From Escherichia phage EP335: 64,000 nucleotides of DNA. The notes below the pieces were generated by a model. The model was not told where the DNA came from and did no database searches. It saw nothing but the letters and a program-made list of their open reading frames with translations. Positions 1 to 64,000 of this stretch are shown one piece after another; within the stretch, counting starts at the first letter, position 1; the number at the start of each line of letters is the position of its first letter. The DNA lies in the sequence record MG748548. The stretch is one strand, 5' to 3'. The position numbers and the translations under genes were made by a program.

Positions 1-141
1 ATGAAATGTAAACATGATTACTATCTTCTTCGTAAAGCTTACGGGGATGAAAGAATACACGGGCTATACCTATCAACATGGAAATGTAAGGATTGTGGTA
101 AGCTACGGTTTAGTGAATGGATAGACAGACCGGGATGATAG
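1..141 (+). CDS. small Cys/His-rich (zinc-ribbon-like) protein, 46 aa; may be 5'-truncated by window edge
   Basis: ATG at 1, in-frame stop TGA at 139-141; CxH...CxxC pattern (MKCKH...WKCKDCG); below ORF-track size cutoff, translated by eye. Confidence 0.25.
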
Positions 142-250
142 TGCCTTAACGTGACATGGCCTTTACATGAGGTCCCCTTTATATCAGCGTACACGGGTTG
201 TCAATGATGACTACGCCTTTACGGGGTGGCCTTAATATGAGCGCCCCTTT

Positions 251-538
251 ATGTCTTCCCTTATTCAGAGGAGAATTAATATGGATTTTATCTTAGACTT
301 TTTATCAGAGGTGATTCCTCGGTTTCGCACTGAAAGATGTGCATTCACATTTGAAGATATGGGTGACGGGGAGTTAATCCTCACCTGTATTGGTCGCTTG
401 GTAGACCTAGATGATGACGAAGACTTCGATGCCACAATGGACGTAAGCGCCTTGGGTTGGCTTTACATGAGAGCTTTCCTGTCATTCAAAACAAACACAT
501 TTACTGATTATAGAAAAGAGGACACTGATAATGAATAA
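251..538 (+). CDS. hypothetical protein
   Basis: ORF track 95 aa; stop overlaps next start (ATGA-type junction at 531-538). Confidence 0.4.
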   Translation: MSSLIQRRINMDFILDFLSEVIPRFRTERCAFTFEDMGDGELILTCIGRLVDLDDDEDFDATMDVSALGWLYMRAFLSFKTNTFTDYRKEDTDNE

Positions 539-1049
539 CACAACAATCATCGCAGCACAGGCTATGGACTTAAACAACTACAACTCTGCTCTGTGTGGCT
601 CAGGCACTGCAACTAAACTGGTTAACGGAGAAGTTGTTACGGTGAATGGTCTTTACTCTCCGGATATTTATAGTGGCTCTATCCTCAAGCCAGAACACAA
701 GAATCCTTCTACACTGGAAGTTATTCAGTATGAATCTACCAAGCACAACAACTTGCCGGAACATGCACGACAGATGATCGAATGGATTGAAGAAGCAGAA
801 TATGAAATGCTGTACAACTATATGAACTCAAAAGATGAGTGGACTCGATTGGTAAGTGTTAATGAAGATGGTACAGAAAAGATTACGTGGATTCATAAAG
901 ACGAAGTGGTTAACGACGTGGTAGAAGATTACGAAAAATTTTTGGTCGGAGGGTTGGCTGAAGTTGAGAAGGGGTATGCAGTTCCTGTAGAATATGAAGG
1001 TGAACTTGTTGCTCTGAAGAAGATGTTTAACCTAAGCATCGATTGCTAA
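531..1049 (+). CDS. hypothetical protein
   Basis: ORF track 172 aa; followed by terminator hairpin. Confidence 0.5.
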   Translation: MNNTTIIAAQAMDLNNYNSALCGSGTATKLVNGEVVTVNGLYSPDIYSGSILKPEHKNPSTLEVIQYESTKHNNLPEHARQMIEWIEEAEYEMLYNYMNSKDEWTRLVSVNEDGTEKITWIHKDEVVNDVVEDYEKFLVGGLAEVEKGYAVPVEYEGELVALKKMFNLSIDC

Positions 1050-1057
1050 TTTGGTGT

Positions 1058-1086
1058 GCCTCTCGTAGTGGGAGGCTTTTTGTTAT
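1058..1086 (+). terminator. rho-independent terminator candidate
   Basis: stem gcctctc / gggaggc with 5-nt loop followed by tttttgtta. Confidence 0.45.
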
Positions 1087-1112
1087 AGTGGTAATGTAAG
1101 AAGGAGAGAAAC

Positions 1113-1583
1113 ATGTTTGGTGAAAAAGGAGAACTCACGCCTCTACAGGTAGCTGAGGTTACAGGAAGATTACCCGGAGTAACGGAAGAACTTGAATCCA
1201 AGGGTATGAACCCAAGCAATGGGAAGTTTCAAAAAGGAAATAAGTTTGGTAGACCAAAAGGTAGTAGAGGTAAACTTACTCAGCTTATGTTAGACCGAGT
1301 AGCTTCTAGTCATTTGTCTCCTGATGAAGTGTTAATTCAAATTTACGAAGACCCTAATATTCCGCCTGATCTTAGATTCAAGGCTGCATCAAAAGTCGCA
1401 GATCTAGTTTATCCTAAGGCAGCTTCTGTTGAAATTAAGATGGAGGATGAGAATGCAATTAATGAGGAAACGTTGAATGCACAAATCAAGGACTTCTTGA
1501 CCGGAGCTTTAGGTATTGATGTTATGCCTCCAGAAGACTCTGAGGACGCTGAAAAGGAGGAGGAAGCGGACGAGAGTAAATAA
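1113..1583 (+). CDS. terminase small subunit (putative)
   Basis: RBS aaggagag upstream; basic motif KGNKFGRPKGSRGK; acidic C-terminus; position immediately upstream of large terminase. Confidence 0.5.
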   Translation: MFGEKGELTPLQVAEVTGRLPGVTEELESKGMNPSNGKFQKGNKFGRPKGSRGKLTQLMLDRVASSHLSPDEVLIQIYEDPNIPPDLRFKAASKVADLVYPKAASVEIKMEDENAINEETLNAQIKDFLTGALGIDVMPPEDSEDAEKEEEADESK

Positions 1584-1651
1584 AGGAAACGGGGAGCTGT
1601 CGAAGATTCTTTTACAGTGTACCTCAGTATAGAGGGGAGGGTTCTTTTCGC

Positions 1652-1673
1652 GAGGGATCTCTCCCTTTTTTTA
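1652..1673 (+). terminator. hairpin plus T-run (attenuator/terminator-like) between terS and terL
   Basis: agggatctctccct stem-loop followed by ttttttt; lies in 5' part of track ORF 1617..3230, probably non-coding. Confidence 0.3.
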
Positions 1674-1688
1674 ATTTTTGGAGGAAGT

Positions 1689-3230
1689 ATGTCATTAGAT
1701 AAAGAAATATATGAAGCTCTCACTGGAGATAAACTAACAGTAGAGGAAAAGAAGCGTCTGTTAGGAATATTAAAAGAGCGAGATACATGGAGAAAGTATA
1801 ATAAGATTCTAGCTTTCAAAGCATACGACTTTCAGAAGAAGTTTTATGAGGCAGGACTGAAGCATCGCTTTAGGTTCCTGTGTGCTGCTAACCGTGTTGG
1901 TAAATCTTACAGCGAGGCATACGAGTTTGCTTGTCATGTCACAGGTCGCTACCCAACTTGGTGGACTGGATATAAATTTAAAAGACCTATCCTTGCATGG
2001 GCAGTCGGGATTACAGGGGATTCCACAAGAAAGGTTTTGCAAAAGGAATTGTTTGGCACACCTATTGGAAAAGATACAGATCTTATTGGTACAGGTGTGA
2101 TTCCTCGTGATGCTATTGTCATAGACACAATAGAACGAGATGGTAACAAGCTTCAGATCGTACAAATCAAACATCAAAACGAAAGGGGAGAGTTTGACGG
2201 CCTGAGCACATTAGAATTCCGTTCAACCCAACAGGGTGAACATACATTGATGGGTGCTACAGTTGATTATATTTGGCTGGACGAAGAAGATCCTTATGAA
2301 AGTATGGCAATCTTCTCTCAGTGTGTAACACGTACACTCACAACTAAAGGTTTAGTAACGATTACAGCTACACCAGAGAACGGTTTAACAGAGCTGGTGG
2401 ATAAGTTTATGAAAGGTGAAGGTGATGCAGATACAGGTTCTCTGTATTTCCAGAATGCTTCTTGGTGGGATGCACATGTTGACTTAGGTGGTCACATCTC
2501 AGACAAGGATATAAAAGACATGACCGAAGGTATTCCTGCTTGGCAGCTAGAGATGCGCTCCAAAGGTATGCCTCTGTTGGGTTCAGGTTTGATTTATGAT
2601 GTATCTGATGACTCAGTTAAGTGTGAACCATTCGATATCCCTGATACATGGAAACGTGTGTGTGCGGTTGATATCGGTATTGATCACCCTACTGCTGCTG
2701 TTTGGTCGGCTTACGATGCTAACACTGATACTATTTACATCTATGACTGCTATAGAGAAGGTGGTTACACTCCAGCTTACCATGCTCCGGCTATTAATGG
2801 TCGAGGACAGTGGATTCCGGTGGTGTTACCTCACGATGCTGACAATCTTGAGAAAGGTAGTGGTTCTTCAGTGGCCCAATTCTATAGGAATGCAGGGGTT
2901 AACGTACAATCTGAGACCTTCTACAACAAGATTGGAATGGATGGTAAAAAGAACTTCTTTGTAGAGCCGGGAATTACAGATATTCGTGAACGTATGATGT
3001 CAGGTCGATTCAAGATCTTTAATACTGCTTCCTGTGCTAAACTCTTTGAAGAAAAAGCACGATACCACCGTAAGGTCGGTAGGATTGTTAAAGAACATGA
3101 CGACTTGATGGATGCGATGCGCTATTCTGCTTGCTCCGTAACACATAGAGGTCGTAGTAAACACGATGCTAGCTACGGAAGTTCGTCGCTTTATCAAGAA
3201 AATATTAACAGATGGAATTCGAGTTACTAA
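1689..3230 (+). CDS. terminase large subunit
   Basis: internal ATG at 1689 preceded by ggagga; Walker A-like AANRVGKS, Walker B-like IWLDEEDP, C-terminal RNase-H-like nuclease region (AVDIGIDHP). Confidence 0.8.
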   Translation: MSLDKEIYEALTGDKLTVEEKKRLLGILKERDTWRKYNKILAFKAYDFQKKFYEAGLKHRFRFLCAANRVGKSYSEAYEFACHVTGRYPTWWTGYKFKRPILAWAVGITGDSTRKVLQKELFGTPIGKDTDLIGTGVIPRDAIVIDTIERDGNKLQIVQIKHQNERGEFDGLSTLEFRSTQQGEHTLMGATVDYIWLDEEDPYESMAIFSQCVTRTLTTKGLVTITATPENGLTELVDKFMKGEGDADTGSLYFQNASWWDAHVDLGGHISDKDIKDMTEGIPAWQLEMRSKGMPLLGSGLIYDVSDDSVKCEPFDIPDTWKRVCAVDIGIDHPTAAVWSAYDANTDTIYIYDCYREGGYTPAYHAPAINGRGQWIPVVLPHDADNLEKGSGSSVAQFYRNAGVNVQSETFYNKIGMDGKKNFFVEPGITDIRERMMSGRFKIFNTASCAKLFEEKARYHRKVGRIVKEHDDLMDAMRYSACSVTHRGRSKHDASYGSSSLYQENINRWNSSY

Positions 3231-3341
3231 TTGTGCAGGGGCGCTAGATTCGTAAGTTAACTAGGCGTGTACAAATCGAAGGGGAGGCTAAGGTCTCCCT
3301 TTAGTAATTCCTTCCCAGCTATCAACCGAGGGAGAGATTAG

Positions 3342-5585
3342 ATGGCTAAGAAGAATTTTAGTGAAGATGTATTGGATGAACTGCGCGTTGACCTTCAACG
3401 TCGATTCAACTACGCTCAAGGCTACGTAGATATCGCTGTAAAAGGCTATGCTCGTGAGGCTTGGGAATATTTTTATGGGAACCTTCCTGCTCCAGTTACA
3501 GCTGGCAGTTCTAGTTGGGTCGATCGTACAGTATGGGAATCAGTAAACGGTACACTCCAAGATATCATCAACGTATTCTGTTCAGGTGATGAAGCAGTGA
3601 CATTTGTAGCGGACAACCAAGCAGATAGTGATGCAGCTGACGTAGCAACTAAGCTCGTTAACCAAATCCTGTTGCGTGATAATCCGGGATACAATGTTAT
3701 TTCCTCAGCGGCACAAGAGTGTCTTGTCACTCGTAACTCTTTTATCAAATACTATTGGGATGAACAAACCTCCACTCAGACAGAAGAGGCAGAGGGCGTA
3801 CCTCCAGAAGCACTTGCTGCATATGTGCAGGGATTAGAGGCTGGCGGTCTTGAAGAGTTAGAAGTCTTTACCACTGATAATGATGACGGTACAGTGGACG
3901 TCAAGGTTAACTACAAACAAACAGTAAAACGTGTGAAGGTTGAGTATGTTCCTTCCGAACAAATCTTTGTAGATGAACATGCAACCAGTTTTGCTGATGC
4001 ACAATATTTCTGTCATCGTGTACGTCGCTCTAAAGAAGATCTCGTAGCTATGGGTTTCCCTAAAGATGAGATTGAAGCTTTTAACGATTGGACTGATACG
4101 ATGGACACTACCCAATCAACCGTTGCTTGGTCACGTACCGACTGGCGTCAGGATATAGACTCAGATATCGGTGTAGACACTGATGATATCGCTTCTATGG
4201 TTTGGGTTTATGAACACTACATCCGTACTGGTGTACTGGATAAGAATAAAGAATCAAAACTCTATCAGGTTATCCAAGCAGGTGAGCATATTCTCAGTTG
4301 TGAAGAAGTAACCAGTATTCCGTTCGTAACTTTCTGCCCGTACCCAATTCCGGGTTCATTCTATGGTCAGTCTGTCTATGACATTACGAAAGATATTCAA
4401 GATTTACGTACCGCACTAGTTCGTGGTTATATTGATAACGTAAACAATGCTAACTATGGTCGTTATAAAGCGATTGTAGGGGCGTATGACCGTCGTTCTT
4501 TGCTAGACAACCGTCCGGGTGGCGTTGTTGAAATGGAGCGTCAGGATGCGATTGATTTGTTCCCATACCACAATCTACCTCAGGGTATCGAGGGTCTGTT
4601 GGGAATGTCTGAAGAATTGAAAGAAACTCGTACAGGTGTCACTAAGCTCGGAATGGGTATTAACCCTGATGTGTTTAAGAATGACAACGCCTATGCTACT
4701 GTAGGCTTGATGATGAATGCAGCTCAGAACCGTCTCCGTATGGTGTGTCGTAACATTGCACACAATGGCATGGTTGAGTTAATGCGTGGAATCTACAACC
4801 TTATCAGAGAAAATGGTGAAACTCCTTTACAGGTTCAAACACCTCGTGGAATGGTTCAGGTAGATCCGAAACAGTTACCACCTCGTCATAATTTACAAGT
4901 TGTTGTAGCTATCTCTCCTAATGAGAAAGCAGAACGTGCACAGAAACTGATTAGTCTGAAACAGCTGATTTCTGCTGACCGACAGTTAGCACCTCTCTTT
5001 ACTCTGGAGCAAGATCGTTACATGACTGCACAGATCTTTGAGTTGATGGGAATTAAGGATACTCATAAATACTTAATGCCTCTTGAACAGTATCAGCCAC
5101 CGCAGCCATCTCCAATGGAAATTCTCCAGCTGGAAATGACTAAAGCTCAGGTTGAGAACGTACAGGCTTCTTCTCAGAAGATGATTGCTGATGCATTCGA
5201 CCAGCGTGAACGTACTACATTCGAACAGCAGAAAGCTGCCGATGAGTTCAGTCTGAAGCAGGAAGAGTTGCAGTTCAAGCAAGAAAATGCAGCAGATGTA
5301 ATGACCTTAGAGAATCGTAAGGAAGACAATAGTGCTACTCTGGAACAAGCTAAACACAAACTGTCTCTTCTTCAGCAGCAGGTTCGTCAGTATGAATCCG
5401 TACTGAAAGAACTACAGATGGTTATGGACCATCAGGTTGACCAAGAGAAGATTGTTGCTCAAGCACAGGTTCAGGATAAGACTTTGGAACTCCAAAAGAA
5501 AGAGTCAAATGTAACTAAGAAAGACCAACAGAAGACTCTAAAAGATTCTAGGATTCCTAACAGACGTCTTGGTAGTAAAAAATAA
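3342..5585 (+). CDS. portal protein (putative)
   Basis: 747 aa ORF immediately after terminase; gggagag RBS; Q-rich coiled-coil C-terminus; synteny terminase-portal-scaffold-capsid. Confidence 0.6.
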   Translation: MAKKNFSEDVLDELRVDLQRRFNYAQGYVDIAVKGYAREAWEYFYGNLPAPVTAGSSSWVDRTVWESVNGTLQDIINVFCSGDEAVTFVADNQADSDAADVATKLVNQILLRDNPGYNVISSAAQECLVTRNSFIKYYWDEQTSTQTEEAEGVPPEALAAYVQGLEAGGLEELEVFTTDNDDGTVDVKVNYKQTVKRVKVEYVPSEQIFVDEHATSFADAQYFCHRVRRSKEDLVAMGFPKDEIEAFNDWTDTMDTTQSTVAWSRTDWRQDIDSDIGVDTDDIASMVWVYEHYIRTGVLDKNKESKLYQVIQAGEHILSCEEVTSIPFVTFCPYPIPGSFYGQSVYDITKDIQDLRTALVRGYIDNVNNANYGRYKAIVGAYDRRSLLDNRPGGVVEMERQDAIDLFPYHNLPQGIEGLLGMSEELKETRTGVTKLGMGINPDVFKNDNAYATVGLMMNAAQNRLRMVCRNIAHNGMVELMRGIYNLIRENGETPLQVQTPRGMVQVDPKQLPPRHNLQVVVAISPNEKAERAQKLISLKQLISADRQLAPLFTLEQDRYMTAQIFELMGIKDTHKYLMPLEQYQPPQPSPMEILQLEMTKAQVENVQASSQKMIADAFDQRERTTFEQQKAADEFSLKQEELQFKQENAADVMTLENRKEDNSATLEQAKHKLSLLQQQVRQYESVLKELQMVMDHQVDQEKIVAQAQVQDKTLELQKKESNVTKKDQQKTLKDSRIPNRRLGSKK

Positions 5586-5594
5586 GGACACTGA

Positions 5595-5831
5595 ATGAAT
5601 ACACAACATCAATTCAATAAAGAGCATGCCGCCAGTTTGGCGGCTCTCAATCTTACAGGCAGTCTTGACGCAGCATTAGAGGCATTGAAAGAGAAACTCA
5701 TGAAAGAGATCGTATCAACCGAGCCTCATGAGAACAAGAAACGCGAAGATTGTTATCAAAAGTATAAAATGGTGGGTAGCTTAAAAGAGGTCATAAAAGC
5801 TGCTATCAATAGTGCAGGAGATGTTTCATAA
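5595..5831 (+). CDS. hypothetical protein
   Basis: ORF track 78 aa between portal and scaffold. Confidence 0.4.
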   Translation: MNTQHQFNKEHAASLAALNLTGSLDAALEALKEKLMKEIVSTEPHENKKREDCYQKYKMVGSLKEVIKAAINSAGDVS

Positions 5832-6913
5832 TGCCACAAGATAATTATATTGACCCGAACGATTTTAAATCTTTCCTCCAACTGGATGACCTGAAAGGTT
5901 CCTTCAAAGAAGAACTTGGTCGATTAGAATCTGAACAAGAGCCAGAAGTGGACATTGACGAAGACTTCCCTGAATCTCAGGCTGATGACTTCGACATTGA
6001 CACCGACCTTCTCGGCAAAGGCGATACGCTAGCGTTCGAAGATGAAGATGGATGGGAAGATGAAGAAGGAACGGAAGACGAAGCAGATGAGACTGATGAT
6101 GTTGTCGAGGATGACGAATCAGATGAGTCCAGTGATGCTGAACACGAAGAAACAGCTGACGAGGACGTAGACTACGAAGACGGCGACGTCTATGATGTTG
6201 ACTACGAAACCGTTATCACTCTTCCGGACGGTCGTGAAATGACAATCGAAGAATTGTCTAACGGCTACTTAACTGGTTCAGCAATGACCGAACGAGAAGA
6301 AACTCTCCAACGTCATGTTGAAGCTTTTGAAGAACGTGTTACAGGTTTGACGGATGTATTAGATTTGGCGTCTCTGGAAGCAGACCGTGTGATTGAAGAT
6401 TACAACGGCTTTGATTGGGACAAGCTCGCACAAGAAGATCCTCAGGCTTATGTAGAAAACAAACGTTTCTTAGAAAAATATGTAGCTCGTCGTCAGCAGC
6501 TGGAAGCAGCTCAGGCTAAGGCTAAACAGGAAGCGCAAGCTAAAGAAGAAGCTGTATTCCGCTCTAAGAGTGCTGAATGTGTTGCTATTCTGAAGCGTGA
6601 GATTCCTAATTGGGATGAGAATCTGTATCAGGGACTGATGCAATATGCAATTGATCTCGGTGCTACAGAGGAAGAAGTATTGCGGGAGAATCGTCCGTCT
6701 ATCTTCTTGGCTTTACATAAAGCATACCAATTTGATAAAGGTAAGCAACAGGTAATGGCTAAGATTAAGCGTCCGGGTGCTCCACGAAAAGTCGTGAAGT
6801 CTGATGCTTCTAAAGCTCGTACTTCCGGTAAGCCAGACAACGCTAAGGTTGCCAAGGCATTTGCAGAGGGTCGTATTCGTCATGAAGATGCATTTAAGTA
6901 TCTCGTAGATTAA
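5831..6913 (+). CDS. scaffolding protein (putative)
   Basis: highly acidic D/E-rich, coiled-coil A/K/Q-rich region; position directly upstream of major capsid gene. Confidence 0.5.
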   Translation: MPQDNYIDPNDFKSFLQLDDLKGSFKEELGRLESEQEPEVDIDEDFPESQADDFDIDTDLLGKGDTLAFEDEDGWEDEEGTEDEADETDDVVEDDESDESSDAEHEETADEDVDYEDGDVYDVDYETVITLPDGREMTIEELSNGYLTGSAMTEREETLQRHVEAFEERVTGLTDVLDLASLEADRVIEDYNGFDWDKLAQEDPQAYVENKRFLEKYVARRQQLEAAQAKAKQEAQAKEEAVFRSKSAECVAILKREIPNWDENLYQGLMQYAIDLGATEEEVLRENRPSIFLALHKAYQFDKGKQQVMAKIKRPGAPRKVVKSDASKARTSGKPDNAKVAKAFAEGRIRHEDAFKYLVD

Positions 6914-6954
6914 TCGACAAATTTATTTTTTAATAGTATAGGAGCTAACATAAC

Positions 6955-8028
6955 ATGGCAAATCCAACTTTATTTGTATCTTACGACCAGAACGGTAAAA
7001 AACTTTCCTTCGCTAACTGGATTTCTGTTCTGTCCCCGCAAGACACTCCGTTTGTGTCTATGACTGGTAAAGAGTCTATTAATCAGACTATTTTCAGCTG
7101 GCAGACCGACGCACTGGCAGCAGTTGATGCATCTAACGCACACATCGAAGGCTCTCGTGCTGATGATGGCGAAATGCAGCCGACTGTAATTAAATCGAAC
7201 GTTACTCAGATCCTGCGTAAAGTTGTTCGTGTATCCGATACCGCTAACACCACCGCTAACTACGGTCGTGGTCGTGAACTGATGTATCAGCTGGAGAAGA
7301 AAGGTAAAGAGATCAAGCGTGACCTCGAAAAAATCCTTCTGTCCGGTCAGGCTCGTACCGACGTGCTGGCTGACCAGTACCTGACTAACTCTGCAACTGA
7401 TCCTGATCTGGTTGGTAAGAATGACACCAATGCAGCTCGTAAGACTGGTGCTTTCCAGTTCCTGTGTGCTCACGGTGGTCTGACTGGTGCTTCTGGTTCT
7501 CAGGTTGTTGATAAAACTAAGAACGGTCCTGCTGACCCGGATACTGGTGCAGTAACTGTTAAAGTTGCACAGAATGCTTCTAACCCGACCACTAACGTTG
7601 GTTTTGATGAAGCTGATATCTTTGATATGACTCTGCAACTGTACACTGCTGGTTCTGAAGCTGATATTATCATGATCAACCCTGCTCATGCTAAGATCTT
7701 TGCTGCTCTTCAGGAAAACTCTGTTGGTTCTCGTCAGCGTATCTTTGAGAACACCAAGCAGTTCATCTATGAAGTTAACAGCATTACTGACCCGCTGGGC
7801 CAGAGCTACAAAATCATCGTTAACCGTTGGATGCCTACTGATGCAGTATACTTCTTCCGTAGTGCTGACTGGACTCAGATGGTCCTGCGTGCTCCGAAGC
7901 GTACTGAACTGGCTAAAGATGGTTCTTACGAGAAGTGGATGATTGAAATGGAAGTTGGTCTGCGTCACCGCAACCCTTATGCTTCCGGCGTTCTGTTCAC
8001 TGCTGCGGGAAAGGTAGTGGCGGCGTAA
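6955..8028 (+). CDS. major capsid protein
   Basis: 357 aa; aggag RBS; position after scaffold; long spurious antisense ORF across it suggests strongly biased codon usage; slippery site at its 3' end. Confidence 0.7.
   Translation: MANPTLFVSYDQNGKKLSFANWISVLSPQDTPFVSMTGKESINQTIFSWQTDALAAVDASNAHIEGSRADDGEMQPTVIKSNVTQILRKVVRVSDTANTTANYGRGRELMYQLEKKGKEIKRDLEKILLSGQARTDVLADQYLTNSATDPDLVGKNDTNAARKTGAFQFLCAHGGLTGASGSQVVDKTKNGPADPDTGAVTVKVAQNASNPTTNVGFDEADIFDMTLQLYTAGSEADIIMINPAHAKIFAALQENSVGSRQRIFENTKQFIYEVNSITDPLGQSYKIIVNRWMPTDAVYFFRSADWTQMVLRAPKRTELAKDGSYEKWMIEMEVGLRHRNPYASGVLFTAAGKVVAA
8007..8013 (+). other. candidate -1 programmed ribosomal frameshift slippery heptamer G_GGA_AAG
   Basis: GGGAAAG in X_XXY_YYZ register within last codons of capsid gene (..A-G-K-V-V-A-A-stop); -1 frame is open from 7947 through 9131. 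Confidence 0.5.
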
Positions 8029-9131
8029 CAGTAGATACCGTAACTGTTAGTCCTTCGTCGGTTGCAAGCCTTCCGACGGGGGCTACTCAGCAGTTTACAG
8101 CTACAGCAGAAATGAGTGACAGCTCCACAAGCACAACCGGATTTAATTGGTCCGTTGAGGGCGGTGGGGCTATTTCTGTTTCTGGGCTATATACTGCACC
8201 GAGTGCGTCGCAAGAAACCCCAGCAACTATTACGGCTACTAAAGGTGGTAAGGCAGGTACTGCTACAGTTCAGTCTGTTTTTGAACCTGCTACTATTGAA
8301 GCCAAAGCCAACATCACTGGTAAAGTAGGTGGAAGCACTACAGCCTTTACTACAATGTTTACAGCAACTAATTCTTCGGCAGAAGATTATTCTTTTGTTG
8401 TATCTCCAACATCAGCAGGAACTGTCAGTGCCGCAGGAGTTTTAACTTTAAGTAATGATGCAACTGGCACAGTTACTGTTAAAGCAACTCATAAAACTCA
8501 GTCAGGTGTTGAAGCCACTGTAACCTTTACGGGTGTTGTTGCTAAAGCTGCTATTACTGGAAAAACAGTCACAGGTAAAGTTGGTGGTGATGTGATTCCT
8601 TTCACGGACATGTTCACTAGTAACAAACCAGCATCAGAATTCAACTACGTGTTGACTCCGACTGGTGATGTAGGTGAAATTGACACTACTACAGGTGCAC
8701 TGACTCTCTTAGATGACCCTACAGACGAACTTATTAGTGTTAAAGCTACTCATAAAACTCAAACTTCTGTAACAGCAACCACTACAATCACAGCTACTCC
8801 GAAACTTACGGGCCTTGTTGCTTCTACTGTTTCTAATACTGTGGTCGTAGGTGCTACAGATAACCCTCTTGCTACAGACTCTATCACAATCACTGACTCC
8901 GCTCAACCGGGTGTAGTTCGTTTTGATGGTGTACCTCAGGGTTCAGTAGTTGGTGCTCTATCTTATGACACAGAAGGTACTGATGTAGGTTTGATGGAAG
9001 TTGATTTAACAGGTCAGGTGTTGACAATCACTTTATCAGCTCCGATTACCAGTGAAGATACTAAAATCTCAATCAGAACTAACCCAGCCTCCACAATATT
9101 CCGTACTTATGTTGTCAAGTCTGGTGCATAA
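8013..9131 (+). CDS. Ig-like (Big_2) domain extension, probably expressed as capsid-Ig fusion by -1 frameshift; independent start at ATG 8112 not excluded
   Basis: frame open upstream of ATG 8112 and already encodes Big_2-like sequence VTVSPSSVASLPTGATQQFTATA before the ATG; no clear SD before 8112; T/S/V-rich Ig-like repeats. Confidence 0.55.
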   Translation, partial: GSGGVTVDTVTVSPSSVASLPTGATQQFTATAEMSDSSTSTTGFNWSVEGGGAISVSGLYTAPSASQETPATITATKGGKAGTATVQSVFEPATIEAKANITGKVGGSTTAFTTMFTATNSSAEDYSFVVSPTSAGTVSAAGVLTLSNDATGTVTVKATHKTQSGVEATVTFTGVVAKAAITGKTVTGKVGGDVIPFTDMFTSNKPASEFNYVLTPTGDVGEIDTTTGALTLLDDPTDELISVKATHKTQTSVTATTTITATPKLTGLVASTVSNTVVVGATDNPLATDSITITDSAQPGVVRFDGVPQGSVVGALSYDTEGTDVGLMEVDLTGQVLTITLSAPITSEDTKISIRTNPASTIFRTYVVKSGA

Positions 9132-9136
9132 ACCTA

Positions 9137-9165
9137 AGCTGCCTTCGGGCGGCTTTTCTTGTTTT
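9137..9165 (+). terminator. rho-independent terminator (UUCG tetraloop hairpin)
   Basis: agctgcc-ttcg-ggcggct followed by tttcttgtttt. Confidence 0.6.
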
Positions 9166-9185
9166 AAGACCTATACATGACCAAG

Positions 9186-9197
9186 TGTAATGTATAT
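9186..9197 (+). promoter_or_regulatory. promoter-like motif GTGTAATGTATA
   Basis: conserved TAATGTATA-type motif about 35-40 nt upstream of ATG 9230; recurs at 26307, 35797 (+) and 35724, 46340 (-). Confidence 0.35.
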
Positions 9198-9229
9198 TCT
9201 TTGTCTACATACAACTAGGAGGACAATCT

Positions 9230-9976
9230 ATGGCGATGCCAGACGTTCAGTACCCAATTAATACCTACGGATGGCTTAAGAAGGCTGTGTCCCTCTGGGC
9301 TGACCGTGATGACCCTGAATTTGTTAATCAGATTCCGAACTTTATTAACTTTGCAGAAAAGGAAATCTATCGTAATTTACGTATTCCTCCTCTGGAAAAA
9401 GAAGTCTATTTAGATATTAAAGATGGTGTGGCTTTTATCCCACCAGATTACTTAGAAGCTCAGTGGATGATGAGATCTAAAGATGGTTTAATCTTCCGTG
9501 TAACCTCTCTTGAAGAAGTTGATTGGCTTAAGCGTAATAACTCAGTCAACCCCACTAATTGGAATCAAGGAGAAGTTGTCTTTGCTCGTTTGGGTAGTCG
9601 GTTTATCTTCTATCCTGCAATTGAAGCAGATACTCCAGTTTACCCTGATGATGGCAGCCCTGAGATTCCAGCAGAGAATGCGGTCATTCTTAGCTATTAT
9701 GCTGACCCACCAGAGTTCTGGGAAGATTCAGACACAAGCGCTATTCTTACTATAGCCCCAGAGCTTCTACTGTATTTTGCTTTACGTCATGCTTCCTTGT
9801 TTGTTCAGGATGACAATGCAGTTCAGAAGTGGTCTGCTTTAGGTAAAGCCATTCTTGATGAAGTTGTTGAGCAGAGTAAGAAAGCAGAATACTCAGGTTC
9901 ACCTTTAGTTATTCCTAACACGATTAGCCGTCTACATAGCTCTCGTGAAGTATATGGGATTCGTCGTTTTAGATAA
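9230..9976 (+). CDS. virion structural protein (putative head-tail/tail component)
   Basis: ORF track 248 aa; ggagg RBS; position between capsid and tail fibre genes. Confidence 0.45.
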   Translation: MAMPDVQYPINTYGWLKKAVSLWADRDDPEFVNQIPNFINFAEKEIYRNLRIPPLEKEVYLDIKDGVAFIPPDYLEAQWMMRSKDGLIFRVTSLEEVDWLKRNNSVNPTNWNQGEVVFARLGSRFIFYPAIEADTPVYPDDGSPEIPAENAVILSYYADPPEFWEDSDTSAILTIAPELLLYFALRHASLFVQDDNAVQKWSALGKAILDEVVEQSKKAEYSGSPLVIPNTISRLHSSREVYGIRRFR

Positions 9977-9985
9977 GGAGAGAAT

Positions 9986-12766
9986 ATGATCGTTTATAAT
10001 AACCAAGCACCTTCGGCTGTTAACAACGTTGGTCAGTTTGGTGCAACAGAAGGCTCTATCGGAGCCTATAAACAAGCTGCTGAATACGCAGCTGACTCTA
10101 AGTATTGGGCACTTTTAGCTGAGTCTAAATTTGGTACAGTTGATGACTTGATTGCTCAGGTTGAAATTCTGTACAAACAAGGTGTTCTATTAAAAGAAGA
10201 TATTGAAGACTTAAAACAAGACTTCATTGCACAAGATGCTCGTTTGATGAATCTCATTGCTCAAACTAACGCAGCCGTAGCTGATGCAAATAATGCAGTT
10301 GCTCTGATTAATCAGAAGCTTGTAGAAGTTCAACGCCAGCTGGATATTCTGTTGGGCATGACAGTCACCGTTACAACCCTCCCCCCAGGTTCTGAGGCCA
10401 CTGGTTCATTTAACAGCCAGACCGGTGAAATCAAACTTGGTATTCCTGAAGGTGAGAAAGGTGCAGATGGTTCTGTTACTGACCTATCTACTGCCCCTAC
10501 CGGTACACCAGAGCTGGGGGATATTGGTTTCTATGTAGACAAAGATGATAACACTGTTCATAAAACCTCTCTTGAAGCTATTGCAAACCTGATCCCATCT
10601 GTTCGCTCTGTTTCTATTAACGGCGGCCCTGCGCTTGATGGTGAAGTTGCTCTTACAATCAACAAAGAGACAGTAGGTCTTGGGAACGTTTTGAACGTGG
10701 CTCAATATAGTCGCCAAGAGATTAACGATAAGTTTGATAAAACAACTAAAACATACCAATCGAAAGCTGAAGCTGATGCAGATGCTCAATTTCGACAAGT
10801 GGGAGAGAAGGTTTTGGTGTGGGATTCAACTAAATATGAATTTTATACTGTTGCAGCTAATAAGACACTCACTCCAGTTAAAACGGAAGGCCGTATCCTG
10901 ACTGTTAACTCTCGTGCTCCTGATTCAACAGGTAATATTGATATCACAATTCCAACAGGAAACCCATCTTTGTATTTAGGTGAGATGGTGATGTTCCCTT
11001 ATGACCCAGCTAAAACTGTTTCATATCCGGGAGTTCTTCCTGCGGACGGTCGTCTTGTTCCGAAAGCAAACGCAGCAGACCTTGGACCCTCTTTAGTCAG
11101 TGGTCAATTGCCTGTAGTTTCTGAAACAGAGTGGCAAGCTGGTGCTCGTCAATATTTCTCTTGGGGTAAACTTGCTGATGGTATTAATGATGCAGATTCA
11201 ACCAACTTCATCAACATCCGTCTTCCTGATTGGACAGGTGGTGAGGCTATTCGCTCCCCTGACTCTGATAAAGATACTAACTACAAAGGTCGTGTTTTGT
11301 CTCAGGTTCCTTATATTGTTACGGTTAACGGTAAAGCTCCTGATGACACTAATGGGAATGTAGTTCTAACAGCAGCTAATGTTGGGGCAGCGTCTTCAGG
11401 TGCTAACTCTGATATCACGTCTCTCAATGGACTGACTACTCCTCTCTCTGTTGCCCAAGGCGGTACAGGTGTTACTGACATAGGATCTTTGCGTAGAGCG
11501 GCGTTGGTTCAGGGGGTTCTGTGTAATGATCAGGCTGGCCCTCAATCTTATAACAGCTATAGATCTCCTAACGGGGAGTATGCTTTCAAAGTGGATAACT
11601 CGGGGCTTGTTGCTTCTATTAATGCAGGGACGGAAGAAGTTGTACCTTTTGCTATAGAATCAGGTGGTACGGGAGCAACCACATTAAATGATGCTCGAAT
11701 TAGTTTAAATTTGGAGAGATTTTTACAGCCTAGCAATGAAACCATAGTTATGGCTCCTAGTAAATCTTCATATTTAACAATTTCAGACACCTCTTGGGGG
11801 GCTTATAGTTCTTCTGACTCATCATGGAGAGCTTTAGGGATAGGACAAGGTGGTACAGGAGCGACCTCTGAGGCTGCTGCTCGTGTCAATCTGAAGGTGG
11901 ATAAGCTTGTTCAAAGTTCAACAGACACAAAACTTCTGGATGGTTCAGGAGAACACACCTTCTTTATTACAGATGCAGATTGGGGGTATTTCAATAACTC
12001 CGATTCTTCTCGAATAGCTTTGCCGGTAATAAGTGGTGGTACAGGAGGGAAGACTCCAGCCGAAGGTTCTGAAAAACTAGGAGCTATGCACTATCAGTAT
12101 GGTCAATCGACTTTTTATGGTAGCGAAGATTTGCCAACAGGTATTGGCTTCTACAGTCAAGACGTTTCCCCGTTCCCCGGGGGTAATGGAGCACCCTACT
12201 CCTATGCAGAGATTATGACCATCTCTGAAGGAGGTCGTGGTGGGAATTGGTCTCAGATTGGTTTCTCTACCATCACCAAGCAAGCTCCTCGGTATCGTCA
12301 AAGAACTAATGACCCAGCTTTGATCACTAACTGGAGAGACTTCTTGGTCAGAGACTTAAACACAACTGTGGATGTTAACGGTTTTGTTAAAATAGCATCC
12401 CCTATTGTCAAGCTTAAACCAGACGGCTCCTCTGAAGTTAATGATCAAGCACAAGGCGTAATCACAGAAAGATTAGATGTTGGTGTTTATAAGATCTCTG
12501 GAGTTCTAGGTTTTAACTCCGACCCTTCTTGGGGTGGTAATGGGGGTGGATTCTCTATTCCTCAAAACTCTAATGGACTTCCTTTACTGTGGGTGGATTA
12601 TGAAGTGGATGAGATTGGTGATATAACCCTTAAGACTTACCACAGAGTTCACAGTGGGGTTCCTTCTTTTGCTAGTAATGAAAAAGAAGGGGTTGTTGAT
12701 GGAGAACCTGTTGACATTCCAGAGGGCCGTTGGGTAGATCTTCGTGTAGAGATGCCAACCGAGTAA
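9986..12766 (+). CDS. tail fibre protein with phage tail-fibre repeats
   Basis: 926 aa; repeated GGTG(A/V)T...AR.NL motifs (QGGTGVTD, SGGTGATTLNDARISLNL, QGGTGATSEAAARVNLK, SGGTGGKT); N-terminal coiled coil. Confidence 0.6.
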   Translation: MIVYNNQAPSAVNNVGQFGATEGSIGAYKQAAEYAADSKYWALLAESKFGTVDDLIAQVEILYKQGVLLKEDIEDLKQDFIAQDARLMNLIAQTNAAVADANNAVALINQKLVEVQRQLDILLGMTVTVTTLPPGSEATGSFNSQTGEIKLGIPEGEKGADGSVTDLSTAPTGTPELGDIGFYVDKDDNTVHKTSLEAIANLIPSVRSVSINGGPALDGEVALTINKETVGLGNVLNVAQYSRQEINDKFDKTTKTYQSKAEADADAQFRQVGEKVLVWDSTKYEFYTVAANKTLTPVKTEGRILTVNSRAPDSTGNIDITIPTGNPSLYLGEMVMFPYDPAKTVSYPGVLPADGRLVPKANAADLGPSLVSGQLPVVSETEWQAGARQYFSWGKLADGINDADSTNFINIRLPDWTGGEAIRSPDSDKDTNYKGRVLSQVPYIVTVNGKAPDDTNGNVVLTAANVGAASSGANSDITSLNGLTTPLSVAQGGTGVTDIGSLRRAALVQGVLCNDQAGPQSYNSYRSPNGEYAFKVDNSGLVASINAGTEEVVPFAIESGGTGATTLNDARISLNLERFLQPSNETIVMAPSKSSYLTISDTSWGAYSSSDSSWRALGIGQGGTGATSEAAARVNLKVDKLVQSSTDTKLLDGSGEHTFFITDADWGYFNNSDSSRIALPVISGGTGGKTPAEGSEKLGAMHYQYGQSTFYGSEDLPTGIGFYSQDVSPFPGGNGAPYSYAEIMTISEGGRGGNWSQIGFSTITKQAPRYRQRTNDPALITNWRDFLVRDLNTTVDVNGFVKIASPIVKLKPDGSSEVNDQAQGVITERLDVGVYKISGVLGFNSDPSWGGNGGGFSIPQNSNGLPLLWVDYEVDEIGDITLKTYHRVHSGVPSFASNEKEGVVDGEPVDIPEGRWVDLRVEMPTE

Positions 12767-12806
12767 ATAATATATGCTCCCTTCGGGGAGCTTTAAGGAG
12801 ATTTTA

Positions 12807-14996
12807 ATGTCTAGAGAATTAATGCCCAAATCTGGCATAATGATGCCTCATGTTGTTATTAACCGAGATGCTGCGGTGGTGGGTGTCTCAACTGTTGATG
12901 GTGTTGCTGGTGCGGTTAATCTGACTGATAAATATTTACAGAAAACAGATGCAGCTTCTACTTATTTAACTAGAGCCGAAGGTGCTACTAAAACTTTTGT
13001 AACAGATGCAATTGGACCTATCATGTCTGGTGCACTGTTTAAAGATGACCCTGTTGTTGCAAATGATGTAGCTTTCCGTTCAGGTGGAGCTAATGGTGTA
13101 GAATCTGTGGATATGATTAAAGTCACTCCAGAGAATACTATCAAACTTGGTAGTTATGCATCTTCTGTTCAGGGAGTAGAGATTCACTCAGCTGGTCGTC
13201 TTCAGGTTGTTGATCAGAATGACAGTGGTGTAGAAACTAAATACCCTGTTTATTCTAAACGGTATCGTCCTGAGATTGAAGATTTACCTTTTGCTGCAAT
13301 TGGGTCTTATGTTAAGGATTCTAAAGGTCGTACTATTGGTGTTACTCGTACTGGTATCAACTCTGATATCAAACAGCTTACACAGAAAGTCACATTTACT
13401 CAGCCTGTAACTGTAGCAGATGGTGTTGGGGACTACGATGCTGTAACAATGAGGCAGCTGCGTAATAGTGGTGGTGGCTCTGGTGGTCCTACCATGAGTG
13501 GTATTTCTAACTTTGGTATTGGTGATTTTCACCTACGTGACAGTCGTGCTTTCATCCCCGCTTTTGAGGTAGTCTCTGACGGGCAGCTTTTGAATCGCGC
13601 TGACTACCCTGATTTATGGGCTTATGCTCAACTCTTAACTCCAATCAGTGACGCTGCTTGGTTGGCGGATGCACAGCAGAGAGGTAAATACTCTACTGGT
13701 GATGGTACAACCACTTTCAGGGTTCCGGATAGAAACGGCGTACAAGCAGGATCTCTTAAAGAACTGTTTGCCCGTGGTGACGGTGGTAATTCTTCTAATA
13801 ACGGTATGATGTATGATGCAGCTCTTCCTAATATCGTGGGCTATACCGCACATACTCTGCTAACAGCGTCTAGCTCTCAAGGACAGGTGGCAACTGATGG
13901 AGCTTTCACTTCAACCACATCAACCCAAGGTGTATGGCCTGTTAGTGGGGGGGGTGGTCTTTATACTAACATTCGTTTTGATGCTAATCAATCTGATCCT
14001 ACCTATGGTAGATATGGAATTACATCAAACGTAATACCTCGTAACTTTATAGGTGTTTGGACTATTCGTGCGCATGGTGGTTTTACTGCTGCTAATACTT
14101 CTTGGTCTGTTATTGATAGTGACTCGACAGAGCCTGCATCCGGAACAGTTGTTAGGGGCGGTAGTGTCAAATCTGAATACAAGATTGGTACAAGCCCAAA
14201 ATATCAAGCATATCTTCAGGCATATGGGAAAATTGGTGGGTTAGCAATTGACCGAGGTGCAGTTCTATCAAACGGGGTACAGGAGTGGTTCTTTAATCAA
14301 GATGGGACTTTGTATTTCCCAGACGCAGAGACGCAAATTGGTACATTAAGGTCTGATGGCGCGTTACATATTAGCGCATACGTCAGGCCAAAGGATGTCG
14401 TTGTAAATCCATTAAACTCTGTTGGGGTTGCAGCTTCAGAAAGAAACGCCGTCAGAATGATCAACTACGCAAATGTACCAGAAGGGGGTTATATTAACTC
14501 AGTTGGTGGCGACTGGTATGATGGGAATTGGATGCTCGGCGGAGTCAGAAGTGGCACAACAGCATTGGACCGTGCGCAACTTAACATTTTGAATGGCATT
14601 GGCAGCAGCGCCTCGTATATATTTGGCTCTGATGGTATAGCAAGATGTCAAGAATGGAGAAGTACATCTGATGAACGGATTAAAAGCAATATTGAGCGTA
14701 TCAGTGATCCACTCTCCAAGATGAAAAACATCAAGGGGGTTACGTGGGTTCTGGAAACCAACGGCTCGGTAGGGTACGGATTCATCGCACAGGACGTAGA
14801 GAAGGATTTTCCTGAAGCTGTATCAGAAATAAAGGCTTCACCAGTCACTCTGCGAGACGGGTCTGTGTTGGACAATGTAAAGTCAGTTAACACCTCGGGA
14901 GTTGCTGCTGCGTTGCACCATGAAGCTATTCTTGAACTTATGAAGCAGGTTGAAGATCTTAAGAAAGAGGTGTCAGAGCTTAAGTCTAGTAAGTAA
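12807..14996 (+). CDS. tail fibre/tailspike with C-terminal intramolecular chaperone (peptidase S74-like) domain
   Basis: internal ATG 12807 with aaggag RBS; C-terminus SDERIKSNIE...GYGFIAQDVEK plus terminal coiled coil matches autoproteolytic chaperone domains of endosialidase/L-shaped fibres. Confidence 0.7.
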   Translation: MSRELMPKSGIMMPHVVINRDAAVVGVSTVDGVAGAVNLTDKYLQKTDAASTYLTRAEGATKTFVTDAIGPIMSGALFKDDPVVANDVAFRSGGANGVESVDMIKVTPENTIKLGSYASSVQGVEIHSAGRLQVVDQNDSGVETKYPVYSKRYRPEIEDLPFAAIGSYVKDSKGRTIGVTRTGINSDIKQLTQKVTFTQPVTVADGVGDYDAVTMRQLRNSGGGSGGPTMSGISNFGIGDFHLRDSRAFIPAFEVVSDGQLLNRADYPDLWAYAQLLTPISDAAWLADAQQRGKYSTGDGTTTFRVPDRNGVQAGSLKELFARGDGGNSSNNGMMYDAALPNIVGYTAHTLLTASSSQGQVATDGAFTSTTSTQGVWPVSGGGGLYTNIRFDANQSDPTYGRYGITSNVIPRNFIGVWTIRAHGGFTAANTSWSVIDSDSTEPASGTVVRGGSVKSEYKIGTSPKYQAYLQAYGKIGGLAIDRGAVLSNGVQEWFFNQDGTLYFPDAETQIGTLRSDGALHISAYVRPKDVVVNPLNSVGVAASERNAVRMINYANVPEGGYINSVGGDWYDGNWMLGGVRSGTTALDRAQLNILNGIGSSASYIFGSDGIARCQEWRSTSDERIKSNIERISDPLSKMKNIKGVTWVLETNGSVGYGFIAQDVEKDFPEAVSEIKASPVTLRDGSVLDNVKSVNTSGVAAALHHEAILELMKQVEDLKKEVSELKSSK

Positions 14997-15090
14997 TCTA
15001 GTAGCCCCTTCGGGGGCTTTAGTAGTAAGTATGTTCAAGAAGTAATGAAACTACTATATCACAAAAGGAATACACATAGGAGATACGAAG

Positions 15091-15309
15091 ATGAAAATGA
15101 TGAAACAAATCAGTTATGGGTTAGCTTGTGTTGCTACCGGTTTTGCTGTGTCAGTGGCTGTTCCTGTTAACGCAGTGCATCCTCTGGTAACACACCCTGC
15201 ACCAATTGAGAAGTTAAGTGCATCTTGTAAGCAGCGTACAATTCAGAATAATCTTGTGGTTATTTGTCCAGACTCTGATTCTAGTGCTCTGAGAAACATG
15301 CTTCAGTAA
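15091..15309 (+). CDS. small secreted or membrane-anchored protein (possible lysis accessory/holin-like)
   Basis: 72 aa; N-terminal hydrophobic segment ISYGLACVATGFAVSVAVPVNA with AxA-like cleavage site; immediately upstream of lysozyme; ggag RBS. Confidence 0.45.
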   Translation: MKMMKQISYGLACVATGFAVSVAVPVNAVHPLVTHPAPIEKLSASCKQRTIQNNLVVICPDSDSSALRNMLQ

Positions 15310-15340
15310 TTTAGGGCTAACTGGGAAGGGAGGTGAAAAA

Positions 15341-15832
15341 ATGGATAATGTCGCATTGCCACCGATACAGCTGAGCTTAAGCCCAGACGGGATGGAATTC
15401 ATCATGAAGCATGAAGGTATGAGAACTCGTGCTTACCAAGATTCCGCAGGTATCTGGACGATATGTGTTGGGGCTACGCGCGATATGAATGGGTATCCAG
15501 TTAGACAGGGATTAACGTATTCTATAGAGGATTGTCTAGCTCTGCTAGATAGAGACACACAAGACTCTGTTCGTGCCACTCAGAAAAATATTAGGGTTCC
15601 TTTGTTAACCCACGAGTTTGATGCTCTCACCTCTTTCAACTTCAACGTTGGTGGTGGGGCTTTATCAACTTCTAAACTTAGGAAAGTTATTAACGGAGAT
15701 GTAAAGGGTGATGTTTATTCTGAGTTCCTCCGTTGGGATAAAATTACAGTTAAAGGTAAGAAGATTAGCAGTCCGGGATTGAAGAATCGTAGAACTGCTG
15801 AAGCTGACCTTTACACTGAAGGTAAATACTAA
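15341..15832 (+). CDS. lysozyme (glycoside hydrolase family 24, T4-lysozyme-like)
   Basis: catalytic motif HEG(x7)D(x5)WTI(C/G)VG in MKHEGMRTRAYQDSAGIWTICVG. Confidence 0.8.
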   Translation: MDNVALPPIQLSLSPDGMEFIMKHEGMRTRAYQDSAGIWTICVGATRDMNGYPVRQGLTYSIEDCLALLDRDTQDSVRATQKNIRVPLLTHEFDALTSFNFNVGGGALSTSKLRKVINGDVKGDVYSEFLRWDKITVKGKKISSPGLKNRRTAEADLYTEGKY

Positions 15833-15843
15833 AAGGAGTTGTC

Positions 15844-16647
15844 ATGGCAGTAGAAACTAATGCTAACACAATTAATGACCTCAACCCCCTGTACCCTCGT
15901 GACAGGGATTATCTTTACGAAGGGGCGGCTCAGATTCGCCTCGTTAAACAAGTATTGCAGAACACTTTTCCAAACGTAACAGAACCAGTTCAATTGGACT
16001 CAGACTCTCTCAATATTCTGGCTAGCAAAGTTACTTTTACTGGTGACTCTATGGATGTTGGTGGGTTGATGATCAAGAATGCAACTCCGGGTACAGGTGA
16101 TAGAGATGTTGTCACTAAAGGCCAGATGGAAGCTTTCATGCAGAACTGGATGGCTAACAAAGTATTCAGGATTGGTTCTTACTATATCACTGAAGAAGAT
16201 ATTAACCCCGGTGATAGTTCTTCTCTTGGTTTTGGCTCTTGGGCTAAAGTGACTGGTGTTATTATGGGTTCTGGTGTAGTAAACCCTGACGGTTCTGTTC
16301 CTAATGCTCAGCGTGTTGAATTCCAAGCAGGTGGTACAGGTGGTCGTGTGTTTAACACTATCCGTGCTGATAACCTACCTCTTGTAACTATCAATGGCTC
16401 AAGCTTCTCTGTATCTAGTAACACTCACGGTCACAACATGGTGTTTGGTCGTGGTGACGCAAGTGGTCATAACAGCTCCCCTAACTGGTATAGTCCGGGT
16501 GGTGGTTATAGTCAGAGAACTGAAAATGATACACACTCTCACACAATCTCTGGTTCTGTATCTTTTGGTCGTGATGATGTTTCTCGTCAGCCAATTAATA
16601 CTTTACCACCTTTCCGATCTGCACACATCTGGAGACGTATTAGCTAA
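15844..16647 (+). CDS. tail-associated structural protein (putative)
   Basis: ORF track 267 aa; aaggag RBS; in tail gene block. Confidence 0.45.
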   Translation: MAVETNANTINDLNPLYPRDRDYLYEGAAQIRLVKQVLQNTFPNVTEPVQLDSDSLNILASKVTFTGDSMDVGGLMIKNATPGTGDRDVVTKGQMEAFMQNWMANKVFRIGSYYITEEDINPGDSSSLGFGSWAKVTGVIMGSGVVNPDGSVPNAQRVEFQAGGTGGRVFNTIRADNLPLVTINGSSFSVSSNTHGHNMVFGRGDASGHNSSPNWYSPGGGYSQRTENDTHSHTISGSVSFGRDDVSRQPINTLPPFRSAHIWRRIS

Positions 16648-16656
16648 GGAGGAATT

Positions 16657-19600
16657 ATGGCGTTATACCCTATAAAATCACTTGGGGCTGTCGGTGTTAT
16701 CGCTGATCAGGCACCAACTGATTTAGCACCTAACGCTTTCACCAACGCTATGAACGCTCGGTTTGTTGAGCAGAGAGTTTTTAAGACGGGGGGCAATGCC
16801 CCTCTTTCTTACGTGGAAGAAGACAAAGATCTGACTCCACTCTCTTTTGTCTCCATGCCTTTCGATTATTATAGCGCAGGAAATAGCTTCCTTGTAGTAG
16901 GTACAGATAAGAAGTTATATAAACTGACAGATGAAAGCTTAACTGATATCAGTCGTAAAGTTGCTACGGTAACTAAGAAAGCTTCTGCTATCATAAAGAT
17001 TTATCCAGTGGTCTCAAGGATTGTTCCTAAAGAGAGTACTATCACAATGAACTTTAACCAGACAAAAGAGTTAGAAGTTCAGGTTTTTCCAGAGGATGCT
17101 AATAATGCTAATCTGACTTGGGAAGTAAGTAACCCTTCTTATGCCAGTATTGCAGTAAATCCTACAGATTCTAAAAAAGCCACCCTCACTACATTATCTA
17201 CAGAAGGAACACTGTCCATTACTGTTTCCATTGAAGATGAATCTGTGACAGCTCAAATCTCCGTTAACATTGTTGATGGGGATACGGGTATCTTCTTGAG
17301 TCAAGACACAATCACAATTCGAAGAGGTGGTACAACAACTCTTACTGCTATCTCAGGTAAGACTCCTATCACTTGGATTAGTAGCAATGGTGGTGCTTTG
17401 TCTGTGACACCCAATGCCAATACACTAACTGCTGTTCTCAATGCCATGGGAGAAGGAACTTTTACTGTTACAGCTGATAATGGCTCTAAGTCTGCTACCT
17501 GTACAGTTAATGTGATACCTCAGATTGATTCTATTTCTCTGAGTCAGACAGATGTTCAGATGGATAGAGGGACTCAGTATGTTCTAACTGCAACAGTCAA
17601 CCCTGCTGATGCTCCTAATAAAGCAATCACTTGGACTTCTTCCAATCCTAATATTGCTACAGTATCAGGGACAAGCACAGAGGCTACAATTACTGGACTT
17701 CTGGCTGGGTTTACAGAGATTACAGCAGTAACAGAGGAAGGTAGTCGTTCAGCTGTTTGTACTGTTCGTGTCAACCTAGCAGGTAGAATGCTAAATACCA
17801 GAAGCCTAGCGATGGCTGCTAGTGCACCTCTAGTGGAAGAGTTCAAAGAGGAAGAAGAACCAGTTGTGCAGAATGAAGAAGTTGTTTACTTCATGTCTGA
17901 CTCTATGGGAATTGATACCTCTGGCATGGCTGAAGGCAATAACTTCTTTGACTACTCTAACGTATTTGATATGGAAGGTTTTGCTCGTGCTGCGGAGAAC
18001 TCAAGAGCTGCTCCTCTGACAAATGTGACACTAGATATTGTTGAAGCTTCTCTAGATGTAGGTGAAGAAATTGTCATAACTGCTACAGCAGCTCCAGAAG
18101 GGGATTACTCCTATCAGTGGGTTGTTGACAAGAGTGGTTATGTTTCTACTACCTCAACAACTGGAAGATCTTTGAAACTTACAGCTGTTCGTAAAGGCGA
18201 GATTAAAGTTACATGTACGGCGAGTCAGATGACTCAAAGAGACTACGATGCTTTTGATGATTACCCTTGGTATCATGCAGTAATCTCTAACTGTGCAGTA
18301 GCGACAACTCACTATGAAACTCCTCAGGTTAAAGAATTCGAATCTGAATACTTTACAGACCTTCCGGGCTGGGGTGAACAAACAATTGTTGATGGTGATG
18401 GGAACCCTTCTGTTCGTAAGTTTAACTGGAAGTGCGAAAGGGTTAGAGCTTTTAACAACAGATTGTTTGCTCTGAATATGAGGGAATCTAATGCCTCTGG
18501 TGTTACCACTCACTATCCTTTACGTCTTCGCTGGTCTAACTTTGCGAACGAGAACAAGGCTCCTACTTTGTGGGATGATTATGCTTACGATCGACTGACA
18601 ACTTCTGATCTTTCAGCGAACATTGTTGGGCAGACTGAAGCTCTTGAGAATGGTTATGCAGGGTATATTGATCTGGCTGACTCTAACGGTAGTTTGATTG
18701 ATGTTCTCCCTTTGAAAGATTACTTATTTGTTTACACCGAGTTTGAAACCTACATCGGTTCTCCTACTAACAACACATACCAGCCTCTGATGTTTAAGAA
18801 GCTGTTTAACGATTCAGGTATTCTTGCTCCTGAGTGTGTGGTTGAAGTAGAGGGTGGTCACTTTGTTGTAACACAGAACGATGTGATTCTTCATAACGGT
18901 GCATCTAAGAAATCTATTGCATCTAACCGTGTCAAGAACATGCTTATTAATGAAGTGTGTTTGGTAAACCCTCTAGCTACTAGAGTTCACTTGCACCAAG
19001 ATAAGAAAGAAGTTTGGGTCATGTATGTTGGGCCGGGAGAGCCGAAAGAAAGTTTTGCTTGTACGAAGGCTGCGGTCTGGAATTACGAGTTTGATACTTG
19101 GTCTTTCCGTACTATCCCGTATGCTCAATGTATTGGTCTTGTTGATCCTCCTGTTCTCGAAAGAGGTCCAGTGTGGACTGACTTCCAAACTATCACTTGG
19201 GACGACCCTGCTATTGATAAACTGGTGTGGAGAAAGGATGCAACTAACTTCCGTCAGAGAATTACTATCGTAGGCTCTTTCTTAAGGGGTTTCTATCAAG
19301 TAGATGTTGGTGCTTTGGATTATTTCTATGACAGAGCGAATGACAAAATAATAGAGCGCCCTCTGGAAATGAGGTTAGAGAGAACAGGGATTGATTTTGA
19401 TAACGTCACTAACGAATGGAATCAAAAACACATCAACCGGTTCAGACCTCAGACTACAGGTTCTGGTACGTATATCTTTGAAGCTGGAGGTAGTCAATTC
19501 TCTAACGAGTATGGTCACAACCACACAACTAAGAGTTATACGATTGGAGTTGATAGGCACGTAGCTGTGAGACTGAACCATCCATACCTATTCTATAATG

Positions 19601-19677
19601 TTATAGATAATGATGTTAACAGTAACGCAGCCATAAATGGGCTGACAATAGAGTTTAATGTTGGCGGTCGAAGATAA
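16657..19677 (+). CDS. large structural protein with Big_2 Ig-like domains
   Basis: 1006 aa; aaggagg RBS; repeated Big_2-like segments (ITWISSNGG, ITWTSSNPNIATVSG..ATITGLLAGFTEITAVT). Confidence 0.55.
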   Translation: MALYPIKSLGAVGVIADQAPTDLAPNAFTNAMNARFVEQRVFKTGGNAPLSYVEEDKDLTPLSFVSMPFDYYSAGNSFLVVGTDKKLYKLTDESLTDISRKVATVTKKASAIIKIYPVVSRIVPKESTITMNFNQTKELEVQVFPEDANNANLTWEVSNPSYASIAVNPTDSKKATLTTLSTEGTLSITVSIEDESVTAQISVNIVDGDTGIFLSQDTITIRRGGTTTLTAISGKTPITWISSNGGALSVTPNANTLTAVLNAMGEGTFTVTADNGSKSATCTVNVIPQIDSISLSQTDVQMDRGTQYVLTATVNPADAPNKAITWTSSNPNIATVSGTSTEATITGLLAGFTEITAVTEEGSRSAVCTVRVNLAGRMLNTRSLAMAASAPLVEEFKEEEEPVVQNEEVVYFMSDSMGIDTSGMAEGNNFFDYSNVFDMEGFARAAENSRAAPLTNVTLDIVEASLDVGEEIVITATAAPEGDYSYQWVVDKSGYVSTTSTTGRSLKLTAVRKGEIKVTCTASQMTQRDYDAFDDYPWYHAVISNCAVATTHYETPQVKEFESEYFTDLPGWGEQTIVDGDGNPSVRKFNWKCERVRAFNNRLFALNMRESNASGVTTHYPLRLRWSNFANENKAPTLWDDYAYDRLTTSDLSANIVGQTEALENGYAGYIDLADSNGSLIDVLPLKDYLFVYTEFETYIGSPTNNTYQPLMFKKLFNDSGILAPECVVEVEGGHFVVTQNDVILHNGASKKSIASNRVKNMLINEVCLVNPLATRVHLHQDKKEVWVMYVGPGEPKESFACTKAAVWNYEFDTWSFRTIPYAQCIGLVDPPVLERGPVWTDFQTITWDDPAIDKLVWRKDATNFRQRITIVGSFLRGFYQVDVGALDYFYDRANDKIIERPLEMRLERTGIDFDNVTNEWNQKHINRFRPQTTGSGTYIFEAGGSQFSNEYGHNHTTKSYTIGVDRHVAVRLNHPYLFYNVIDNDVNSNAAINGLTIEFNVGGRR

Positions 19678-19682
19678 CAACT

Positions 19683-19711
19683 AAGGGGCTTCGGCCCCTT
19701 TTCTTGTTTTT
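19683..19711 (+). terminator. rho-independent terminator (UUCG tetraloop hairpin)
   Basis: aaggggc-ttcg-gcccctt followed by ttcttgttttt. Confidence 0.55.
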
Positions 19712-19728
19712 AAACTTTGGAGGTACTT

Positions 19729-20739
19729 ATGGGTGCTGGAGGTTTTCGTAAGAATACTGGACGTAACAACACCACACTTCCCTACAACGTTGGGTTTCTC
19801 AACAGGGTAGAGGATACAGAAACGTATAACACTGCTGTCTATGATGAATTACAGAAAGTCAGTACAGCGACTAACCAAATGTTCCAAGCAATCGACGAGA
19901 TTCATGATGAGATTGATGTTCGTATCAAAGCTCTTAACGCAATGAATCTCCAGTTCGATGAGCTTGAGAATCGAATTACTACAGAGATTGAAACAGCTAT
20001 TGCAGACATTCAAACTCAAATGGGCAATCTATCTACGGATGATATTTGGGATAACTCAACGAATCCTCCTACTAAATTGAACGGTACGGTAGCTGGTATT
20101 AAAACTAGCATTGAAGGTAATGATTTAAAGATTCAAACTGTTCAAGGCATTGTGAATGAGCAAGGACAAGAGATTGCTTTAGTTCAAACAGAACTTACAA
20201 CTCAAGGTCAGAAGATTGTGGATGTTGATGGAAGGGTTACAACTGTACAGAACTCTCTTTCTCAATATATGAAGCTTACCGAATATGAAGCTACTTGGGG
20301 TGTGAACTCAAGTGTTAACGGTCGGTATGCAGGAGTTAAGTTAACTAACAACGGAACGAACAGTGCTTTCCAAGTAACTGCTCAGAAGTTTATTGTCGGT
20401 GATGGTAGCTCTGGTAACACCCCTTTCGTCTTTGAGAATGGTAGGGCTAGAATGGAGTTCGCTGATATAAAGAATGTCAACATCACAACTGCCATGATTG
20501 CTAATGCTCGTATCCAGTTTGCTCAGATTGATAATGTATGGATTCAAGATGGTCAGATTGCTAACCTAACAGCTAACAAGATTACTGCTGGTAGTATGTC
20601 CGGCTCTAACTGGAGACTTACAGTAGGTGGGGATTTTGTAATGGGCGGAACAGGTGGGGCACAGCTTTGGATGAATGGAAACAGAATTGATTTCTATGAT
20701 GGGAGTGGTGCTTTGAGAATTAGAATAGGGAGTTGGTGA
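19729..20739 (+). CDS. virion structural protein (putative tail/fibre-associated)
   Basis: ATG 19729 with ggagg RBS (track start 19717 is TTG); coiled-coil N-terminus. Confidence 0.45.
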   Translation: MGAGGFRKNTGRNNTTLPYNVGFLNRVEDTETYNTAVYDELQKVSTATNQMFQAIDEIHDEIDVRIKALNAMNLQFDELENRITTEIETAIADIQTQMGNLSTDDIWDNSTNPPTKLNGTVAGIKTSIEGNDLKIQTVQGIVNEQGQEIALVQTELTTQGQKIVDVDGRVTTVQNSLSQYMKLTEYEATWGVNSSVNGRYAGVKLTNNGTNSAFQVTAQKFIVGDGSSGNTPFVFENGRARMEFADIKNVNITTAMIANARIQFAQIDNVWIQDGQIANLTANKITAGSMSGSNWRLTVGGDFVMGGTGGAQLWMNGNRIDFYDGSGALRIRIGSW

Positions 20740-20740
20740 T

Positions 20741-21772
20741 ATGGCATATGGAATTTGGGCACAACCTGTAGGGCCGGGGCCAGCTGCCCCTGCTCCTCTC
20801 TTTATAGATAGCGGGAGTACTTTCCCTCAGATAAAGAATACCATAAGTGGTAGTTTCAACTTTAACGGCGGTGGGAGATCTTTCCCTATTAGTGGGTGGG
20901 ATGGTTCAGGTCAGATTGTTATTGTCCCAACAGGATCTCTTTGTTGGCAATGGGAAGTCCCACCTAACCTAGTACCAGATGTTTATTGTGTAAACAATAT
21001 CTACGTAGAGAACACCACATCATTTCGTGTCAACCTTAACCAGAACCCCGGAAGCAACCCTCTTTTCGATTGTGGTTTTAACGTTTACCAAATCTGGCCC
21101 AGAGCTGATAGGAACTACGGTATAACCTTTTCTAACACAGCGGATTACTTCTCTATCTCTGATGCTGGAGTTGTTGGTCAGTGTGTTTGGGCTTGGCAAG
21201 GAACAATAAACAATGCTTTACAAATTCCAGATATCGGTGGATTCTACATGCCTAACGCTGTGGTTTTTGCTAACTGGTCTGATGGTGGTTTAGGTCTATC
21301 TTACACTTCTGGTGACAGGGTTATACGTGTTTATCAAAACCGTCCATATATTAATGGAAACACTAACGAAGGTGGTTCTGTCTTTGCTAGGGTTGCTGTG
21401 TTTTGTAATGGTGCTGGAGTTCCTGAGCACAATGGTGGTTTGAATATTTACTCACCGGGAACTGCACAGTGTGTATTCTCGACAAATAGGACACCTTTTA
21501 CCATCGACAATTTTATAGGCTCTGGTGGGGGTAACACTGGAATGGCTTACCCTATGATACCTCTTTCCTCTGGTATTGGGGCTATAAAGGGTCAAGGAAG
21601 TGGTTGGAGATATCAGCAGATGAGATCTCATACAATGTCCGGTTCTAGTGTAGGAACGGGTTATGGGAGATATCTTTTCCAGTGGGATCAGAATTATGAT
21701 TTAGGGTCTGATACTGTGGTCAATTTATCTATACCTGTAATTAATGCAGCTAAAGTTTTTGCTGGTTTATAA
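20741..21772 (+). CDS. virion structural protein (putative)
   Basis: ORF track 343 aa; start overlaps upstream stop. Confidence 0.45.
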   Translation: MAYGIWAQPVGPGPAAPAPLFIDSGSTFPQIKNTISGSFNFNGGGRSFPISGWDGSGQIVIVPTGSLCWQWEVPPNLVPDVYCVNNIYVENTTSFRVNLNQNPGSNPLFDCGFNVYQIWPRADRNYGITFSNTADYFSISDAGVVGQCVWAWQGTINNALQIPDIGGFYMPNAVVFANWSDGGLGLSYTSGDRVIRVYQNRPYINGNTNEGGSVFARVAVFCNGAGVPEHNGGLNIYSPGTAQCVFSTNRTPFTIDNFIGSGGGNTGMAYPMIPLSSGIGAIKGQGSGWRYQQMRSHTMSGSSVGTGYGRYLFQWDQNYDLGSDTVVNLSIPVINAAKVFAGL

Positions 21773-21784
21773 CAAGGAGAGATT

Positions 21785-22579
21785 ATGGATAGGATTTTAG
21801 GAGTTTCAGAACTAGACCCACTGGTTCAACAAGCTGCTAAGAAGTATGGTATTCCTGCTGCTCTTGTTCATGCGGTCATTCAGAGGGAATCTAGTGGTAA
21901 GCCCTCTGCCGCTTCAGGAACAGGGCCAGTAGGGCTAATGCAGATTAGTAAAAGTTTGGCTAAAGATTATGGTTACAAACTAGAAGACCGTCTAGACCCA
22001 GCTAAGAATATTGACATGGGTGCTAGATATATCAAGGACAACTTAAAAGCATTTAATGGTGATGTAAGAAAGGCAATGGTAGGTTATTCAGAAGGGACTG
22101 GTGGTGCTAAGCAAATGTTTGCTGGTAAGAAAGGGTTCACCCCTCAAGCACTAGACTCCATGAACAACAAACACTTCCTCCCTTTCTTCAACCCTAATGA
22201 TGCAGCAAGACAGACAGCAAACCCTGTAGGAGCTTTACAGGAGGCTCAAGTTGTAGATCAATACAATCCATCAACACTAACTCGTGAGGGTGCTGCAAAC
22301 GCTCCTACACAGGCTGAGGTGATGGCTAGTAAGACAGGCGCTCTTGGTGGGAAACCTGCCGAGTTCTACGCTGAAGAAGTACAAGGTCAAGATCAACAAA
22401 GACCTCAGAACTTTGGGAATGCTGCACTTGCTGCTGCTGCAATGTTGGCTGGTAAAGTTCCTAACTCACAGACTGTTCAAAGAGCACATGCACCTACTGG
22501 AGCTTCCTCTAATTACAGTTCTCAAACTCAAGCGGTGCTCAGACGTTTAGCAAGCATCGGTACAGACATTTACAGGTAA
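21785..22579 (+). CDS. lytic transglycosylase (SLT domain) virion protein
   Basis: SLT motif AVIQRESSGKPSAASGTGPVGLMQIS; aaggagag RBS. Confidence 0.7.
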   Translation: MDRILGVSELDPLVQQAAKKYGIPAALVHAVIQRESSGKPSAASGTGPVGLMQISKSLAKDYGYKLEDRLDPAKNIDMGARYIKDNLKAFNGDVRKAMVGYSEGTGGAKQMFAGKKGFTPQALDSMNNKHFLPFFNPNDAARQTANPVGALQEAQVVDQYNPSTLTREGAANAPTQAEVMASKTGALGGKPAEFYAEEVQGQDQQRPQNFGNAALAAAAMLAGKVPNSQTVQRAHAPTGASSNYSSQTQAVLRRLASIGTDIYR

Positions 22580-22588
22580 GGAGGTTCT

Positions 22589-23635
22589 ATGTCTCTCTTC
22601 GGTTCTTCGGCTAAATCTAAAGTTACAGTATCGCCTTCTTCTCAAGTGGATGCTCTGTTACGTCAGATTGTTTCCAACGCTCAAGGAATGAATAAAGGTC
22701 AATTTGTTGGTCGTGAAATGGCAGGATTCAATCAGAATCAAAGTGCTGCTCTCTCAGGTTTGGCTAACTCTGATGTACAGAAACAATTGGCTGCTCTTTA
22801 TACGCCTCGTACTCAGCAAGGCTTAGACCAGATGAATACTCTGGCCCAGCGATATCAGAGTATGGCAAACGGTGGTGGTGTTACTGGTCAAGCTGTTAAT
22901 GATTATAGCAAATCCCTGAATAACTCGGCTCTTGCACAAGCCACAGGTAAAGCAGCTTCTAATGTATCTCTTGGCAATGGCTCTGATTCTGGTTCACTCC
23001 GTCGTGCTAGTGCTCAAGGTGCTGCTCTGGCTAGTGCAAACACTAACCTCTCTCGTAGTATAGATGGTAAGAACATGGGGATTAATAACCTCCAGAACAA
23101 TGAAGCTTTCCAACGTGGTATCCTAGGTGCTCAGACAGGTCTGGCTGGTCAGAATCTTAACTTGGGTGCACAAGGTGTTCAGGCTACTCAGCAAGCCATT
23201 CAGAATCAGCTCTTGGCTGGTAATCTGCAACAGCAGCAAGATCAGACTCAGGCTAACCTTAATTGGGAGAATGCTATTGGTAATCAACAGTTCGGTTGGA
23301 ATCAACTCAACAACCAGCTTAATGTACTTAACTCAGTAAGTCCTATGGCTGGGTACACAATCAAGAATGCACAACCCGGTGTTAGTCAAGGGCAGCAACT
23401 GCTTGGTGCAGGTATGACTGGACTAGGTATTGCAGGTCGCTTAGGTGCTTTCACTCCTAATGCTCAGACTCAGAATGCTTGGAACTCTTACAACGCTTCT
23501 GGTGGACAATCCGGTATGGCTGGTCCTATGATTGGTGGGTCTAACCTTTCTAATCAACAGAGTCAAAACAACTGGCTATCTACCGCAGGTAATAATATTT
23601 TAGGTGGTGTTCTTGGAGCATTCGGGGCTAACTAA
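22589..23635 (+). CDS. Q/N-rich virion protein with Gly-rich hydrophobic C-terminus (putative internal/ejection protein)
   Basis: 348 aa; aaggagg RBS; paralog of next gene (shared N-terminal M.LFG...GFN.NQ..AL). Confidence 0.5.
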   Translation: MSLFGSSAKSKVTVSPSSQVDALLRQIVSNAQGMNKGQFVGREMAGFNQNQSAALSGLANSDVQKQLAALYTPRTQQGLDQMNTLAQRYQSMANGGGVTGQAVNDYSKSLNNSALAQATGKAASNVSLGNGSDSGSLRRASAQGAALASANTNLSRSIDGKNMGINNLQNNEAFQRGILGAQTGLAGQNLNLGAQGVQATQQAIQNQLLAGNLQQQQDQTQANLNWENAIGNQQFGWNQLNNQLNVLNSVSPMAGYTIKNAQPGVSQGQQLLGAGMTGLGIAGRLGAFTPNAQTQNAWNSYNASGGQSGMAGPMIGGSNLSNQQSQNNWLSTAGNNILGGVLGAFGAN

Positions 23636-23647
23636 GGAGAAAACTTT

Positions 23648-24616
23648 ATGGCTTTATTCGGTGGTGGGGGTGGTTCTACTACCTCCAAAATGACAAGACC
23701 TGACTATATTCAGAGTTACATTGATCAATTAGTTAATCAAGTAAACAACACAAGTTCAGGCGATTATGTTTATCGAGAGAATGTAGGGTTTAATAATAAC
23801 CAGAACCAAGCTCTTAACGATCTTGCTCAATCTGGTGCCCTAGGTGCTCTCTCTTCTCAATATATGGATGCAGCTGGTCAAGGGTTAGGTTATATGGATA
23901 ATGCCTACCAAGGCTTTAATAACCTCTCCGGACAGGGGCCTATCTCAGCAGAACAGATTGGTGCTCTTGCTGGTGAACTCTACGACGATTCTGCTGTACA
24001 AGCAGCTATTACTGCTAACAACGAACAAACTCAACAGAGTCTGGCACGTAATGCTCTTCCTCAACTGGCTCAGCAATATGCTGGTCAACAAGGTTCTGGT
24101 GCTCGTATGGCTAAATCTTTTGCTCAGGGTGATGCTCTGAATCAGATGCAGAATACAGCAACCAACATTACTAACAGTGCTTATGACTCTGCTTTAGGAC
24201 AAGCTCAGAACATCCTCTCTGGAAACAGACAGAACCAAGCAGCTGCTCTTAGTGGACTCTCTAACATTGGTGGTAACTTGGCAGGCCTTGGTCAGCAAGG
24301 TGCTCAGTTGTCACAACAGCAATTAACTAATCAATGGGGTGCTGGTTTGCAGCAACAGCAACAGCAACAAGCCGGTTTGGATAATGCTTATCAGAATGCT
24401 CAGAACGCAGCTAATTGGGGATGGCAAGATATTAATAATCAACTAGGTGCAGCAGGCGTCCTTAATGGTGCTCTCGGAACGACTACAACTACTAAAACAA
24501 CTGGTGGCGGCGGTGGTTTCCTTGGTGGGGCAGCAAGTGGTGCAGCAGCTGGTTCAGCGTTTGGACCTTGGGGTGCATTAGCTGGTGGTGTTATTGGTGG
24601 CTTATCCTCTACCTAA
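23648..24616 (+). CDS. Q/N-rich virion protein paralog with glycine-zipper-like C-terminus
   Basis: 322 aa; aaggag RBS; C-terminus GGGGGFLGGAASGAAAGSAFGPWGALAGGVIGG. Confidence 0.5.
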   Translation: MALFGGGGGSTTSKMTRPDYIQSYIDQLVNQVNNTSSGDYVYRENVGFNNNQNQALNDLAQSGALGALSSQYMDAAGQGLGYMDNAYQGFNNLSGQGPISAEQIGALAGELYDDSAVQAAITANNEQTQQSLARNALPQLAQQYAGQQGSGARMAKSFAQGDALNQMQNTATNITNSAYDSALGQAQNILSGNRQNQAAALSGLSNIGGNLAGLGQQGAQLSQQQLTNQWGAGLQQQQQQQAGLDNAYQNAQNAANWGWQDINNQLGAAGVLNGALGTTTTTKTTGGGGGFLGGAASGAAAGSAFGPWGALAGGVIGGLSST

Positions 24617-24630
24617 CTAGGAGATTAATT

Positions 24631-26295
24631 ATGCAACAAACTTCATATGCGTACCTCCGTAGTCGAGACCCACGCAATCAGATTTATGGTGTAAGTCAGG
24701 GAGGGGCACAAGCCTCTCCTTATGTTCCTCGTCCTGCTTACCCACAAGCAGATATGTCTGTTTATACCCGTCCTAATATGGCTCCTGCTGGATTAGCTGG
24801 ATTGGTTTCTCAGGCTAATGAAGATCAAGAAGCAATGCTTGGTCCAAACAAACAAGTTGTTCAGGGTGCTAATATCCAACCTGATATTCCTAACGAAACT
24901 CCTGTAGCAGCCTCTCAGTCAGCTTCTCCGTTTGCTAACGATGAAAGCATGGTTGCTGCTGGCCTTTCTCCAGAAACTGCTTCTCAAGAGTTCTCAGACC
25001 CTCTACCGGTAAGTGTTCCTCCTAAACCGTTGGAACCTACTGATACAGAGTTTACTCAAGACCAAGTTAAACAGGCACAACAGGTTATGTCAACCCTTTC
25101 TTCCGGCTTACCTGAAGCTGAAGGTATGGCAGGTGCTTCTCGTAGCGCTGATCAAGAACGTGTTAACAAGGATTTAATGGAAGTGGCTAAGGCTAAGAAC
25201 CCGATGGAAGAGTGGGGTAAGTTACAGAAACAACCTTTCTATCAGAACTCTAGCTTCTATACAGGTTTGATGGGTGTAGGTCTTTCTATTATGTCAGGTA
25301 AGTCTCCTATTGAAGCTTTCCAGATTGGTTCTGGTATGGCTGCACAGGATGAGACTAAGAACCAACTTGAAGCTAACCGCGAATCTCTTATTGAACAGGG
25401 TTACTCTCCAGACTCAGTTGCTGCTGCAATTGCTACTGGTGACCCTTCTGCTCTGAAGATGCGTCAGATTAGTCCTCAAGAGAAACTTGCTTTGTCTGCT
25501 ATCGAAGATGAGAGAGCTAACCGTGAATGGGACAGACGCCAACAGGTTAGTGAGCAGTCTATGAGTCGTAGGATGGATGCAACTCGCCAAGCTGCTGAAC
25601 AACGTGCACAAGAACAGTTTGCTCGTCAGAAAGAGTTGATTGGGTATCGTGATCAAGTGAAAGCTGATCGTGCTGAACAAGCTGCTAAGAGTTTTAATTT
25701 TAACCCGAAAGAAGTTCGTCTTGCTCAGAACACAGCTGAAGGTACAGTTGCTAAGCAGTGGGCAGAGAAAGGTGGTCTGTTTAACCAGTCCCATAAAGAC
25801 TTGGACTTGGCAGATCAGGCAGTTAAAGATAAAGACTACCAGACAGCTCGTTCTGCTTACATGCAGGCTATCATGAACTCCGCAAGGGCTGAAATCGGTG
25901 CTACTCGTTCTCTGACTGAAGAAGACTTACGTCACTTTGCAGAAGACCCCTCAATCTTTGTTAAGGTTGGTAATACTTGGTCTCTGAAAGGTGGGTATCG
26001 TCCTACTGATGCTGCTCTTGCTTATGCTCGTAAGCAGGCAACCGTTGGTGCTACTTCAGCAATGAAGGGTGTTAAGGATGCTAAGAAAGCAACCATTGAA
26101 GCTTACGTTGGTTCTGGTATGGATAAGAAACGTGCTACTGCACTTGTTAACCGTGCGATACCTTCTGGTGGTTTCTATGACCCGTTAGGTACTTTTGAAT
26201 CACAGGCTGAGGAAGAGGTTGGTGGTGCTGCTACTAATCCACGCCTGAATGGTGCTCTTTCAGCTTCTGAAGATACTAGCTGGTTCACTCAATAA
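24631..26295 (+). CDS. virion protein (putative internal protein)
   Basis: ATG 24631 preceded by taggag; track ORF begins further upstream in overlap with previous gene. Confidence 0.45.
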   Translation: MQQTSYAYLRSRDPRNQIYGVSQGGAQASPYVPRPAYPQADMSVYTRPNMAPAGLAGLVSQANEDQEAMLGPNKQVVQGANIQPDIPNETPVAASQSASPFANDESMVAAGLSPETASQEFSDPLPVSVPPKPLEPTDTEFTQDQVKQAQQVMSTLSSGLPEAEGMAGASRSADQERVNKDLMEVAKAKNPMEEWGKLQKQPFYQNSSFYTGLMGVGLSIMSGKSPIEAFQIGSGMAAQDETKNQLEANRESLIEQGYSPDSVAAAIATGDPSALKMRQISPQEKLALSAIEDERANREWDRRQQVSEQSMSRRMDATRQAAEQRAQEQFARQKELIGYRDQVKADRAEQAAKSFNFNPKEVRLAQNTAEGTVAKQWAEKGGLFNQSHKDLDLADQAVKDKDYQTARSAYMQAIMNSARAEIGATRSLTEEDLRHFAEDPSIFVKVGNTWSLKGGYRPTDAALAYARKQATVGATSAMKGVKDAKKATIEAYVGSGMDKKRATALVNRAIPSGGFYDPLGTFESQAEEEVGGAATNPRLNGALSASEDTSWFTQ

Positions 26296-26302
26296 GACCT
26301 AA

Positions 26303-26318
26303 GTCCTGCCTTCTATAA
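26303..26318 (+). promoter_or_regulatory. promoter-like motif CTATAATGTATATAGG
   Basis: TATAAT hexamer inside TAATGTATATA motif about 45 nt upstream of ATG 26361. Confidence 0.35.
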
Positions 26319-26360
26319 TGTATATAGGGGGTAGGACATTTTTATTTATAAGGAGACGTT

Positions 26361-29300
26361 ATGGCTAACATTAAATCTTGGGAAGAAGCATCGAAAAGCC
26401 CCAAGTATATGAACGCAACTCCTGAGCAACAAGCTCAGTTGAGAGAGCAATACAAAGCGGCAGGTGGTACAATCCCTGAAGATAAGCCAGTACAACCACA
26501 ACAAGAAGAGCGTGGCTTAGTTGGTGAGTTCGCTCAGGGCGTATCTAATGCTATCGAATCTGGTGGAGCTAATATTGCAGCTAGTACCGCTCGTGGTTTA
26601 GGTGGTCTGGTTGAAATGGGTGAGAACGTTCTCGGTTCCCAAACAAGTTATGGTAAAAGAATTCAAGATAACGCAAAACAAGTATTAGAAAAGCGTATGG
26701 CTGGTATCGAGGATGGCTTTGGTAAGACTGCTGGGCAGTATGCTGGAGTGGCTGCTGATATTGGTTTGACGGTTGCTAACCCAGCTTTGGCTGCTGGTGT
26801 TATTGCGGGACGTGAAGCAGGTCGAGCTTATGCAGACCAGACCCCAGAAGAGGGAGAAGACAAGTCAGTGTTAGATGCTGCTCTTGTTGGTGGTGCTAAC
26901 TTTGCAGCTCAGAAGATTCTTCCGGGTTTTACAGGAACAGCTGAATCTACTTTAGGTCGTATTGGTCAGAGTGCTGCTTCTAACGCCGTGGCTGGCGCTA
27001 AGGGTGGTGCTCTCGTAGGTGCTGCTGAAGCTCAGAATAAGTATGGTGATGACACTACACTTGCCAATGTACTAGAAGGTGCAATTGATGAAGGTGTTGC
27101 TGGTGCTGCTTATGGTGGAGCTATCGGTGGTGTTCATGGTGCAATTAGTCGCCCTAGTCCTCAAGTGTTTGATAAGACTCCTGAGAATGTTAAGACTGAT
27201 ATCTCCGCTGAAGATGAAGCAATTCGTAGTGCGAAGAATGCTGATGAACTCCGTGAAGCTTACTCTCAAGCCGATACTGCTAACACAGCTTCCGCTCTTA
27301 ACCTGCTAGACCAGAACGATTTCCGTATTACAGATGCTGTGGCTATGGATTCTCCTGCTGCCCAACGTATCCTTAATACTGACCAGACTCGTGCTGAGAA
27401 AGCTGCTTCCTCTCTTACAGAGCGTTCTAATATTCCGGGTCTTAATCCTCTTGTTTCTCCAAGTAAGGTCAAGGGTAAAGCTTTTGCGGATAACGAACAT
27501 AACCAGAAGCAAGCCGTAGCAATGAAAGATGCAATGGCTGACTACACTAAAGACAACACCAAGGCTCTTAATGATGTTCTTGATAACCTAGACCGAGAGT
27601 TGAACGACCTTCGTGTTCGTGGTGACTTTACTGGTAGTGCTATTGACATTAAGAATCAGACTCGTAACGATCGTGATTTCATTGATGCTTACAAGAACTT
27701 CTATACTGAAGCAAACAGATTCAAAGCTCGTGATGGCGAAGACTTTAATAACTTTGTAGAGAAAGCTACTGAACTACAGAAACTTGCTGACAATGTTTCT
27801 CCAGAGATGAAGCAAGCTATTGGCGGTTTGAAGAAACTCAAAGGTATGCCTGAAGGTTTCAACCCTATCCAAGATGCCTTTACTCTGAACAACACAGCTA
27901 AACTAATGAGTAATCAAGACCGTGGTTGGACGACACTGACAGATGATGGTTTCCGTGAAGCCTCTTCTCCAAGCTTTGTTATGAACACCCTAGGTGCTGC
28001 TAAGTATGCTCTGAACCGCTTCTCTTCAGAGAGGGCTAGATCTCAACGTGCTCGACAGCAGGACTCAAACAGTGAAGCAATTCGCTCTTTGGCTCGTGGT
28101 GATTTAGAGGTTGCTCGTGCTCGAAGAGCAGCAGCAAAAGCACGCGAAGAAATGGAAGCCGAACCGGTTGTTGATGACGTCCAATTTAAGACGCAAGCTG
28201 ATGACCAAAATCAGGCTGGTTCTGAACCTTCTTCTCCAGCTACTGTGACGGAAGATTTCTCTCCTTCTCCAGCTCCTTTAACTGCTCGTGATTTGGTTGC
28301 TCAAAGACGTGCCATCCGACAGGCGGAACAACGCCGTGCAGAGGAAGAAGCGCAAGCTGCTCAGAATGCTCCAGTTGAACCAGAAGCTCCAGCAGAAACT
28401 TTACCTACGCGTAACCCTCTTGAGGAACGTAGAGTGCAAGAAGCTGAGATGGAACAACAGCGTGCAGCAGAAGAGGCTGCTAAAGCTCCTGAGACGCCCG
28501 TAGAAGAGTCTACAGCTAAAGCTGAGCCATTACCTGCTCGTGCTCCTAAAGCTCCTAAGGAAGCTGCTCCTGAGGTTAAACCGGCTACTGGTGTAGAACG
28601 TCTTGCTGCTATGTCAACAGCTGCTCGTCAGGCTACTAAAAACCGTGCTGAACGTTTTGCTCGTTCTCTGTATACTGCTGGTGCTAAAGCTAAAGCTACT
28701 GCGGAAAACTTCTTGGCTTACAAAGGGGACCCGAAAGAGTTAATGCGTCGTATCCGTCAGGAAGACCAAGCGAACAATGCTGCTCGTCATGAAGAGATGG
28801 CTCGCAACCAATTAACTTCTCAGCAAGGTATTGCAGCTGCTAAGTCTAACCGAGTTCGTTCTGCATTCTCCGATTGGGTTAAAGAACGTGGACTACCTTC
28901 TGAAATCGCCTCTAAAGCCCTGCGTGCTGAAGAACGTGGATTGGATGGTAACGTGTCAAGTCTAGACTCTCTGAAGCGTAGAGCTGAGCGTATGTATCAG
29001 AAAGAACGTGATGATGAGTTTGATAGAATGTATCGTGAAGCTCTGGAAGAAAACAAAGCTTTCGATAAGAACGATGCACCTAAGCTGAAAGACCAGAAGG
29101 CTGAGTTCCAGTCAGAGATTGATTCTCTGCTTGAGAGCGAACCTCTTCGTCCTGCTCAGAAAGATGCAATGCGTAAGATGATGAGTGATTTTGTTGATGG
29201 GAAGTTTAAAGCGGCTGAGAAAGCTGGAAGGGAAGAAGCTTTAGAGGTTGGTCAAATGAAGGATTTGTGGGATGGGTTTATTAATACCTACAATCGTGAA

Positions 29301-30782
29301 GTTGGCATGTTCAATAAAGCTAACAAGAACTCTCAGTATGAAGCAGCAGCTAAACATCTACAGGCTCGTGAAGAACGTCTTACCTCTTTACGTAACAGAG
29401 CAGAAGCTCGTGCTCAAGCGAAAGCTACAGCAGAAGCTGAACGTCAGTCACTCGAAGCGATTGCTGGTCAGAAGACTGAGATAGAGAAGATGTTTGATGA
29501 GTTACCTAAACCTGTCCGCGAGGCTCAGGAAAGTCGTACTCTGAAACAGCTTGCAGCTCACCATGATAAGAACTCCCCTGTTCCTCCAGAACGTTTCCGT
29601 AGTATTATCGAACGTATCCATAACGCAGAGTCAGACTACCTTGATCGTAAGCGTCGTCTCACTGATGCAGAGGAAGATGCTCGTGAAGCTAAGTGGAACA
29701 AGATGTATGAACAAGCAGAGGAGATGAACCGTAAGTTCGATATAGATGCTCGTGTATCCCGTGATAAGAGCCTCAAAGAAGCTCAGGAGCGACAGAATGA
29801 TCTCATGGCAGTACAACGCCAACGTGATGACATTCATAGCCGTCTGGTGCGTTCTATCGAAGATAAGGGCATCCCTAAAGCTGATGCTGAAGCATTTGCT
29901 GGTTCTTATATGGATAACCGTTATGCTCTTCTTGAAAAACCTATGACCCCTACCGAACACCAGAATGCTCGTGCACGTATTGAGTCCGATGTAGAGAAGT
30001 TTGCTAAGAAGTATGAAAGCTTGTCTCCTATTGAGAAAGACGTGGTTAAGATTACTGGTGATGTGGAAGGTAAACTGGATGGGTTGGATGCTGAGACTGT
30101 GAAGGCAGTTGAGGAAGCTAGGAAGGTTGACTCTGATATTAAGAAACTTCAGGACGAAGAGTTGGAAATGGAGAAAATCCGTTCAGCTTTACCTGATGAT
30201 GAAAAGTCTCAGGCAAATTCCGACATTCTGGAAAGCATCAAAAAGCAAGAAGATGAGTTTGCAGGGAAGGTTGAGAAGGCATTCTTGGAAGGCAAGGACT
30301 TGAAGGAACTGGCTAGTGTTGCAGAGGTTCTGGATAGGGTTCATGGTGCTGACAAGGCTGGGAACAACCGTAGATTTGTTCGTGCTCTACAGACTGCTGC
30401 TGACAACAAGAAGAAGTATGGGGATAATCCGGTAGCTTGGTTTAGTGCTGATGATTACTCTGCTATTGCTAAACTTGGTGCTGCATCAGCGGGCGGTAAC
30501 AAATCGAGAGCGTTGGAGAAGATCTTTGGTTCTACAGCAGATCAAGCTAAGGCTAAGCTTTTGGGGAGAGATGATGTAGCGAAGATGAGACGTGTGATTG
30601 AAGCGAATCCTGAAGTCAAGATTCCTTCTTACAAGACTACTACTCGTCAAGAGTATTTACAGTTCTTGGAGAAGTATAATGATGAGGGAGTGTTGAAAGT
30701 CAAACGTGGTTCTCTGTCTGACAAATTAGAAAGGAATAAGCGTCAAGCTAAACTCCGTGTTAGAGTTCGCTCGAAAGAGTAA
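26361..30782 (+). CDS. large virion protein (putative internal/DNA-ejection protein), 1473 aa
   Basis: aaggag RBS; long A/E/K/R-rich coiled-coil content; last gene of structural block. Confidence 0.5.
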   Translation: MANIKSWEEASKSPKYMNATPEQQAQLREQYKAAGGTIPEDKPVQPQQEERGLVGEFAQGVSNAIESGGANIAASTARGLGGLVEMGENVLGSQTSYGKRIQDNAKQVLEKRMAGIEDGFGKTAGQYAGVAADIGLTVANPALAAGVIAGREAGRAYADQTPEEGEDKSVLDAALVGGANFAAQKILPGFTGTAESTLGRIGQSAASNAVAGAKGGALVGAAEAQNKYGDDTTLANVLEGAIDEGVAGAAYGGAIGGVHGAISRPSPQVFDKTPENVKTDISAEDEAIRSAKNADELREAYSQADTANTASALNLLDQNDFRITDAVAMDSPAAQRILNTDQTRAEKAASSLTERSNIPGLNPLVSPSKVKGKAFADNEHNQKQAVAMKDAMADYTKDNTKALNDVLDNLDRELNDLRVRGDFTGSAIDIKNQTRNDRDFIDAYKNFYTEANRFKARDGEDFNNFVEKATELQKLADNVSPEMKQAIGGLKKLKGMPEGFNPIQDAFTLNNTAKLMSNQDRGWTTLTDDGFREASSPSFVMNTLGAAKYALNRFSSERARSQRARQQDSNSEAIRSLARGDLEVARARRAAAKAREEMEAEPVVDDVQFKTQADDQNQAGSEPSSPATVTEDFSPSPAPLTARDLVAQRRAIRQAEQRRAEEEAQAAQNAPVEPEAPAETLPTRNPLEERRVQEAEMEQQRAAEEAAKAPETPVEESTAKAEPLPARAPKAPKEAAPEVKPATGVERLAAMSTAARQATKNRAERFARSLYTAGAKAKATAENFLAYKGDPKELMRRIRQEDQANNAARHEEMARNQLTSQQGIAAAKSNRVRSAFSDWVKERGLPSEIASKALRAEERGLDGNVSSLDSLKRRAERMYQKERDDEFDRMYREALEENKAFDKNDAPKLKDQKAEFQSEIDSLLESEPLRPAQKDAMRKMMSDFVDGKFKAAEKAGREEALEVGQMKDLWDGFINTYNREVGMFNKANKNSQYEAAAKHLQAREERLTSLRNRAEARAQAKATAEAERQSLEAIAGQKTEIEKMFDELPKPVREAQESRTLKQLAAHHDKNSPVPPERFRSIIERIHNAESDYLDRKRRLTDAEEDAREAKWNKMYEQAEEMNRKFDIDARVSRDKSLKEAQERQNDLMAVQRQRDDIHSRLVRSIEDKGIPKADAEAFAGSYMDNRYALLEKPMTPTEHQNARARIESDVEKFAKKYESLSPIEKDVVKITGDVEGKLDGLDAETVKAVEEARKVDSDIKKLQDEELEMEKIRSALPDDEKSQANSDILESIKKQEDEFAGKVEKAFLEGKDLKELASVAEVLDRVHGADKAGNNRRFVRALQTAADNKKKYGDNPVAWFSADDYSAIAKLGAASAGGNKSRALEKIFGSTADQAKAKLLGRDDVAKMRRVIEANPEVKIPSYKTTTRQEYLQFLEKYNDEGVLKVKRGSLSDKLERNKRQAKLRVRVRSKE

Positions 30783-30790
30783 ACAAGAAA

Positions 30791-30825
30791 AGCCCCAACC
30801 GAAAGGAAGGGGCTTTATTTTTATC
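30791..30825. terminator. bidirectional rho-independent terminator at convergence of + and - transcription units
   Basis: agcccc...ggggct stem flanked by T-runs on both strands (tttatttttat on +, tttcttgttt on -). Confidence 0.6.
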
Positions 30826-30885
30826 TAAATTTTAGAAACCATCAAATTCGTCATACATCCCAATTTTCTTCATTCATACAACCTC

Positions 30886-31140
30886 CTAGATTAAGTCGTA
30901 ATATTGAATAATATCTTTCAGAGCAAAGTCACGAATCTGATCTTTCTCTGTATCATAGGCTGTCATAATCCAGCAAGGATTCCCGTCATTGTGATAAACG
31001 GAAACACCAACTGAAGTTCGGATAGGAATAACGGCGCGGTCTGCAACCTCACCTCTCCAATTACGATAGCGAAAGCGAAGAATTTGTTTCGTAGAGACTG
31101 GAGCATCAGTTGTTTCCTTTTTTAAATTGTTTTCTAGCAT
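30886..31140 (-). CDS. hypothetical protein
   Basis: track ORF 30886..31254 overlaps HNH gene by 149 nt; internal ATG 31140 gives 84 aa with smaller overlap. Confidence 0.3.
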   Translation of the reverse strand: MLENNLKKETTDAPVSTKQILRFRYRNWRGEVADRAVIPIRTSVGVSVYHNDGNPCWIMTAYDTEKDQIRDFALKDIIQYYDLI

Positions 31141-31507
31141 TATTTTCTTCTTGAGTTTTAGTCTTGTGACAAGGTTCTTTACAAAGCACTTGGAATCCGT
31201 GTTTCTCAACAAGTGCTCTCTGAATAATTTCATCCCAAGTAGCTTCATGGTCAATAGGGACCAGAGGTTCTATATGGTCAATAGCCATTTCTTTAACAGG
31301 GTGATCGTTGCCACACATAGCACATTGATAGTGCATTGCCAGCTTCCCTGTCTTGGGGTTTATCTTGCGTTCTGTTTGAGCATCTTTAAGAGCATCGAAC
31401 ATAGGCTTCCACTTCCTAGTCAGAGAACGAATCCCTGACTTGATGAAGGAATTGTATCGAGCTTCTGTCCAAGTGCCACTACAGCGAGTCTTCTCAACCT
31501 TCGCCAT
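31106..31507 (-). CDS. HNH endonuclease
   Basis: Cys/His motif HYQCAMCGNDHPVKEMAIDHIEP...H typical of HNH nucleases. Confidence 0.65.
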   Translation of the reverse strand: MAKVEKTRCSGTWTEARYNSFIKSGIRSLTRKWKPMFDALKDAQTERKINPKTGKLAMHYQCAMCGNDHPVKEMAIDHIEPLVPIDHEATWDEIIQRALVEKHGFQVLCKEPCHKTKTQEENNARKQFKKGNN

Positions 31508-31688
31508 AACCTACATCCATATCATCCTCCTGCCAGACTCGTTTGTTAACACGGTGACTAACCTTGTCAGCTTTAGGGATACGACCAGTACGTTGATCAA
31601 ACAGTTGGTGTTTAATCTTCTGATCTTTACGAGTTTCACGGTTAGGTGAAGTTTCATCATAAGTACGGTAGTTGAATTTATTACCCAT
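31494..31688 (-). CDS. small basic protein
   Basis: internal ATG 31688 with aagga RBS; K/R-rich 64 aa. Confidence 0.3.
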   Translation of the reverse strand: MGNKFNYRTYDETSPNRETRKDQKIKHQLFDQRTGRIPKADKVSHRVNKRVWQEDDMDVGYGEG

Positions 31689-32520
31689 TATCAATATCCT
31701 TATTCCAAATTTTATCAAGCCATGACCACTCGAAGAGGTCTTCTGGTGTTTGACCTACGAATAGGAGACGAGCATTCTCAAGCATCTTCTCTTCCCATTC
31801 TGTATCAAACTTCTTATAATATTCCATTCGCACTATATGATAAAGAGTCCACTTATCACTTACACCTTGTAAAAGGTTGATAGCGGCTTTCTTTCCAACC
31901 CCTTGACGACGGAGTTGTAACTTACCTCCCCACATAACTTCCTCACGTTCGCCACAACCGGGAATGTTATCTGTTCCATCACCAATGAGCATTTGATAAA
32001 AGAAGTTTTGCCAAGCAACCTCATCTGATACATAGTGAGGAGGAACCTCTTTCTGCCTTTCTCCACATGCCCACCGATAATGCCAACCGGGAGTTATCAG
32101 TAAATCTTTGTCTCGTGTACAGATGATGGTGTTCTTGTCAGTTCGCTGCCTTTCTGCTAATGCGTCATCAGCCTCTCTTCCGTAAACATCTATATACTCA
32201 TAATTGTTTTTAATGTAATCACCAACGTTCTGCCAGTGGAAAGGTCTTTCTCCCGGAGGTCGGTTGGCTTTGTATCCTTGCTGCTTTGCTACATCAAAAC
32301 GGAAGTTACCGCCTTCACTGAAATAGAAGACTGTCTTTCGACAGCCAGCGCGAGCAATGATTGTATCAAGTTTGTTTTGAAGTCGTTCAATTAGAAATCC
32401 ATAATCTACTGGTGTACGTCCTGTATCTAGGAAAGGATGCTCCTGAGTCAGAGCACCCACTTCGTATCGGAGAACATCAGCATCCACTAAAGCTACTTCA
32501 GGATACTTAACGTCTTCCAT
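31681..32520 (-). CDS. 5'-3' exonuclease / flap endonuclease (FEN-like)
   Basis: motifs VDADVLRY, YKANR, GREADDALA, DKDLLI, LIGDGTDNIPG. Confidence 0.8.
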   Translation of the reverse strand: MEDVKYPEVALVDADVLRYEVGALTQEHPFLDTGRTPVDYGFLIERLQNKLDTIIARAGCRKTVFYFSEGGNFRFDVAKQQGYKANRPPGERPFHWQNVGDYIKNNYEYIDVYGREADDALAERQRTDKNTIICTRDKDLLITPGWHYRWACGERQKEVPPHYVSDEVAWQNFFYQMLIGDGTDNIPGCGEREEVMWGGKLQLRRQGVGKKAAINLLQGVSDKWTLYHIVRMEYYKKFDTEWEEKMLENARLLFVGQTPEDLFEWSWLDKIWNKDIDNG

Positions 32521-32521
32521 A

Positions 32522-33113
32522 TTACTCCCCTAAAAGTTTACGAACTTCTTTCTTGAATGTTTCATACTCTTCAGGGTATTCAAACCCACACTCTAGCATT
32601 GCGTAGTGAACAACCTTAAGCAAGTCTTGAACCTTGTTCTTATCTTTGTGACGATAAGCATACTTAATCATGTTGCATTGCTGGAAATTGAGCTGAGGGT
32701 TATTTGCATAGAACATACTTAATCATGTTGCATTGCTGGAAATTGAGCTGAGGGTTATTTGCATAGAACTCAATAGGTTGAATTTTCTTAGAGTCAGGGT
32801 CGTAGTGAGCACCACCAACCATAACATCTAGTGCTGGACTTCTTTTGCTGGTTTGTTCAGTTGTATTCTTAAAACTGACCACAGGAACAGAAGAGTAAAC
32901 TATATACTCTTCCCCTACTGGTGGTTTTACTCTTAGTCCACGCATGGCATATTCAATCTTTATGTCAGCGGAACCTGAAGCGACCTCTTCAATAGATTTT
33001 CGATAGCTGTCAATAACTGCTCTTAGCATAGAGATTGTTTTGGTCATATCTTTTACTTTCTCATTCAGTACAACAATCTCTGATTCTTTGAAATCGAACA
33101 AATTCATTTCCAC
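32522..33113 (-). pseudogene. DUF3310-like phage protein split into two ORFs by a frameshifting 55-bp tandem duplication
   Basis: ORFs 32700..33113 and 32522..32716 both encode FYANNPQLNFQQCNMIKY across the two repeat copies; joined reading gives ~178 aa with motif AHY...IQPIEF...NMIKY.YR...DLLK..HY. Confidence 0.5.
32659..32768. repeat. perfect tandem direct repeat, 2 x 55 bp
   Basis: 32659-32713 and 32714-32768 identical (catacttaatcatgttgcattgctggaaattgagctgagggttatttgcatagaa). Confidence 0.85.
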
Positions 33114-33496
33114 TCTCCAATGATTTCCATATCAAATTTATCTCCTTTCTTCGTAAGGAGTATTGCCGGTTTATCTTTACTTTTCATGTACTCAAACATA
33201 TGCAGAGAGCCTCTTGACTCTCCATCCCAGAAGACTATCGCTGAGTCAGCATACTCTCCCATGTCTACGTTTCGAAGGATACCAGCTTTCTTTCCTAAGG
33301 TTGTCCAAGAAGGGATAAACCTTTTAATACCAAGGCCGTTATGCTTAGCAATAACCTCTCCATGAGAGTCTGGCCCTTTTGCTCCCCCTGATACAACTTC
33401 AGTGAAGAGCTTAGGTATCTCTTTCGGGAGTAAATCCCACATCTGAATAAAAGAAGGCCAGTCAATAGACCGGCTTCCTGCTATAATCACTTTCAT
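33104..33496 (-). CDS. Rossmann-fold SLOG/LOG-like protein (putative nucleotide-binding)
   Basis: MKVIIAGSR..., VVSGGAKGPD..., FWDGESRGS pattern resembles SLOG/LOG-type folds; assignment from motif memory only. Confidence 0.35.
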   Translation of the reverse strand: MKVIIAGSRSIDWPSFIQMWDLLPKEIPKLFTEVVSGGAKGPDSHGEVIAKHNGLGIKRFIPSWTTLGKKAGILRNVDMGEYADSAIVFWDGESRGSLHMFEYMKSKDKPAILLTKKGDKFDMEIIGEWK

Positions 33497-33497
33497 A

Positions 33498-34139
33498 TTA
33501 AGACCCTTGGAATTCTTCCTTGTCGAAGTGCTTCTCTACCACATACTCATACAGATCTTTATACTCTGCATAACGCCGATAGAAAGTCCCGTGTGAGATG
33601 CCTAGCTCTTTCTGAATAGAATCATGAGGGATACCTAAGAAGAGCATTGAGAACATGCTTGCGAGCTTCTGTGTGTCCATTGTATCACTCAAATCTTGGA
33701 AGAAGTAGAAGATACGAGATTCCATGAAAGGGTCCCCAACTGAATCATGCTTATTAACTGCATATTCCAGAGGACCTTCTGAGTAAATGTCAGGGTTGTT
33801 AAACATATCTGCTTCTGGAATAGCATAGATACGTCGATCACCAACTGTCTGTCGATTAGAACGGATAGACCAGATGATATTCTTCACACGATAGGTCATG
33901 TGCTCAATCTCTACTTCACCTTCCAGTAGAAGCTCTTCTTGCTTGGAATAGATAAAACGCCAAACATTAAGCAACACCTCTTGAGCTACATCCTCTGCTT
34001 CATGATAGTCACGAATGTCATACATAAAGAATTTGTGAACCACTTTCCAGTTCACCTTATAGAACTCATCGAAGGTTGGGAAGTATTTGATTGGAATACC
34101 GTGAATACGATATCGAGTAGGTGTTGTTTTCTTAGCCAC
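33498..34139 (-). CDS. phage-encoded sigma factor (sigma-70/ECF-like)
   Basis: region-2-like [15 protein letters not shown] and region-4 HTH-like [16 protein letters not shown]. Confidence 0.6.
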
Positions 34140-34169
34140 AAGTTATCCTTAACTTTGTTGGTTTTAAAT

Positions 34170-34376
34170 TTATACGCTGATCAAGTAAATAGCTGTTTCT
34201 GGGTTTGGTGTGTGTTGTTGTGGTGTTCCGGGGATACGAATCCACTCATCGTTTTCTGGTTCGTAATACAACCAAGCATCTGTGAATTTGAAAGTTCTTC
34301 CAAACACTTTATTATCATGTTCCCAAATTACGTGAACATTCCTAGTATCAGGTAATACTGTTTGCGCTCTAATCAT
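34170..34376 (-). CDS. hypothetical protein
   Basis: ORF track 68 aa. Confidence 0.4.
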   Translation of the reverse strand: MIRAQTVLPDTRNVHVIWEHDNKVFGRTFKFTDAWLYYEPENDEWIRIPGTPQQHTPNPETAIYLISV

Positions 34377-34633
34377 TGGATACCTCTTTCTTTTAGAGCC
34401 TCTATTAACCCGTTGTGGTTAGCAGCACACTCTGTATATTGGTCTTGATACCACTCTAGTGTCGTTGATAGTGCAACACCTTGTGGGCCTTCTAGCATCG
34501 GTAAATCTACCCTACACTCAGCTTTTAGGTTTGCTGGTAAGGGCATTAATTGCCTGCTGTTGTCGCTCATTGAACAGCTTGACGTACTTATCACTAGCGC
34601 AAACATTATAAAAAACTGGCTTAGTCTTTTCAT
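34373..34633 (-). CDS. o-spanin candidate (Rz1-like lipoprotein), overlapping i-spanin gene in another frame
   Basis: signal peptide ending ...ALVISTSSC (Cys20), Pro-rich mature part; 5' end embedded in 3' end of upstream gene. Confidence 0.45.
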   Translation of the reverse strand: MKRLSQFFIMFALVISTSSCSMSDNSRQLMPLPANLKAECRVDLPMLEGPQGVALSTTLEWYQDQYTECAANHNGLIEALKERGIQ

Positions 34634-34868
34634 AGTGCATCTCTTTGTAAACTGTCTCAGTGTTCTTCTTCCAATCTGATAGACCGTTGAGAACTCTCAT
34701 AGCAACCTCATCAGCTGCTTTGTTTCTCTCTATCTCTAATTCTTGCTGATGTTTCTCTTTGTCCAGATTATTACTATCTGTTTGATATTCGTTAAACTTC
34801 ATACCACCAAAGAACACAAGAGCTGAAAAGACGATGAACCCTAAGTTATCACTTAACGTGTTTTGCAT
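34518..34868 (-). CDS. i-spanin candidate (Rz-like)
   Basis: ATG 34868 with ggaga RBS; N-terminal TM segment LGFIVFSALVFFGG then charged coiled-coil periplasmic domain. Confidence 0.5.
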   Translation of the reverse strand: MQNTLSDNLGFIVFSALVFFGGMKFNEYQTDSNNLDKEKHQQELEIERNKAADEVAMRVLNGLSDWKKNTETVYKEMHYEKTKPVFYNVCASDKYVKLFNERQQQAINALTSKPKS

Positions 34869-34880
34869 ATTATCTCCAAC

Positions 34881-34903
34881 GAAAAAAGCCACCCGAAGGT
34901 GGC
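34881..34903 (-). terminator. rho-independent terminator (UUCG tetraloop) on minus strand
   Basis: minus-strand gccacc-ttcg-ggtggc followed by ttttttc, immediately downstream of gene ending 34927. Confidence 0.45.
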
Positions 34904-34926
34904 TAAACTATTACAAGGAGAGATAC

Positions 34927-35667
34927 TTAGAATGGAGATTCGTCTTCTTCAAAAGTAGACTCAGGCTCACGATCGATAGTAGGGATAGAAGCAACCGGCT
35001 CTTTCTGCTCGTTCTCAGAAGCCTTAGTGACTTCACGACCAGCGAGAGGAATGTTCTTAGCGTCATTAGCTTGGGTAAGCAGGTTACGCTGGAATGGGAA
35101 GATTACCTGATAAGCAGCTACGTTATCATCTGTTTCAGCATACGGTTCGAAGAAGACCAGAGGACTGCGAGCAGCAGCAACAGCTTCACGATACTTGGTA
35201 GGAATCGGAGTAATCTGTTTGATAGAGTTCTTAACTTCACCAGCTTTGTTGGTGTAAGAGTTGATTAGAACGTTTACAGGCTGACCTAACAGCATTTCTT
35301 TAAACCAAGCCAAATCACCTTTCAGTGCTTGGATGCTAGGGTCAACCATCTTAATTAGGTTGAGAATACCAGAGTTCTTAGCTCGTGGGTTTACATCGAA
35401 GCTCTTAAACTGACATGCAGGGCGCGGGTCAAGAGCATTGCCTTCAGAGTCCTTACCGGTTGCATCAACACCAATCAGCTCAAACGCCAAGTCCATACGG
35501 AAAGCTGGGTTCTTAGGAGTAACTGCTTTAGTCTTAGGGTCAACCCAAGGGTCACGATTGTGAACACCAAGACCAACAACACGAACGATACGAGCTTCGT
35601 ACTCACCATCAGGGATTACGTCGTAGTTGGATTTACGGGAAACGGACATAGTTGGGATAGAAGACAT
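34927..35667 (-). CDS. single-stranded DNA-binding protein (putative)
   Basis: 246 aa with acidic C-terminal tail ending EEDESPF, characteristic of SSB C-termini; located in replication block. Confidence 0.45.
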   Translation of the reverse strand: MSSIPTMSVSRKSNYDVIPDGEYEARIVRVVGLGVHNRDPWVDPKTKAVTPKNPAFRMDLAFELIGVDATGKDSEGNALDPRPACQFKSFDVNPRAKNSGILNLIKMVDPSIQALKGDLAWFKEMLLGQPVNVLINSYTNKAGEVKNSIKQITPIPTKYREAVAAARSPLVFFEPYAETDDNVAAYQVIFPFQRNLLTQANDAKNIPLAGREVTKASENEQKEPVASIPTIDREPESTFEEDESPF

Positions 35668-35721
35668 ATTTTAATTTCCTTATTTAATTTAAGATTGTTG
35701 CTCACTTTGAGCGGTTATGTA

Positions 35722-35736
35722 TAGTATACATTACAC
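35722..35736 (-). promoter_or_regulatory. promoter-like motif GTGTAATGTATAC (minus orientation)
   Basis: reverse complement of 35722-35736; in 415-bp AT-rich intergenic region upstream of minus-strand gene starting 35667. Confidence 0.3.
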
Positions 35737-35981
35737 CTATACCGATAAGGGTGCTATATAGTATAAGCAGTAGTGGTAGTAGATATTGACTACTAGTAAT
35801 GTATATATTGTATAGATGATAATTCTATTGCAGGCTTGTATATTGGGCAATTCTCAGAATCCCTTGCAAGTACCGAAGGGCAGGAGACACCTGCGAGATA
35901 AAAATAGAGAATTAAGGAATCCTTGATTTAGGTTGTAGGGACTCCTAGGGACTTTGATTCTCTATTTAAAAGAAATATTAA

Positions 35982-36089
35982 TTACTTACTACCTAAATAG
36001 TTAACTAACTTACTTAAAACCTTTTCAATAAGAATTGCTAAAAGGATAATTCCTAAGAAAGCTAATAAGAGAAAGGCATAAGTTACCAT
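35982..36089 (-). CDS. unannotated 35-aa single-TM peptide
   Basis: MVTYAFLLLAFLGIILLAILIEKVLSKLVNYLGSK; ATG 36089 overlaps stop of upstream ORF; ggaatgatgga upstream. Confidence 0.3.
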   Translation of the reverse strand: MVTYAFLLLAFLGIILLAILIEKVLSKLVNYLGSK

Positions 36090-36334
36090 TCCATCATTCC
36101 TTTTAATCTAGATTCTTCTACTATTCGCTGATAGAGTAAGTTAGACTCAGCTTGATCTTTTAACATTTTACTGTATTGATCTCTGAGACTATCTTTATAA
36201 ACAACAGGTGGTTTAAATAGTGATGATACTTTGTTCTTTTCTTCTTTCATCAAAAGTCTTCCTAATCTCTTGCAGAGATACAGCTTTAAAGTTGATTTGT
36301 TCCATCGAGGTACAGAAGTATCTCCAATCATCAA
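36083..36334 (-). CDS. hypothetical protein (true start probably internal)
   Basis: track ORF overlaps 3' end of phosphoesterase gene by 120 nt in another frame. Confidence 0.25.
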   Translation of the reverse strand: MMIGDTSVPRWNKSTLKLYLCKRLGRLLMKEEKNKVSSLFKPPVVYKDSLRDQYSKMLKDQAESNLLYQRIVEESRLKGMMEW

Positions 36335-36719
36335 TCACATGATTGTGAGTATGAGCATAGATGTTGAACTTCCCTCTCATTTCATCAGCGTGAATGGGAA
36401 TGTGAGTCACCCAAAACTCTTTGTACTTGAAGTCACCTGATACAGTTCTGAACACTTTCATAATCTGTGGTAACAAATCCAGTCTGTCATGATTCCCTAA
36501 GACAAGATGCTTCTCGCCTTTAATCTCATAGATGATATCCAGTGCATATGGTTCAAACACCCAATCACCAGTGAAGAAAGTCTTATCTCGTTTAGTCACA
36601 TGGTCAAACGCTGAAAGAACTGCTTTATCGTGCTCTTCAATACTACCAAACTGTTTACGAAACTTGCAGATATTACGATGACCTAAGTGACCATCTCCTG
36701 CGAAATATACTTCAGCCAT
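36213..36719 (-). CDS. calcineurin-like metallophosphoesterase (Ser/Thr phosphatase-like)
   Basis: motifs GDGHLG, TGDWV, LGNHD, HTHNH. Confidence 0.7.
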   Translation of the reverse strand: MAEVYFAGDGHLGHRNICKFRKQFGSIEEHDKAVLSAFDHVTKRDKTFFTGDWVFEPYALDIIYEIKGEKHLVLGNHDRLDLLPQIMKVFRTVSGDFKYKEFWVTHIPIHADEMRGKFNIYAHTHNHVIDDWRYFCTSMEQINFKAVSLQEIRKTFDERRKEQSIITI

Positions 36720-36728
36720 AAAGACCTC

Positions 36729-36929
36729 TTAGATTGTGCAACCATCACACACGAAATCCCCACTCAGGGATTCTTGTAATAAACGACTTTGTTCATCAGA
36801 GACTAACTGATTAACAACTTTCTGTAACTCTAACAGTTGATCAAAATCTATATATCCCCCTTCCTCAAGAACGTTAGTTTCAATCCCCCATAAAGGTGAT
36901 GGCATGTTTCTGCTTGCATTAAAAATCAT
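36729..36929 (-). CDS. hypothetical protein
   Basis: track ORF starts at TTG 36950; internal ATG 36929 has aaggaaa RBS. Confidence 0.35.
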   Translation of the reverse strand: MIFNASRNMPSPLWGIETNVLEEGGYIDFDQLLELQKVVNQLVSDEQSRLLQESLSGDFVCDGCTI

Positions 36930-36940
36930 CGTATGTTTCC

Positions 36941-37084
36941 TTATGTCCAAGATTTAGCTTTTACTTCAACGTAGGTTTTAACTTCACCTTTCAGAACCTC
37001 TTGAGAAGCGATAGCGCTTTCTTCAGAGTGGTGTACAACAGTAATTACTTTCTTCCCAATCTTATAAGTATGAACCCAAATCAT
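36941..37084 (-). CDS. unannotated small ORF, 47 aa
   Basis: ATG 37084 overlaps TGA of upstream gene (ATGA); translated by eye MIWVHTYKIGKKVITVVHHSEE... Confidence 0.3.
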   Translation of the reverse strand: MIWVHTYKIGKKVITVVHHSEESAIASQEVLKGEVKTYVEVKAKSWT

Positions 37085-37287
37085 TTAACTTCCTCAATAT
37101 CAACTAGTTCAAAACTTCCTATTTCTTCAAGCTGGATAATCTCTTTAACCTTCTCAACAGCTTTAATAGGGTTTTCTTCTTCTACAACTTTACACCCTGA
37201 CACTTCGAGACTGCCTGTTCCACGAAGGTATAGATTTAACTTATAGATCACTTTGTAATATTTCATCGTATTCCCAATTTCTTTCAT
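37081..37287 (-). CDS. hypothetical protein
   Basis: ORF track 68 aa. Confidence 0.35.
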   Translation of the reverse strand: MKEIGNTMKYYKVIYKLNLYLRGTGSLEVSGCKVVEEENPIKAVEKVKEIIQLEEIGSFELVDIEEVK

Positions 37288-37420
37288 AATATCCAGAGTT
37301 GTAGTTTAGGGCGCATTTCTCAGCCTCTTCTATGTCATCTGTGTTTAGGATATTAACCCAACCACCAACTTCATCAAAACCCTCTTCTTCTTCATTAAAC
37401 CATACGCTGTATTTCTTCAT
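37241..37420 (-). CDS. small acidic protein
   Basis: ATG 37420 (track start 37441 is TTG); D/E-rich MKKYSVWFNEEEEGFDE... Confidence 0.35.
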   Translation of the reverse strand: MKKYSVWFNEEEEGFDEVGGWVNILNTDDIEEAEKCALNYNSGYYERNWEYDEILQSDL

Positions 37421-37596
37421 CTTGATAAGACTCTTCCCCAATCCTTGATGTAACAGCGACCATCAACCCACTTGGTCTCTGATTTAAACTCTTGAGAGAT
37501 TCTTGTTTCACAGTCTTCTTTACTGTAATCACCAAGCATCTCCATCACACAAATAAACAGAGCTATACCAATGGCCCACAGAATTAATTTCTTCAT
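37417..37596 (-). CDS. unannotated small membrane protein, 59 aa
   Basis: MKKLILWAIGIALFICVMEM... N-terminal TM; ATGA overlaps at both ends (37593-37596 and 37417-37420). Confidence 0.35.
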   Translation of the reverse strand: MKKLILWAIGIALFICVMEMLGDYSKEDCETRISQEFKSETKWVDGRCYIKDWGRVLSR

Positions 37597-37985
37597 CGAA
37601 TCACCAAAGGCTCATCAGAATACACAGGAGCTGCTATTTCTACAGGAGGTGCTGCTCTGAGGTCATTAAGTCTTACACCTTTTAGCATTCCATCTAGATG
37701 GTCCATTTTAGGAATTCCAACAGGGAAGTCGTCAATCCAAATATCTACAAAGAAACCAAGCTGACGACACACATCATCCTTCTGTACGCCGTTACAAAAG
37801 ATAATAGGAATCTGCAAGCACTCTGCATCAATCTTAATGTCGTGGTTGTCGTACCCATTAGGCTCTGCAAAGCGATAAGTTACGAATCGTACATCATAAC
37901 CCTTCGACTGCATTAATGCTACCACAGAACGCCACAACTCTTTATCAGAGGTGTAGGTATCATCGTAATCTAAACCAATGTTCAT
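37593..37985 (-). CDS. HAD-like phosphatase/nucleotidase (putative)
   Basis: N-terminal DxDxT-like motif IGLDYDDTYT and later DIWIDD. Confidence 0.35.
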   Translation of the reverse strand: MNIGLDYDDTYTSDKELWRSVVALMQSKGYDVRFVTYRFAEPNGYDNHDIKIDAECLQIPIIFCNGVQKDDVCRQLGFFVDIWIDDFPVGIPKMDHLDGMLKGVRLNDLRAAPPVEIAAPVYSDEPLVIR

Positions 37986-37997
37986 ATCTAATCCTTA

Positions 37998-38026
37998 GAC
38001 AAGAAAAGCCGCCCGAAGGCAGCTTT
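37998..38026 (-). terminator. rho-independent terminator (UUCG tetraloop); 27-nt copy of terminator at 9137
   Basis: minus-strand aagctgccttcgggcggcttttcttgt identical to plus-strand 9136-9162. Confidence 0.5.
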
Positions 38027-38031
38027 TTAGT

Positions 38032-38229
38032 TTATGCTTCTTGTTCTTCTGGCTCTTCAGCATTCAGCTGTTCCAGCCGATCATTCTCAATACTCAGATC
38101 GATAACTACACCAGTAAGCTCTACTACAGCCTGACGCAGTGCATCTTTACCCATCGAGTTAACTTGGGTCAGGAAGAATGCTTTACCTTCTTCGGTGGAT
38201 AGGGTTTCTTTAAGTTCAATAGGGGTCAT
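38032..38229 (-). CDS. small acidic protein
   Basis: ORF track 65 aa, E-rich C-terminus. Confidence 0.4.
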   Translation of the reverse strand: MTPIELKETLSTEEGKAFFLTQVNSMGKDALRQAVVELTGVVIDLSIENDRLEQLNAEEPEEQEA

Positions 38230-38576
38230 TTATTATCTCTCATAAATTCGGGTTACTGTACCACCCGCAGCTTCTACTTGAGCTACGAATGAATCACGCT
38301 CTTCGTCTGTATAAACCAGCTCATTCAGGAACGTCCCTTCAGAGTCTTGGTACAGGATGTTCCACTTAGGCAGGGGCTTACGAATCAAGTCCATCATTCT
38401 TTATCCTCCCGTTCTTTCCACAGTTGGGCTAGTTCTAAATAATACTCAGCTTCTTCAGTGCGTCCTTGTTCTTTACAGACACTGTACTGACGGAAGCACC
38501 AATCTGAAGGTTGCTCTTCCACTTCCTTGTCTCCTTGAGAAGTAATCAATAAGACTACTTCATTTGTTTTTCCAAT

Positions 38577-38768
38577 TCACTCTGCCATTTGAGGAATCTC
38601 TAGATGCTTTATAGAGAAACTTTTATTTGGGAAAGTCTTTATTAGCCAAGCTGCTTCTTGGATAGCTTTGTTTTCTTTCTCGTAAATACAAAGCCTAGCA
38701 TCCAAGGAAACAATTCTCCCGGTTTCACTGACGACTACCCATGTTTTATATGTGTAAGTAGGTGTCAT
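38577..38768 (-). CDS. hypothetical protein
   Basis: ORF track 63 aa. Confidence 0.4.
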   Translation of the reverse strand: MTPTYTYKTWVVVSETGRIVSLDARLCIYEKENKAIQEAAWLIKTFPNKSFSIKHLEIPQMAE

Positions 38769-39140
38769 TTATTTCTCCAACACTGAGATACTGTACCAAT
38801 TGTGTAAGGTTTTTCTAACCCAAGCAATGCGTTTAGGGTTTTTGTGATGAGAGCCTGTGTAACGTTCTCTGTGGTATGTGTCACAACCGAAAGGGTATAC
38901 CGGGTCCTCAAACCCTTCGTGTTCAAACATATACGTCAGGTCATTAAAGTCTATATGTTTTGTGAAGAAGTAATAGCTTTTATAACAACGGTAGTTGAAA
39001 CACAAACCGTGCTCAGGACTGAACCATTTTGGGTATTCGTCTGTCTGAGAGATGTTATAATACTGGAGGAGGAAATCCTCCATCCCCCTTTCTTTGGCAA
39101 TACATCTTAGTGTTCGGTACATAATGTTACTCTGCTTCAT
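38769..39140 (-). CDS. hypothetical Cys/aromatic-rich protein
   Basis: ORF track 123 aa. Confidence 0.45.
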   Translation of the reverse strand: MKQSNIMYRTLRCIAKERGMEDFLLQYYNISQTDEYPKWFSPEHGLCFNYRCYKSYYFFTKHIDFNDLTYMFEHEGFEDPVYPFGCDTYHRERYTGSHHKNPKRIAWVRKTLHNWYSISVLEK

Positions 39141-39149
39141 TGTGAATTC

Positions 39150-40997
39150 TCAGTGTGTGTGATTCCAGTTTAATCCAATCTGACAATCAGATGCCAGAGG
39201 GCATTCCATCTTGAGATACTCACCAGCTTTCTTAACACAAAGCTCTGTAAGTTCTTTTAGTTTTTGTGCATCATTACGGTGAACAGAGAACTGCCCTTCA
39301 TCGTGCATGTCAATAACCTTCGCACAACGAACACTATCACGCTCAATCCACTTGTTAAGGAAAAGCATGGCATACTTCATAACAATCGCACCAGCACTCT
39401 GTAAGAGTGTATTCAGTGCTTTATGAACCATAACCTTACCTGTTGCGTCACGTCTCATTGTAATACGACGACCATCAACACCCAAGATATAACCTTGAGC
39501 TGCTTTCTCTGTCATACGCTCAATAAGAATTGCAATACAAGGATTCTCTGCCAAGAAACGTGTTCTCATTACTGAACCTTCTTCAGAGCCTCCACCAACA
39601 ATAGAACCAAGCTTAGCATCACCTGCTCCGTAGTTGAACGCATAGATAAACGTCTTAGCGTTGTCACGAGTAGGAAGACCAGCAAGTCTCTGGTTGTGGG
39701 AGTGGATATCACCTTCTAATAGAATGTCACGATACATAACAGCAGAAGCTAAACCACGTTCAGCTAATGCTTTCTTACCAGCGTTACCTTCTGCAATTGC
39801 TTCAGCAAGCATGTCTCTACACTCTTTAATGAGGTAGTGAGCAAGCATACGAAGTTCTAATCCAGAACCATCATAACCTAGGAAGAGTTCTCTACCAGCT
39901 GGTACATAATACTTATACAGCCCTACTGGTTTGTCTTTCTTTCCGGGTTTTCCACGTTCGTAGATAACGTTTGTATTTTTTCGTAAGTAACACCCATCAG
40001 GGATATTGTTGGTAATGATGAAAGGATAGTTATGACTATCATCTGTGGAGTAGTTAGATTGAAATAAACTCCTACACTCGTGACCAAACAGACCGCGAGA
40101 AGGAATATTAACAACAATGCGATGTTTAAAACGAAATGTCGGAGTAGCGCAGCTATTAGCTTCCGCTGAGAGTTTACCATCTGGACGTTCCTTATCAATC
40201 AGTCCATTAATCAAGCCTAGTCTGTGAGCCGCTACAACACGTCTCTTAAGCAGACTTCCCACTTTACCTAGATCACCCTCAAGACCTTCTTCAAGAGTCT
40301 CTTCGAGGTTTGTAGGAGCTGTGGGCCACTTGTTCGAAGTAGCTAATGCTCTCTTAATTTCATCAAAGGTTACAGGTTTCTTCCTGTTAGGGTTTAAACC
40401 TAAACCAAAGACATAAGCCTTCATGTAGTTGACAGTTTTGTGACGAAAGTGCTTATCCAAGAACTTCTTGATATCAGCATCAACCATCTGAGCTGTCTGT
40501 CGCTCTTTCTCATTGCCACGCATCCAAGAGTTGTACCATTCTTGATACGTTCCACACTTACGCATGGCTCGCTTAATCTCAAATGTGTTCCAAGGCTTCT
40601 TAGATGTATTAAATTCTGGAGGAAGAAAACCTTCATCCATCAGTGCTTCTTTAACTCGTGCATCCTTTGATGGGTCAAAGTCAACATACTCAACACAAGT
40701 AAAAGCTCCACCAATATCTTCTCTCTTTAACCCCACTCTGTCGCAATATAATTGAGGCCACTTCTGAAGAGCACCAGTCTTCTTAAAGGGTTTCATGTAA
40801 GTAGAACCATCAACCCTCATCTTAGGTAACAGAGGAATCAGCTCTCTGTCGATGTTAACGATAATCTCTCTGAGAAGGTGAACATACCACCGTGCATTCC
40901 TCCGATTAAAGTTGACACCACTCTTCGCTTGCTTTGAAATTATATCAGCGACAGTCATCTCCGTTAAGAACGGAAGTACATCAGGGTTCTCCATCAC
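39150..40997 (-). CDS. DNA polymerase, family A, polymerase domain only
   Basis: motif A DGSGLELRMLAHY, motif B RDNAKTFIYAFNYGAGDAKLG, motif C VIDMHDEGQF; no 3'-5' exonuclease motifs in N-terminus. Confidence 0.85.
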   Translation of the reverse strand: MMENPDVLPFLTEMTVADIISKQAKSGVNFNRRNARWYVHLLREIIVNIDRELIPLLPKMRVDGSTYMKPFKKTGALQKWPQLYCDRVGLKREDIGGAFTCVEYVDFDPSKDARVKEALMDEGFLPPEFNTSKKPWNTFEIKRAMRKCGTYQEWYNSWMRGNEKERQTAQMVDADIKKFLDKHFRHKTVNYMKAYVFGLGLNPNRKKPVTFDEIKRALATSNKWPTAPTNLEETLEEGLEGDLGKVGSLLKRRVVAAHRLGLINGLIDKERPDGKLSAEANSCATPTFRFKHRIVVNIPSRGLFGHECRSLFQSNYSTDDSHNYPFIITNNIPDGCYLRKNTNVIYERGKPGKKDKPVGLYKYYVPAGRELFLGYDGSGLELRMLAHYLIKECRDMLAEAIAEGNAGKKALAERGLASAVMYRDILLEGDIHSHNQRLAGLPTRDNAKTFIYAFNYGAGDAKLGSIVGGGSEEGSVMRTRFLAENPCIAILIERMTEKAAQGYILGVDGRRITMRRDATGKVMVHKALNTLLQSAGAIVMKYAMLFLNKWIERDSVRCAKVIDMHDEGQFSVHRNDAQKLKELTELCVKKAGEYLKMECPLASDCQIGLNWNHTH

Positions 40998-41009
40998 CCT
41001 CTCCTTTTA

Positions 41010-41387
41010 TTATCGGTATAGTAAATCTGTAAACGCTTGGTTGTCTGCTATTACGTCCAAAGCCTCATCCGTGCTAGGAACTTCAGTTTCTTCCACTTGG
41101 TACGCAACCTCACGTACACGGAAAGCTCTTGCAGGAACCCTAAAGCCAGCATGTCTCTCCATAACATCTTTCTGAACCTGTGCAAGCTTCATACCCCACA
41201 CTTCTTCATAAAGCTCTGGATGTTTATTACTAATAACTACATACTGACGATGTACGGACTTCGACTCTCTGACCTTAGCTAATAACTCATTAAACAAGTC
41301 TAACTCTTCTTCAGAGAGCGCATCTACAACGTCTTCCCACTTCTCTACACAGAAGCGGTGGGCATGTCTGATAGGAAGTGACATCAT
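41010..41387 (-). CDS. hypothetical protein
   Basis: ORF track 125 aa. Confidence 0.45.
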   Translation of the reverse strand: MMSLPIRHAHRFCVEKWEDVVDALSEEELDLFNELLAKVRESKSVHRQYVVISNKHPELYEEVWGMKLAQVQKDVMERHAGFRVPARAFRVREVAYQVEETEVPSTDEALDVIADNQAFTDLLYR

Positions 41388-41642
41388 TTACCCCTTAGGA
41401 AAAGGAAGAAGATTCTCTACTGCAACACGATAAACCTTTTCTACGTTTTTGTTTTTATAGGAGATGAACTTGCCATCAGCACCACGAAGGATTACATTAG
41501 TGCGAGCAGTCTTCGGGTTCTGGGAAATCTGACCAGCAATGATAGATGCATTAAGTGCGTTCTCAGCGTAGTTAGTAAACTTCCACTTAACAAGTTTATT
41601 GGCAATTGAATCGATAATGGTTACAGTTTTTACGATAGACAT
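41388..41642 (-). CDS. hypothetical protein
   Basis: ORF track 84 aa. Confidence 0.45.
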   Translation of the reverse strand: MSIVKTVTIIDSIANKLVKWKFTNYAENALNASIIAGQISQNPKTARTNVILRGADGKFISYKNKNVEKVYRVAVENLLPFPKG

Positions 41643-41711
41643 AATTTCTTACCTAAGAAGTTTAATTTGGTTTATATAAAAGAAAAGGCCACCCAAACGG
41701 GTAGCCTCTGA

Positions 41712-42026
41712 TTAACTAGAGCTTAAAGCTCCTTTGCGACCGCCAGCTGATTTTCCAGCGCGATCTCCACTTTTGCCGCCAGCTGAACGATTTCCGCTGA
41801 CTGTCTCAACACGTAAATTGCTTGACGCATTAGAGCCTCCTGATTTAATGGCTCGTTTGTGTCCGACATCTTTACCTTTGAGTGCAGATTTTCCAACGCG
41901 TTTTTCAACGATGCGACGTGCACGGTGGCGCTGAGCATCTCCGCTCTTACTTCCAATTCCCGTTTCACCTCTTGCGATGGCTGTACGTCTTTCTTGTGCA
42001 TAATCTCTTTTAGCCTTATCAGTCAT
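41712..42026 (-). CDS. small basic low-complexity protein (G/K/R/S-rich)
   Basis: aaggag RBS 7 nt upstream of ATG 42026 supports this frame over overlapping ORF 41723..42001. Confidence 0.5.
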   Translation of the reverse strand: MTDKAKRDYAQERRTAIARGETGIGSKSGDAQRHRARRIVEKRVGKSALKGKDVGHKRAIKSGGSNASSNLRVETVSGNRSAGGKSGDRAGKSAGGRKGALSSS

Positions 42027-42084
42027 TTACAACTCCTTAATATATCAGTGTACACTAAGGAGTATACATTATGAGAGGGTAGCT

Positions 42085-42825
42085 TTAGTTGCCATCCTTC
42101 TCCATAGCTTTAACGATTGCTTTACAGAAACCAGAACGAACAATATCATCCGAGTCACCATCAACAATATCAGCGAACTCATACAGATCGTGCTCGTCAA
42201 TGAACTCGGTAGCCCAAGTAAGACCACTCTCTCGACCTTTCATATCGTGCTGGTTAGTGTCACCCATGCAGAACAGCTGGGATGTTTCACCCAAGCGAGT
42301 CATAATAGAGAATGCTTCATCTTTGGTTGTATTCTGGAACTCATCCACAATAACAATGGCATCATTGAAAGAGCGACCACGGAGATATTCCAGAGGTACG
42401 AACTCAATATTACCGTTACCAAGCTGGCATTCATAGAAACCTTTACCATACCGCTGAGTGATTACATCAACAATAGGCATTAGGTACGGTTCGAACTTAT
42501 CACGAAGCCCACCCGGAAGTAGTCCAAGAGAGTTACCCATGCCAACAGAAGGTCGGCTAATGATAATCTTTTGAATCTTACCGCTCTTCAGTGCATCAAT
42601 GACAGTAGAGGTGATGACGAACGTCTTACCACAGCCCGCAGGAGCGTCTGTGAACACCACTTGTTTAGTCTTGATAGCATTGAGCAGCTCAGATTGAAAC
42701 TGATTCTGAGGGACCACTGGCTTCGCTAAAACAACCTCTTCATATTCACGCTTACCCTTCTTGGTGACTAAGGCTTCACGACGTAAATCTTTACGAGACT
42801 CTCTACGGGACTGTCTACGGCTCAT
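42085..42825 (-). CDS. phoH: PhoH-like ATPase
   Basis: P-loop DAPAGCGKTF, motifs YLRGRSFNDAIVIVDEFQN and GDTNQHD. Confidence 0.8.
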   Translation of the reverse strand: MSRRQSRRESRKDLRREALVTKKGKREYEEVVLAKPVVPQNQFQSELLNAIKTKQVVFTDAPAGCGKTFVITSTVIDALKSGKIQKIIISRPSVGMGNSLGLLPGGLRDKFEPYLMPIVDVITQRYGKGFYECQLGNGNIEFVPLEYLRGRSFNDAIVIVDEFQNTTKDEAFSIMTRLGETSQLFCMGDTNQHDMKGRESGLTWATEFIDEHDLYEFADIVDGDSDDIVRSGFCKAIVKAMEKDGN

Positions 42826-43007
42826 TTGCGCTCTCCTAGCTCTTCGTAATTAAATACAGAGGTTCGACAATCTTTACATGTTGTTGTATAGACCCGAACA
42901 TTAATGAACTTCTTGTTCTTCCCTTTGGTGGGTGAGCCTTTAGCAAGCTCACTAATAACCTTAGAACTCAGGTTTAGGTTTGTGCCCTCGCATTTAGAGC
43001 ACTTCAC
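42822..43007 (-). CDS. small zinc-ribbon protein
   Basis: CSKCEG...CKDC pattern, 61 aa. Confidence 0.4.
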   Translation of the reverse strand: MKCSKCEGTNLNLSSKVISELAKGSPTKGKNKKFINVRVYTTTCKDCRTSVFNYEELGERK

Positions 43008-43170
43008 TCAGGCTCACCAACAGTAACTTCCCATACAACTTGAGAGATGATATTGTTGATCTGTTTGATTTGCTCGTGAGTCAGTTGCATGCCTTTCATT
43101 TTCCGAGAGGCATTACTTCGTGCTCTTCGCTGACGGTAGAAGTTATTCTTCTTAACAGAGTGTAAGCTAC

Positions 43171-43416
43171 TCATTTCACAAGCTCCACTTCTTCAATGCT
43201 GTACCCTTCATAATCCCACTCATCTCCCCAATAACTCTCCTTACCTTCGAGAAGTGATTCAATAACTCGCTCACGGTGTTTATCTGGAATAGGAAGACTT
43301 TCTAAATCCTTGCGTTCAGGGGGTGATAGAAAAACTTTGACAGCATAGGAGTAATCAGAACTCCCTTCCATCTCTCCTGCAAGTTTTGTTAAGACGAAAC
43401 ATTTAGATGCAGTCAT
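43171..43416 (-). CDS. hypothetical protein
   Basis: ORF track 81 aa. Confidence 0.4.
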   Translation of the reverse strand: MTASKCFVLTKLAGEMEGSSDYSYAVKVFLSPPERKDLESLPIPDKHRERVIESLLEGKESYWGDEWDYEGYSIEEVELVK

Positions 43417-43634
43417 TTCACAACCTTAAACTTAAATGTTGTTGGGTGGTAGTAGTGTAACCTGTTTATTGTATGCTTAGTCTCATGATACAGGATACAA
43501 GAGTGGCACATTGAATGGTGCAAACAGGTTACTGGATTACGTTTGAAATTGGCAATAAGCTTCCGCTTGTTACAGAAGCTACATGTTTTGTGTAAGTCCA
43601 TTAACTCTCCAGAGTTTTCCTTAGAGCTGACCAA
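43413..43634 (-). CDS. small Cys/His-rich protein
   Basis: ORF track 73 aa (CSFC...CLHHSMCHSC). Confidence 0.35.
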   Translation of the reverse strand: MVSSKENSGELMDLHKTCSFCNKRKLIANFKRNPVTCLHHSMCHSCILYHETKHTINRLHYYHPTTFKFKVVK

Positions 43635-44257
43635 GAAATTGGGTAGAGTTTAGCCATCTCTTCATCTAATGACTGAGCAAACAGTCGAACTTCATACTGA
43701 GCATGGGATGATAGTCGTTGACGACACAATTCAAACCAGCCATACAAACTACCAGTCCATACCCACTCAGTAATCATCCCCTGAGGAAGAACAAAGCGAG
43801 CTTGCTCTGGTGCAACAAATTCAATTAATTTGTCATAGGCTGCCAGTGAAGCCTCATACGCATTATTGATTAGCATTAATGCTTCGGCTCGTTCTCCGTT
43901 GACAAGCTGTGTCCCTGAACCTGCATGGAGGTCCGAAGGTCTCGCAAAAATCTCTTTAGGGATGAAGACTTCAACTGCTCCATCTTTATACCGCCGGGAC
44001 ATTTCGTTCCACGAGAATCCAACCTGATGTTTTTGTAGTTGACGAGCTATTGCAATTGGAGCTTTACATCGAAAAGATACTTGAGGGTGTCTGAACGGAG
44101 TACAGTGTTTCTCTCTGGCAAGAAAGTTGATTAATCGAGTATCACGATCATTCAAATCACCCTCTCGCACAACACCGAAAGAAACTCTTGCAGCATTAAC
44201 AACTGTTTTATCACTACCCATAGCTTCAATCAATGTTGCCTTCAATTGTTCATTCAT
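43601..44257 (-). CDS. thyX: flavin-dependent thymidylate synthase ThyX-like
   Basis: ThyX-type signature region ARQLQKHQVGFSWNEMSRRY (SxxxxSxRY present; canonical RHR replaced by KHQ) and C-terminal ARFVLPQG...GWFELCRQRL..HAQYEVR. Confidence 0.65.
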   Translation of the reverse strand: MNEQLKATLIEAMGSDKTVVNAARVSFGVVREGDLNDRDTRLINFLAREKHCTPFRHPQVSFRCKAPIAIARQLQKHQVGFSWNEMSRRYKDGAVEVFIPKEIFARPSDLHAGSGTQLVNGERAEALMLINNAYEASLAAYDKLIEFVAPEQARFVLPQGMITEWVWTGSLYGWFELCRQRLSSHAQYEVRLFAQSLDEEMAKLYPISWSALRKTLES

Positions 44258-44732
44258 ACTTCAACTTCTCCTTGTTATAAGCAATCTCTGCTTCCTCTGG
44301 AGTGTGGAAAGTTCCCAAATGTTTAGTCTTTCCGCCAACTCCGATGATAGCTCTGAATTTTGTACCACTCGCCGTCTCTCTGATATAGACACCCATTGGG
44401 AGCTTTCCAGCTTTTCCGGCTCTGTTATATTGTTTCCTGTTATGACAGTTTGTAGATGGGTCAACATCTCTTAGGTTTTTAAGAGAGTCATCCAGTTTAA
44501 TCTGGTTGATATGATCAATCTCAAACTCAGGCATCTTTCCATAAGAGAAAAACCAAGCTAAACGACAAGCTCTGTAAGATTTTCCTTCGTAATAAATATA
44601 CCTGTAACCTAGTGTAGAGATACACCCAGCAATATTCCCAGCCACCCGTCTACCTTTGGTATTCTTCCACCGAAAGATTCCAGTTTCAGGGTCATAAGAC
44701 AGGTCTTCTTTTATCTTGTCAGTTAATATCAA
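44250..44732 (-). CDS. HNH homing endonuclease with AP2-type DNA-binding domain
   Basis: HNH motif EIDHINQIKLDDSLKNLR...NCHN and AP2-like GVYIRETASGTKFRAIIGVGGKTKHLGTFHTPEEAEIAY. Confidence 0.7.
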   Translation of the reverse strand: MILTDKIKEDLSYDPETGIFRWKNTKGRRVAGNIAGCISTLGYRYIYYEGKSYRACRLAWFFSYGKMPEFEIDHINQIKLDDSLKNLRDVDPSTNCHNRKQYNRAGKAGKLPMGVYIRETASGTKFRAIIGVGGKTKHLGTFHTPEEAEIAYNKEKLKYE

Positions 44733-44994
44733 AAGCTGTTACCAAGAAAGATTTCAGGTTTGCTTCAGTCTGCATACCAGATAAGCTATAATGTGCACCG
44801 CTGTTACGGTTAGGTACGATGAAAGCAGGAATACTTCGTACACCGTATTCGATAGCTCGATCACGACCATTGCCTTCGAGGATGTTAACCTCTTCAACTT
44901 CTAGGTTAAGCTCTTCAGCTAATTTGTTGAGGGTAGGGGCCATTGCTTTGCAAGGAGCACACTGATTACTATAAAACTTAATAACTTTATTCAT
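44719..44994 (-). CDS. thioredoxin-like protein
   Basis: CxxC active site in FYSNQCAPCKAMAPTLNKLAEE. Confidence 0.6.
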   Translation of the reverse strand: MNKVIKFYSNQCAPCKAMAPTLNKLAEELNLEVEEVNILEGNGRDRAIEYGVRSIPAFIVPNRNSGAHYSLSGMQTEANLKSFLVTAFDIN

Positions 44995-45167
44995 TCACTC
45001 TTCCCATTTACAAACAGCTCAAGATGTCGCTTGGTAGTGGGGACTACGATATAGTCCTTGTAGCCATGAGACTTAGCAAGCTCTTCTGCTATCTTTTTGG
45101 TAGCACCTAATGCTACTACACATCGGCACACGATGATTGTGTGCGCTTTGTATTCATCTTTGTTCAT
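44991..45167 (-). CDS. unannotated small ORF, 58 aa
   Basis: translated by eye (MNKDEYKAHTIIVCRCVVALGATKK...); stop TGA overlaps ATG of thioredoxin gene (ATGA). Confidence 0.35.
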   Translation of the reverse strand: MNKDEYKAHTIIVCRCVVALGATKKIAEELAKSHGYKDYIVVPTTKRHLELFVNGKSE

Positions 45168-45174
45168 AAAAACC

Positions 45175-45360
45175 TTAAGCAGTGATCAGGTGGAGGATAA
45201 ACGGGATGACTACAGAGATGATAACCCAAGCAACAGATGCGATTTGAATTTCAGCTTTCTTGTCAGGAGTTTCTTCAATAAGTTTCTTGCTACCATAATA
45301 AACACCTCCGCCAATGAGAAGTGCCCAAATACTCCAAATGATTGCTGATAACATATTCAA
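45175..45360 (-). CDS. small membrane protein with two TM segments (holin-like candidate)
   Basis: 61 aa; hydrophobic segments AIIWSIWALLIGGGVYY and VAWVIISVVIPFILHLI. Confidence 0.45.
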   Translation of the reverse strand: MNMLSAIIWSIWALLIGGGVYYGSKKLIEETPDKKAEIQIASVAWVIISVVIPFILHLITA

Positions 45361-45412
45361 TTCCTTATAAATAAGTTCGCCCTACCTCGGATTAGGAGAC
45401 AGGGCGGAGGTT

Positions 45413-46000
45413 TTAGTATGAGACGTCACTAGAGTGTGACATGTTACTTTTAACGAAGTAGCAATACTTGCCTAACCCTTCGTTGATTTCTTGGAGCATG
45501 CTCTGGTCAACTGGATACTCGCTCAAACATCCATCGAACTCATCCATTTTGTCAATCATGCACATTAAAGACATGCACATATCAGAGAGCATACCATCCA
45601 TATCTAGGTCTGCATTTCCTTCAGAGAACCAAGAGTGTGATAGGTAGTTAGAAGCAGTTGCATCCACCTTAATACAGTGGAAACGCATACGTTCAGCTAT
45701 CCGATCACCTGTCTCACGAGCATAATCTTCAAGCTCATCAAACATTCCATGAACACCCTGAAATCCTGCACCAGATACGTTCCAGTGATAATTCTTAGCT
45801 TTGATATGCAAGAGTTCTAAATTAGCTTGAATACCGCATAGAATGTGTTCTAGGCTGTTTCCACTAATCATCCCTTGCATACGCTCTAAACGGGAGATAG
45901 AAGAGTCTGTTTCACGTAATACATCACGGAAAGAAGTCTCTTTTGTTAGAGTTGGTAGGTCGAAAACATTGTGATTAGGCATTAGGATTCTCTCCATCAA
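45413..46000 (-). CDS. dps: Dps/ferritin-like protein
   Basis: Dps signature LHIKAKNYHWNVSGAGFQGVHGMFDELEDYARETGDRIAERM. Confidence 0.7.
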   Translation of the reverse strand: MMERILMPNHNVFDLPTLTKETSFRDVLRETDSSISRLERMQGMISGNSLEHILCGIQANLELLHIKAKNYHWNVSGAGFQGVHGMFDELEDYARETGDRIAERMRFHCIKVDATASNYLSHSWFSEGNADLDMDGMLSDMCMSLMCMIDKMDEFDGCLSEYPVDQSMLQEINEGLGKYCYFVKSNMSHSSDVSY

Positions 46001-46304
46001 GTTCTACTGAGTTCGCAACATTGCGTGTAATGTTATCCATTACCTGTTGGGTGATAACGATGCAGTTCTGTGGGTCAACCGACTTAGAACGTCCCATCTC
46101 AGGGTCATACACTTTAACGCGCTTTGCTGTAGAACCAGTTACCTGTAACACCTTGAGAAGATAACCCTGATTCCCGATAGACCATGCAACAACATCACGA
46201 TTCTTGATGAATCGACCAAGCATATCACGATGATAGAACTGCTGCATAACCTTTGATTTATTAATCTCTTCGGCTGGCGGAGCCACTTTACTCAAATCTA
46301 ACAT
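45975..46304 (-). CDS. hypothetical protein
   Basis: ORF track 109 aa; overlaps Dps start. Confidence 0.35.
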   Translation of the reverse strand: MLDLSKVAPPAEEINKSKVMQQFYHRDMLGRFIKNRDVVAWSIGNQGYLLKVLQVTGSTAKRVKVYDPEMGRSKSVDPQNCIVITQQVMDNITRNVANSVELDGENPNA

Positions 46305-46335
46305 TTCACTCTCTCCTGTTCAATACAATATTCTT

Positions 46336-46350
46336 ATACTGTATATACAT
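46336..46350 (-). promoter_or_regulatory. promoter-like motif AATGTATATACAG (minus orientation)
   Basis: reverse complement of 46336-46350; about 35-45 nt upstream of minus-strand gene start 46304. Confidence 0.3.
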
Positions 46351-46376
46351 TTGAGAGTGATCATATCTACTACCAA

Positions 46377-46583
46377 CTAGTAGAAAACTGCTTTGGATAT
46401 AAAAGAGCCAGTATTAGGGTCCTCATGCCATCGATGCATAGTGACTTTTGAGATAACCTTGCAAGCTTTCAAGTTTTTCTTGGTGAGACGAGCTTCTTCT
46501 CTGGTGTTGAATAACTTGATGGTATCTTTACCCACACGCTCTTCTACTCTCCACACTATTCGTATAGCCCACATCTTTTTCAT
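46377..46583 (-). CDS. small protein, paralog family A (member 3)
   Basis: 68 aa; shares MKK.W.V.I...TRE.AR..KKNLK...Y pattern with two upstream neighbours. Confidence 0.45.
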   Translation of the reverse strand: MKKMWAIRIVWRVEERVGKDTIKLFNTREEARLTKKNLKACKVISKVTMHRWHEDPNTGSFISKAVFY

Positions 46584-46798
46584 TAGTAATGTACCTTTCC
46601 GCTGATATAAATACGGCCTGAGGTATACTCATAGCCCTTGAGGATTTTGACAGAGGAAACACTATTCATCCCACTGAGAGATTTCTTAAGATTACGTGAA
46701 CCCTCTCGTGTTTTCTGATAGGTCATGGTTGTATTACCATTATCCCACTCTATCTTAACTATCCAAATTCTTTTCATAAGACCTGCTCTCTTTACCAT
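46583..46798 (-). CDS. small protein, paralog family A (member 2)
   Basis: 71 aa (internal start MKRIW possible); ATGA overlap with neighbour. Confidence 0.45.
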   Translation of the reverse strand: MVKRAGLMKRIWIVKIEWDNGNTTMTYQKTREGSRNLKKSLSGMNSVSSVKILKGYEYTSGRIYISGKVHY

Positions 46799-46995
46799 TA
46801 GTAGTACACCTTGCTATTGGCGAAAAAAGCACCTTCGCTATTCACAATAGCTTTTCCTAATGTAACCTTGTTAAGTCTAAAAGTAGACTTGTATTGATTT
46901 TTGACCCTACGTGCGTGATCTCGAGTCTTAACAAAATCTACAGCTACCAAGTCTCCAGTCATGTTATCATGTACACGAACAATCCACTTTTTCAT
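46798..46995 (-). CDS. small protein, paralog family A (member 1)
   Basis: 65 aa MKKWIVRV...; ATGA overlap with neighbour. Confidence 0.45.
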   Translation of the reverse strand: MKKWIVRVHDNMTGDLVAVDFVKTRDHARRVKNQYKSTFRLNKVTLGKAIVNSEGAFFANSKVYY

Positions 46996-47529
46996 TTACA
47001 CACCCTTAGAAGCAACAACACCTTCGCTACCATTGTAGCGACCTTTAACTGCATAGGAATGCTCACCAGCATGTGAATGCTCAAACATCACCATCTGACC
47101 GACACGCATACCAGCACGAACCCGTAAGCTGTGGTGCTTGGTTACGTTATGGAACTCAAATGTCAGCTTGCTATTGTTAAACCCAGCGTCTGCCCAACCA
47201 GCGTGCAAGTGGTTCAAGCCACAACGAGCCATTGAAGATCGTAGAACAAACAAGCTGGAGATGTTATCTGGGAGGTTGAACTCTTCCATTGAGTGAGCCA
47301 AGAAGAATTGTCCCGGAGTGATGATAATGCCATCTTCAGGGATTTTTACTTCTTTCCACTTGAGGTTTTCTTTCGCATCAATGTCAACAATCCCATCAGC
47401 CTGTTCTTCAATAAGGATAGTATCACCAACACGGATATCCACACTAGCAGCGTTAACATACTTATGCTCCGCATCCAGAAAACCGTTGTCGATAACGTCG
47501 TGTAATTCCATGCTTCCTAATAAACTCAT
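46996..47529 (-). CDS. dcd: dCTP deaminase / dUTPase-superfamily protein
   Basis: motif SSMARCGLNHLHAGWADAGFNNSKLTFEFHN...GMRVGQMVMF. Confidence 0.7.
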   Translation of the reverse strand: MSLLGSMELHDVIDNGFLDAEHKYVNAASVDIRVGDTILIEEQADGIVDIDAKENLKWKEVKIPEDGIIITPGQFFLAHSMEEFNLPDNISSLFVLRSSMARCGLNHLHAGWADAGFNNSKLTFEFHNVTKHHSLRVRAGMRVGQMVMFEHSHAGEHSYAVKGRYNGSEGVVASKGV

Positions 47530-47543
47530 TCTTATTCCTTATG

Positions 47544-48824
47544 TTAATCTGCGATACTGTCGCTTTCGTCCATCCAGACTGGACTGTTAACCTGTCCTAG
47601 ACGACGAGCTGATGTTTCGTTAATAGAGTTAACCCCTGCTGTGCGAGGGTTTGTGTACCACGGTCGAGCTATGGTGCCCTCTCGAATCACTTGGTTCGTT
47701 TCGACATGCCATCTGTTTGATACCGTGTTGGCTCCGAAGTTACCACCCGCCCCACCACTAACAGGTACAGCTTGAGCTGGTTGGTTTACTCGGTTAGTTC
47801 CTGCCCCAAAGGCTGCTGCAAATTCAGACACACGTGCATCAAATGAAGAACGAACACGCTGAGTAGGTGATATATCATTTCGTGTATCTACTGCACGAGG
47901 CATAGCCCAAGTATCATCTGTTGAGATATCAGGGGTAGGCTCTTGCTCTAGAGGTTGAAGATTAGCTGTCCATTGACTATTCAGTATACGATAGAAATCT
48001 GCACCATAACCACTTCGGATAACATCCTCTCTGACACCAAAGAAGCGACTGATATCCCCACCGATTCGGGCTAGTTTGTCATTGTATGCAGGTATGATTA
48101 TTCCACCCTCTGTCACTAAATCAGAGACACGACTTGTTGTAAGTGGTGAAGTGATCCAACAATAATAATCAGTAATGTGACCATCGTATCCGAAGAATGC
48201 AATCTCTGCATCAGGCCATTTCTTGTGGACATATGCCACTTCACGGTTAGAACAAACAGGGATTGCACCTGTTTCAGTCATTGCATAGAAGCCGTCAGAA
48301 GAGAACCAAAGTGAATCTAGTGCTAAGAATCCACGACACACGCTCGGGAAAGTAGCAGCCAGCGCCCCAAGTGAGGTAGGTTCATTGAACATTAACTGAA
48401 TCTTTGCACCCTGATAATTAATCTCTAGGATATCTACAAAATTCAAAGAAGACCCAGGGGCATATTGATTATTACTTCGTCCAATATCCTGCTCAATGAG
48501 AAGAGATCTTGTTTCAACACCATGAGCCTCTGCCCACTCTTTGAAATCTTCAAGGAACAAGCGAGCCTTAGCTCGCCACATCGACCGATCAATTACAGAC
48601 TGTCTCGGCAATCCACCCTCTGTAGTGATGAGAAAGATATCAATGTCGTGAGGTTCACGCGTCTGAAAGATTGCATCCCTAACAGCACCACCTGCAATGA
48701 TAGGGTACACACCATCAGGGATTAAACGGTTTGCAATCAACTCGTTAATTAACGTAAGACCAGACACAAGCTGCGGACTATCATCAATCCGTCGACGAAT
48801 TAGTGCATTAGGGATATTATACAT
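47544..48824 (-). CDS. Pol-beta superfamily nucleotidyltransferase with CCA-adding-enzyme-like head motif and G/N/A-rich C-terminal region
   Basis: IIAGGAVRDAIFQTREPHDIDIF (GGxVRD ... DxD); C-terminal ~120 aa low complexity. Confidence 0.55.
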   Translation of the reverse strand: MYNIPNALIRRRIDDSPQLVSGLTLINELIANRLIPDGVYPIIAGGAVRDAIFQTREPHDIDIFLITTEGGLPRQSVIDRSMWRAKARLFLEDFKEWAEAHGVETRSLLIEQDIGRSNNQYAPGSSLNFVDILEINYQGAKIQLMFNEPTSLGALAATFPSVCRGFLALDSLWFSSDGFYAMTETGAIPVCSNREVAYVHKKWPDAEIAFFGYDGHITDYYCWITSPLTTSRVSDLVTEGGIIIPAYNDKLARIGGDISRFFGVREDVIRSGYGADFYRILNSQWTANLQPLEQEPTPDISTDDTWAMPRAVDTRNDISPTQRVRSSFDARVSEFAAAFGAGTNRVNQPAQAVPVSGGAGGNFGANTVSNRWHVETNQVIREGTIARPWYTNPRTAGVNSINETSARRLGQVNSPVWMDESDSIAD

Positions 48825-49373
48825 TTACATTTTCCAATATAAAGATGGGGGGTCATTTGGGTCAAAGTTTGCAATATGACAAAGATATTTATAAACCTTA
48901 ACCGTTAAGTTTACGTCCTGTTCACAATAAGTAAACATGTCCTCTGTAAAGGCATCCCATGCTTCTTCCTGTTCACCGTAATCGCCCTTAAGCTCTTCTA
49001 AGAACTCACCCCATTGCTTTAAGCCATGACCTCTTGGGCCATGTCTAGGGTCGCCTTTCGGATACTCAGGACTGTCACCAATACGGTCAGGTTTAAGATA
49101 CCGACTCAGACATAAAGTGTCTAGGACGTTGAATTTGTATTTGATTAATTTCGGATATACTTTCTTCAGAGCTGGAAGGTCGAAGTCAATAATATTATGA
49201 CCTACAACAATATCAGCCTCTGTAAGTTTCTTGATACCCTCTTCAATCTGGTGAGGACGAAATCCCCACCGTTCACCAGTTGCTATATCGAAGATAAAGA
49301 TACACCATACGTTTGTGATATTGTCGTACAGTGCATCACTCTCAATATCAAATGCGTAGACTTTCTTTACCAC
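48825..49373 (-). CDS. stand-alone 3'-5' exonuclease (DnaQ-like DEDDy)
   Basis: Exo I FDIESD, Exo [11 protein letters not shown], Exo III YCEQDV; sits directly after primase-helicase as in T7 gene 4 / gene 5 order. Confidence 0.75.
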
Positions 49374-51157
49374 GGGCTTTTCTCTCCATCTTGAGCAAGA
49401 AGTGATGCTGCATCCTCTCCATTTGTCAGCGAGAATGGATTTTCTTCATCAATTTCATGATCTTCACGCTCAAGCAACCGTCCCGTCTCTCCTACATACT
49501 TCGTATAGCACACCCCTGTTTGTCCATAGTTACGCTCTTTGAGGAGTCGTATAATGGATAGGTTCTTAGCCAGACCATCTGCTTGTTTGTCACGTTCAAA
49601 ACCGATGATACATTGACACCAACGCATAAGAGAACGAGAACCAGTAAACTGTACCTCTCGAACCTGACCACCTTCTTCATGAGGTGCACCACCTGCCGGA
49701 GCATTAAGATGAGATAGCACGAATGCTGTGAAGTTTAATTCTTGACACATACCAGCAAGCTCTGAAGCAATCTTACTGATTTCAGTGTTAATCTCTGAAG
49801 GTGTTAAATGGGATACCAGAGCGGTAATGTTATCAAGGATGATAAACTTACACTGGTTTTCAACAACCCAGAAACGGATACACTGTTTAATGTCGGCCCA
49901 TTCATTCTGACCAAAGTTATCATAGAGGAAGAATTTATCTGCATATCGAAGAGCTTCGTTACGCAATGTATCTTCATCATACTCAACATCAGGTCTGTGG
50001 AAAGGAATAGATGCTGACTTACCTGCAATATTCTTAACGGACATTCCGACCTTCTCTTCCAAGAAGAATCCACCACCATTAAAACCATGCTCAAGACAAA
50101 GCCAAGCAACCAGTTCATGTGCAATCAATGTTTTACCAGAGCCTACACCTCCACCAATTGCTACCATCTCTCCCCAACGAATACCGTAGGTCATCTCATT
50201 AAGAGTCTTCCACGGATATGGGATACCCCACTCTGCTTTCTTCAGAGCATCATCTAAGCAATCAAAAACAGTTACAGCACCAGCTGGGGATTCCCGCTTC
50301 GCTGAATATTTAAGAATGTTAAACAACTCCTGACCACGACCAGAGAGGAGCATATCATTCGCATCTTTAAGCTCTTTCTCAACACCGTTGTACTGGAAAG
50401 AACCTTTAGGAATACGAGCAAACTTCACATGGGGGAACAGAGCACGCCCTTTGGTAAGAGCAATCTCACCAGCATCATCGTTGTCCATACAGAGAACAAC
50501 CTCTTCAAAACCATTCAAGAACTCACGGTTGCGAGATAAAACGGAAGAGATTGACCCTGCACCGAAGGGTAAAGAGACGCACGCTGGTTTAATATTTGTT
50601 GCATTTGTAAAAGCTGTAAGAACATGGAAACCAGACATGCAAGACAAAGGGTCTTCAAAGATGAAGAGCTTCTTATTGTACACATCTCCACGTTTAGCCT
50701 GTGCCATACCAAACAAATCAGCTTCTTTCACACTACCGATGTAATAAAACTTTTTACTATCAAGTAGTTTAACCTCATAACCAACAATGTTTCCATCACG
50801 TTCACGAGGGAAGAAGTAACTGTCTGGTGTCTGACCATCAGTTTGACTGAGACCGATACGACATTCAAAACGCTCTGATACAGCTTTAGGGATTAATCGA
50901 CGAGTGAGTTCTCCTTGAGGTAACTCCAAGCAATCATCCAAGACTTCTCGAAGTTCTTCAGGGGACAGCTCTTTCTTTTCGTTTGGTGTAGGTGTCGTGC
51001 CTTTCTCAAAGACTTCGTAATTACCACACCGGTTACAACTACCCCACTCTTCACCGGATTCCTCATTACGGAAGAGAATCATGTGATTGTGGGTTTTATC
51101 ACGACCATGAGAGATGCACTCTTTACAGCCTGTATCTCCCAAAATGATCTTTGACAT
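49367..51157 (-). CDS. DNA primase-helicase (T7 gp4-like)
   Basis: N-terminal zinc ribbon CKEC...[22 protein letters not shown], Walker [10 protein letters not shown], Walker B FIILDN. Confidence 0.85.
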
Positions 51158-51194
51158 GCTCTATCCTCCTTGGATTCTCCTTGAGCAAACTACC

Positions 51195-51404
51195 TTACTT
51201 ATAAAAACTTCGAATCATGTCCCAGATTTCTTCCTGCTGGACCCTAAAGAAAGCTAAACGTGTCGATGTACGTTCAATAAATTCTTCACTATGCTTTTCT
51301 CTATCTAGCATACTGACAAGCTTTTCATATTTATTGATCTTCCATCGCATTTTTAAATAGTCTGATTCCAGTGTCCTTAACCTCTGACACTCAATCAAAC
51401 CCAT
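51195..51404 (-). CDS. hypothetical protein
   Basis: ORF track 69 aa. Confidence 0.4.
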   Translation of the reverse strand: MGLIECQRLRTLESDYLKMRWKINKYEKLVSMLDREKHSEEFIERTSTRLAFFRVQQEEIWDMIRSFYK

Positions 51405-51823
51405 TAGTTATCCTCTGACAGATAAAGAGACCAGTCACCAGATTCAACCAGCTCATCCTGCTCTTCATCGATGTGATAAATCCAAGCAGTGATAGTTTCA
51501 CCACTATCCATTACAACTTCGATAGGAGTACGCTTATAGAAAGTGTGTGGGTTGTCATTACCGCGATGCCCTTCCAGCATATCATAAGCACCCTCAACAC
51601 CATCCATATCCGTCTTAAATACTTCAACACGAACAGGTTTACCGTTGCTGTTGTGTTCCAGAGAAACACTTGGGAAGTATGAACCACCGTAGCGGTACAA
51701 GTTGTAGTTTTCTTTAGTGAAGCCTTCACCAATTGATTCAGCACCTGCACGAGCATTCACTCGGAAGTTGGCCTGACCAGTGCGAAGAGAACCGTAAGTT
51801 GCTACATAAATTACTTCTGACAT
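51404..51823 (-). CDS. gamma-glutamyl cyclotransferase-like (AIG2/GGCT family) protein
   Basis: N-terminal YVATYGSLRTG motif typical of AIG2/GGCT fold. Confidence 0.5.
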   Translation of the reverse strand: MSEVIYVATYGSLRTGQANFRVNARAGAESIGEGFTKENYNLYRYGGSYFPSVSLEHNSNGKPVRVEVFKTDMDGVEGAYDMLEGHRGNDNPHTFYKRTPIEVVMDSGETITAWIYHIDEEQDELVESGDWSLYLSEDN

Positions 51824-51824
51824 T

Positions 51825-52034
51825 TTAAATACCTTTCCAATCGTTCATGATTTTTTCAATATAAGCACACTGTTGATCAGTGGCACCTGTTACAAATATT
51901 TCACACCCTAACTGTTCACAGAAAGGATTGAGTATTAAGATTTGAGATTTACCATATGAGTGATGCTCTCTGTAAATAACACAACCAGCATCCCAAACTG
52001 AATCTAATGCCTTACTTAACCTTTTGTGTTTCAT
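51825..52034 (-). CDS. hypothetical protein
   Basis: ORF track 69 aa. Confidence 0.35.
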   Translation of the reverse strand: MKHKRLSKALDSVWDAGCVIYREHHSYGKSQILILNPFCEQLGCEIFVTGATDQQCAYIEKIMNDWKGI

Positions 52035-52090
52035 ACAGTCTCCAGTTAATCCGAACTAGCCTCCTCTTTCGAAGAAGCTAGAGCAGATTG

Positions 52091-52273
52091 CTATGCTGTG
52101 AAGTTTTTGATTACACCGCAAATAACATCTGTTTCAAACGTACCCACCAGAACATCGTCTCGGTAGAAATTAATCGCTTTACCATCTCGGTTAAAGTGAT
52201 CTGCTTCAATGAGCATAGATTGTACCTGACCATCTGGGGTGGAGGTTCGAAAGATGACGTTATACTGACTCAT
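52091..52273 (-). CDS. hypothetical protein
   Basis: ORF track 60 aa. Confidence 0.3.
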   Translation of the reverse strand: MSQYNVIFRTSTPDGQVQSMLIEADHFNRDGKAINFYRDDVLVGTFETDVICGVIKNFTA

Positions 52274-52512
52274 AAAGAAGTTACTCCCTTATCTTCTTGA
52301 GCGATAGAGATGATACGACTCACACACTGCATTGAGTACTCATCACCACGCTTTAGGAACGTTACGATAGCAGAGAATTGATTACCAATCATCCGCTCAT
52401 TTGTAATACCGAACTCTTTGCAGAGTTCTTTCAGTTTGCTACGAGAACCAATAATCAGAGGTTCTTTTTCTTCAGTCATTCCACGACTAATCAAATCTTC
52501 AATAGACAACAT
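52270..52512 (-). CDS. hypothetical protein
   Basis: ORF track 80 aa. Confidence 0.35.
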   Translation of the reverse strand: MLSIEDLISRGMTEEKEPLIIGSRSKLKELCKEFGITNERMIGNQFSAIVTFLKRGDEYSMQCVSRIISIAQEDKGVTSL

Positions 52513-52535
52513 AATTCCATTCCTTGGGGGTTTAA

Positions 52536-53753
52536 TTAAAAGTTTACTGCTTCACCATCAACGGTAGTTACTGATGCAAGACGACGAACACGGCCAATCT
52601 GTTCACGACTGATTGGAGTATTCCAACCAGAGCGATAGAAGTTGCGACCACAGAAGAACACAACAACATTAGAAGCAATCCGTCCGTAGTTACGATCAGG
52701 GTGATTGATGTTAGCAAGATAATAACCACGGGTCAAGTTTGCATTTTCGTTGATATGCCGAGCATTTGGTGCAGTTGTTTCAGCTTGCATCATTTCAGGA
52801 ACATCTTCTACGATAGGCTCAACCGTAGGTTCATCACCAGCTAAAGCAAAGTTCTCATCAGCAGCCTCTTCTGCATCATCTTCCAGCTCCACAGTTTCCT
52901 GAATAACTGGCAGAGGGTATGCTACACGATACTCAGGGTTTTGACCACGGAGAGATTCAACATACTGCAAGAAGTTGTGCTGGTAAGTTTCCAGAGTTGT
53001 ACCAGTCAGGCCCGGAGCGGTATTAACTTCTAACACCCACGCTTCCTCACCTTTACTGATAAGATCAACAGCACCAAAGTTAAGACCGAGTGCTTGTACT
53101 GCTTTGTGCGCTTGAATTAGAACCTGATCAGGTGGTGAATCATTAAAAGAGTTGGAATAAACCCAACCAGTGTGGTGATTACGAACATCTTCACGATAGT
53201 CAGGGTTATCACGATACCCATTACGACGAATCTTCTTCTGGACGTAAGTAATAACACCTTCAAAAACATGCACACGCCATTCACGACGTGGACCAGTGAT
53301 TGCTTTTGTATACAGAGGAGCCTCAGCAACACCCTCACGAGGAAGACGAACAGTGATGCCTTCACCAGAGTGACCATTAAGTACACCACGTTCGTAAACA
53401 ATACTGTTTTGGTTCCAGTTAAGTGCTTCATCTCGGTTAGTGGTATACTCAACAGTCTTGACTTCCGCAAGACGCATGGCATTGAAAGCTGCAACCTTGT
53501 TAGCCGCACGATTCAATGCTGCTACGTTGTTCAGAACCGTTGCACCTTCGAAGAAGGATTCTTGATAACGACGGTTTCCATAGTTGATAATCACGTCACC
53601 AGAACGAGCACGGAATCGGCTGGTTCCATCAGACAGAAGAGCCATTGCGTTGGCATTGATTCGGTTGTCACGGAGATGTTGATTCAAGCTGGATACCAGA
53701 GCATTAACAGAATCAGAAGGGCCATAAGGGAGAACACGGATACGAGTAGTCAT
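52536..53753 (-). CDS. ATP-grasp family ligase with ~130-aa C-terminal extension
   Basis: ATP-grasp hallmark WVLEVNTAPGLTG near residue 260; acidic linker then extra C-terminal domain. Confidence 0.55.
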   Translation of the reverse strand: MTTRIRVLPYGPSDSVNALVSSLNQHLRDNRINANAMALLSDGTSRFRARSGDVIINYGNRRYQESFFEGATVLNNVAALNRAANKVAAFNAMRLAEVKTVEYTTNRDEALNWNQNSIVYERGVLNGHSGEGITVRLPREGVAEAPLYTKAITGPRREWRVHVFEGVITYVQKKIRRNGYRDNPDYREDVRNHHTGWVYSNSFNDSPPDQVLIQAHKAVQALGLNFGAVDLISKGEEAWVLEVNTAPGLTGTTLETYQHNFLQYVESLRGQNPEYRVAYPLPVIQETVELEDDAEEAADENFALAGDEPTVEPIVEDVPEMMQAETTAPNARHINENANLTRGYYLANINHPDRNYGRIASNVVVFFCGRNFYRSGWNTPISREQIGRVRRLASVTTVDGEAVNF

Positions 53754-53755
53754 TT

Positions 53756-53989
53756 TTAGATACCTTTAAGTTTAAGAATTTCGTTGCGAGTACGTTGGAT
53801 ACGTTCTTCAAGAGTATGATAATCAAAGATGCACATCTCTTCTGCTTCATCAGAAGGTGCATCCATTAAACCCATAGCAATCGGATACACCTTTCGCTGT
53901 TCCGTTGTCATGTCCTGTAGCCGGAGTCGTTGATACTCCAGCAGGGTAATTTTCGGCTTGTTAGTTTCCTTGCTTGACATGAGGCTCAA
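53756..53989 (-). CDS. hypothetical protein
   Basis: ORF track 77 aa. Confidence 0.35.
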   Translation of the reverse strand: MSLMSSKETNKPKITLLEYQRLRLQDMTTEQRKVYPIAMGLMDAPSDEAEEMCIFDYHTLEERIQRTRNEILKLKGI

Positions 53990-54194
53990 CCTTGATACCT
54001 TTCAGTTTCACATAGTCAGCCAGCACGTTGTTAATAACTGTTGGGAAAGGAATCTCAACAGGTGCATTAACTAACCCACCAATACCCTCTTGCATCCACT
54101 TCTGGATTGCACGAAGGTTATCACATCCTGTGCTTGTCATTGGAATACGGCGAGTGGTTACAACGTTATCCAACATCATCTTACGAATTTCCAT
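53961..54194 (-). CDS. hypothetical protein
   Basis: ORF track 77 aa. Confidence 0.35.
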   Translation of the reverse strand: MEIRKMMLDNVVTTRRIPMTSTGCDNLRAIQKWMQEGIGGLVNAPVEIPFPTVINNVLADYVKLKGIKVEPHVKQGN

Positions 54195-54204
54195 AATACA
54201 CCTC

Positions 54205-56223
54205 TTAATTATGACCTTTACAGTGCACTGAATCGCACACCACTTGATTGGTATTGTTTAGTGTGCAGAGTTCTGCATCACGCCACGGAATCTTTTTAAA
54301 ACAGACTGCACAAAACCCAAGAGTAGACCAGAGGGCTTTTGTGAAGGTTGCTGATCGGTTTCCATCGAAGGACGCAACTGTTCTGGTAATTGAGACTTTT
54401 GACTCACGAAAGGTTTCCGCTGCTGGAGCGGGTTCCTCCTTTGGGGTAGTCACTGCAATAGCATAAACACCACCCCAACGCTTCTCAATGTAAGCACCGA
54501 ACACATCTTCCAGAGTGATTTCACTCTTACGTTTGGTTGAGGATTCCATGACAATCATGTTGTCCAGAATCTTTTGATCAACACGAAGAGCTACTTCAGG
54601 ACGTCGAGCACTTGTTGTATCAACATACTTGGTCCAAACATAACCCTCTTTCAGAGTGACTTGAGTTGCTTGCTTCTTTGCTTTATTAGCACAGATTTTA
54701 CAAACATCGTCACCACGAAGTTTACTGAACTCTTCATCAAATTCAAAGTCAGACTTCACTTCGCCGCACACTGAACAAACGCCGATAGGAATCTCATCCT
54801 CTTCAACGTCTTCCACTTGCTTCTGGATAGAATCAAAACAAGCTTTATGCCAATATGCTTGGTATGCGAAGATCGCACTTGGTGCTTCTTTCCAGTCAAT
54901 GTGCTTATCACATCCACCACAATCACCGTGGGAATGGGCTTCCCAGAACTTACGAGTGATAGTCACCCCATTCTTGCTGACAAAACTATCCTCTGCATCA
55001 AAAGGGATATCATCATCGAAATCAGCTGTAGTGCTTTCCGGCTCCTTTTTCGACAAGTCAAAGAAGTGACCAGAGATCAACACCAAACGAATCATGCTAT
55101 TAACTTCAGAGATACAGCCAACCGTACCACGGTAAACCATATGCTTGTTCTTAAGAGCAGCTTCGTAATCAGTTTGCAGGATGTTATGAACATCACCCTC
55201 AATATACTCTTGAGCTTTGTCATCATAAATATAACCAACCATCTTACCGCGATCGGTATCTTTATAACAAACAAACTCGTGAGGAATAATATCAACCTGC
55301 ATATCACGACGGACATCAACACCTTTGTCAGAGGCGATCTTGTTTTGTTTCAAGATTGCTTCACGACGACGTACATCACCTGCGGTTACGCCGGGCTTTC
55401 TTTGCTCGTCGCTGTTCCCGTTTACGTAACTTTTTGTCACGCTTGAGTGATTGTTGCTGTAGCTGTTCGAGTAATAACTTCCCCAACGCGTTGCTACCGT
55501 AAAAACCGGGAGTTCATGTACGACCTCCTCTACCAAAGTCATCTTGTTGTCAGAAACATCAAAGATGTACTCTGTACCGACTTTACACTCAAAGTGCTCA
55601 TCAATTCGGTTCTTGTGGCTCTTAGAACGCTGAAGAATCCACATTAGCATCGCTTCTTCTGAAGCACCAAACCATGAAGTTCCCAGACGGGCCAGATGGA
55701 AAGGACGTTCATCGTTACGAATGATGTGAAGACGGTTATCACTTGCATCATGCCAGATTAGAGTGAATGCACCATCCAACTTCTGAATAGTCTCTGCTGC
55801 ACCAATCTTGTTAATAGAGTGGCAGATGTTCTCACTATCAACCTCAAAAGCCTTACTGTCAGGCAGAAGGTCTTGATCAACTAAGGTTCCGTTATGAACC
55901 AGAGTAATATTTCCGTGAGAGAATGGGTGAGCGTTACGTGAGTTAATAGCGCCTTTCGTAGCATGTCGGCTGTGACCAACAATCCATGAAGGAGGCACTG
56001 TGTAATTAGTAAGGCCAGTTGTCAGCTCGGTGTACTCTTTCTGTAACATGAAAGCATAGGAAGGCAGTGCTTCTTTGTAAGAGAACACAGATCTTTCGCT
56101 TTTACGCTGACCGAAAATACCAGTTGAGTGTTGACCACGAAATACACCAGCATAAAGAAGCTGGTTGTAAATATCTAAGTCATAACTTGAGAGGCTTCCA
56201 CCTGCTAATACGATACCACAAAT
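54205..56223 (-). CDS. class-II (Ntn) glutamine amidotransferase domain protein with Cys-rich C-terminal domain; probable non-canonical ATT start
   Basis: in-frame upstream sequence K-I-CGIVLAGG...HSRHATKG...NAHPF...VHNG; Cys codon 56218-56220 preceded by ATT with aggtgga 7 nt upstream; track start is GTG 56088. Confidence 0.6.
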   Translation of the reverse strand: MCGIVLAGGSLSSYDLDIYNQLLYAGVFRGQHSTGIFGQRKSERSVFSYKEALPSYAFMLQKEYTELTTGLTNYTVPPSWIVGHSRHATKGAINSRNAHPFSHGNITLVHNGTLVDQDLLPDSKAFEVDSENICHSINKIGAAETIQKLDGAFTLIWHDASDNRLHIIRNDERPFHLARLGTSWFGASEEAMLMWILQRSKSHKNRIDEHFECKVGTEYIFDVSDNKMTLVEEVVHELPVFTVATRWGSYYSNSYSNNHSSVTKSYVNGNSDEQRKPGVTAGDVRRREAILKQNKIASDKGVDVRRDMQVDIIPHEFVCYKDTDRGKMVGYIYDDKAQEYIEGDVHNILQTDYEAALKNKHMVYRGTVGCISEVNSMIRLVLISGHFFDLSKKEPESTTADFDDDIPFDAEDSFVSKNGVTITRKFWEAHSHGDCGGCDKHIDWKEAPSAIFAYQAYWHKACFDSIQKQVEDVEEDEIPIGVCSVCGEVKSDFEFDEEFSKLRGDDVCKICANKAKKQATQVTLKEGYVWTKYVDTTSARRPEVALRVDQKILDNMIVMESSTKRKSEITLEDVFGAYIEKRWGGVYAIAVTTPKEEPAPAAETFRESKVSITRTVASFDGNRSATFTKALWSTLGFCAVCFKKIPWRDAELCTLNNTNQVVCDSVHCKGHN

Positions 56224-56297
56224 TTTCTAATCCACCTGAAGGGTAAACCCTTTCATCTAATTAACCTTTAGTTGTGCCCCTTTCGAGGCACCCATTG

Positions 56298-57398
56298 TTA
56301 CAGCAGTCGTTCTAACTGAATTTCCAAGTGATCTGGAATATATTCAGTGACGTTGTTATCGGAGACGCCAGATTCACGCATCATGTTGAGCATGCTACGA
56401 ATCTGTCCTTCTGTTGCTTCACGAGTTTCACTAATCTCTGTTTCATACAGAGCCATGATCTCGTTATGAACATCTTGAGCATTACCACGGACATATCCGA
56501 GGAAGCCATAGAAGTCAGACATATCACGAAGGGATACAACTACCGACCCACTATTATCAAGAGTTTGTAAACGAATACGCCCAACCTGACGGACAGAACG
56601 ATTACGACAGAACAGGATATCACGAGCCAGACGATAACCACTATCAAGATCTTCGTGTCTTGGGGTGTAGTCTAGAGGTAGGTGAGGGAGCATAGGGTCA
56701 AAACGAACCCTGTTAAGCATCTCAACAAACTCTTCATTGTCCATCTCTGCATTTTCAACTGCTAATTTCTTAAGAACCAAGAAGCGGTTTACCAGATTTA
56801 ACAGCTGACCTTTCTTCCACTTAGGCTCTGAGATACGGAACTCAACAGAACCGAACTGAGCCAGAGGAAGTAGGTTAAGTGATGTGTACTTATCCCAACG
56901 ATCAACAATGTGTCGGAAGAAGTTCTCACCTTCGTAGTTAAATGCTTCAGAAGCATTCATTACTTGAGCCTGCACTACCGCAAAAGCAGGACAGAAATTA
57001 CTACGGTAACGGTGATAACCAGAGCACTTAAACATCAATGCTTCATAGAAAGTCCACCCAAGGATAACTTTCTTAACGATATTGCTATCAGCATCTCGCA
57101 TATCCATATGAACGTGAGTGGAACAGCGCCAAGTCCCTTCTGCTTCGGACTCCATCACTGCCTCACTCAGATTGTTGATAGCGTCAAACAGTTCTACACC
57201 ATTGTAAGGGCGAGAACAGACCATTTCACATCCGTTGCGAAGCGAGCCATCCTCTGTACATTCCCACATATCTGCTTCGATATGATCGTCACCTTCAAGC
57301 TCCAGCTCAATACCAATACCGCATTGGAATGCGATACTCGGATGTGCTTCACTCAGACGATTACTACGGTATCCAAAAGCTTGCGCTACAGTTGTCAT
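56298..57398 (-). CDS. amidoligase-like (glutamine-synthetase-fold COOH-NH2 ligase) candidate
   Basis: N-terminal G.E.E strand motif FQCGIGIELELEG and His/Glu-rich core; assignment tentative. Confidence 0.4.
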   Translation of the reverse strand: MTTVAQAFGYRSNRLSEAHPSIAFQCGIGIELELEGDDHIEADMWECTEDGSLRNGCEMVCSRPYNGVELFDAINNLSEAVMESEAEGTWRCSTHVHMDMRDADSNIVKKVILGWTFYEALMFKCSGYHRYRSNFCPAFAVVQAQVMNASEAFNYEGENFFRHIVDRWDKYTSLNLLPLAQFGSVEFRISEPKWKKGQLLNLVNRFLVLKKLAVENAEMDNEEFVEMLNRVRFDPMLPHLPLDYTPRHEDLDSGYRLARDILFCRNRSVRQVGRIRLQTLDNSGSVVVSLRDMSDFYGFLGYVRGNAQDVHNEIMALYETEISETREATEGQIRSMLNMMRESGVSDNNVTEYIPDHLEIQLERLL

Positions 57399-58009
57399 AA
57401 CGACTCCACTAACTCCACAGTGTATTGGTTAAAATCACTTTGAATATGCTTGAACACATCAAGCAGTTGTACGGTCTGACGACCACGGCTGTCATGTCCA
57501 GCACCGAGAAGCACGCGACCAACGTGTGCTCCTTTATAATAAACAAGACCATCGGAAGGGTTGATGAAGATAAAGCGAGTCAACAAACCTTCAAAAGATG
57601 GATTAAACAGGTTATAAACCATCTCACCGGAGATGTTACGACCAAGAGAAGTTACGCCACGGAGTTTGTTACCCATCAACCCCTTAGCTCGCTGACGAAC
57701 TGGATTGATATGGGTCCAACTTACCATGTTACGACCATGTTGAAGATAACCAACATCAGGGGATTCCAGAATCAGGTTAGGGTTGAACACTCCAATCTGA
57801 ACTGTTGTACGGTTAAACCCTGAGTCTGTTTTAACCCAACGCTCTGCTTCGAACATCAAAGCCATCTCTGCTTCGTGAGAGAAGTCATCACGAGAGAACT
57901 CGCCTTGTTGGAATACGTTCATAACAAACAATGGGATGTTTAAGTTCCCACGTCTTTCAGCAATCCATGTCCCACAATAGTAATGAGAGAAGTCAGTTAC
58001 TAAGCTCAC
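57395..58009 (-). CDS. hypothetical protein in amidoligase cluster
   Basis: ORF track 204 aa, GTG start; 4-nt overlap with upstream gene. Confidence 0.45.
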   Translation of the reverse strand: MSLVTDFSHYYCGTWIAERRGNLNIPLFVMNVFQQGEFSRDDFSHEAEMALMFEAERWVKTDSGFNRTTVQIGVFNPNLILESPDVGYLQHGRNMVSWTHINPVRQRAKGLMGNKLRGVTSLGRNISGEMVYNLFNPSFEGLLTRFIFINPSDGLVYYKGAHVGRVLLGAGHDSRGRQTVQLLDVFKHIQSDFNQYTVELVESL

Positions 58010-58018
58010 GATAACCCC

Positions 58019-58906
58019 TTACGCTACCTGTAAACGTTTCAAGAACACATCTGCTTCACGAACATCGTTGGTGTTGATGATCTGGTGCAGCTTTTCAATC
58101 GGAAGGCGAGAGTGGAGGCCCATCAAGAACTCCATGTCGCTGTTTTGTACAACCTTGTCAACTTGATCATACACAAATTGACGATCTTCTTTCTTGCCAA
58201 TCCAGAAGTTTGACAGAGAGCGATACTCAATGCCATAAGGTTTGTAACGGATTGCGGATGCTTTACCGTATAGCTCTTTACGACGAGCATCACCGTCCAT
58301 CAGAACAGCAGGCAATGACAGGAAGTAATCACACAGAACGCCCAGCATCATCTGAACCTTCTTATTCACATCCAGAGAGCCAGTGACACCGATATGCACA
58401 TGACCGCCTGCTGTACGCAAGCCCTTGTTCTCTGAAGTTGGGGAAGCATTCTTTTGACCAGTGAATGCGTTGAAGTCTGGAGTACAACCAAACACGAAAG
58501 CGGACGGATGGAATGATTCCAATTCTTCTTTAGAGAAGATATGAGAACTTACACCCAGAGCCGCTTCCATGTCCTGTTTCTTCAGAACTTCGTTGGTAAG
58601 ATCAATACCACGCTGAACGTTGTCATTAAACGCTTCAAAACCTTGTTGTGGGTTGATATCAAATTCAGCAAGAACGTTGTCTTCTTGGAGACGAACATCC
58701 TTAGCCAGATCGATTTTATTTTCTTTAGAACAGCCCAGCTTTCCAGCAACAGAGGTGATGATGCCAGAAGAAGTACGAACAAACATTTCAGGGTCAGTGC
58801 CGATTAAAAAGATGCGCTTAGTCATTGTAGTATTCCACCAATTCTTTAAAGAGGGATGTGATTGTTTCTTTGTTGCTCTCTGTACTAGAGTCACAACGAC
58901 TTTCAA
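58019..58906 (-). CDS. hypothetical protein in amidoligase cluster (possible second ligase-like enzyme)
   Basis: ORF track 295 aa; internal start MTKRIFLIGTDPEMF plausible. Confidence 0.45.
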   Translation of the reverse strand: MKVVVTLVQRATKKQSHPSLKNWWNTTMTKRIFLIGTDPEMFVRTSSGIITSVAGKLGCSKENKIDLAKDVRLQEDNVLAEFDINPQQGFEAFNDNVQRGIDLTNEVLKKQDMEAALGVSSHIFSKEELESFHPSAFVFGCTPDFNAFTGQKNASPTSENKGLRTAGGHVHIGVTGSLDVNKKVQMMLGVLCDYFLSLPAVLMDGDARRKELYGKASAIRYKPYGIEYRSLSNFWIGKKEDRQFVYDQVDKVVQNSDMEFLMGLHSRLPIEKLHQIINTNDVREADVFLKRLQVA

Positions 58907-59747
58907 TACGTTCTAAGAAACCATTTACACTGATGTTAGAAATCTTTTCATCAAGAGATGAACGTTTCCAACCAGTGCTCATAGACCAAACTCTCAAAAA
59001 GGTACTCATTGAAGAGTACATCTCTGCGTTTTGGTTTCGACGACGAGCAATACGACGAAGGGCTGCACGGTCATGGTTTCGGATATACCCTGATGTGTTA
59101 TCACCTTCTCCAACTTTGTTTTGCAACCAAACATCGGTTGAAAACTCATCTGTATTGCAAATGATCGGAAGAAATGCAAATGCTGGTAAGTCGTGCGGTA
59201 AGTAGATAGATGTTGATTCATCAGTGGAATCATTAACTCTATCAAAGTTAAGCTCCCCAAAGAAATCCTTACTTACCCCAGCAAGAGCTAGAGCTAATCC
59301 AACACGACGACGGAATAGCCATTCTTCTCTATCATCAACTCCCTCTGAAAGAAAATCCATAGATTCATACTCGCAATCGAGATAACTACGGAAAGTCATT
59401 AGTCCTGTAAAAACTTTATCTGCTGCGTGTTCACGAAGATCAACCTCTACACTATTAGCAGAAGTGATTGTGAACATATCTTTGTACATAGAACAGGAGT
59501 TTAGTACATCAGCAGTATCCAACAAATGAGACTCAATCTCATCCATGTTGCAGTGAGGCCAGTAGTTAATCTTACCCATGTGTGCTGTGAAGTTATCTAA
59601 GCTGGTTCGATTACTCAGGCCATTAATATCACGAGTGCTGAAGTTGTGCATAGAGTTGTGGATACCGAAACAGACTCGGCTCGTAAAACTCTGCTCACCC
59701 ACCATATCACTAACTTCTACAGGAGCTAATGTTGTGGAAATTGCCAT
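58818..59747 (-). CDS. hypothetical protein in amidoligase cluster
   Basis: ORF track 309 aa. Confidence 0.45.
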   Translation of the reverse strand: MAISTTLAPVEVSDMVGEQSFTSRVCFGIHNSMHNFSTRDINGLSNRTSLDNFTAHMGKINYWPHCNMDEIESHLLDTADVLNSCSMYKDMFTITSANSVEVDLREHAADKVFTGLMTFRSYLDCEYESMDFLSEGVDDREEWLFRRRVGLALALAGVSKDFFGELNFDRVNDSTDESTSIYLPHDLPAFAFLPIICNTDEFSTDVWLQNKVGEGDNTSGYIRNHDRAALRRIARRRNQNAEMYSSMSTFLRVWSMSTGWKRSSLDEKISNISVNGFLERIESRCDSSTESNKETITSLFKELVEYYND

Positions 59748-59759
59748 TGTCTTTAACCT

Positions 59760-60953
59760 TTAATTTCCTAAGAAAAGTTTCGTGAGAATTGAATCCCACT
59801 CCGTACTAGGCAGTACATCAAAACTGCTATTATTTGACAGATTCGACTGTTGAAAGTGGCGAATCATTGTGTAAGTATTAACACGGTCATTGCCAAATCG
59901 AGTATACAACAACTCATTTCGAGTCTTGTCTGATAGGGAAATAGCTTTGGCAAAAGCTACAATCAGCATAGGCTCTTTGAGGGCACGATCTTGAAGGGCT
60001 TCCGGTTGAAGAATAGGTAAGAACATTGAGTTGTTTACATACAGCTCATGCTCTTCGTGTCCGGGAACGTCATACCAAACACTCGAATAGTCTTCATCAC
60101 GGAAATGTCCTTCACCAGCCATATATGACGGTTGACGCCACGCAGTCTGGCGAGGTTCTGCCATATTAGCTCCGATGCCCACTGTGTACAGTGTTACAGG
60201 GAACAGGCAGTTATCGTATTCATTACCAGTAAAGGCAACTCGTACTTCGCCAAACAGATTCTCTTTTGCGTTAATCAATCGAGAATAGGCAAGAGCTTGT
60301 AACGGAGACCAATCGTCCATAAAGAGCTTATCAAGGAAAGTCCACACATTTGCTTGCTCATCTTCTTGATAAAACAGACGATTAACCATAAGATAGAACA
60401 GGCAACGATCAGCAGGCACTGGTTCAGATACATCTTCTGTTACCACACCCATAAAACCTTTTTCATGCCAAACAAGACATGAAGGACGATCTTTATCCAT
60501 GAAAGCTTCAAGTGCTTCCATAACTGACTTGACAGTTACATCAGGTCGTTCACGATATTCAGCCCAAAGCTCAACTGCGTTCTTAGGCTTTTCATCCCCT
60601 ACATCAGCGTGATAGAAAGCATATTGGAAGGAGATGATGTTGTTGCTCCCATCCTTTCCACGCATAGGGATATGGGTTCCAGAGTTCCAGATAATACGAA
60701 TATCTTCCATTGACATTAAACTGCTTAGGAGTTCATCGCTGCCAGAGCTTTGCATCAAGCTATAGCTGCTATCCCAAACATGGACATACTGCGTCCAGCC
60801 TTCATTGGCTTCGTAGGTAATGGGGTCGTAATAATCACTATCTTCGTCACAATCATCACCACCGTGGTAGTTGCTGTGCTGAAGAAAGCCATAGCAAGGA
60901 GGCCAGACTGTTACTACATTGTCCTGCTTATCCTGCAATGTTACTGGAAACAT
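59760..60953 (-). CDS. hypothetical protein in amidoligase cluster
   Basis: ORF track 397 aa. Confidence 0.45.
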   Translation of the reverse strand: MFPVTLQDKQDNVVTVWPPCYGFLQHSNYHGGDDCDEDSDYYDPITYEANEGWTQYVHVWDSSYSLMQSSGSDELLSSLMSMEDIRIIWNSGTHIPMRGKDGSNNIISFQYAFYHADVGDEKPKNAVELWAEYRERPDVTVKSVMEALEAFMDKDRPSCLVWHEKGFMGVVTEDVSEPVPADRCLFYLMVNRLFYQEDEQANVWTFLDKLFMDDWSPLQALAYSRLINAKENLFGEVRVAFTGNEYDNCLFPVTLYTVGIGANMAEPRQTAWRQPSYMAGEGHFRDEDYSSVWYDVPGHEEHELYVNNSMFLPILQPEALQDRALKEPMLIVAFAKAISLSDKTRNELLYTRFGNDRVNTYTMIRHFQQSNLSNNSSFDVLPSTEWDSILTKLFLGN

Positions 60954-60964
60954 TTTGAAACCTC

Positions 60965-61327
60965 TTATTGTTGTTTGATCAACTCAACGGACTTACGGAT
61001 GTAAAGAATATCACGGAAGTTACGGTAGTTGTTCATGAATTGATGCTTCTGGAACTCCGCTTCAAGCAGAGATTCTTTGGCACTTTCATAACTCTTACGG
61101 GCAAGATACACAACCCGCTCTGGTAATACGTTTGCACGACGGATGATATACTTGTGAGCTTTCATATTGCTCTGCTCACGAGATATCTTACTTTTCGCTA
61201 CCGTAATGCCATTTGCAAGCCAAACAAGCTCTTGCTCAAGCTCTTCGTTGGACATTCCACCGAGGTTTGATGCAACCTTGTTCAGAGTTTCAATGTTAAC
61301 GTTGCCCTTGATGGGACGTGTATTCAT
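60965..61327 (-). CDS. hypothetical protein
   Basis: ORF track 120 aa; aggag RBS. Confidence 0.4.
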   Translation of the reverse strand: MNTRPIKGNVNIETLNKVASNLGGMSNEELEQELVWLANGITVAKSKISREQSNMKAHKYIIRRANVLPERVVYLARKSYESAKESLLEAEFQKHQFMNNYRNFRDILYIRKSVELIKQQ

Positions 61328-61330
61328 ACC

Positions 61331-61487
61331 TACTCCTGTTGTTTACACTCACCAATAACCCACTGATAAGAAGTGGATTGACCTGAAAAGAAACACTGAA
61401 TAAATCCAGACGTTCTCTGCGTTACCAGTGCTAGTGCACATATCACTACCGCTGCTGCTAGCAGTTTCATATCTAATTTAGACATAT
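61331..61487 (-). CDS. unannotated small secreted protein, 51 aa
   Basis: MSKLDMKLLAAAVVICALALVTQRTSG... signal-peptide-like N-terminus; gagaggaaa RBS. Confidence 0.35.
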
Positions 61488-61504
61488 TTCCTCTCTTTGA
61501 ATTT

Positions 61505-61529
61505 AAAAAAGGACTCTCCGAAAAGAGCC
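61505..61529 (-). terminator. rho-independent terminator candidate (UUCG loop)
   Basis: minus-strand ggctct-ttcg-gagagtc followed by tttttt. Confidence 0.4.
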
Positions 61530-61718
61530 AAGCTTTAAATACAAAAAGATATTACCCAATATCTGTGGATAACCTGCTCTTAAAATATCTATCCGACGGA
61601 TGTTCGAGGATTGTTCCTCTCCCTAGCATCGGCCCCATACGGGAAATATATTAAGATTAGGTTAGTTGAGTCAGAATGACTCACATAGCCCTCCGAAGGG
61701 AAGGCTATAAATGTCACT

Positions 61719-61961
61719 CTATTTATCCCCACCAAAGGCGAGGTAGGCATCTCTGATTTCAGTAACCTGTGAATCAGGTTTGAATGCAGACAAATGTCCT
61801 GTGTTCAGGTTAACTGCGTTGGCAGGGATGATGCAACCCTCTACTTTAGTATCAGGGATTTTCATGTAGTAACTTGAAAAGTGCTCTGCTGAGAAAACTT
61901 CTCCAACAGTGATATCACTAATCTTCGCTAGAACATCCTTAGCTGGTTGCCCTATTTTCAT
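61719..61961 (-). CDS. small protein, paralog family B
   Basis: 80 aa; ISDITVGEVF...YYMKI...AVNLNTG motif shared with neighbours. Confidence 0.45.
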   Translation of the reverse strand: MKIGQPAKDVLAKISDITVGEVFSAEHFSSYYMKIPDTKVEGCIIPANAVNLNTGHLSAFKPDSQVTEIRDAYLAFGGDK

Positions 61962-62194
61962 TACTCACCTTTCTTAGCACGGTCTTTGGCAGTTTTACCA
62001 GTGCGGATACGATGGGAAACGTTAACCAGAGTGCCACCTTCAATAATGGTAACGCTCTTGTTCTTGGCAATGTCAAACACAGACTTCTCTGTGCCACCCA
62101 AGCGAATCTGCTTAGGCTCGCTGAAGGTTTGAGTGGACTTGGATTGGATGTTGAACGGCTGACGGATTGCATCGATTGCGCTTACTTTACTCAT
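61961..62194 (-). CDS. small protein (weak family B resemblance)
   Basis: internal ATG 62194 with aggag RBS. Confidence 0.4.
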   Translation of the reverse strand: MSKVSAIDAIRQPFNIQSKSTQTFSEPKQIRLGGTEKSVFDIAKNKSVTIIEGGTLVNVSHRIRTGKTAKDRAKKGE

Positions 62195-62228
62195 AGGGGA
62201 ATAGCTCCTAAAAATCATGACTGCGCAG

Positions 62229-62240
62229 AGGGAATTCCCT
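62229..62240. promoter_or_regulatory. perfect 12-bp palindrome AGGGAATTCCCT (operator-like)
   Basis: between minus-strand terminator hairpin and RBS of gene starting 62194. Confidence 0.3.
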
Positions 62241-62244
62241 ACGC

Positions 62245-62268
62245 AAAAACGACGCTAAAAGAAGCGTC
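62245..62268 (-). terminator. rho-independent terminator candidate
   Basis: minus-strand gacgct-tctttt-agcgtc followed by gttttt. Confidence 0.45.
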
Positions 62269-62427
62269 ACAGTAGTTGAAAAGAGGTACAGAAACAGGGG
62301 TTATTTAGCTACCTTTTTCTGACCGTTTACGAACCAGATAATTGAACCGTCAGGCTGTCGTTGACCGAAGCCTTTCATGGTTAGCATGTCTTCCGAAAAC
62401 TCTTTAAAAGTAATCACTTACTTACCC

Positions 62428-62673
62428 TTACATTGGAGTTAATATAATCTCTGCTTTGGCATACTTAACACCGACTTCAAGATTGTCAGCAACAGGACGA
62501 GGTTTGCCTGTACCCAAATTAACTGCTCTGCGATATCCTCCGGATACAGTCATCATCAAATAGATGGTGCTGCTGTCATCTTCTTTTAAAGTGAAGATAT
62601 CAGCGGTTGACAGATCTTTAACAAAGAGTTTCTTTTCTTCTTCGTGACGAACCTTGATATGTATTGTGCTCAT
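62428..62673 (-). CDS. small protein, paralog family B
   Basis: 81 aa; VKDLSTADIF...IYLMMTV...AVNLGTG. Confidence 0.45.
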   Translation of the reverse strand: MSTIHIKVRHEEEKKLFVKDLSTADIFTLKEDDSSTIYLMMTVSGGYRRAVNLGTGKPRPVADNLEVGVKYAKAEIILTPM

Positions 62674-62675
62674 AC

Positions 62676-62927
62676 CTACTCCTGAACCACGGACATACGA
62701 ATCATTTCTACCGGAGTGTCACCCTTCATAACACCCAGCACGCCAGTCAGAAGGTTAACTGTAGTAATCCAGTCTTTTTCTACAGAGATTTTGCTGGATA
62801 CATTGGCAACACGCATATGATACTGAGGTGATGCTGAACCTCGCTGAATTACGAAAGGGTTTCCGGGGATGATAGTATCCAGTGGATAAGTGTTATCTTT
62901 AACCTTGGGGATAATTTTCATTAGCAA
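62676..62927 (-). CDS. small protein, paralog family B
   Basis: 83 aa; LDTIIPGNPF...YHMRV...TVNLLTG. Confidence 0.45.
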   Translation of the reverse strand: MLMKIIPKVKDNTYPLDTIIPGNPFVIQRGSASPQYHMRVANVSSKISVEKDWITTVNLLTGVLGVMKGDTPVEMIRMSVVQE

Positions 62928-63190
62928 CCACTCACTAAAAGTTCAGCTGATACAGGGACAACATGGCACGTAGAATCTGGTGCTGTTACCAATCCATCAC
63001 ACAGACGAAGGGCTAAGGTACGTCCACTTTTTACGGACACATTAGGAGTATTGTGAACAAAGCCTTTAACATAGAGGGTGTCGCTGTCTGGGTGCTTGAA
63101 CACCGCTCCATTTTCTAAGGACTCGAGTCGGACACGATCTGTTCTGTTGGTAATTTTCACATTAACCCTTAACAACCTTAGCTTCAACAT
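62921..63190 (-). CDS. small protein, paralog family B
   Basis: 89 aa; LESLENGAVF...LYVKGF. Confidence 0.45.
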   Translation of the reverse strand: MLKLRLLRVNVKITNRTDRVRLESLENGAVFKHPDSDTLYVKGFVHNTPNVSVKSGRTLALRLCDGLVTAPDSTCHVVPVSAELLVSGC

Positions 63191-63407
63191 TGACAGGATA
63201 AACCTTCATGCCATCAACAGGGGCACTCAGTTCGCCATTTTCCAGTTTAACACACACAATACGACCGAGAGGTGGCTCAATCCAAGACGTCTTATCTGTT
63301 GTACATACCATGTGAATAGGTCCACATGACTCTTTTCTGAAGGTGTCTCCGCTTTTTAACTCGGACAGCTTTACAGTTTTAGTAGGACTAACATCATTAA
63401 CTTTCAT
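63162..63407 (-). CDS. small protein, paralog family B
   Basis: internal ATG 63407; LSELKSGDTF... Confidence 0.4.
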   Translation of the reverse strand: MKVNDVSPTKTVKLSELKSGDTFRKESCGPIHMVCTTDKTSWIEPPLGRIVCVKLENGELSAPVDGMKVYPVNVEAKVVKG

Positions 63408-63408
63408 A

Positions 63409-63639
63409 TTATTTACCCTGAATAATAAGTTTAGACTCGAACATCTCAACAGTATTGGATTGAGGGACTGGATAGAAAATTTCTTTGGAGTTCTGAACAC
63501 CCATTGCAGAGTGGTCTCCTATTTTCATCCAGAACTTAGGGGCTATGCTGTCACCAGTAAAACGGAAAACATCTCCATTCTCTAAGTCAGAGAAGGTCTT
63601 GGAGGGTTCTTTGCTTTTTGGTACTTGCTCAAAGTTCAT
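63409..63639 (-). CDS. small protein, paralog family B
   Basis: 76 aa; FSDLENGDVF...FWMKI. Confidence 0.45.
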   Translation of the reverse strand: MNFEQVPKSKEPSKTFSDLENGDVFRFTGDSIAPKFWMKIGDHSAMGVQNSKEIFYPVPQSNTVEMFESKLIIQGK

Positions 63640-63647
63640 CTTGATTC

Positions 63648-63971
63648 CTATTTAAGTTTAAGGCTGATATTAAGGTGCATACACGCCCTGTTCTGTACAG
63701 CGGCATAACTTCTACCGAGCATGTCTGCCATTCTCTGAATAGGCATGAATCCAGCATTACGAATAACAAACTGATCTTCTTCTTCCGTCCACTTGACACG
63801 TAGAGTAGCTCTGGAAATTTTGAATTTAGTACAAGCTGTGTTAACAGCATTCTCTGTAACATTCATAATCAAAGCTATCTCAGGGATAGAGTATTCTTTG
63901 ATCAACCGTCTAAGATTCTCGATTTGCATCGGAGTCCATATGGTTCTTCTGGCTTTCATCTCACCACCCAT
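63648..63971 (-). CDS. DNA-binding protein with two Myb/SANT-like HTH repeats (putative early regulator)
   Basis: two W-containing repeats RRTIWTPMQIENLRRLI... and RVKWTEEEDQFVIRNAG... Confidence 0.45.
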   Translation of the reverse strand: MGGEMKARRTIWTPMQIENLRRLIKEYSIPEIALIMNVTENAVNTACTKFKISRATLRVKWTEEEDQFVIRNAGFMPIQRMADMLGRSYAAVQNRACMHLNISLKLK

Positions 63972-64000
63972 GTCTACTTTTAACTAGGATGCCATCAATT

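Follow-up and report, generated by a model that had tools for sequence, protein, structure and literature searches.

Two lysis-gene modules on opposite strands in the genome of Escherichia phage EP335, a podophage of the Gordonclarkvirinae

The T4 holin T is a single-pass protein with N-in/C-out topology, and RI is a small exported antiholin. The lysis genes of T4 (t, e, pseT.3/pseT.2, rI) are scattered and do not form one cassette (Kongari 2018). In lambda, the S-R-Rz/Rz1 genes form one late cassette with an embedded Rz1, and the holin has three hydrophobic segments. The closest described systems are those of phiEco32, SU10, KBNP1711 and other Gordonclarkvirinae, for which several public records carry the labels holin, endolysin and Rz-like spanin; a search of the searchable literature found no experiments on the lysis genes of Gordonclarkvirinae-type phages. 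For phiEco32, experiments assigned the leftward polymerase/sigma cluster to the middle class and the rightward cluster to the late class.

The stretch analysed (the window; 64,000 nucleotides of Escherichia phage EP335, sequence record MG748548) is a Gordonclarkvirinae podophage genome with ~97% identity to Escherichia phage KBNP1711 and 96% to Bas89. It is like phiEco32, SU10, KBNP1711 and other Gordonclarkvirinae in the genes (phi32_16/17, phi32_38/39), their order and strands, the hairpins and the promoter motifs, and both lysis loci were recovered in 97 of 97 matching public phage records. A sequence-only reading had described the lysis functions as dispersed; the open reading frames that it cited are all present at correct coordinates, and the dispersal is confirmed, with a membrane-protein and endolysin pair in the late block and the spanin genes some 19 kb distant, on the opposite strand. 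This split layout is real and already known, being annotated in relatives and described in papers, and the window probably carries the standard bipartite lysis system of phiEco32/SU10/KBNP1711-type phages. No canonical cassette and no further endolysin are annotated in the ~12 kb of KBNP1711 DNA that lie beyond the window, a check that reaches as far as that annotation. Gene identities, positions, promoter motifs, hairpins, conservation and linkage were established here, and temporal classes (from phiEco32) and virion content were taken from relatives. The rightward genes and elements are the following.

9188 to 9196, forward strand: TAATGTATA, an exact motif of the phage sigma gp36 type, homologue of the phiEco32 late promoter P13
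15003 to 15018, forward strand: GC-rich hairpin with a UUCG tetraloop, immediately behind the stop codon of the tail-fibre gene and with a weak U-run after it (-13.9 kcal/mol, z=-2.8)
15040 to 15059, forward strand: conserved non-coding block AAGTAATGAA..TA..TATAT, after the hairpin and ahead of the 72-aa protein gene's ribosome-binding site
15091 to 15309, forward strand: 72-aa protein labelled 'holin', homologue of phi32_16 (phrog_11161, conservation, linkage)
15341 to 15832, forward strand: soluble GH24 muramidase, the endolysin (PF00959, catalytic triad, neither N-terminal signal nor SAR segment)
21785 to 22579, forward strand: SLT lytic transglycosylase, virion ejection protein, homologue of SU10 gp20 (PF01464, E=4.6e-26)

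The catalytic triad of GH24 enzymes is Glu-x8-Asp/Cys-x5-Thr. The lysozyme has the spacing E25-x8-D34-x5-T40, and these three residues are unchanged across an alignment of four lysozyme sequences; it matches Pfam PF00959 at E=4.5e-32 (111.4 bits, cut-off 22.3) and aligns with solved GH24 endolysins (PDB 8app and 7m5i, E=1e-27 to 1e-29), its nearest solved structures being endolysins. The N-terminus (MDNVALPPIQLSLSPDG) is polar and conserved among relatives, with a Kyte-Doolittle maximum over 19 residues (KD19) of 0.83 in the first 30 residues. A SAR endolysin was rejected because this N-terminus offers no weakly hydrophobic anchor, and it contradicts the label 'SAR endolysin' applied in PMC13417854. 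Lacking an export signal, the endolysin can get to the cell wall only through a membrane lesion.

The P13-type promoter lies at the position given for P13/P11 by Supplementary Table S3 of PMC8948821, and its unit extends across the tail-fibre genes and on into the 72-aa protein and lysozyme genes, in the gene order of phiEco32. The exact motif TAATGTATA is found at the published positions of P13, P26, P40 and P58, with aAATGTATA at the P68 position, and AATGTATA occurs 7 times against 2.3 expected. The hairpin at 15003 to 15018 is conserved in phiEco32, Bas89 and the relatives L007/L008, and is probably a partial terminator or an RNA-stability element ahead of the lysis pair. The non-coding block behind it is invariant across divergent relatives; its version in L007/L008, GAATGTACA, is close to the consensus tAATGTAtA, and the block may act as a promoter of the gp36 type, weak or auxiliary.

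The 72-aa protein consists of MKMMKQ, a hydrophobic helix of 20 residues, P-V-x-A, a variable linker, and a conserved 30-residue core (Cys46...Cys59). As stated by the sequence-only reading, there is a single N-terminal hydrophobic segment (residues 7-26, KD19=1.91); the 44 residues behind it are predicted to be periplasmic by the positive-inside rule. An AlphaFold model has low confidence (pLDDT 54), and the two invariant cysteines of the core flank a predicted beta-hairpin. The sole match is phrog_11161, a lineage-specific cluster whose label 'holin' probably derives from position alone; neither Pfam nor NCBIfam gave a match, to a holin family or any other, for the 72-aa protein or for any of 18 scanned members of its family. 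When 1.84 billion proteins were searched with a profile, only two further, more distant members came up, each in an SU10-like contig, and the family appears to be lineage-restricted by these comparisons. The earlier statement that the holin is not obvious holds to this extent, also since a homologue is predicted as signal peptide only, with no TMD (DeepTMHMM/SignalP, in a 2026 paper).

The 72-aa protein was nevertheless passed over as prime holin candidate in that reading, although no other late-cluster gene encodes a membrane-targeted product and the protein is linked to the lysozyme everywhere. The gene is present in 97 of 97 phage records, with 68-98% protein identity across them; it ends 31 nt before the lysozyme gene, lies 9-33 nt upstream of a PF00959 gene in the loci examined, and keeps this adjacency in L006-L010 and in the annotated relatives that were checked. 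Conservation along the helix is alpha-periodic (p=0.013), and Y9, G10, C13 and G17 (a Y-G-x2-C-x3-G face) are invariant down to 39% identity. Judged by the general holin criteria of Young and co-workers, the gene adjoins the endolysin gene and appears to lie in a late unit, as read from the motif position of the P13 unit and the phiEco32 classes; the C-terminus is not strongly charged (4 K/R and 3 D/E in the last 44 residues), where a hydrophilic, highly charged one is expected of a holin. Taken together, the 72-aa protein is tentatively considered the holin, at somewhat less than an even chance. It is one-third the size of T4 T, with the cytoplasmic N-terminus nearly absent, and has one hydrophobic segment against three in the lambda holin; it adjoins the endolysin, in contrast to T4, whose holin, endolysin and spanin genes are likewise scattered and to which no sequence relationship was detected. 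The loci with 72-aa protein and PF00959 genes side by side include distant metagenomic relatives with different tail fibres.

A less probable alternative, though one to be taken seriously, is that the 72-aa protein is exported, by signal-peptidase cleavage or SAR release, and is a secreted or SAR-type lysis accessory, with the hole-former encoded elsewhere. The disulfide-stapled periplasmic domain of 44 residues could then be that of a T4 RI-like antiholin or lysis-timing sensor, or of another lysozyme-tied periplasmic factor. At the P-V-x-A site, among 27 sequences, position -1 is invariably Ala, position -3 is Val or Thr, and positions -2 and +1 are free, a pattern typical of a signal-peptidase I site under selection, and one that agrees with the published prediction for the homologue. 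Moreover, conservation within the family is highest in the Cys-flanked core, predicted to be periplasmic, and not in the helix, and the hydrophobic segment is SAR-like in that half of it is Gly/Ala/Ser/Thr/Cys. The invariant helix face, however, is unexpected in a disposable signal peptide. The likeness to RI is one of architecture only (short N-terminus, SAR-like segment, small Cys-containing periplasmic domain); a Pfam search up to E=1 gave no hit at all, T4 RI-type antiholins included, no sequence similarity to RI families was detected, and a partner with a periplasmic domain, as for an RI-like antiholin, is not evident. The hole-former would most plausibly be the first of the following small membrane proteins.

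45175 to 45354, reverse strand: two-TM protein of 59 aa, homologue of phi32_66 (96 of 97 records)
35982 to 36089, reverse strand: 35-aa single-TM peptide, homologue of phi32_41, the last gene before the P40 intergenic region (DNA in 76 of 97 records)
37417 to 37596, reverse strand: 59-aa protein with N-terminal anchor and Cys-containing tail (67 of 97 records, non-core)

The two-TM protein is the window's only other core membrane protein, its TM segments are conserved, and it had been named as a possible holin. It exists as described, but its length of 61 aa has to be corrected, since the start is most likely ATG 45354, behind an AGGA ribosome-binding site. Neither of its termini carries a hydrophilic tail, and it matches no holin family; Dps-like and thioredoxin-like genes flank its gene in the middle cluster, and the protein is only 49% identical to that of KBNP1711 in an otherwise ~97% identical genome. 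A holin function of this protein is improbable. The 35- and 59-aa peptides, also proposed as possible holins, are not core genes, nor is a 51-aa peptide (73 of 97 records), and none of the three is a good candidate for a sole holin; the first two are not unannotated, as had been stated, being hypothetical proteins in Bas89 and phiEco32.

The lysozyme had been taken for the only recognisable muralytic endolysin candidate; a second muralytic domain, SLT, is encoded within the range given for that observation, 15091 to 45360. The SLT transglycosylase is the entry muralytic enzyme, a packaged ejection protein and not an endolysin: SU10 virions contain the SLT protein gp20, assigned to peptidoglycan degradation during ejection, and the SU10 structural study never mentions a lysozyme. 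In mass spectrometry of SU10, from a crude PEG preparation, CDS 12, 13, 16, 17 and 18 were found, the flanking structural proteins at 40-75% coverage, and CDS 14 and 15 were absent. That the GH24 lysozyme travels in the virion and acts at entry instead of serving as the endolysin, as had been suggested and as would explain its place between the tail-fibre and nozzle genes, is very improbable, because the lysozyme is absent from these data while its structural neighbours were detected, entry degradation is assigned to gp20, and the genome holds no alternative endolysin candidate.

The second module is encoded leftward, by the following genes and elements.

35725 to 35733, reverse strand: TAATGTATA, homologue of the phiEco32 middle promoter P40, 58 nt upstream of the gene-40 homologue
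34927 to 35667, reverse strand: 246-aa homologue of phi32_40, first gene of the P40 unit and directly upstream of the spanin genes (no Pfam match)
34887 to 34904, reverse strand: UUCG hairpin followed by UUUUUUCG, terminator-like, 19 nt before the i-spanin ATG (-14.1 kcal/mol, z=-3.1)
34518 to 34868, reverse strand: i-spanin, 116 aa (phrog_1152 'Rz-like spanin', E=1.4e-37)
34373 to 34633, reverse strand: o-spanin, 86 aa (lipobox T-S-S-C20)
33498 to 34139, reverse strand: phage sigma factor, gp36 homologue, downstream in the same leftward cluster

The i-spanin has an N-terminal TMD (residues 9-23, KD19=1.55) followed by a charged periplasmic part with many K, E and Q residues, predicted to be helical, and carries the conserved motif YEKTKPxFYNVC with Cys90. 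ATG 34868 is favoured as its start because the alternative GTG 34892 falls inside the hairpin stem. In the o-spanin, the lipobox T17-S18-S19-C20 fits the pattern [ILMFTV][^REKD][GAS]C, with Ser rather than Asp at +2, and periplasmic cysteines are found at positions 40 and 69; this is the only lipobox-bearing open reading frame on the coding strands of the window. The two genes share 116 nt in different frames and the o-spanin gene runs 145 nt past the i-spanin gene, so that the spanin-like pair of the sequence-only reading stands as a pair but is overlapped, not embedded; the o-spanin stop codon overlaps the start of the next gene (ATGA). The sigma factor gave only a sub-threshold Pfam match (Sigma70_r2).

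Homologues of both spanins (30-38% identity) occur in about 420-440 phage records, the two partners together and their genes overlapping in the same way, several of those listed being annotated as i-/o-spanin (Felixounavirus phages, Salmonella phage Sergei). Relative to phiEco32, the i-spanin shows 93% identity, and the o-spanin lipobox reads T-S-S-C where phiEco32 has M-S-A-C. Compared with the JH2/FelixO1-type spanins (Felixounavirus, Salmonella phage Sergei and related siphophages, Erwinia phiEa21-4), the i-spanin is 30-40% identical and has YEKTKPxFYNVC in common, the o-spanin is 30-38% identical, and the overlapped layout is shared, although those phages are of other morphotypes; Cys90 of the i-spanin and Cys69 of the o-spanin are conserved in the FelixO1-type homologue. 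The JH2 i-spanin family includes KBNP1711 and phiEco32, and the NJ01 o-spanin family contains the o-spanin (Kongari 2018). With a TMD followed by a helical domain, a lipobox without Asp at +2, overlapped genes and periplasmic cysteines, the pair is, by its sequence features, a two-component spanin predicted to disrupt the outer membrane. A superinfection-exclusion or other mid-infection envelope system, for which the middle cluster, the distance from the endolysin and the want of a Pfam or NCBIfam match might speak, is highly unlikely in view of the phrog_1152 match, the co-occurrence of both overlapped partners in so many genomes, a conserved periplasmic Cys in each, their place in a curated spanin census, and the presence of no further lipobox frame in the window.

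A sequence of events can be proposed for the two modules. The 72-aa protein and the GH24 muramidase form a fixed two-gene unit between the long-tail-fibre and the nozzle/short-fibre genes, in the rightward late cluster and behind the UUCG hairpin, transcribed by the gp36 holoenzyme from the P13-type promoter by analogy with phiEco32. The JH2/FelixO1-related overlapped spanins, 19 kb away, lie in the leftward middle cluster, preceded by P40, the gene-40 homologue and a hairpin and with the sigma gene downstream; polymerase starting at P40 would have to pass the hairpin at 34887 to 34904 in order to transcribe the spanin and sigma genes. Spanins would accumulate from mid-infection, spanning the periplasm and harmless while the peptidoglycan is intact, and the endolysin would build up late, folded in the cytoplasm. 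The likeliest, still tentative, provider of the lesion would be the 72-aa protein, as a type-II (N-in/C-out) single-pass mini-holin that would oligomerise via the conserved small-residue face of its helix; once the peptidoglycan is cut, the spanins would disrupt the outer membrane. The SLT transglycosylase, a third muralytic enzyme, is packaged and acts at entry. That the 72-aa protein, labelled "holin", makes the membrane hole and that transcription continues past the hairpins is what we infer. The same three functional steps operate in lambda, also with a soluble, holin-dependent endolysin and a two-component spanin; in contrast to its one late cassette with embedded Rz1, there are here two modules with overlapped spanins and, by analogy with phiEco32, two temporal classes.

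Differences from the phiEco32/KBNP1711-type relatives are limited to local mosaicism: the two-TM locus is divergent, a 68-aa open reading frame takes the place of a macro-domain gene beside the o-spanin, and the DNA polymerase gene is uninterrupted.

A total of 97 phage records, all of Escherichia or Shigella phages, were matched by megablast with both ends of the finding; the closest are KBNP1711 (Gordonclarkvirinae, Nieuwekanaalvirus; ~97%) and Bas89 (~96%), and the window corresponds to approximately the first 64 kb of a ~76-kb genome. The ORFs named in an earlier, sequence-only reading are all present at their coordinates, and the dispersal of the lysis genes that it described is real, with an identical layout in phiEco32, SU10, KBNP1711 and the remaining records. 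The part of the KBNP1711 genome beyond the equivalent of the window contains small leftward early genes only, and no lysis enzyme. For one Kuravirus, a holin and an endolysin at 2.2-2.9 kb and, on the complement strand, an o-spanin at 21.8 kb are in print, and the lysis genes of T4 are scattered too (Kongari et al. 2018); the dispersal is already known, and an ordinary, documented feature of this phage group. The genes concerned are:

15091-15309 (+), 72-aa protein labelled 'holin', homologue of phi32_16
15341-15832 (+), GH24 lysozyme
21785-22579 (+), SLT transglycosylase
34373-34633 (-), o-spanin
34518-34868 (-), i-spanin

The lysozyme gene encodes a 163-aa PF00959 protein (E=4.5e-32) with the triad spacing E25-x8-D34-x5-T40, and its closest solved relatives are phage endolysins. 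Its N-terminus is not hydrophobic (maximum 19-residue Kyte-Doolittle score, 0.83), and the protein is therefore regarded as a cytoplasmic endolysin that needs a membrane lesion; the term SAR endolysin, used for the Kuravirus enzyme in a 2026 paper (PMC13417854), does not fit the lysozyme of the window or its relatives, as judged from their sequences. The lysozyme had been taken for the only muralytic candidate, which overlooked a second domain, the SLT domain encoded at 21785-22579 (PF01464, E=4.6e-26), and a virion-associated role had been considered for it. Mass spectrometry of a crude SU10 phage preparation found CDS 12, 13, 16, 17 and 18 at 40-75% coverage, and many non-structural proteins as well, but neither CDS14 ('holin') nor CDS15 (lysozyme); the cryo-EM study of SU10 credits the ejection protein gp20, a homologue of the SLT protein of the window, with degrading peptidoglycan at entry, and nowhere mentions a lysozyme. 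The SU10 proteomics and the entry role of gp20 therefore make a virion enzyme very unlikely.

The 72-aa protein, correctly placed 5' of the lysozyme by the sequence-only reading, is encoded in 97 of the 97 matching records and is the only membrane-targeted product of the late cluster. Its sole family match is phrog_11161, with no match to a Pfam or NCBIfam family. Restricted to this phage lineage, the family has 24 clusters among 5.8 billion proteins, and a profile search of 1.84 billion representatives added two distant members; wider homologues were discounted, as both searches gave SU10-like contigs only. In the contigs of these distant members, whose tail-fibre genes differ, the 72-aa gene still lies directly 5' of a PF00959 gene. 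The label 'holin' has been copied across Kuravirus-like annotations with no experiment or family model behind it; the nature of the protein is raised in one paper (PMC13417854), and no experimental test of it was found in the searchable literature.

Conservation was assessed on 27 family sequences, down to 39% identity, and the conserved features form two sets with differing implications. In the helix, Y9, G10, C13 and G17 do not vary and S21 hardly does, and conservation over residues 6-24 is alpha-helically periodic (permutation p=0.013), which indicates a putative helix-packing face; such a face would not be needed by a disposable signal peptide, and points to a working membrane helix. Half of the hydrophobic segment consists of Gly, Ala, Ser, Thr and Cys, as in SAR domains; in one sequence, P0026, the n-region lacks positive charge. 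The segment ends, however, in P-V-x-A (Ala without exception at -1, Val or Thr at -3, -2 and +1 variable), which would speak for cleavage by signal peptidase I. Beyond it come a variable linker and then a near-invariant core, KLSxxC-KQRTIQNNLVVI-CP, predicted by AlphaFold as a beta-hairpin closed by two Cys; with a pLDDT of 54, the confidence of the model did not suffice for a fold search. A non-cytoplasmic location is predicted for the C-terminal part, which lacks a high charge, and the protein therefore departs from the classic holin in its tail. A lambda-like dual start in MKMMKQ was rejected, as the Met at positions 3 and 4 is not conserved across the family, and so was Y-G-L-A-C13 as a lipobox, since many members have Leu, Val or Ile at position -1.

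The preferred reading, to which we give slightly less than an even chance, is that the 72-aa protein is the holin, a type-II mini-holin in N-in/C-out orientation. That it is an exported lysis accessory, with the holin encoded elsewhere, agrees with the P-V-x-A end and is at odds with the packing face, and appears rather unlikely; the remaining probability falls to a protein that is neither. It is possible, if doubtful, that the family represents an undescribed kind of lysis protein, either a minimal holin or a peptide that is exported, in which case the true holin would be another protein. As a minimal, type-II single-pass holin, its hole-forming unit could be a 20-residue helix with the invariant Y-G-x2-C-x3-G packing face, and it would be among the smallest single-pass holins known; as an exported peptide, the modelled disulfide-stapled beta-hairpin could control or assist lysis from the periplasm, and the real holin of an entire phage subfamily, in wide use in therapy studies, would still have to be found. 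Kuravirus-like phages are now isolated in large numbers and put forward for use in therapy and food biocontrol; a decision between holin, exported regulator and neither would correct their annotations and show engineers the lysis-timing gene.

Other small proteins considered as holins are:

45175-45354 (-), two-TM protein, in 96 of 97 records, homologue of phi32_66
35982-36089 (-), 35-aa peptide, in 76 of 97 records at the DNA level, not core
61330-61485 (-), 51-aa protein, in 73 of 97 records, not core
37417-37596 (-), 59-aa anchor protein, in 67 of 97 records, not core

The ORF of the two-TM protein, previously proposed as a possible holin of 61 aa, exists, but its most likely start, ATG 45354, gives 59 aa. 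The product amounts to a bare hairpin: its loop is charged and 16 residues long, and hydrophilic tails are absent. Its gene is placed in the middle P68 unit, with a Dps-like gene on one side and a thioredoxin-like gene on the other; with 93% identity to Bas89 and 49% to KBNP1711 the protein varies more than expected of a holin, and we consider it an improbable one. The locus is mosaic, as the genomes of the window and KBNP1711 are ~97% identical elsewhere. The 35-, 59- and 51-aa peptides, the first two of which had been put forward as holins, were rejected as sole holin, being non-core; tblastn with the 35-mer gave no match, presumably through filtering, and its presence was therefore assessed on the DNA. 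An embedded holin gene at 16394-16675 (+1 frame, in the tail gene just 3' of the lysozyme; 93 aa, hydrophobic, with a charged C-terminus) has a truncated counterpart in phiEco32 and altered ones in Bas89 and the divergent relative L007, and was dismissed as spurious.

The products of 15091-15309 (+), 37417-37596 (-) and 61330-61485 (-), which belong to different temporal clusters, have a common architecture, with a hydrophobic segment at the N-terminus and, after it, a two-cysteine tail of 30-45 residues; they may represent a group of small periplasmic peptides with disulfide bonds that the phage exports.

The spanin interpretation of the pair at 34373-34868 was borne out, since the i-spanin has a match in the Rz-like spanin family of PHROG (E=1.4e-37) and, of the ORFs on the coding strands of the window, that of the o-spanin alone carries a lipoprotein signal plus lipobox (T-S-S-C20, with Ser at +2). 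The embedded layout ascribed to it was not: the o-spanin gene shares 116 nt with the i-spanin gene and then runs beyond its end, and the genes are therefore overlapped. Partners of both spanins, 30-38% identical, are present in ~420-440 phage genomes, several of which (Felixounavirus phages, Salmonella phage Sergei, Erwinia phiEa21-4) have i-/o-spanin annotation in the same overlapped layout, and a YEKTKPxFYNVC motif, including the Cys, is common to the i-spanin and its FelixO1-type homologue. KBNP1711 and phiEco32 were already in curated spanin families (Kongari et al. 2018). A 68-aa ORF (34170-34376, -) shows translational coupling (ATGA) to the stop codon of the o-spanin gene; its place is taken in phiEco32 by a macro-domain (Appr-1-p processing) gene, and the content of the slot that separates the spanins from the sigma gene is thus variable.

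Phage phiEco32 has its own sigma factor, gp36, with promoters of a single element, tAATGTAtA, six of which are mapped 5' of genes 6, 13, 26, 40, 58 and 68 (Table S3, PMC8948821). A motif search of the window gave:

9188 (+), P13 position, exact TAATGTATA
26316 (+), P26 position, exact TAATGTATA
35733 (-), P40 position, exact TAATGTATA
42071 (-), P58 position, exact TAATGTATA
46352 (-), P68 position, aAATGTATA

There are seven copies of AATGTATA in the window (2.3 expected by chance), and no exact AATGTAGA, the P6-type variant (TAATGTAgA) of phiEco32 that is also predicted for KBNP1711. A further AAATGTATA copy (48818-48826, -) has the sequence of the P68-type element and lies outside the six published promoter positions. 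The intergenic region with the P40-type promoter (35668-35981) contains four copies or near-copies of the gp36 element within ~100 bp (35715, 35797-35805 and 35806, +; 35725-35733, -), one of them an exact antisense TAATGTATA; this cluster may serve as a divergent promoter or for regulation.

In phiEco32 experiments (temporal classes from later papers of the same group as Pavlova 2012), the rightward cluster is late and the leftward polymerase/sigma cluster is of the middle class. Together with the motif positions, these classes place the 72-aa and lysozyme genes in the late P13 unit, and assign the spanins to the middle P40 unit, in which they lie after the gene-40 homologue and before the sigma gene. 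Each module has a stable GC-rich UUCG hairpin directly 5' of it:

15003-15018 (+), hairpin before the 72-aa gene, then UUUAGUAGU, a weak U-run
34904-34887 (-), hairpin 19 nt 5' of the i-spanin ATG, then UUUUUUCG, terminator-like

We infer that both lysis modules are probably expressed by read-through, at a lower level than the abundant upstream genes. A conserved block, AAGTAATGAA..TATAT (15040-15059), follows the first hairpin and precedes the ribosome-binding site, and its version in the divergent relatives L007 and L008, GAATGTACA, is near the promoter consensus; a dedicated consensus promoter 5' of the 72-aa gene was rejected, the match being conserved but partial. GC-rich UUCG-tetraloop hairpins occur at gene boundaries in both clusters (9136-9155, 12776-12791, 15003-15018 and 19683-19700, +; 38027-38004 and 34904-34887, -), with -12 to -14 kcal/mol in the five folded, and on the plus strand a phage-sigma promoter sometimes comes immediately after the hairpin, e.g. 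the motif at 9188 after the hairpin at 9136.

In the lysis process that we propose, the spanins would be made from mid-infection on and be harmless with the peptidoglycan intact, as in established spanin biology, and the endolysin would build up late in the cytoplasm. A membrane lesion, most likely by the 72-aa protein, would let the endolysin reach the cell wall, after which the spanins would disrupt the outer membrane; the SLT protein would have a role at entry only.

The DNA polymerase gene (39150-40997, -) is one uninterrupted 615-aa ORF in the window, whereas in KBNP1711 and Bas89 it is interrupted by an inserted endonuclease gene. Two more envelope-type proteins are encoded in the early region of KBNP1711, outside the window (L004; NC_023593, 66062-66361 and 68907-69203): a 99-aa lipoprotein with an L-T-G-C lipobox and a 98-aa TM/coiled-coil protein mislabelled 'DNA helicase'. 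These spanin-like architectures lie ~2.5 kb apart and may have exclusion functions.

Follow-up and report, generated by a model that had tools for sequence, protein, structure and literature searches.

Two adjacent late genes of a coliphage encode proteins built largely of a few polar and small residues, and they raise the question of what these proteins are, how they are related to each other, and what part their glycine-rich segments may play in delivering the phage genome. The window analysed here is a 64,000-nucleotide stretch of DNA from Escherichia phage EP335 (MG748548). The first-pass annotation, made from the letters alone, read the two genes as paralogous virion proteins that end in stretches resembling membrane-inserting glycine zippers and plausibly act in ejection or channel formation.

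The two genes and their surroundings

The genes, referred to as ORFs A and B, lie between a lytic transglycosylase (SLT) gene and two larger genes, all on the plus strand.

21785-22579, plus strand: lytic transglycosylase, 264 aa, SU10 gp20 orthologue; first gene of the ejection block
22578-22584, plus strand: ORF A Shine-Dalgarno site AAGGAGG, read directly from the sequence, overlapping the SLT stop codon TAA (22577-22579)
22589-23635, plus strand: ORF A, 348 aa; Q/N/G/A/S-rich, charge-poor putative ejection protein; SU10 gp21 orthologue
23634-23639, plus strand: ORF B Shine-Dalgarno site AAGGAG, read directly from the sequence
23648-24616, plus strand: ORF B, 322 aa; ORF A paralogue; orthologue of SU10 gp22 and phiEco32 gp24
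24631-26295, plus strand: 554-aa putative ejection protein, SU10 gp23 orthologue (phrog_12130; 69% identity)
26361-30782, plus strand: 1473-aa putative ejection protein, SU10 gp24 orthologue (phrog_14629; 81% identity)

The coordinates originally assigned to the two genes are right, and both are real late ORFs, with strong Shine-Dalgarno sites and intergenic gaps of 9-14 nt that reflect tight late-gene packing. A TTG-initiated ORF at 24568, overlapping the end of ORF B, was rejected as an artefact of mechanical ORF calling, because the ATG at 24631 is preceded by a Shine-Dalgarno site (AGGAG, 7 nt upstream of the start of the 554-aa gene) and is the start annotated for this gene in relatives.

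The dominance of Gln, Asn, Gly, Ala and Ser that had been noticed holds, at about 62% of each ORF with about 7.5% charged residues. These five residues make up 61.8% of ORF A and 62.7% of ORF B versus 33.4% across the 41 ORFs in the window that reach 150 aa or more, whereas Asp, Glu, Lys and Arg account for 7.8% and 7.5%, respectively, versus 23.5% in the same set; ORFs A and B are thus the top two composition extremes of the window. The C-terminal tail is free of charge over 64 residues in ORF A and 39 in ORF B. Neither ORF matches any Pfam family at E <= 0.01.

Kuravirus relatives and virion location

The window DNA is approximately 96% identical to Escherichia phages KBNP1711 and KarlSchell_Bas89, in both of which the counterparts of the two genes are annotated as 'DNA ejection protein', and ORF A is 100% identical to a phage EP335 protein. 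Judged by these and the following similarities, the window is from a kuravirus-like coliphage of the phiEco32/SU10 type. The five genes from SLT to the 1473-aa ORF match SU10 gp20-gp24 one-to-one at 69-83% identity, including 79% for the lytic transglycosylase (Pfam SLT, E 4.6e-26; phrog_12507), 77% between SU10 gp21 and ORF A, and 83% between SU10 gp22 and ORF B. The 'DNA ejection protein' profile phrog_4287 covers residues 1-348 of ORF A (E 1.2e-102) and residues 1-310 of ORF B (E 3.8e-98). The late-operon order (SLT, A, B, mid, large) is common to phiEco32, SU10, Bas89, and an E. coli chromosomal element. SU10 gp21 and gp22, which correspond to phiEco32 gp23 and gp24 (the latter annotated as 'putative DNA injection protein'), have the lengths, order, and neighbours of A and B, and in SU10 they are released with the genome; there is no substantive difference, the window belonging to the same phage group.

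Siborova et al. found SU10 gp20-24 in virions but not in genome-release intermediates and termed them ejection proteins. Earlier proteomics had also detected gp21 and gp22 (PMC4281155), gp23 and gp24 are likewise virion proteins, and the SU10 maps contain no density for gp21/gp22; gp21 is labelled 'hypothetical' in the literature consulted. The virion mass spectrometry that the first-pass annotation had proposed as a check was already in print for both orthologues, and its ejection reading agrees with their presence in virions and loss on genome release, at 77-83% identity to A and B. The status of ejected virion protein is thus established experimentally for close orthologues, and the assignment of ORFs A and B as ejection proteins is supported by homology and already known.

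Since the relatives are already annotated and experimentally characterised, this finding is correct but ordinary, and its discovery value is small: the genes carried annotations, and exit from the virion together with the genome had been demonstrated for the SU10 orthologues. Three links are of some modest use, as they can guide study of how a DNA channel is built in prolate kuraviruses, phages that are used or considered for phage therapy. First, gp21 and gp22 are an old paralogue pair that was retained; second, B carries a sharply conserved double GxxxG ladder like the tail of P22 gp7; and third, the family appears to be tied remotely to a proposed Bruynoghevirus outer-membrane channel protein and to relatives bearing a Peptidase_S74 domain. 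These links supply concrete residues and constructs for testing.

The SU10 data record only presence in the virion and absence after release, and the needle is lost at that step too. A and B could accordingly, instead of being stored in the capsid, reside in the tail lumen or sit with the needle, forming a plug or a filler akin to a tape measure that leaves with the needle and has no lasting channel role, and the SU10 portal barrel does contain unassigned density. We consider this improbable, as the SU10 authors group gp21/gp22 as ejection proteins together with the 163-kDa protein and the enzyme of the SLT type; further evidence on both sides comes from the conserved motifs and the remote relatives discussed below.

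Paralogy of ORFs A and B

The N-terminal pattern reported as common to the two proteins (M.LFG ... GFN.NQ..AL..LA.S) is visible in their BLASTP alignment, which extends over 266 aa at 28% identity (E 2e-6). Profile-profile comparison (hhalign) aligns them over 274 columns with a probability of 99.9% and an E value of 1.4e-34, and at this level the assignment of A and B as true paralogues is firm. An A-like/B-like pair also follows the SLT gene in the E. coli chromosomal element, with 38% identity to ORF A (E 4e-39) and 44% to ORF B. Because A and B remain adjacent even in such approximately 40%-identical relatives, they are probably not redundant, and they may form a mixed ring. In the literature searched, no statement of gp21/gp22 paralogy or of the glycine ladder was found.

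The extreme composition of both ORFs, their lack of Pfam membership, and the absence of heptad periodicity (see below) would all suit a reading in which the likeness of A to B and the 'zipper' are by-products of low complexity without specific function. This reading is refuted in practice, and we give it almost no credence: the two profiles are collinear over the 274 columns noted above, the glycine ladder and the W/N/P landmarks are position-conserved down to approximately 30% identity, the family profile is matched by 2584 cluster representatives, and the SU10 orthologues were detected by mass spectrometry.

Glycine-rich segments and conserved blocks

Four segments are relevant to the suggestion that both proteins end in glycine zippers.

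23264-23359, plus strand: most conserved core of the A family, A residues 226-257 (W.NA.G.QQF.WNQLNNQLNVLNSVSPMAGYT)
23396-23455, plus strand: first Gly-rich hydrophobic stretch of A, residues 270-289 (QLLGAGMTGLGIAGRLGAFT)
23573-23632, plus strand: Gly-rich hydrophobic C-terminus of A, residues 329-348 (WLSTAGNNILGGVLGAFGAN)
24503-24604, plus strand: double glycine ladder of B, residues 286-319, within the uncharged 39-residue tail

A transmembrane glycine zipper is defined by the pattern (G/A/S)xxxGxxxG or GxxxGxxx(G/S/T), which was the pattern used here. By this definition the suggestion stands for ORF B, whose zipper is canonical and conserved, but not for ORF A, which is only loosely Gly-rich and hydrophobic. 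The ladder of B reads G294-G298-G302-G306, then P307-W308, then G309-G313-G317; residues 286-322 contain nine overlapping matches to the pattern, the seven glycines are conserved at >=90%, and no other block of the B family is as strongly conserved as the zipper (column entropy 0.5-0.8 versus approximately 1.5). Such strong conservation of a membrane-type motif would be left unexplained if the proteins were a passive plug. Each GxxxG arm spans only about 12-15 residues.

In ORF A, the conserved core at residues 226-257 has a column entropy of 0.6-0.7, versus approximately 1.6 elsewhere, and contains many invariant columns. Residues 270-289 have the highest 19-residue Kyte-Doolittle mean in the protein (1.13) and are conserved across the family, but do not form a canonical GxxxG ladder. 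The C-terminal stretch (329-348; Kyte-Doolittle 0.89) is conserved only among closer relatives, and the last 50 residues vary. No conserved canonical zipper register was found in these two Gly-rich stretches, and the sole pattern match in ORF A (residues 308-316) is not conserved, so a zipper is not assigned to this protein.

The 19-residue maxima of the Gly-rich segments (1.07-1.13) indicate mild hydrophobicity and lie below the conventional threshold for a transmembrane helix, approximately 1.6. Both ORFs fall below the gathering thresholds of the Pfam glycine-zipper families PF13441 (Gly-zipper_YMGG) and PF05433 (Rick_17kDa_Anti), and the isolated tail of B scores 7.6 bits against the Pfam glycine zipper, for a cut-off of 24.2. 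Among 46 family members, eight match PF05433 and five match PF13441, all below threshold (best E 0.02 and 0.0049, respectively). The Gly-rich segments of A and the corresponding segment of a relative in Salmonella phage 7-11 match the B motif in nothing beyond composition. The terms 'glycine zipper' and 'ejection protein' were not found together in the literature searched.

Predicted structure

In AlphaFold2 monomer models built from family alignments, both chains are elongated and wholly helical, one helix of ORF A spanning 116 residues, except that the tails of both proteins are left as low-confidence coil; confidence is low overall (pLDDT 54.7 for ORF A and 44.1 for ORF B), and the models were used for secondary structure only. 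The ejection proteins of N4 and T7 have likewise been described as helical and elongated. Structural comparison, proposed earlier as a check, returned no PDB match better than E 0.4 for model A in Foldseek, with generic long-helix proteins only. In BFVD the same search gave only marginal matches, taken as a lead and not as evidence; some of them bear the name DNA transfer protein or S74 chaperone protein. A sequence search of the PDB yielded nothing for ORF A and only spurious matches for ORF B (E >= 0.03). The coiled-coil check fared no better: in Fourier analysis of alignment-averaged hydropathy, neither heptad nor hendecad periodicity rose above shuffled controls, which gives no support to a canonical coiled coil.

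Remote relatives among characterised ejection proteins

Among the closest characterised candidates outside the kuravirus-like group are proteins of Bruynoghevirus. Size, synteny, and genus identify LUZ24 gp53 (313 aa) as the counterpart of Pa223 gp56. LUZ24 gp53 matches phrog_4287 with E 2e-10, and the combined A and B profile over 174 columns with E 5.6e-4; for the single sequence the link is weak, with an hhalign probability of 30% and no significant pairwise BLASTP match. From the other side, the family member of phage 7-11 matches phrog_7477, to which the LUZ24 protein belongs, with E 2e-4, whereas phrog_7477 is absent from the matches of ORFs A and B at E <= 0.01. These profile matches suggest that the A/B family is remotely related to LUZ24 gp53 and Pa223 gp56.

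Pa223 gp56 is a virion protein by mass spectrometry, placed inside the capsid, which also argues against a location of A and B in the tail lumen or at the needle. It has been proposed to form a channel in the outer membrane in the manner of gp14; transmembrane helices are predicted at residues 278-291 and 296-311, and AlphaFold3 gives a nonameric channel model. This outer-membrane role is itself a prediction. Like A and B, the LUZ24/Pa223 protein is of similar length, heads a small, mid, large ejection operon, contains a central GSSRAGVA-type landmark, and ends in a Gly run followed by an uncharged Gly/Ala/Leu-rich tail; unlike them, it is a single-copy protein of another PHROG (7477). BLASTP detected no similarity of the 554-aa and 1473-aa proteins to LUZ24 gp51 and gp50.

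A second resemblance concerns P22 gp7, also a small Q/N/A/G-rich ejection protein. In hhalign, the C-terminal motif of B can be aligned to the very end of P22 gp7 with a probability of 87% and E 4e-6, over 35 low-complexity columns, the last 35 residues, to which the similarity is limited; only 2 of 2000 composition-matched shuffles scored as well. The two ends (GGGASGAIAGAGLAKLIGSSTPWGAAIGGGIGLL in P22 gp7 and GGAASGAAAGSAFGPWGALAGGVIGGL in B) are visibly alike, and both proteins, by themselves or via relatives, give sub-threshold Gly-zipper_YMGG signals. P22 gp7 differs from A and B in length (229 aa versus 322-348 aa), in having no similarity to them outside these residues, and in its N-terminal processing, of which A and B bear no sign; both ORFs score below the threshold of PF25688 (P22_gp7). 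No similarity to P22 gp20 was found. In the literature, P22 gp7 is assigned to the gp14-like, outer-membrane class, and a 2026 in situ preprint names it first among the proteins that assemble in sequence into the P22 channel.

The genes for A and B stand ahead of those for the 554-aa and 1473-aa proteins and thus head a small, mid, large set; they exceed the approximately 200 aa usual for the gp14 class and come near Pa223 gp56 (313 aa).

The DNA pilot protein H of phiX174 (approximately 330 aa), in which Gln, Asn, Ala, and Gly are abundant, spans the membrane with a segment of GxxxG type and oligomerises into an alpha-helical tube whose amide-lined lumen passes the DNA, its zipper being N-terminal. 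It is a possible functional analogy for the combination of Q/N-rich helices with a glycine zipper, with the differences that the zipper of B is C-terminal and that no coiled-coil periodicity was found in A or B.

Proposed role in the DNA channel

By analogy with these systems, A and B are probably duplicated small membrane-inserting ejection-channel proteins (T7 gp14/P22 gp7 class) of a kuravirus-like podovirus. They would be produced late in infection, enter the head along with the DNA, and leave through the tail after detachment of the needle; these steps are inferred from the 77-83% identity to SU10 gp21/gp22, for which they have been shown experimentally. They would then take the role assigned to T7 gp14, P22 gp7, and Pa223 gp56, that of the first membrane-proximal ring of a trans-envelope channel. 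With their polar character and near lack of charge, the long Q/N-rich helices may yield an elongated subunit that has no hydrophobic core, is slender enough for the portal and tail channel, and can oligomerise afterwards; the Gly-rich hydrophobic C-terminus, chiefly the GxxxG ladders of B, would serve helix-helix packing and insertion into the host membrane, with the outer membrane as the most likely site. The SLT protein would cut the peptidoglycan, and continuation of the channel as far as the cytoplasm would fall to the 554-aa and 1473-aa proteins: the former is a candidate periplasmic-tunnel component from its position, and the latter a candidate inner-membrane or cytoplasmic-end component from its size and position. 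The small, mid, large gene order agrees with other ejection operons.

The weak hydrophobicity of the tails, together with the fact that the SU10 nozzle and needle already handle the outer membrane, would also suit ejected proteins that line or extend a periplasmic conduit or enter the inner membrane, and that form no outer-membrane pore; the Q/N-rich helices would then provide a polar, uncharged lumen for the DNA, and the Gly tail would pack subunits instead of entering lipid. There are five ejection proteins and not three, so roles need not map one-to-one onto T7, and hydrophobic termini and channel formation are likewise found in N4 gp51, which is a tunnel protein. We nevertheless hold such a placement to be the less likely alternative, as Pa223 gp56 and P22 gp7, the characterised proteins nearest to A and B in sequence or motif, are assigned to the outer-membrane end, A and B occupy the operon slot held elsewhere by the small gp14-like gene, and the 554-aa protein fits the size of a tunnel protein more naturally.

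Single-copy relatives with a Peptidase_S74 domain

Outside the kuravirus-like group, relatives have a single copy of the family protein followed by a Peptidase_S74-like self-cleaving domain. They include proteins of Salmonella phage 7-11 (phrog_4287, E 2e-136), GAP52, Privateer, the Aeromonas LAh phages, and Ochrobactrum phage OH (p40; phrog_4287, E 2e-40). Like A and B, these proteins are encoded in a late operon beside a peptidoglycan hydrolase and larger proteins and have a Gly-rich hydrophobic stretch at the equivalent position; unlike A and B, they continue for approximately 60-90 extra residues that open with an SDxxxK Ser/Lys motif. Peptidase_S74 (PF13884; cut-off 22 bits) is matched by OH p40 (39 bits), P0163 (33 bits), and P0204 (26 bits), with 7-11 just under the cut-off at 20.5 bits, and is absent from ORFs A and B; ORF B ends three residues past the position of the S74-motif Ser. 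Domains of this type are typical of trimeric fibres and needles, and some family matches are annotated as tail fibre or tape measure, both of which would suit a needle-associated filler.

A broader scheme, which we offer as speculative and rather doubtful, would make phrog_4287 a very widespread class of gp7/gp14 type, whose older form is a precursor with a self-cleaving S74-type chaperone that first holds and later exposes a C-terminal glycine-zipper membrane anchor; kuravirus-like phages would have dropped the chaperone and acquired a second gene copy in its place, A and B solubilising each other and forming a mixed channel ring, and the long S74-bearing forms described next would be self-cleaving ejection polyproteins.

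In some phages, the family module stands at the N-terminus of proteins of 800-1600 aa, and in a few of these S74 follows immediately after it.

Gene Context and Annotation

The neighbouring late genes termed here A and B belong to a run ordered nozzle, needle, DUF6453, SLT, A, B, 554-aa and 1473-aa genes, in which gaps of 9-14 nt separate A and B from adjoining genes.

Features of the late-gene run
16657-19677, nozzle protein
19717-20739, tail needle
20741-21772, DUF6453 protein (343 aa, PHROG label "membrane protein"), between the tail needle and SLT genes
21785-22579, SLT transglycosylase
22578-22584, strong Shine-Dalgarno sequence AAGGAGG for A
22589-23635, + strand, A (348 aa)
23634-23639, strong Shine-Dalgarno sequence AAGGAG for B
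23648-24616, + strand, B (322 aa)
24631-26295, 554-aa protein
26361-30782, 1473-aa protein

This region shares ~96% DNA identity with Escherichia phages KBNP1711 and KarlSchell_Bas89; the figure for other phages of the phiEco32/SU10 type is ~77-79%. A protein of phage EP335 matches A at 100% identity. Identities to the kuravirus SU10 are 79% (SLT/gp20), 77% (A/gp21), 83% (B/gp22), 69% (554-aa/gp23) and 81% (1473-aa/gp24). Both A and B match phrog_4287, "DNA ejection protein", at ~1e-100, and neither matches a Pfam family. Relatives are presently annotated as "DNA ejection protein" for both genes; older annotations give "hypothetical" for A and "putative DNA injection protein" for B. SU10 ORF19, the counterpart of the DUF6453 protein, is listed as absent from the virion and undetected by mass spectrometry (MS), implying that the structural block is interrupted by a non-structural gene.

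Composition, Paralogy, and C-Terminal Tails

A and B are dominated by Q, N, G, A and S, as the first-pass annotation stated, and the bias is extreme: these residues account for 61.8% (A) and 62.7% (B) of the chain versus 33.4% across all 41 window ORFs of at least 150 aa, and charged residues for 7.8% and 7.5% versus 23.5%, the most extreme composition in the window. Such a bias raises the alternative that the resemblance between A and B merely reflects composition, a reading that can in effect be discarded. Pairwise alignment, in which the proposed common N-terminal pattern is indeed seen, spans 266 residues (28% identity, E 2e-6), and the family profiles align over 274 columns in hhalign (E 1.4e-34, probability 99.9%); judged by sequence, the two are beyond doubt paralogues.

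The suggestion of glycine-zipper ends stands in part. Both proteins have uncharged, Gly-rich C-terminal stretches (64 residues in A, 39 in B), and B carries a regular ladder (G294-G298-G302-G306, P307-W308, G309-G313-G317), whose positions are at least 90% conserved among 46 homologues with identity down to ~30%; this block is the best conserved part of the B family (entropy 0.5-0.8 vs ~1.5 elsewhere). A has two Gly-rich hydrophobic stretches (~270-289 and 329-348), for which a conserved GxxxG register was sought in the family and not found; the last 50 residues of that family are variable, and W226-T257 is its best conserved block.

Virion Location and Predicted Structure

Virion MS, a check proposed in the first-pass annotation, is positive for the close orthologues in SU10: ORF21 (350 aa) and ORF22 (322 aa) are detected in the virion (supplementary table, Siborova et al.), with 53% coverage for gp21 and 49% for gp22 (Khan Mirzaei et al. 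2014, PMC4281155), and no density is assignable to either in the structure (Siborova et al.). Both orthologues are packaged and exit the particle when the genome is released, in line with the ejection role first proposed; by this demonstration in SU10, A and B would behave likewise, and both are very probably ejection proteins. In substance, this finding is already known. The additions are small: paralogy stated explicitly, a conserved double ladder (B only), the gp7-tail likeness, the remote Pa223 gp56 link, and single-copy relatives with S74.

AlphaFold2 models built from family alignments are all-helical, with very long helices (135-250 in A) and Gly-rich tails as coil, at low confidence (pLDDT 54.7 for A, 44.1 for B). 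Fold searches against the PDB returned nothing significant, viral matches were marginal only, and coiled-coil periodicity was looked for in A and B and not found. The predicted slender helical chains, lacking a hydrophobic core of their own, fit descriptions of T7, DEV and N4 ejection proteins, a likeness that is not independent evidence.

Distribution and Single-Copy Relatives

Of 1.84 billion cluster representatives, 2584 match a combined A-type and B-type profile at E <= 1e-3, and 454 still do so at E <= 1e-10. A-like and B-like genes co-occur in kuravirus-like genomes, in metagenomic relatives, and in a chromosomal E. coli block (SLT, 334-aa A-like, 322-aa B-like, 498-aa and 1113-aa genes); the duplication is therefore old, with both copies kept. 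The 334-aa protein is 38% identical to A (E 4e-39), and the element resembles a prophage related to the kuraviruses, which are otherwise lytic. Large Enterobacter contigs hold comparable matches (P0038).

A single copy of ~380-420 aa occurs in the prolate podoviruses 7-11, GAP52, Privateer and Aeromonas LAh phages, and in smaller podoviruses such as Ochrobactrum phage OH, adjoining a peptidoglycan hydrolase and larger proteins. Here, a Gly-rich hydrophobic stretch is followed directly by an SDxxxK motif, which begins a C-terminal domain matching Peptidase_S74; in endosialidases, this domain is a self-cleaving intramolecular chaperone.

Relatives of A and B
GCA_023211535.1, contig DAHCAP010000002.1 (389 kb), 204317-225285, E. 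coli chromosomal element with SU10-type capsid, terminase, portal and ejection block
L006:9001-10239, phage 7-11 relative, Peptidase_S74 20.5 bits, just under the cut-off of 22
L007:6956-8095, Ochrobactrum phage OH p40, Peptidase_S74 39 bits, E 1e-9
P0044 and P0045, single-copy relatives, weaker Peptidase_S74 match

B ends three residues past the position equivalent to the motif's Ser. The motif suggests a self-cleaving precursor form of the A/B-type ejection protein in other podoviruses; no description of S74-bearing relatives was found in the searchable literature. Many proteins of 800-1600 aa carry an N-terminal phrog_4287 domain and then a long region without family match. Eight representatives were scanned with Pfam (P0150, P0153, P0156, P0163, P0170, P0189, P0204, P0236), two of which (P0163, P0204) have Peptidase_S74 at ~residues 300-350; these large proteins may be fused or polyprotein ejection proteins.

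Remote Links and a Possible Membrane Role

In the Bruynoghevirus LUZ24, gp53 (313 aa) is first in a 313/505/1055-aa gene set whose sizes fit Pa223 gp56/gp54/gp53; at the C-terminus of LUZ24 gp53, a run of Gly leads into a Gly/Ala/Leu tail. Residues 122-292 match phrog_4287 (E 2e-10); against the A+B profile, this single-sequence target aligns over 174 columns (E 5.6e-4, probability 30%), and the phage 7-11 family member matches phrog_7477, the PHROG of LUZ24 gp53 (E 2e-4). Pa223 gp56 is an MS-identified virion protein proposed as a T7 gp14-like outer-membrane channel; membrane helices are predicted at 278-291 and 296-311, and AlphaFold3 models a nonameric channel (Pa223 preprint).

Similarity between the P22 gp7 family and the B-family profile is confined to the extreme C-terminus, where 35 columns align (probability 87%, E 4e-6). 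P22 gp7 ends in ...GGGASGAIAGAGLAKLIGSSTPWGAAIGGGIGLLGSLF, and 2 of 2000 composition-matched shuffles score as high on the B-tail HMM as the real gp7 tail. P22 gp7 and T7 gp14 are classed together as the ejectosome's outer-membrane component; the in situ account describes sequential assembly templated by the tail hub, gp7* first, then gp20 and gp16. The Bruynoghevirus and P22 links are each weak and lie in low-complexity sequence, yet agree in direction.

We propose that, within the DNA channel, A and B are the small proteins at the membrane-proximal end. Each would traverse the tail as an extended helical chain and then form oligomers, possibly a mixed A/B ring, since both paralogues are always retained. 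Their Gly-rich C-termini would insert or pack in a host membrane, the outer membrane being the likeliest; SLT would next open the peptidoglycan, leaving the conduit to be completed by the 554-aa and 1473-aa proteins. This channel role is plausible, and we lean towards it. Counting against the membrane step are modest hydrophobicity (Kyte-Doolittle ~1.1), short zipper arms, and Pfam glycine-zipper thresholds that are not reached; A and B might instead act in the periplasm or inner membrane, or form a plug in the tail lumen that is shed along with the needle.

Neighbouring Genes and Transcription Signals

The 1473-aa ejection protein is rich in Ala/Glu/Lys/Arg, matches no Pfam family and has no BLASTP-detectable similarity to the 1055-aa LUZ24 gp50; the SU10 supplementary table labels its counterpart "Nuclear Pore Complex". 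For the 554-aa ORF, a TTG start (extension 24568-24630, overlapping the end of B) was considered, and ATG at 24631 is the likelier start, with AGGAG 7 nt upstream and agreement with annotated starts in relatives. Strong terminator-like hairpins followed by T-runs lie at 19683-19700, between the nozzle and tail-needle genes, and at 26303-26337 (15-bp stem), where the 554-aa gene is separated from the 1473-aa gene; together they would bracket a transcription unit of the needle, DUF6453, SLT, A, B and 554-aa genes.

Follow-up and report, generated by a model that had tools for sequence, protein, structure and literature searches.

A perfect 55-bp tandem duplication that splits the DUF3310 gene of Escherichia phage EP335 is very probably an untrimmed assembler overlap

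The window analysed here is the whole stretch of 64,000 nucleotides taken from the sequence record MG748548 of Escherichia phage EP335, the namesake of the species Nieuwekanaalvirus EP335, whose proteins have RefSeq accessions. About its middle a DUF3310 gene lies within a tightly packed minus-strand operon for replication and nucleotide metabolism, the gene order being 5'-3' exonuclease, DUF3310 gene, SLOG-like gene and then a phage sigma factor (Table 1). Relatives of the SLOG/YAcAr-like protein are annotated as 'GTP-binding domain', and its gene overlaps the start of the DUF3310 gene, as is usual in operons packed this tightly. The exonuclease gene served as a handle for fetching independent assemblies of the region. 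Elsewhere in the window, at ~51,400-59,750 on the minus strand (Logan piece L008, 4007-12350), a series of genes has Pfam matches to GGACT, GATase_6/7 (a protein of 627 aa) and a COOH-NH2 ligase-like family (268 aa), downstream of which, on the same strand at ~44-47.5 kb, are genes for ThyX, dCTP deaminase, a ferritin-like protein and thioredoxin; from these matches, the genes from GGACT to thioredoxin resemble a gene set for nucleotide or DNA modification.

Table 1. Features of the DUF3310 locus in the 64,000-nt window of phage EP335
Feature	Position	Strand	Evidence or remark
5'-3' exonuclease, 279 aa, downstream neighbour of the DUF3310 gene	31681..32520	-	translation
DUF3310 gene as deposited, 592 nt with the extra 55	32522..33113	-	restored translation, Pfam, PHROG
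C-terminal fragment ORF, 64 aa, second half of the DUF3310 domain	32522..32716	-	Pfam DUF3310, 24.1 bits
Copy 1 of the 55-bp unit	32659..32713	.	identical to 32714-32768
N-terminal fragment ORF, 137 aa from GTG	32700..33113	-	translation; last residues, VLCK, out of frame
Copy 2 of the 55-bp unit	32714..32768	.	identical to copy 1
SLOG/YAcAr-like protein, 130 aa, upstream neighbour	33104..33496	-	weak Pfam match, PF10686

A sequence-only reading of this DNA had described a perfect tandem duplication of 55 bp inside the DUF3310 gene, and its identity was borne out both by direct string comparison and by Tandem Repeats Finder (period 55, 2.0 copies, 100% matches, score 222). The unit is CATACTTAATCATGTTGCATTGCTGGAAATTGAGCTGAGGGTTATTTGCATAGAA, and its two copies are directly adjacent, with a start-to-start spacing of 55 and without a single mismatch between them. 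Beyond the copies the periodicity continues on the right only, for a single base (C at 32769), which leaves a junction microhomology of 1 bp. This pair is the only perfect direct repeat of at least 25 nt in the 64-kb window, and simple arithmetic puts the probability that a perfect 55-mer repeat occurs by chance at ~64,000 x 4^-55. The 21-mer across the boundary between the copies is TTGCATAGAACATACTTAATC, and the flank-to-flank paths expected of a site with one copy are GATAAGCATACTTAATC and TGCATAGAACTCAATAGG.

As 55 is not divisible by 3, the duplication makes the DUF3310 gene look frameshifted. The two overlapping minus-strand ORFs into which the duplication had been said to divide it are indeed present, and both of them encode FYANNPQLNFQQCNMIKY across the repeat. 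The GenBank and RefSeq annotation of the N-terminal fragment begins at the ATG at 33107 and yields 135 aa, a sequence with an exact match in AVZ45112.1 / YP_010672697.1 of Escherichia phage EP335 (76,622-bp sequence). Upon removal of one copy the anticipated gene of ~178 aa is recovered as an uninterrupted ORF of 537 nt, which encodes 178 aa from a GTG or 176 aa from an ATG two codons further downstream. The DUF3310-like label proved equally sound, the restored protein matching Pfam DUF3310 (PF11753) above the gathering score over residues 102-153 (34.4 bits, cutoff 24, E 2.3e-8), and the N-terminal fragment alone gave no match to this family. Pfam also gave a sub-threshold bZIP_1 match in the N-terminal half (E 0.049), which was set aside as reflecting coiled-coil composition. 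Over its full length the restored protein also matches phrog_26149, 'deoxynucleoside monophosphate kinase' (E 1e-106), and its C-terminal part matches phrog_236 and phrog_1689, both annotated 'nucleotide kinase'. On these family matches the 176/178-aa protein is a putative nucleotide kinase of the T7 gp1.7 type, its dNMP kinase activity being likewise putative and standing at the level of the annotation of phrog_236 and phrog_1689.

Exact look-up of the possible products separated the deposited form from the restored one. None of the 137-aa, 64-aa and 178-aa (GTG-start) forms is on record, and both ATG-start forms are: the truncated protein of 135 aa was recorded only from NCBI and UniRef, and the restored protein of 176 aa came solely from a Logan assembly, in which its contig measures 76,597 bp.

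Comparison with related genomes, which had been proposed as a search for single-copy versions, gave a uniform picture. One relative is KBNP1711, a phiEco32-like podovirus (Gordonclarkvirinae, Nieuwekanaalvirus), which is 96% identical in this region and carries the 55-mer once. A match to the region was found in 47 phage records and, among those listed, every matched span was 55 bp shorter than the query span, so that all of them are single-copy; variation in the copy number of the 55-mer was not seen among the relatives and independent assemblies compared. In the cluster of proteins at 90% identity, of which 15 of 20 members were listed, all those listed but that of EP335 are 176, 122 or 95 aa long. 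Eight aligned members of this cluster have an intact and nearly invariant C-terminus, the VLCK ending occurring only in the EP335 deposit, and the reading frame at the site of the 55-mer is intact in all the related phages listed or aligned as well as in all the metagenome proteins aligned. The copy-copy junction was also looked for in the viral contigs of IMG/VR, the genome contigs of GTDB and the metagenome contigs of JGI, with 0 matches.

The same comparisons brought to light several differences in gene content among the relatives. Two natural forms of 95 aa (P0007 and P0014), found on up to 5 contigs, the longest of 69.6 kb, consist of the C-terminal DUF3310 half without the N-terminal ~80 residues, and the N-terminal coiled-coil-like half thus appears to be an optional module. 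In phage Bas89 (KarlSchell_Bas89, L002 2408-3016) the DUF3310 slot holds an unrelated P-loop dNMP kinase of 202 aa (phrog_139), both flanks of the slot being ~96% identical to the window; this arrangement is a non-orthologous displacement and indirectly supports a kinase role of the DUF3310 protein. An extra HNH_3 homing-endonuclease-like gene, with no counterpart in EP335 (window ~36,731-36,737), is present in a close relative, 98-99% identical, assembled from Logan ERR15003292 (L003 5372-5845), and an additional HNH gene is found also in Bas89 (L002 275-778), which looks like turnover of mobile HNH genes within this phage group.

A further comparison is that with the Logan contig SRR8505896_131, pieces of which (L004, L007, L008 and L011) were fetched by means of neighbouring proteins of the window. 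This contig is 76,597 bp long and its ends overlap by exactly 30 bases, i.e. k-1 for k=31; it therefore closes into a circle of 76,567 bp, 55 fewer than the deposited 76,622 bp. With the circle rotated and one copy removed from the window, there were 0 mismatches over the 63,698 of 63,945 positions covered by the fetched pieces, the other 247 positions lying outside them. L004 (17,073 bases) and L007 (11,830 bases) agree with the window at 100% identity, apart from the single 55-mer in L004, where two BLAST pieces of 100% identity overlap on the 55-mer, as they would on one copy, and the fetched piece covering the site does not contain the 60-nt sequence across the copy-copy junction. The portion of the circle outside the window measures 12,622 bp, the same as 76,622 minus 64,000, and it is consistent with this remainder that position 1 of the window would be position 1 of the deposited record.

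Since 0 mismatches over ~63.7 kb are to be set against a divergence from the window of 0.3-1.6% in L005 and L003, the public contigs next in similarity, the comparison indicates that SRR8505896 derives from the same phage. By the same token it is very probably the read set behind the deposited record. A literature search for this run number found nothing, and its link to SRP182885/PRJNA517780, the accessions given in the EP335 genome announcement, would follow from the 100% identity over ~63.7 kb. The sequence-only reading had looked to raw reads with one copy of the 55-mer as the mark of an artefact; this single copy is seen here indirectly, through the Logan re-assembly, and it is the unbroken k=31 circle, rather than read counts, that suggests that junction k-mers are absent from the reads or rare among them.

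The length of the repeat unit points to the origin of the second copy. For reads shorter than 150 nt the default k values of SPAdes are 21, 33 and 55, and when this assembler outputs a circle in linear form, the contig closes with the same k bases with which it opened; the repeat unit of 55 bp thus has exactly the length of the default largest k. According to its genome announcement, EP335 was sequenced with Illumina HiSeq 2500 paired-end reads and assembled with SPAdes 3.10 at a coverage of 1,664x, giving a genome of 76,622 bp; the announcement describes the reads as '>50 nucleotides', names no k values and mentions 15 contigs and SSPACE scaffolding (PMC6473133). It is likely from these data that SPAdes was run with k up to 55 for EP335. 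There is a published precedent for a phage contig from default SPAdes whose ends overlapped by '55 bp' and were trimmed before the sequence was re-opened (PMC8483715), and in another report the contig ends of a circular plasmid also overlapped by 55 bp.

Traces of a re-opening are found in the deposited record as well. The first three letters of the window are an ATG that aligns to where the first gene (gp001) of KBNP1711 begins; on the Logan circle this ATG is internal and in frame, 27 nt from the start of a called 54-aa gene (L011 4144-4308). Because the starting ATG sits inside continuous sequence of the Logan circle, its position suggests a manual re-opening of the record at the beginning of an ORF, possibly inside a longer one. 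Phages of the phiEco32 type have a direct terminal repeat. The announcement (PMC6473133) names the 76,622-bp sequence a linear genome; the reads assemble, in Logan, as a circle of 76,567 bp.

Taking these results together, we conclude with high confidence that the second copy is an artefact of assembly and finishing, namely an untrimmed SPAdes end overlap that was moved to the inside of the sequence by rotation. The EP335 genome assembles as a circle, which SPAdes, with 55 as its largest k, would have put out as a linear contig beginning and ending in an identical stretch of 55 bases. The depositors would next have moved the start of the sequence to the ATG of their first ORF, the old contig ends being joined head to tail with neither overlap trimmed, so as to create an internal perfect tandem repeat of 55 bp; the order of the rotating and the joining steps could be as given here. 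Copy 1 would represent one end of the original SPAdes contig and copy 2 the other, one of the two being spurious. Such a repeat would land in whichever gene the original contig break had hit, and it is in this way that the DUF3310 gene would have come to appear frameshifted. The real phage would accordingly possess an intact DUF3310 protein of 176 aa and a circular unit genome of 76,567 bp instead of 76,622 bp. An assembly artefact was one of three possibilities that had been put forward for this locus, and it is the one favoured by a single-copy Logan assembly whose circle is exactly 55 bp shorter and by the coincidence of the repeat length with the default largest k of SPAdes.

The other two possibilities, a recent inactivating mutation and a reversible switch of the slippage type, did not find support, given that an independent assembly of the same phage has one copy and that the repeat length equals the k of the assembler; all the readings in which the duplication is real are, even when taken together, improbable. 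A duplication fixed in the EP335 stock, which would have arisen by replication slippage or illegitimate recombination and recently inactivated the DUF3310 gene, is in itself very unlikely. Phage genomes do acquire tandem duplications, the deposited sequence does carry two copies, and the replacement of the DUF3310 gene by an unrelated kinase in some relatives raises the prospect that the gene may be dispensable or replaceable. These points are outweighed by the independent assembly, which is identical to the deposited sequence at all other compared bases, single-copy, unbroken as a circle and 55 bp shorter, and by the failure to find the junction in any other genome or metagenome searched. Slippage as the source of a real duplication was rejected on three grounds: the junction offers a microhomology of just 1 bp, the length of the unit is that of the assembler's k, and the circle is shorter by exactly this length.

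It would be very unlikely too, perhaps extremely so, that the duplication is a real allele carried by part of the EP335 population, toggling the gp1.7-like kinase gene off and on, and that its match to k is fortuitous. A perfect tandem repeat is a substrate for RecA-independent slippage, by which a copy can be gained or lost, and the Logan pipeline, which relies on a de Bruijn graph with k=31, could prune the rare junction k-mers of a minority allele. However, this reading demands a double coincidence, since not only the unit length would have to equal the SPAdes k of 55 by chance but the sole difference in length from the independent circle would also have to be exactly the 55-bp unit. Neither a two-copy allele nor a shorter precursor repeat is seen in any relative, and two copies of a 55-mer do not correspond to the known design of contingency loci, which are built of many short units.

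Very unlikely as well, and rejected here, is that the two-copy deposit is correct and the Logan assembly collapsed the repeat, as de Bruijn assemblers with a short k may do with repeats longer than k under some settings of graph simplification: a fixed 55-bp duplication at ~1,600x would add 30 junction 31-mers, well covered, which should form a loop in the graph and break the contig instead of leaving a closed circle, and the single-copy frame is the very frame conserved, residue by residue, in the eight aligned relatives, so that an arbitrary collapse would leave unexplained why all relatives are single-copy.

If the untrimmed end overlap is accepted as the origin of the second copy, the 55-bp duplication very probably has no biological significance and its value is one of curation. 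The reference record MG748548 would be 55 bp too long, with one gene split, and the corrected EP335 unit genome would be of 76,567 bp, with the DUF3310 protein intact at 176 aa. The truncated product of 135 aa has meanwhile spread into nr, RefSeq and UniRef. More generally, when a phage or plasmid record contains an internal, perfect tandem duplication whose length is exactly 55, 77, 99 or 127 bp, a rotated SPAdes overlap that was left untrimmed is the first explanation to suspect.

The restored protein, the repeat as a would-be switch and the repeat as an assembler product each invite comparison with a known system. One report (PMC9339283, citing Tran et al. 2008, 2012, 2014) connects DUF3310 with T7 gp1.7 and its nucleotide kinase activity, and the restored EP335 protein resembles gp1.7 in matching DUF3310 and the PHROG families of nucleotide kinases and dNMP kinases; nevertheless, only the C-terminal ~50-90 residues are common to both, the N-terminal 80 coiled-coil-like residues being specific to the phage group of EP335. 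Like slipped-strand contingency loci, the EP335 repeat lies in a coding region, and with a length not divisible by 3 it would turn the gene off. Such loci, however, use many short units that vary in copy number among relatives or reads, whereas EP335 has two 55-mers at a site that is invariant in its relatives, the second copy being absent from the independent assembly. The closest likeness is to the end overlap of circular SPAdes contigs (55, 77, 99 or 127 bp), with which the EP335 repeat has in common the identity of the copies, a length equal to the default largest k for short reads, the circular assembly and an independent assembly that is shorter by exactly the repeat length. It differs in its place: this overlap normally occupies the ends of a record and is taken there for a direct terminal repeat, whereas in EP335 it lies internally after rotation and mimics a frameshift mutation.
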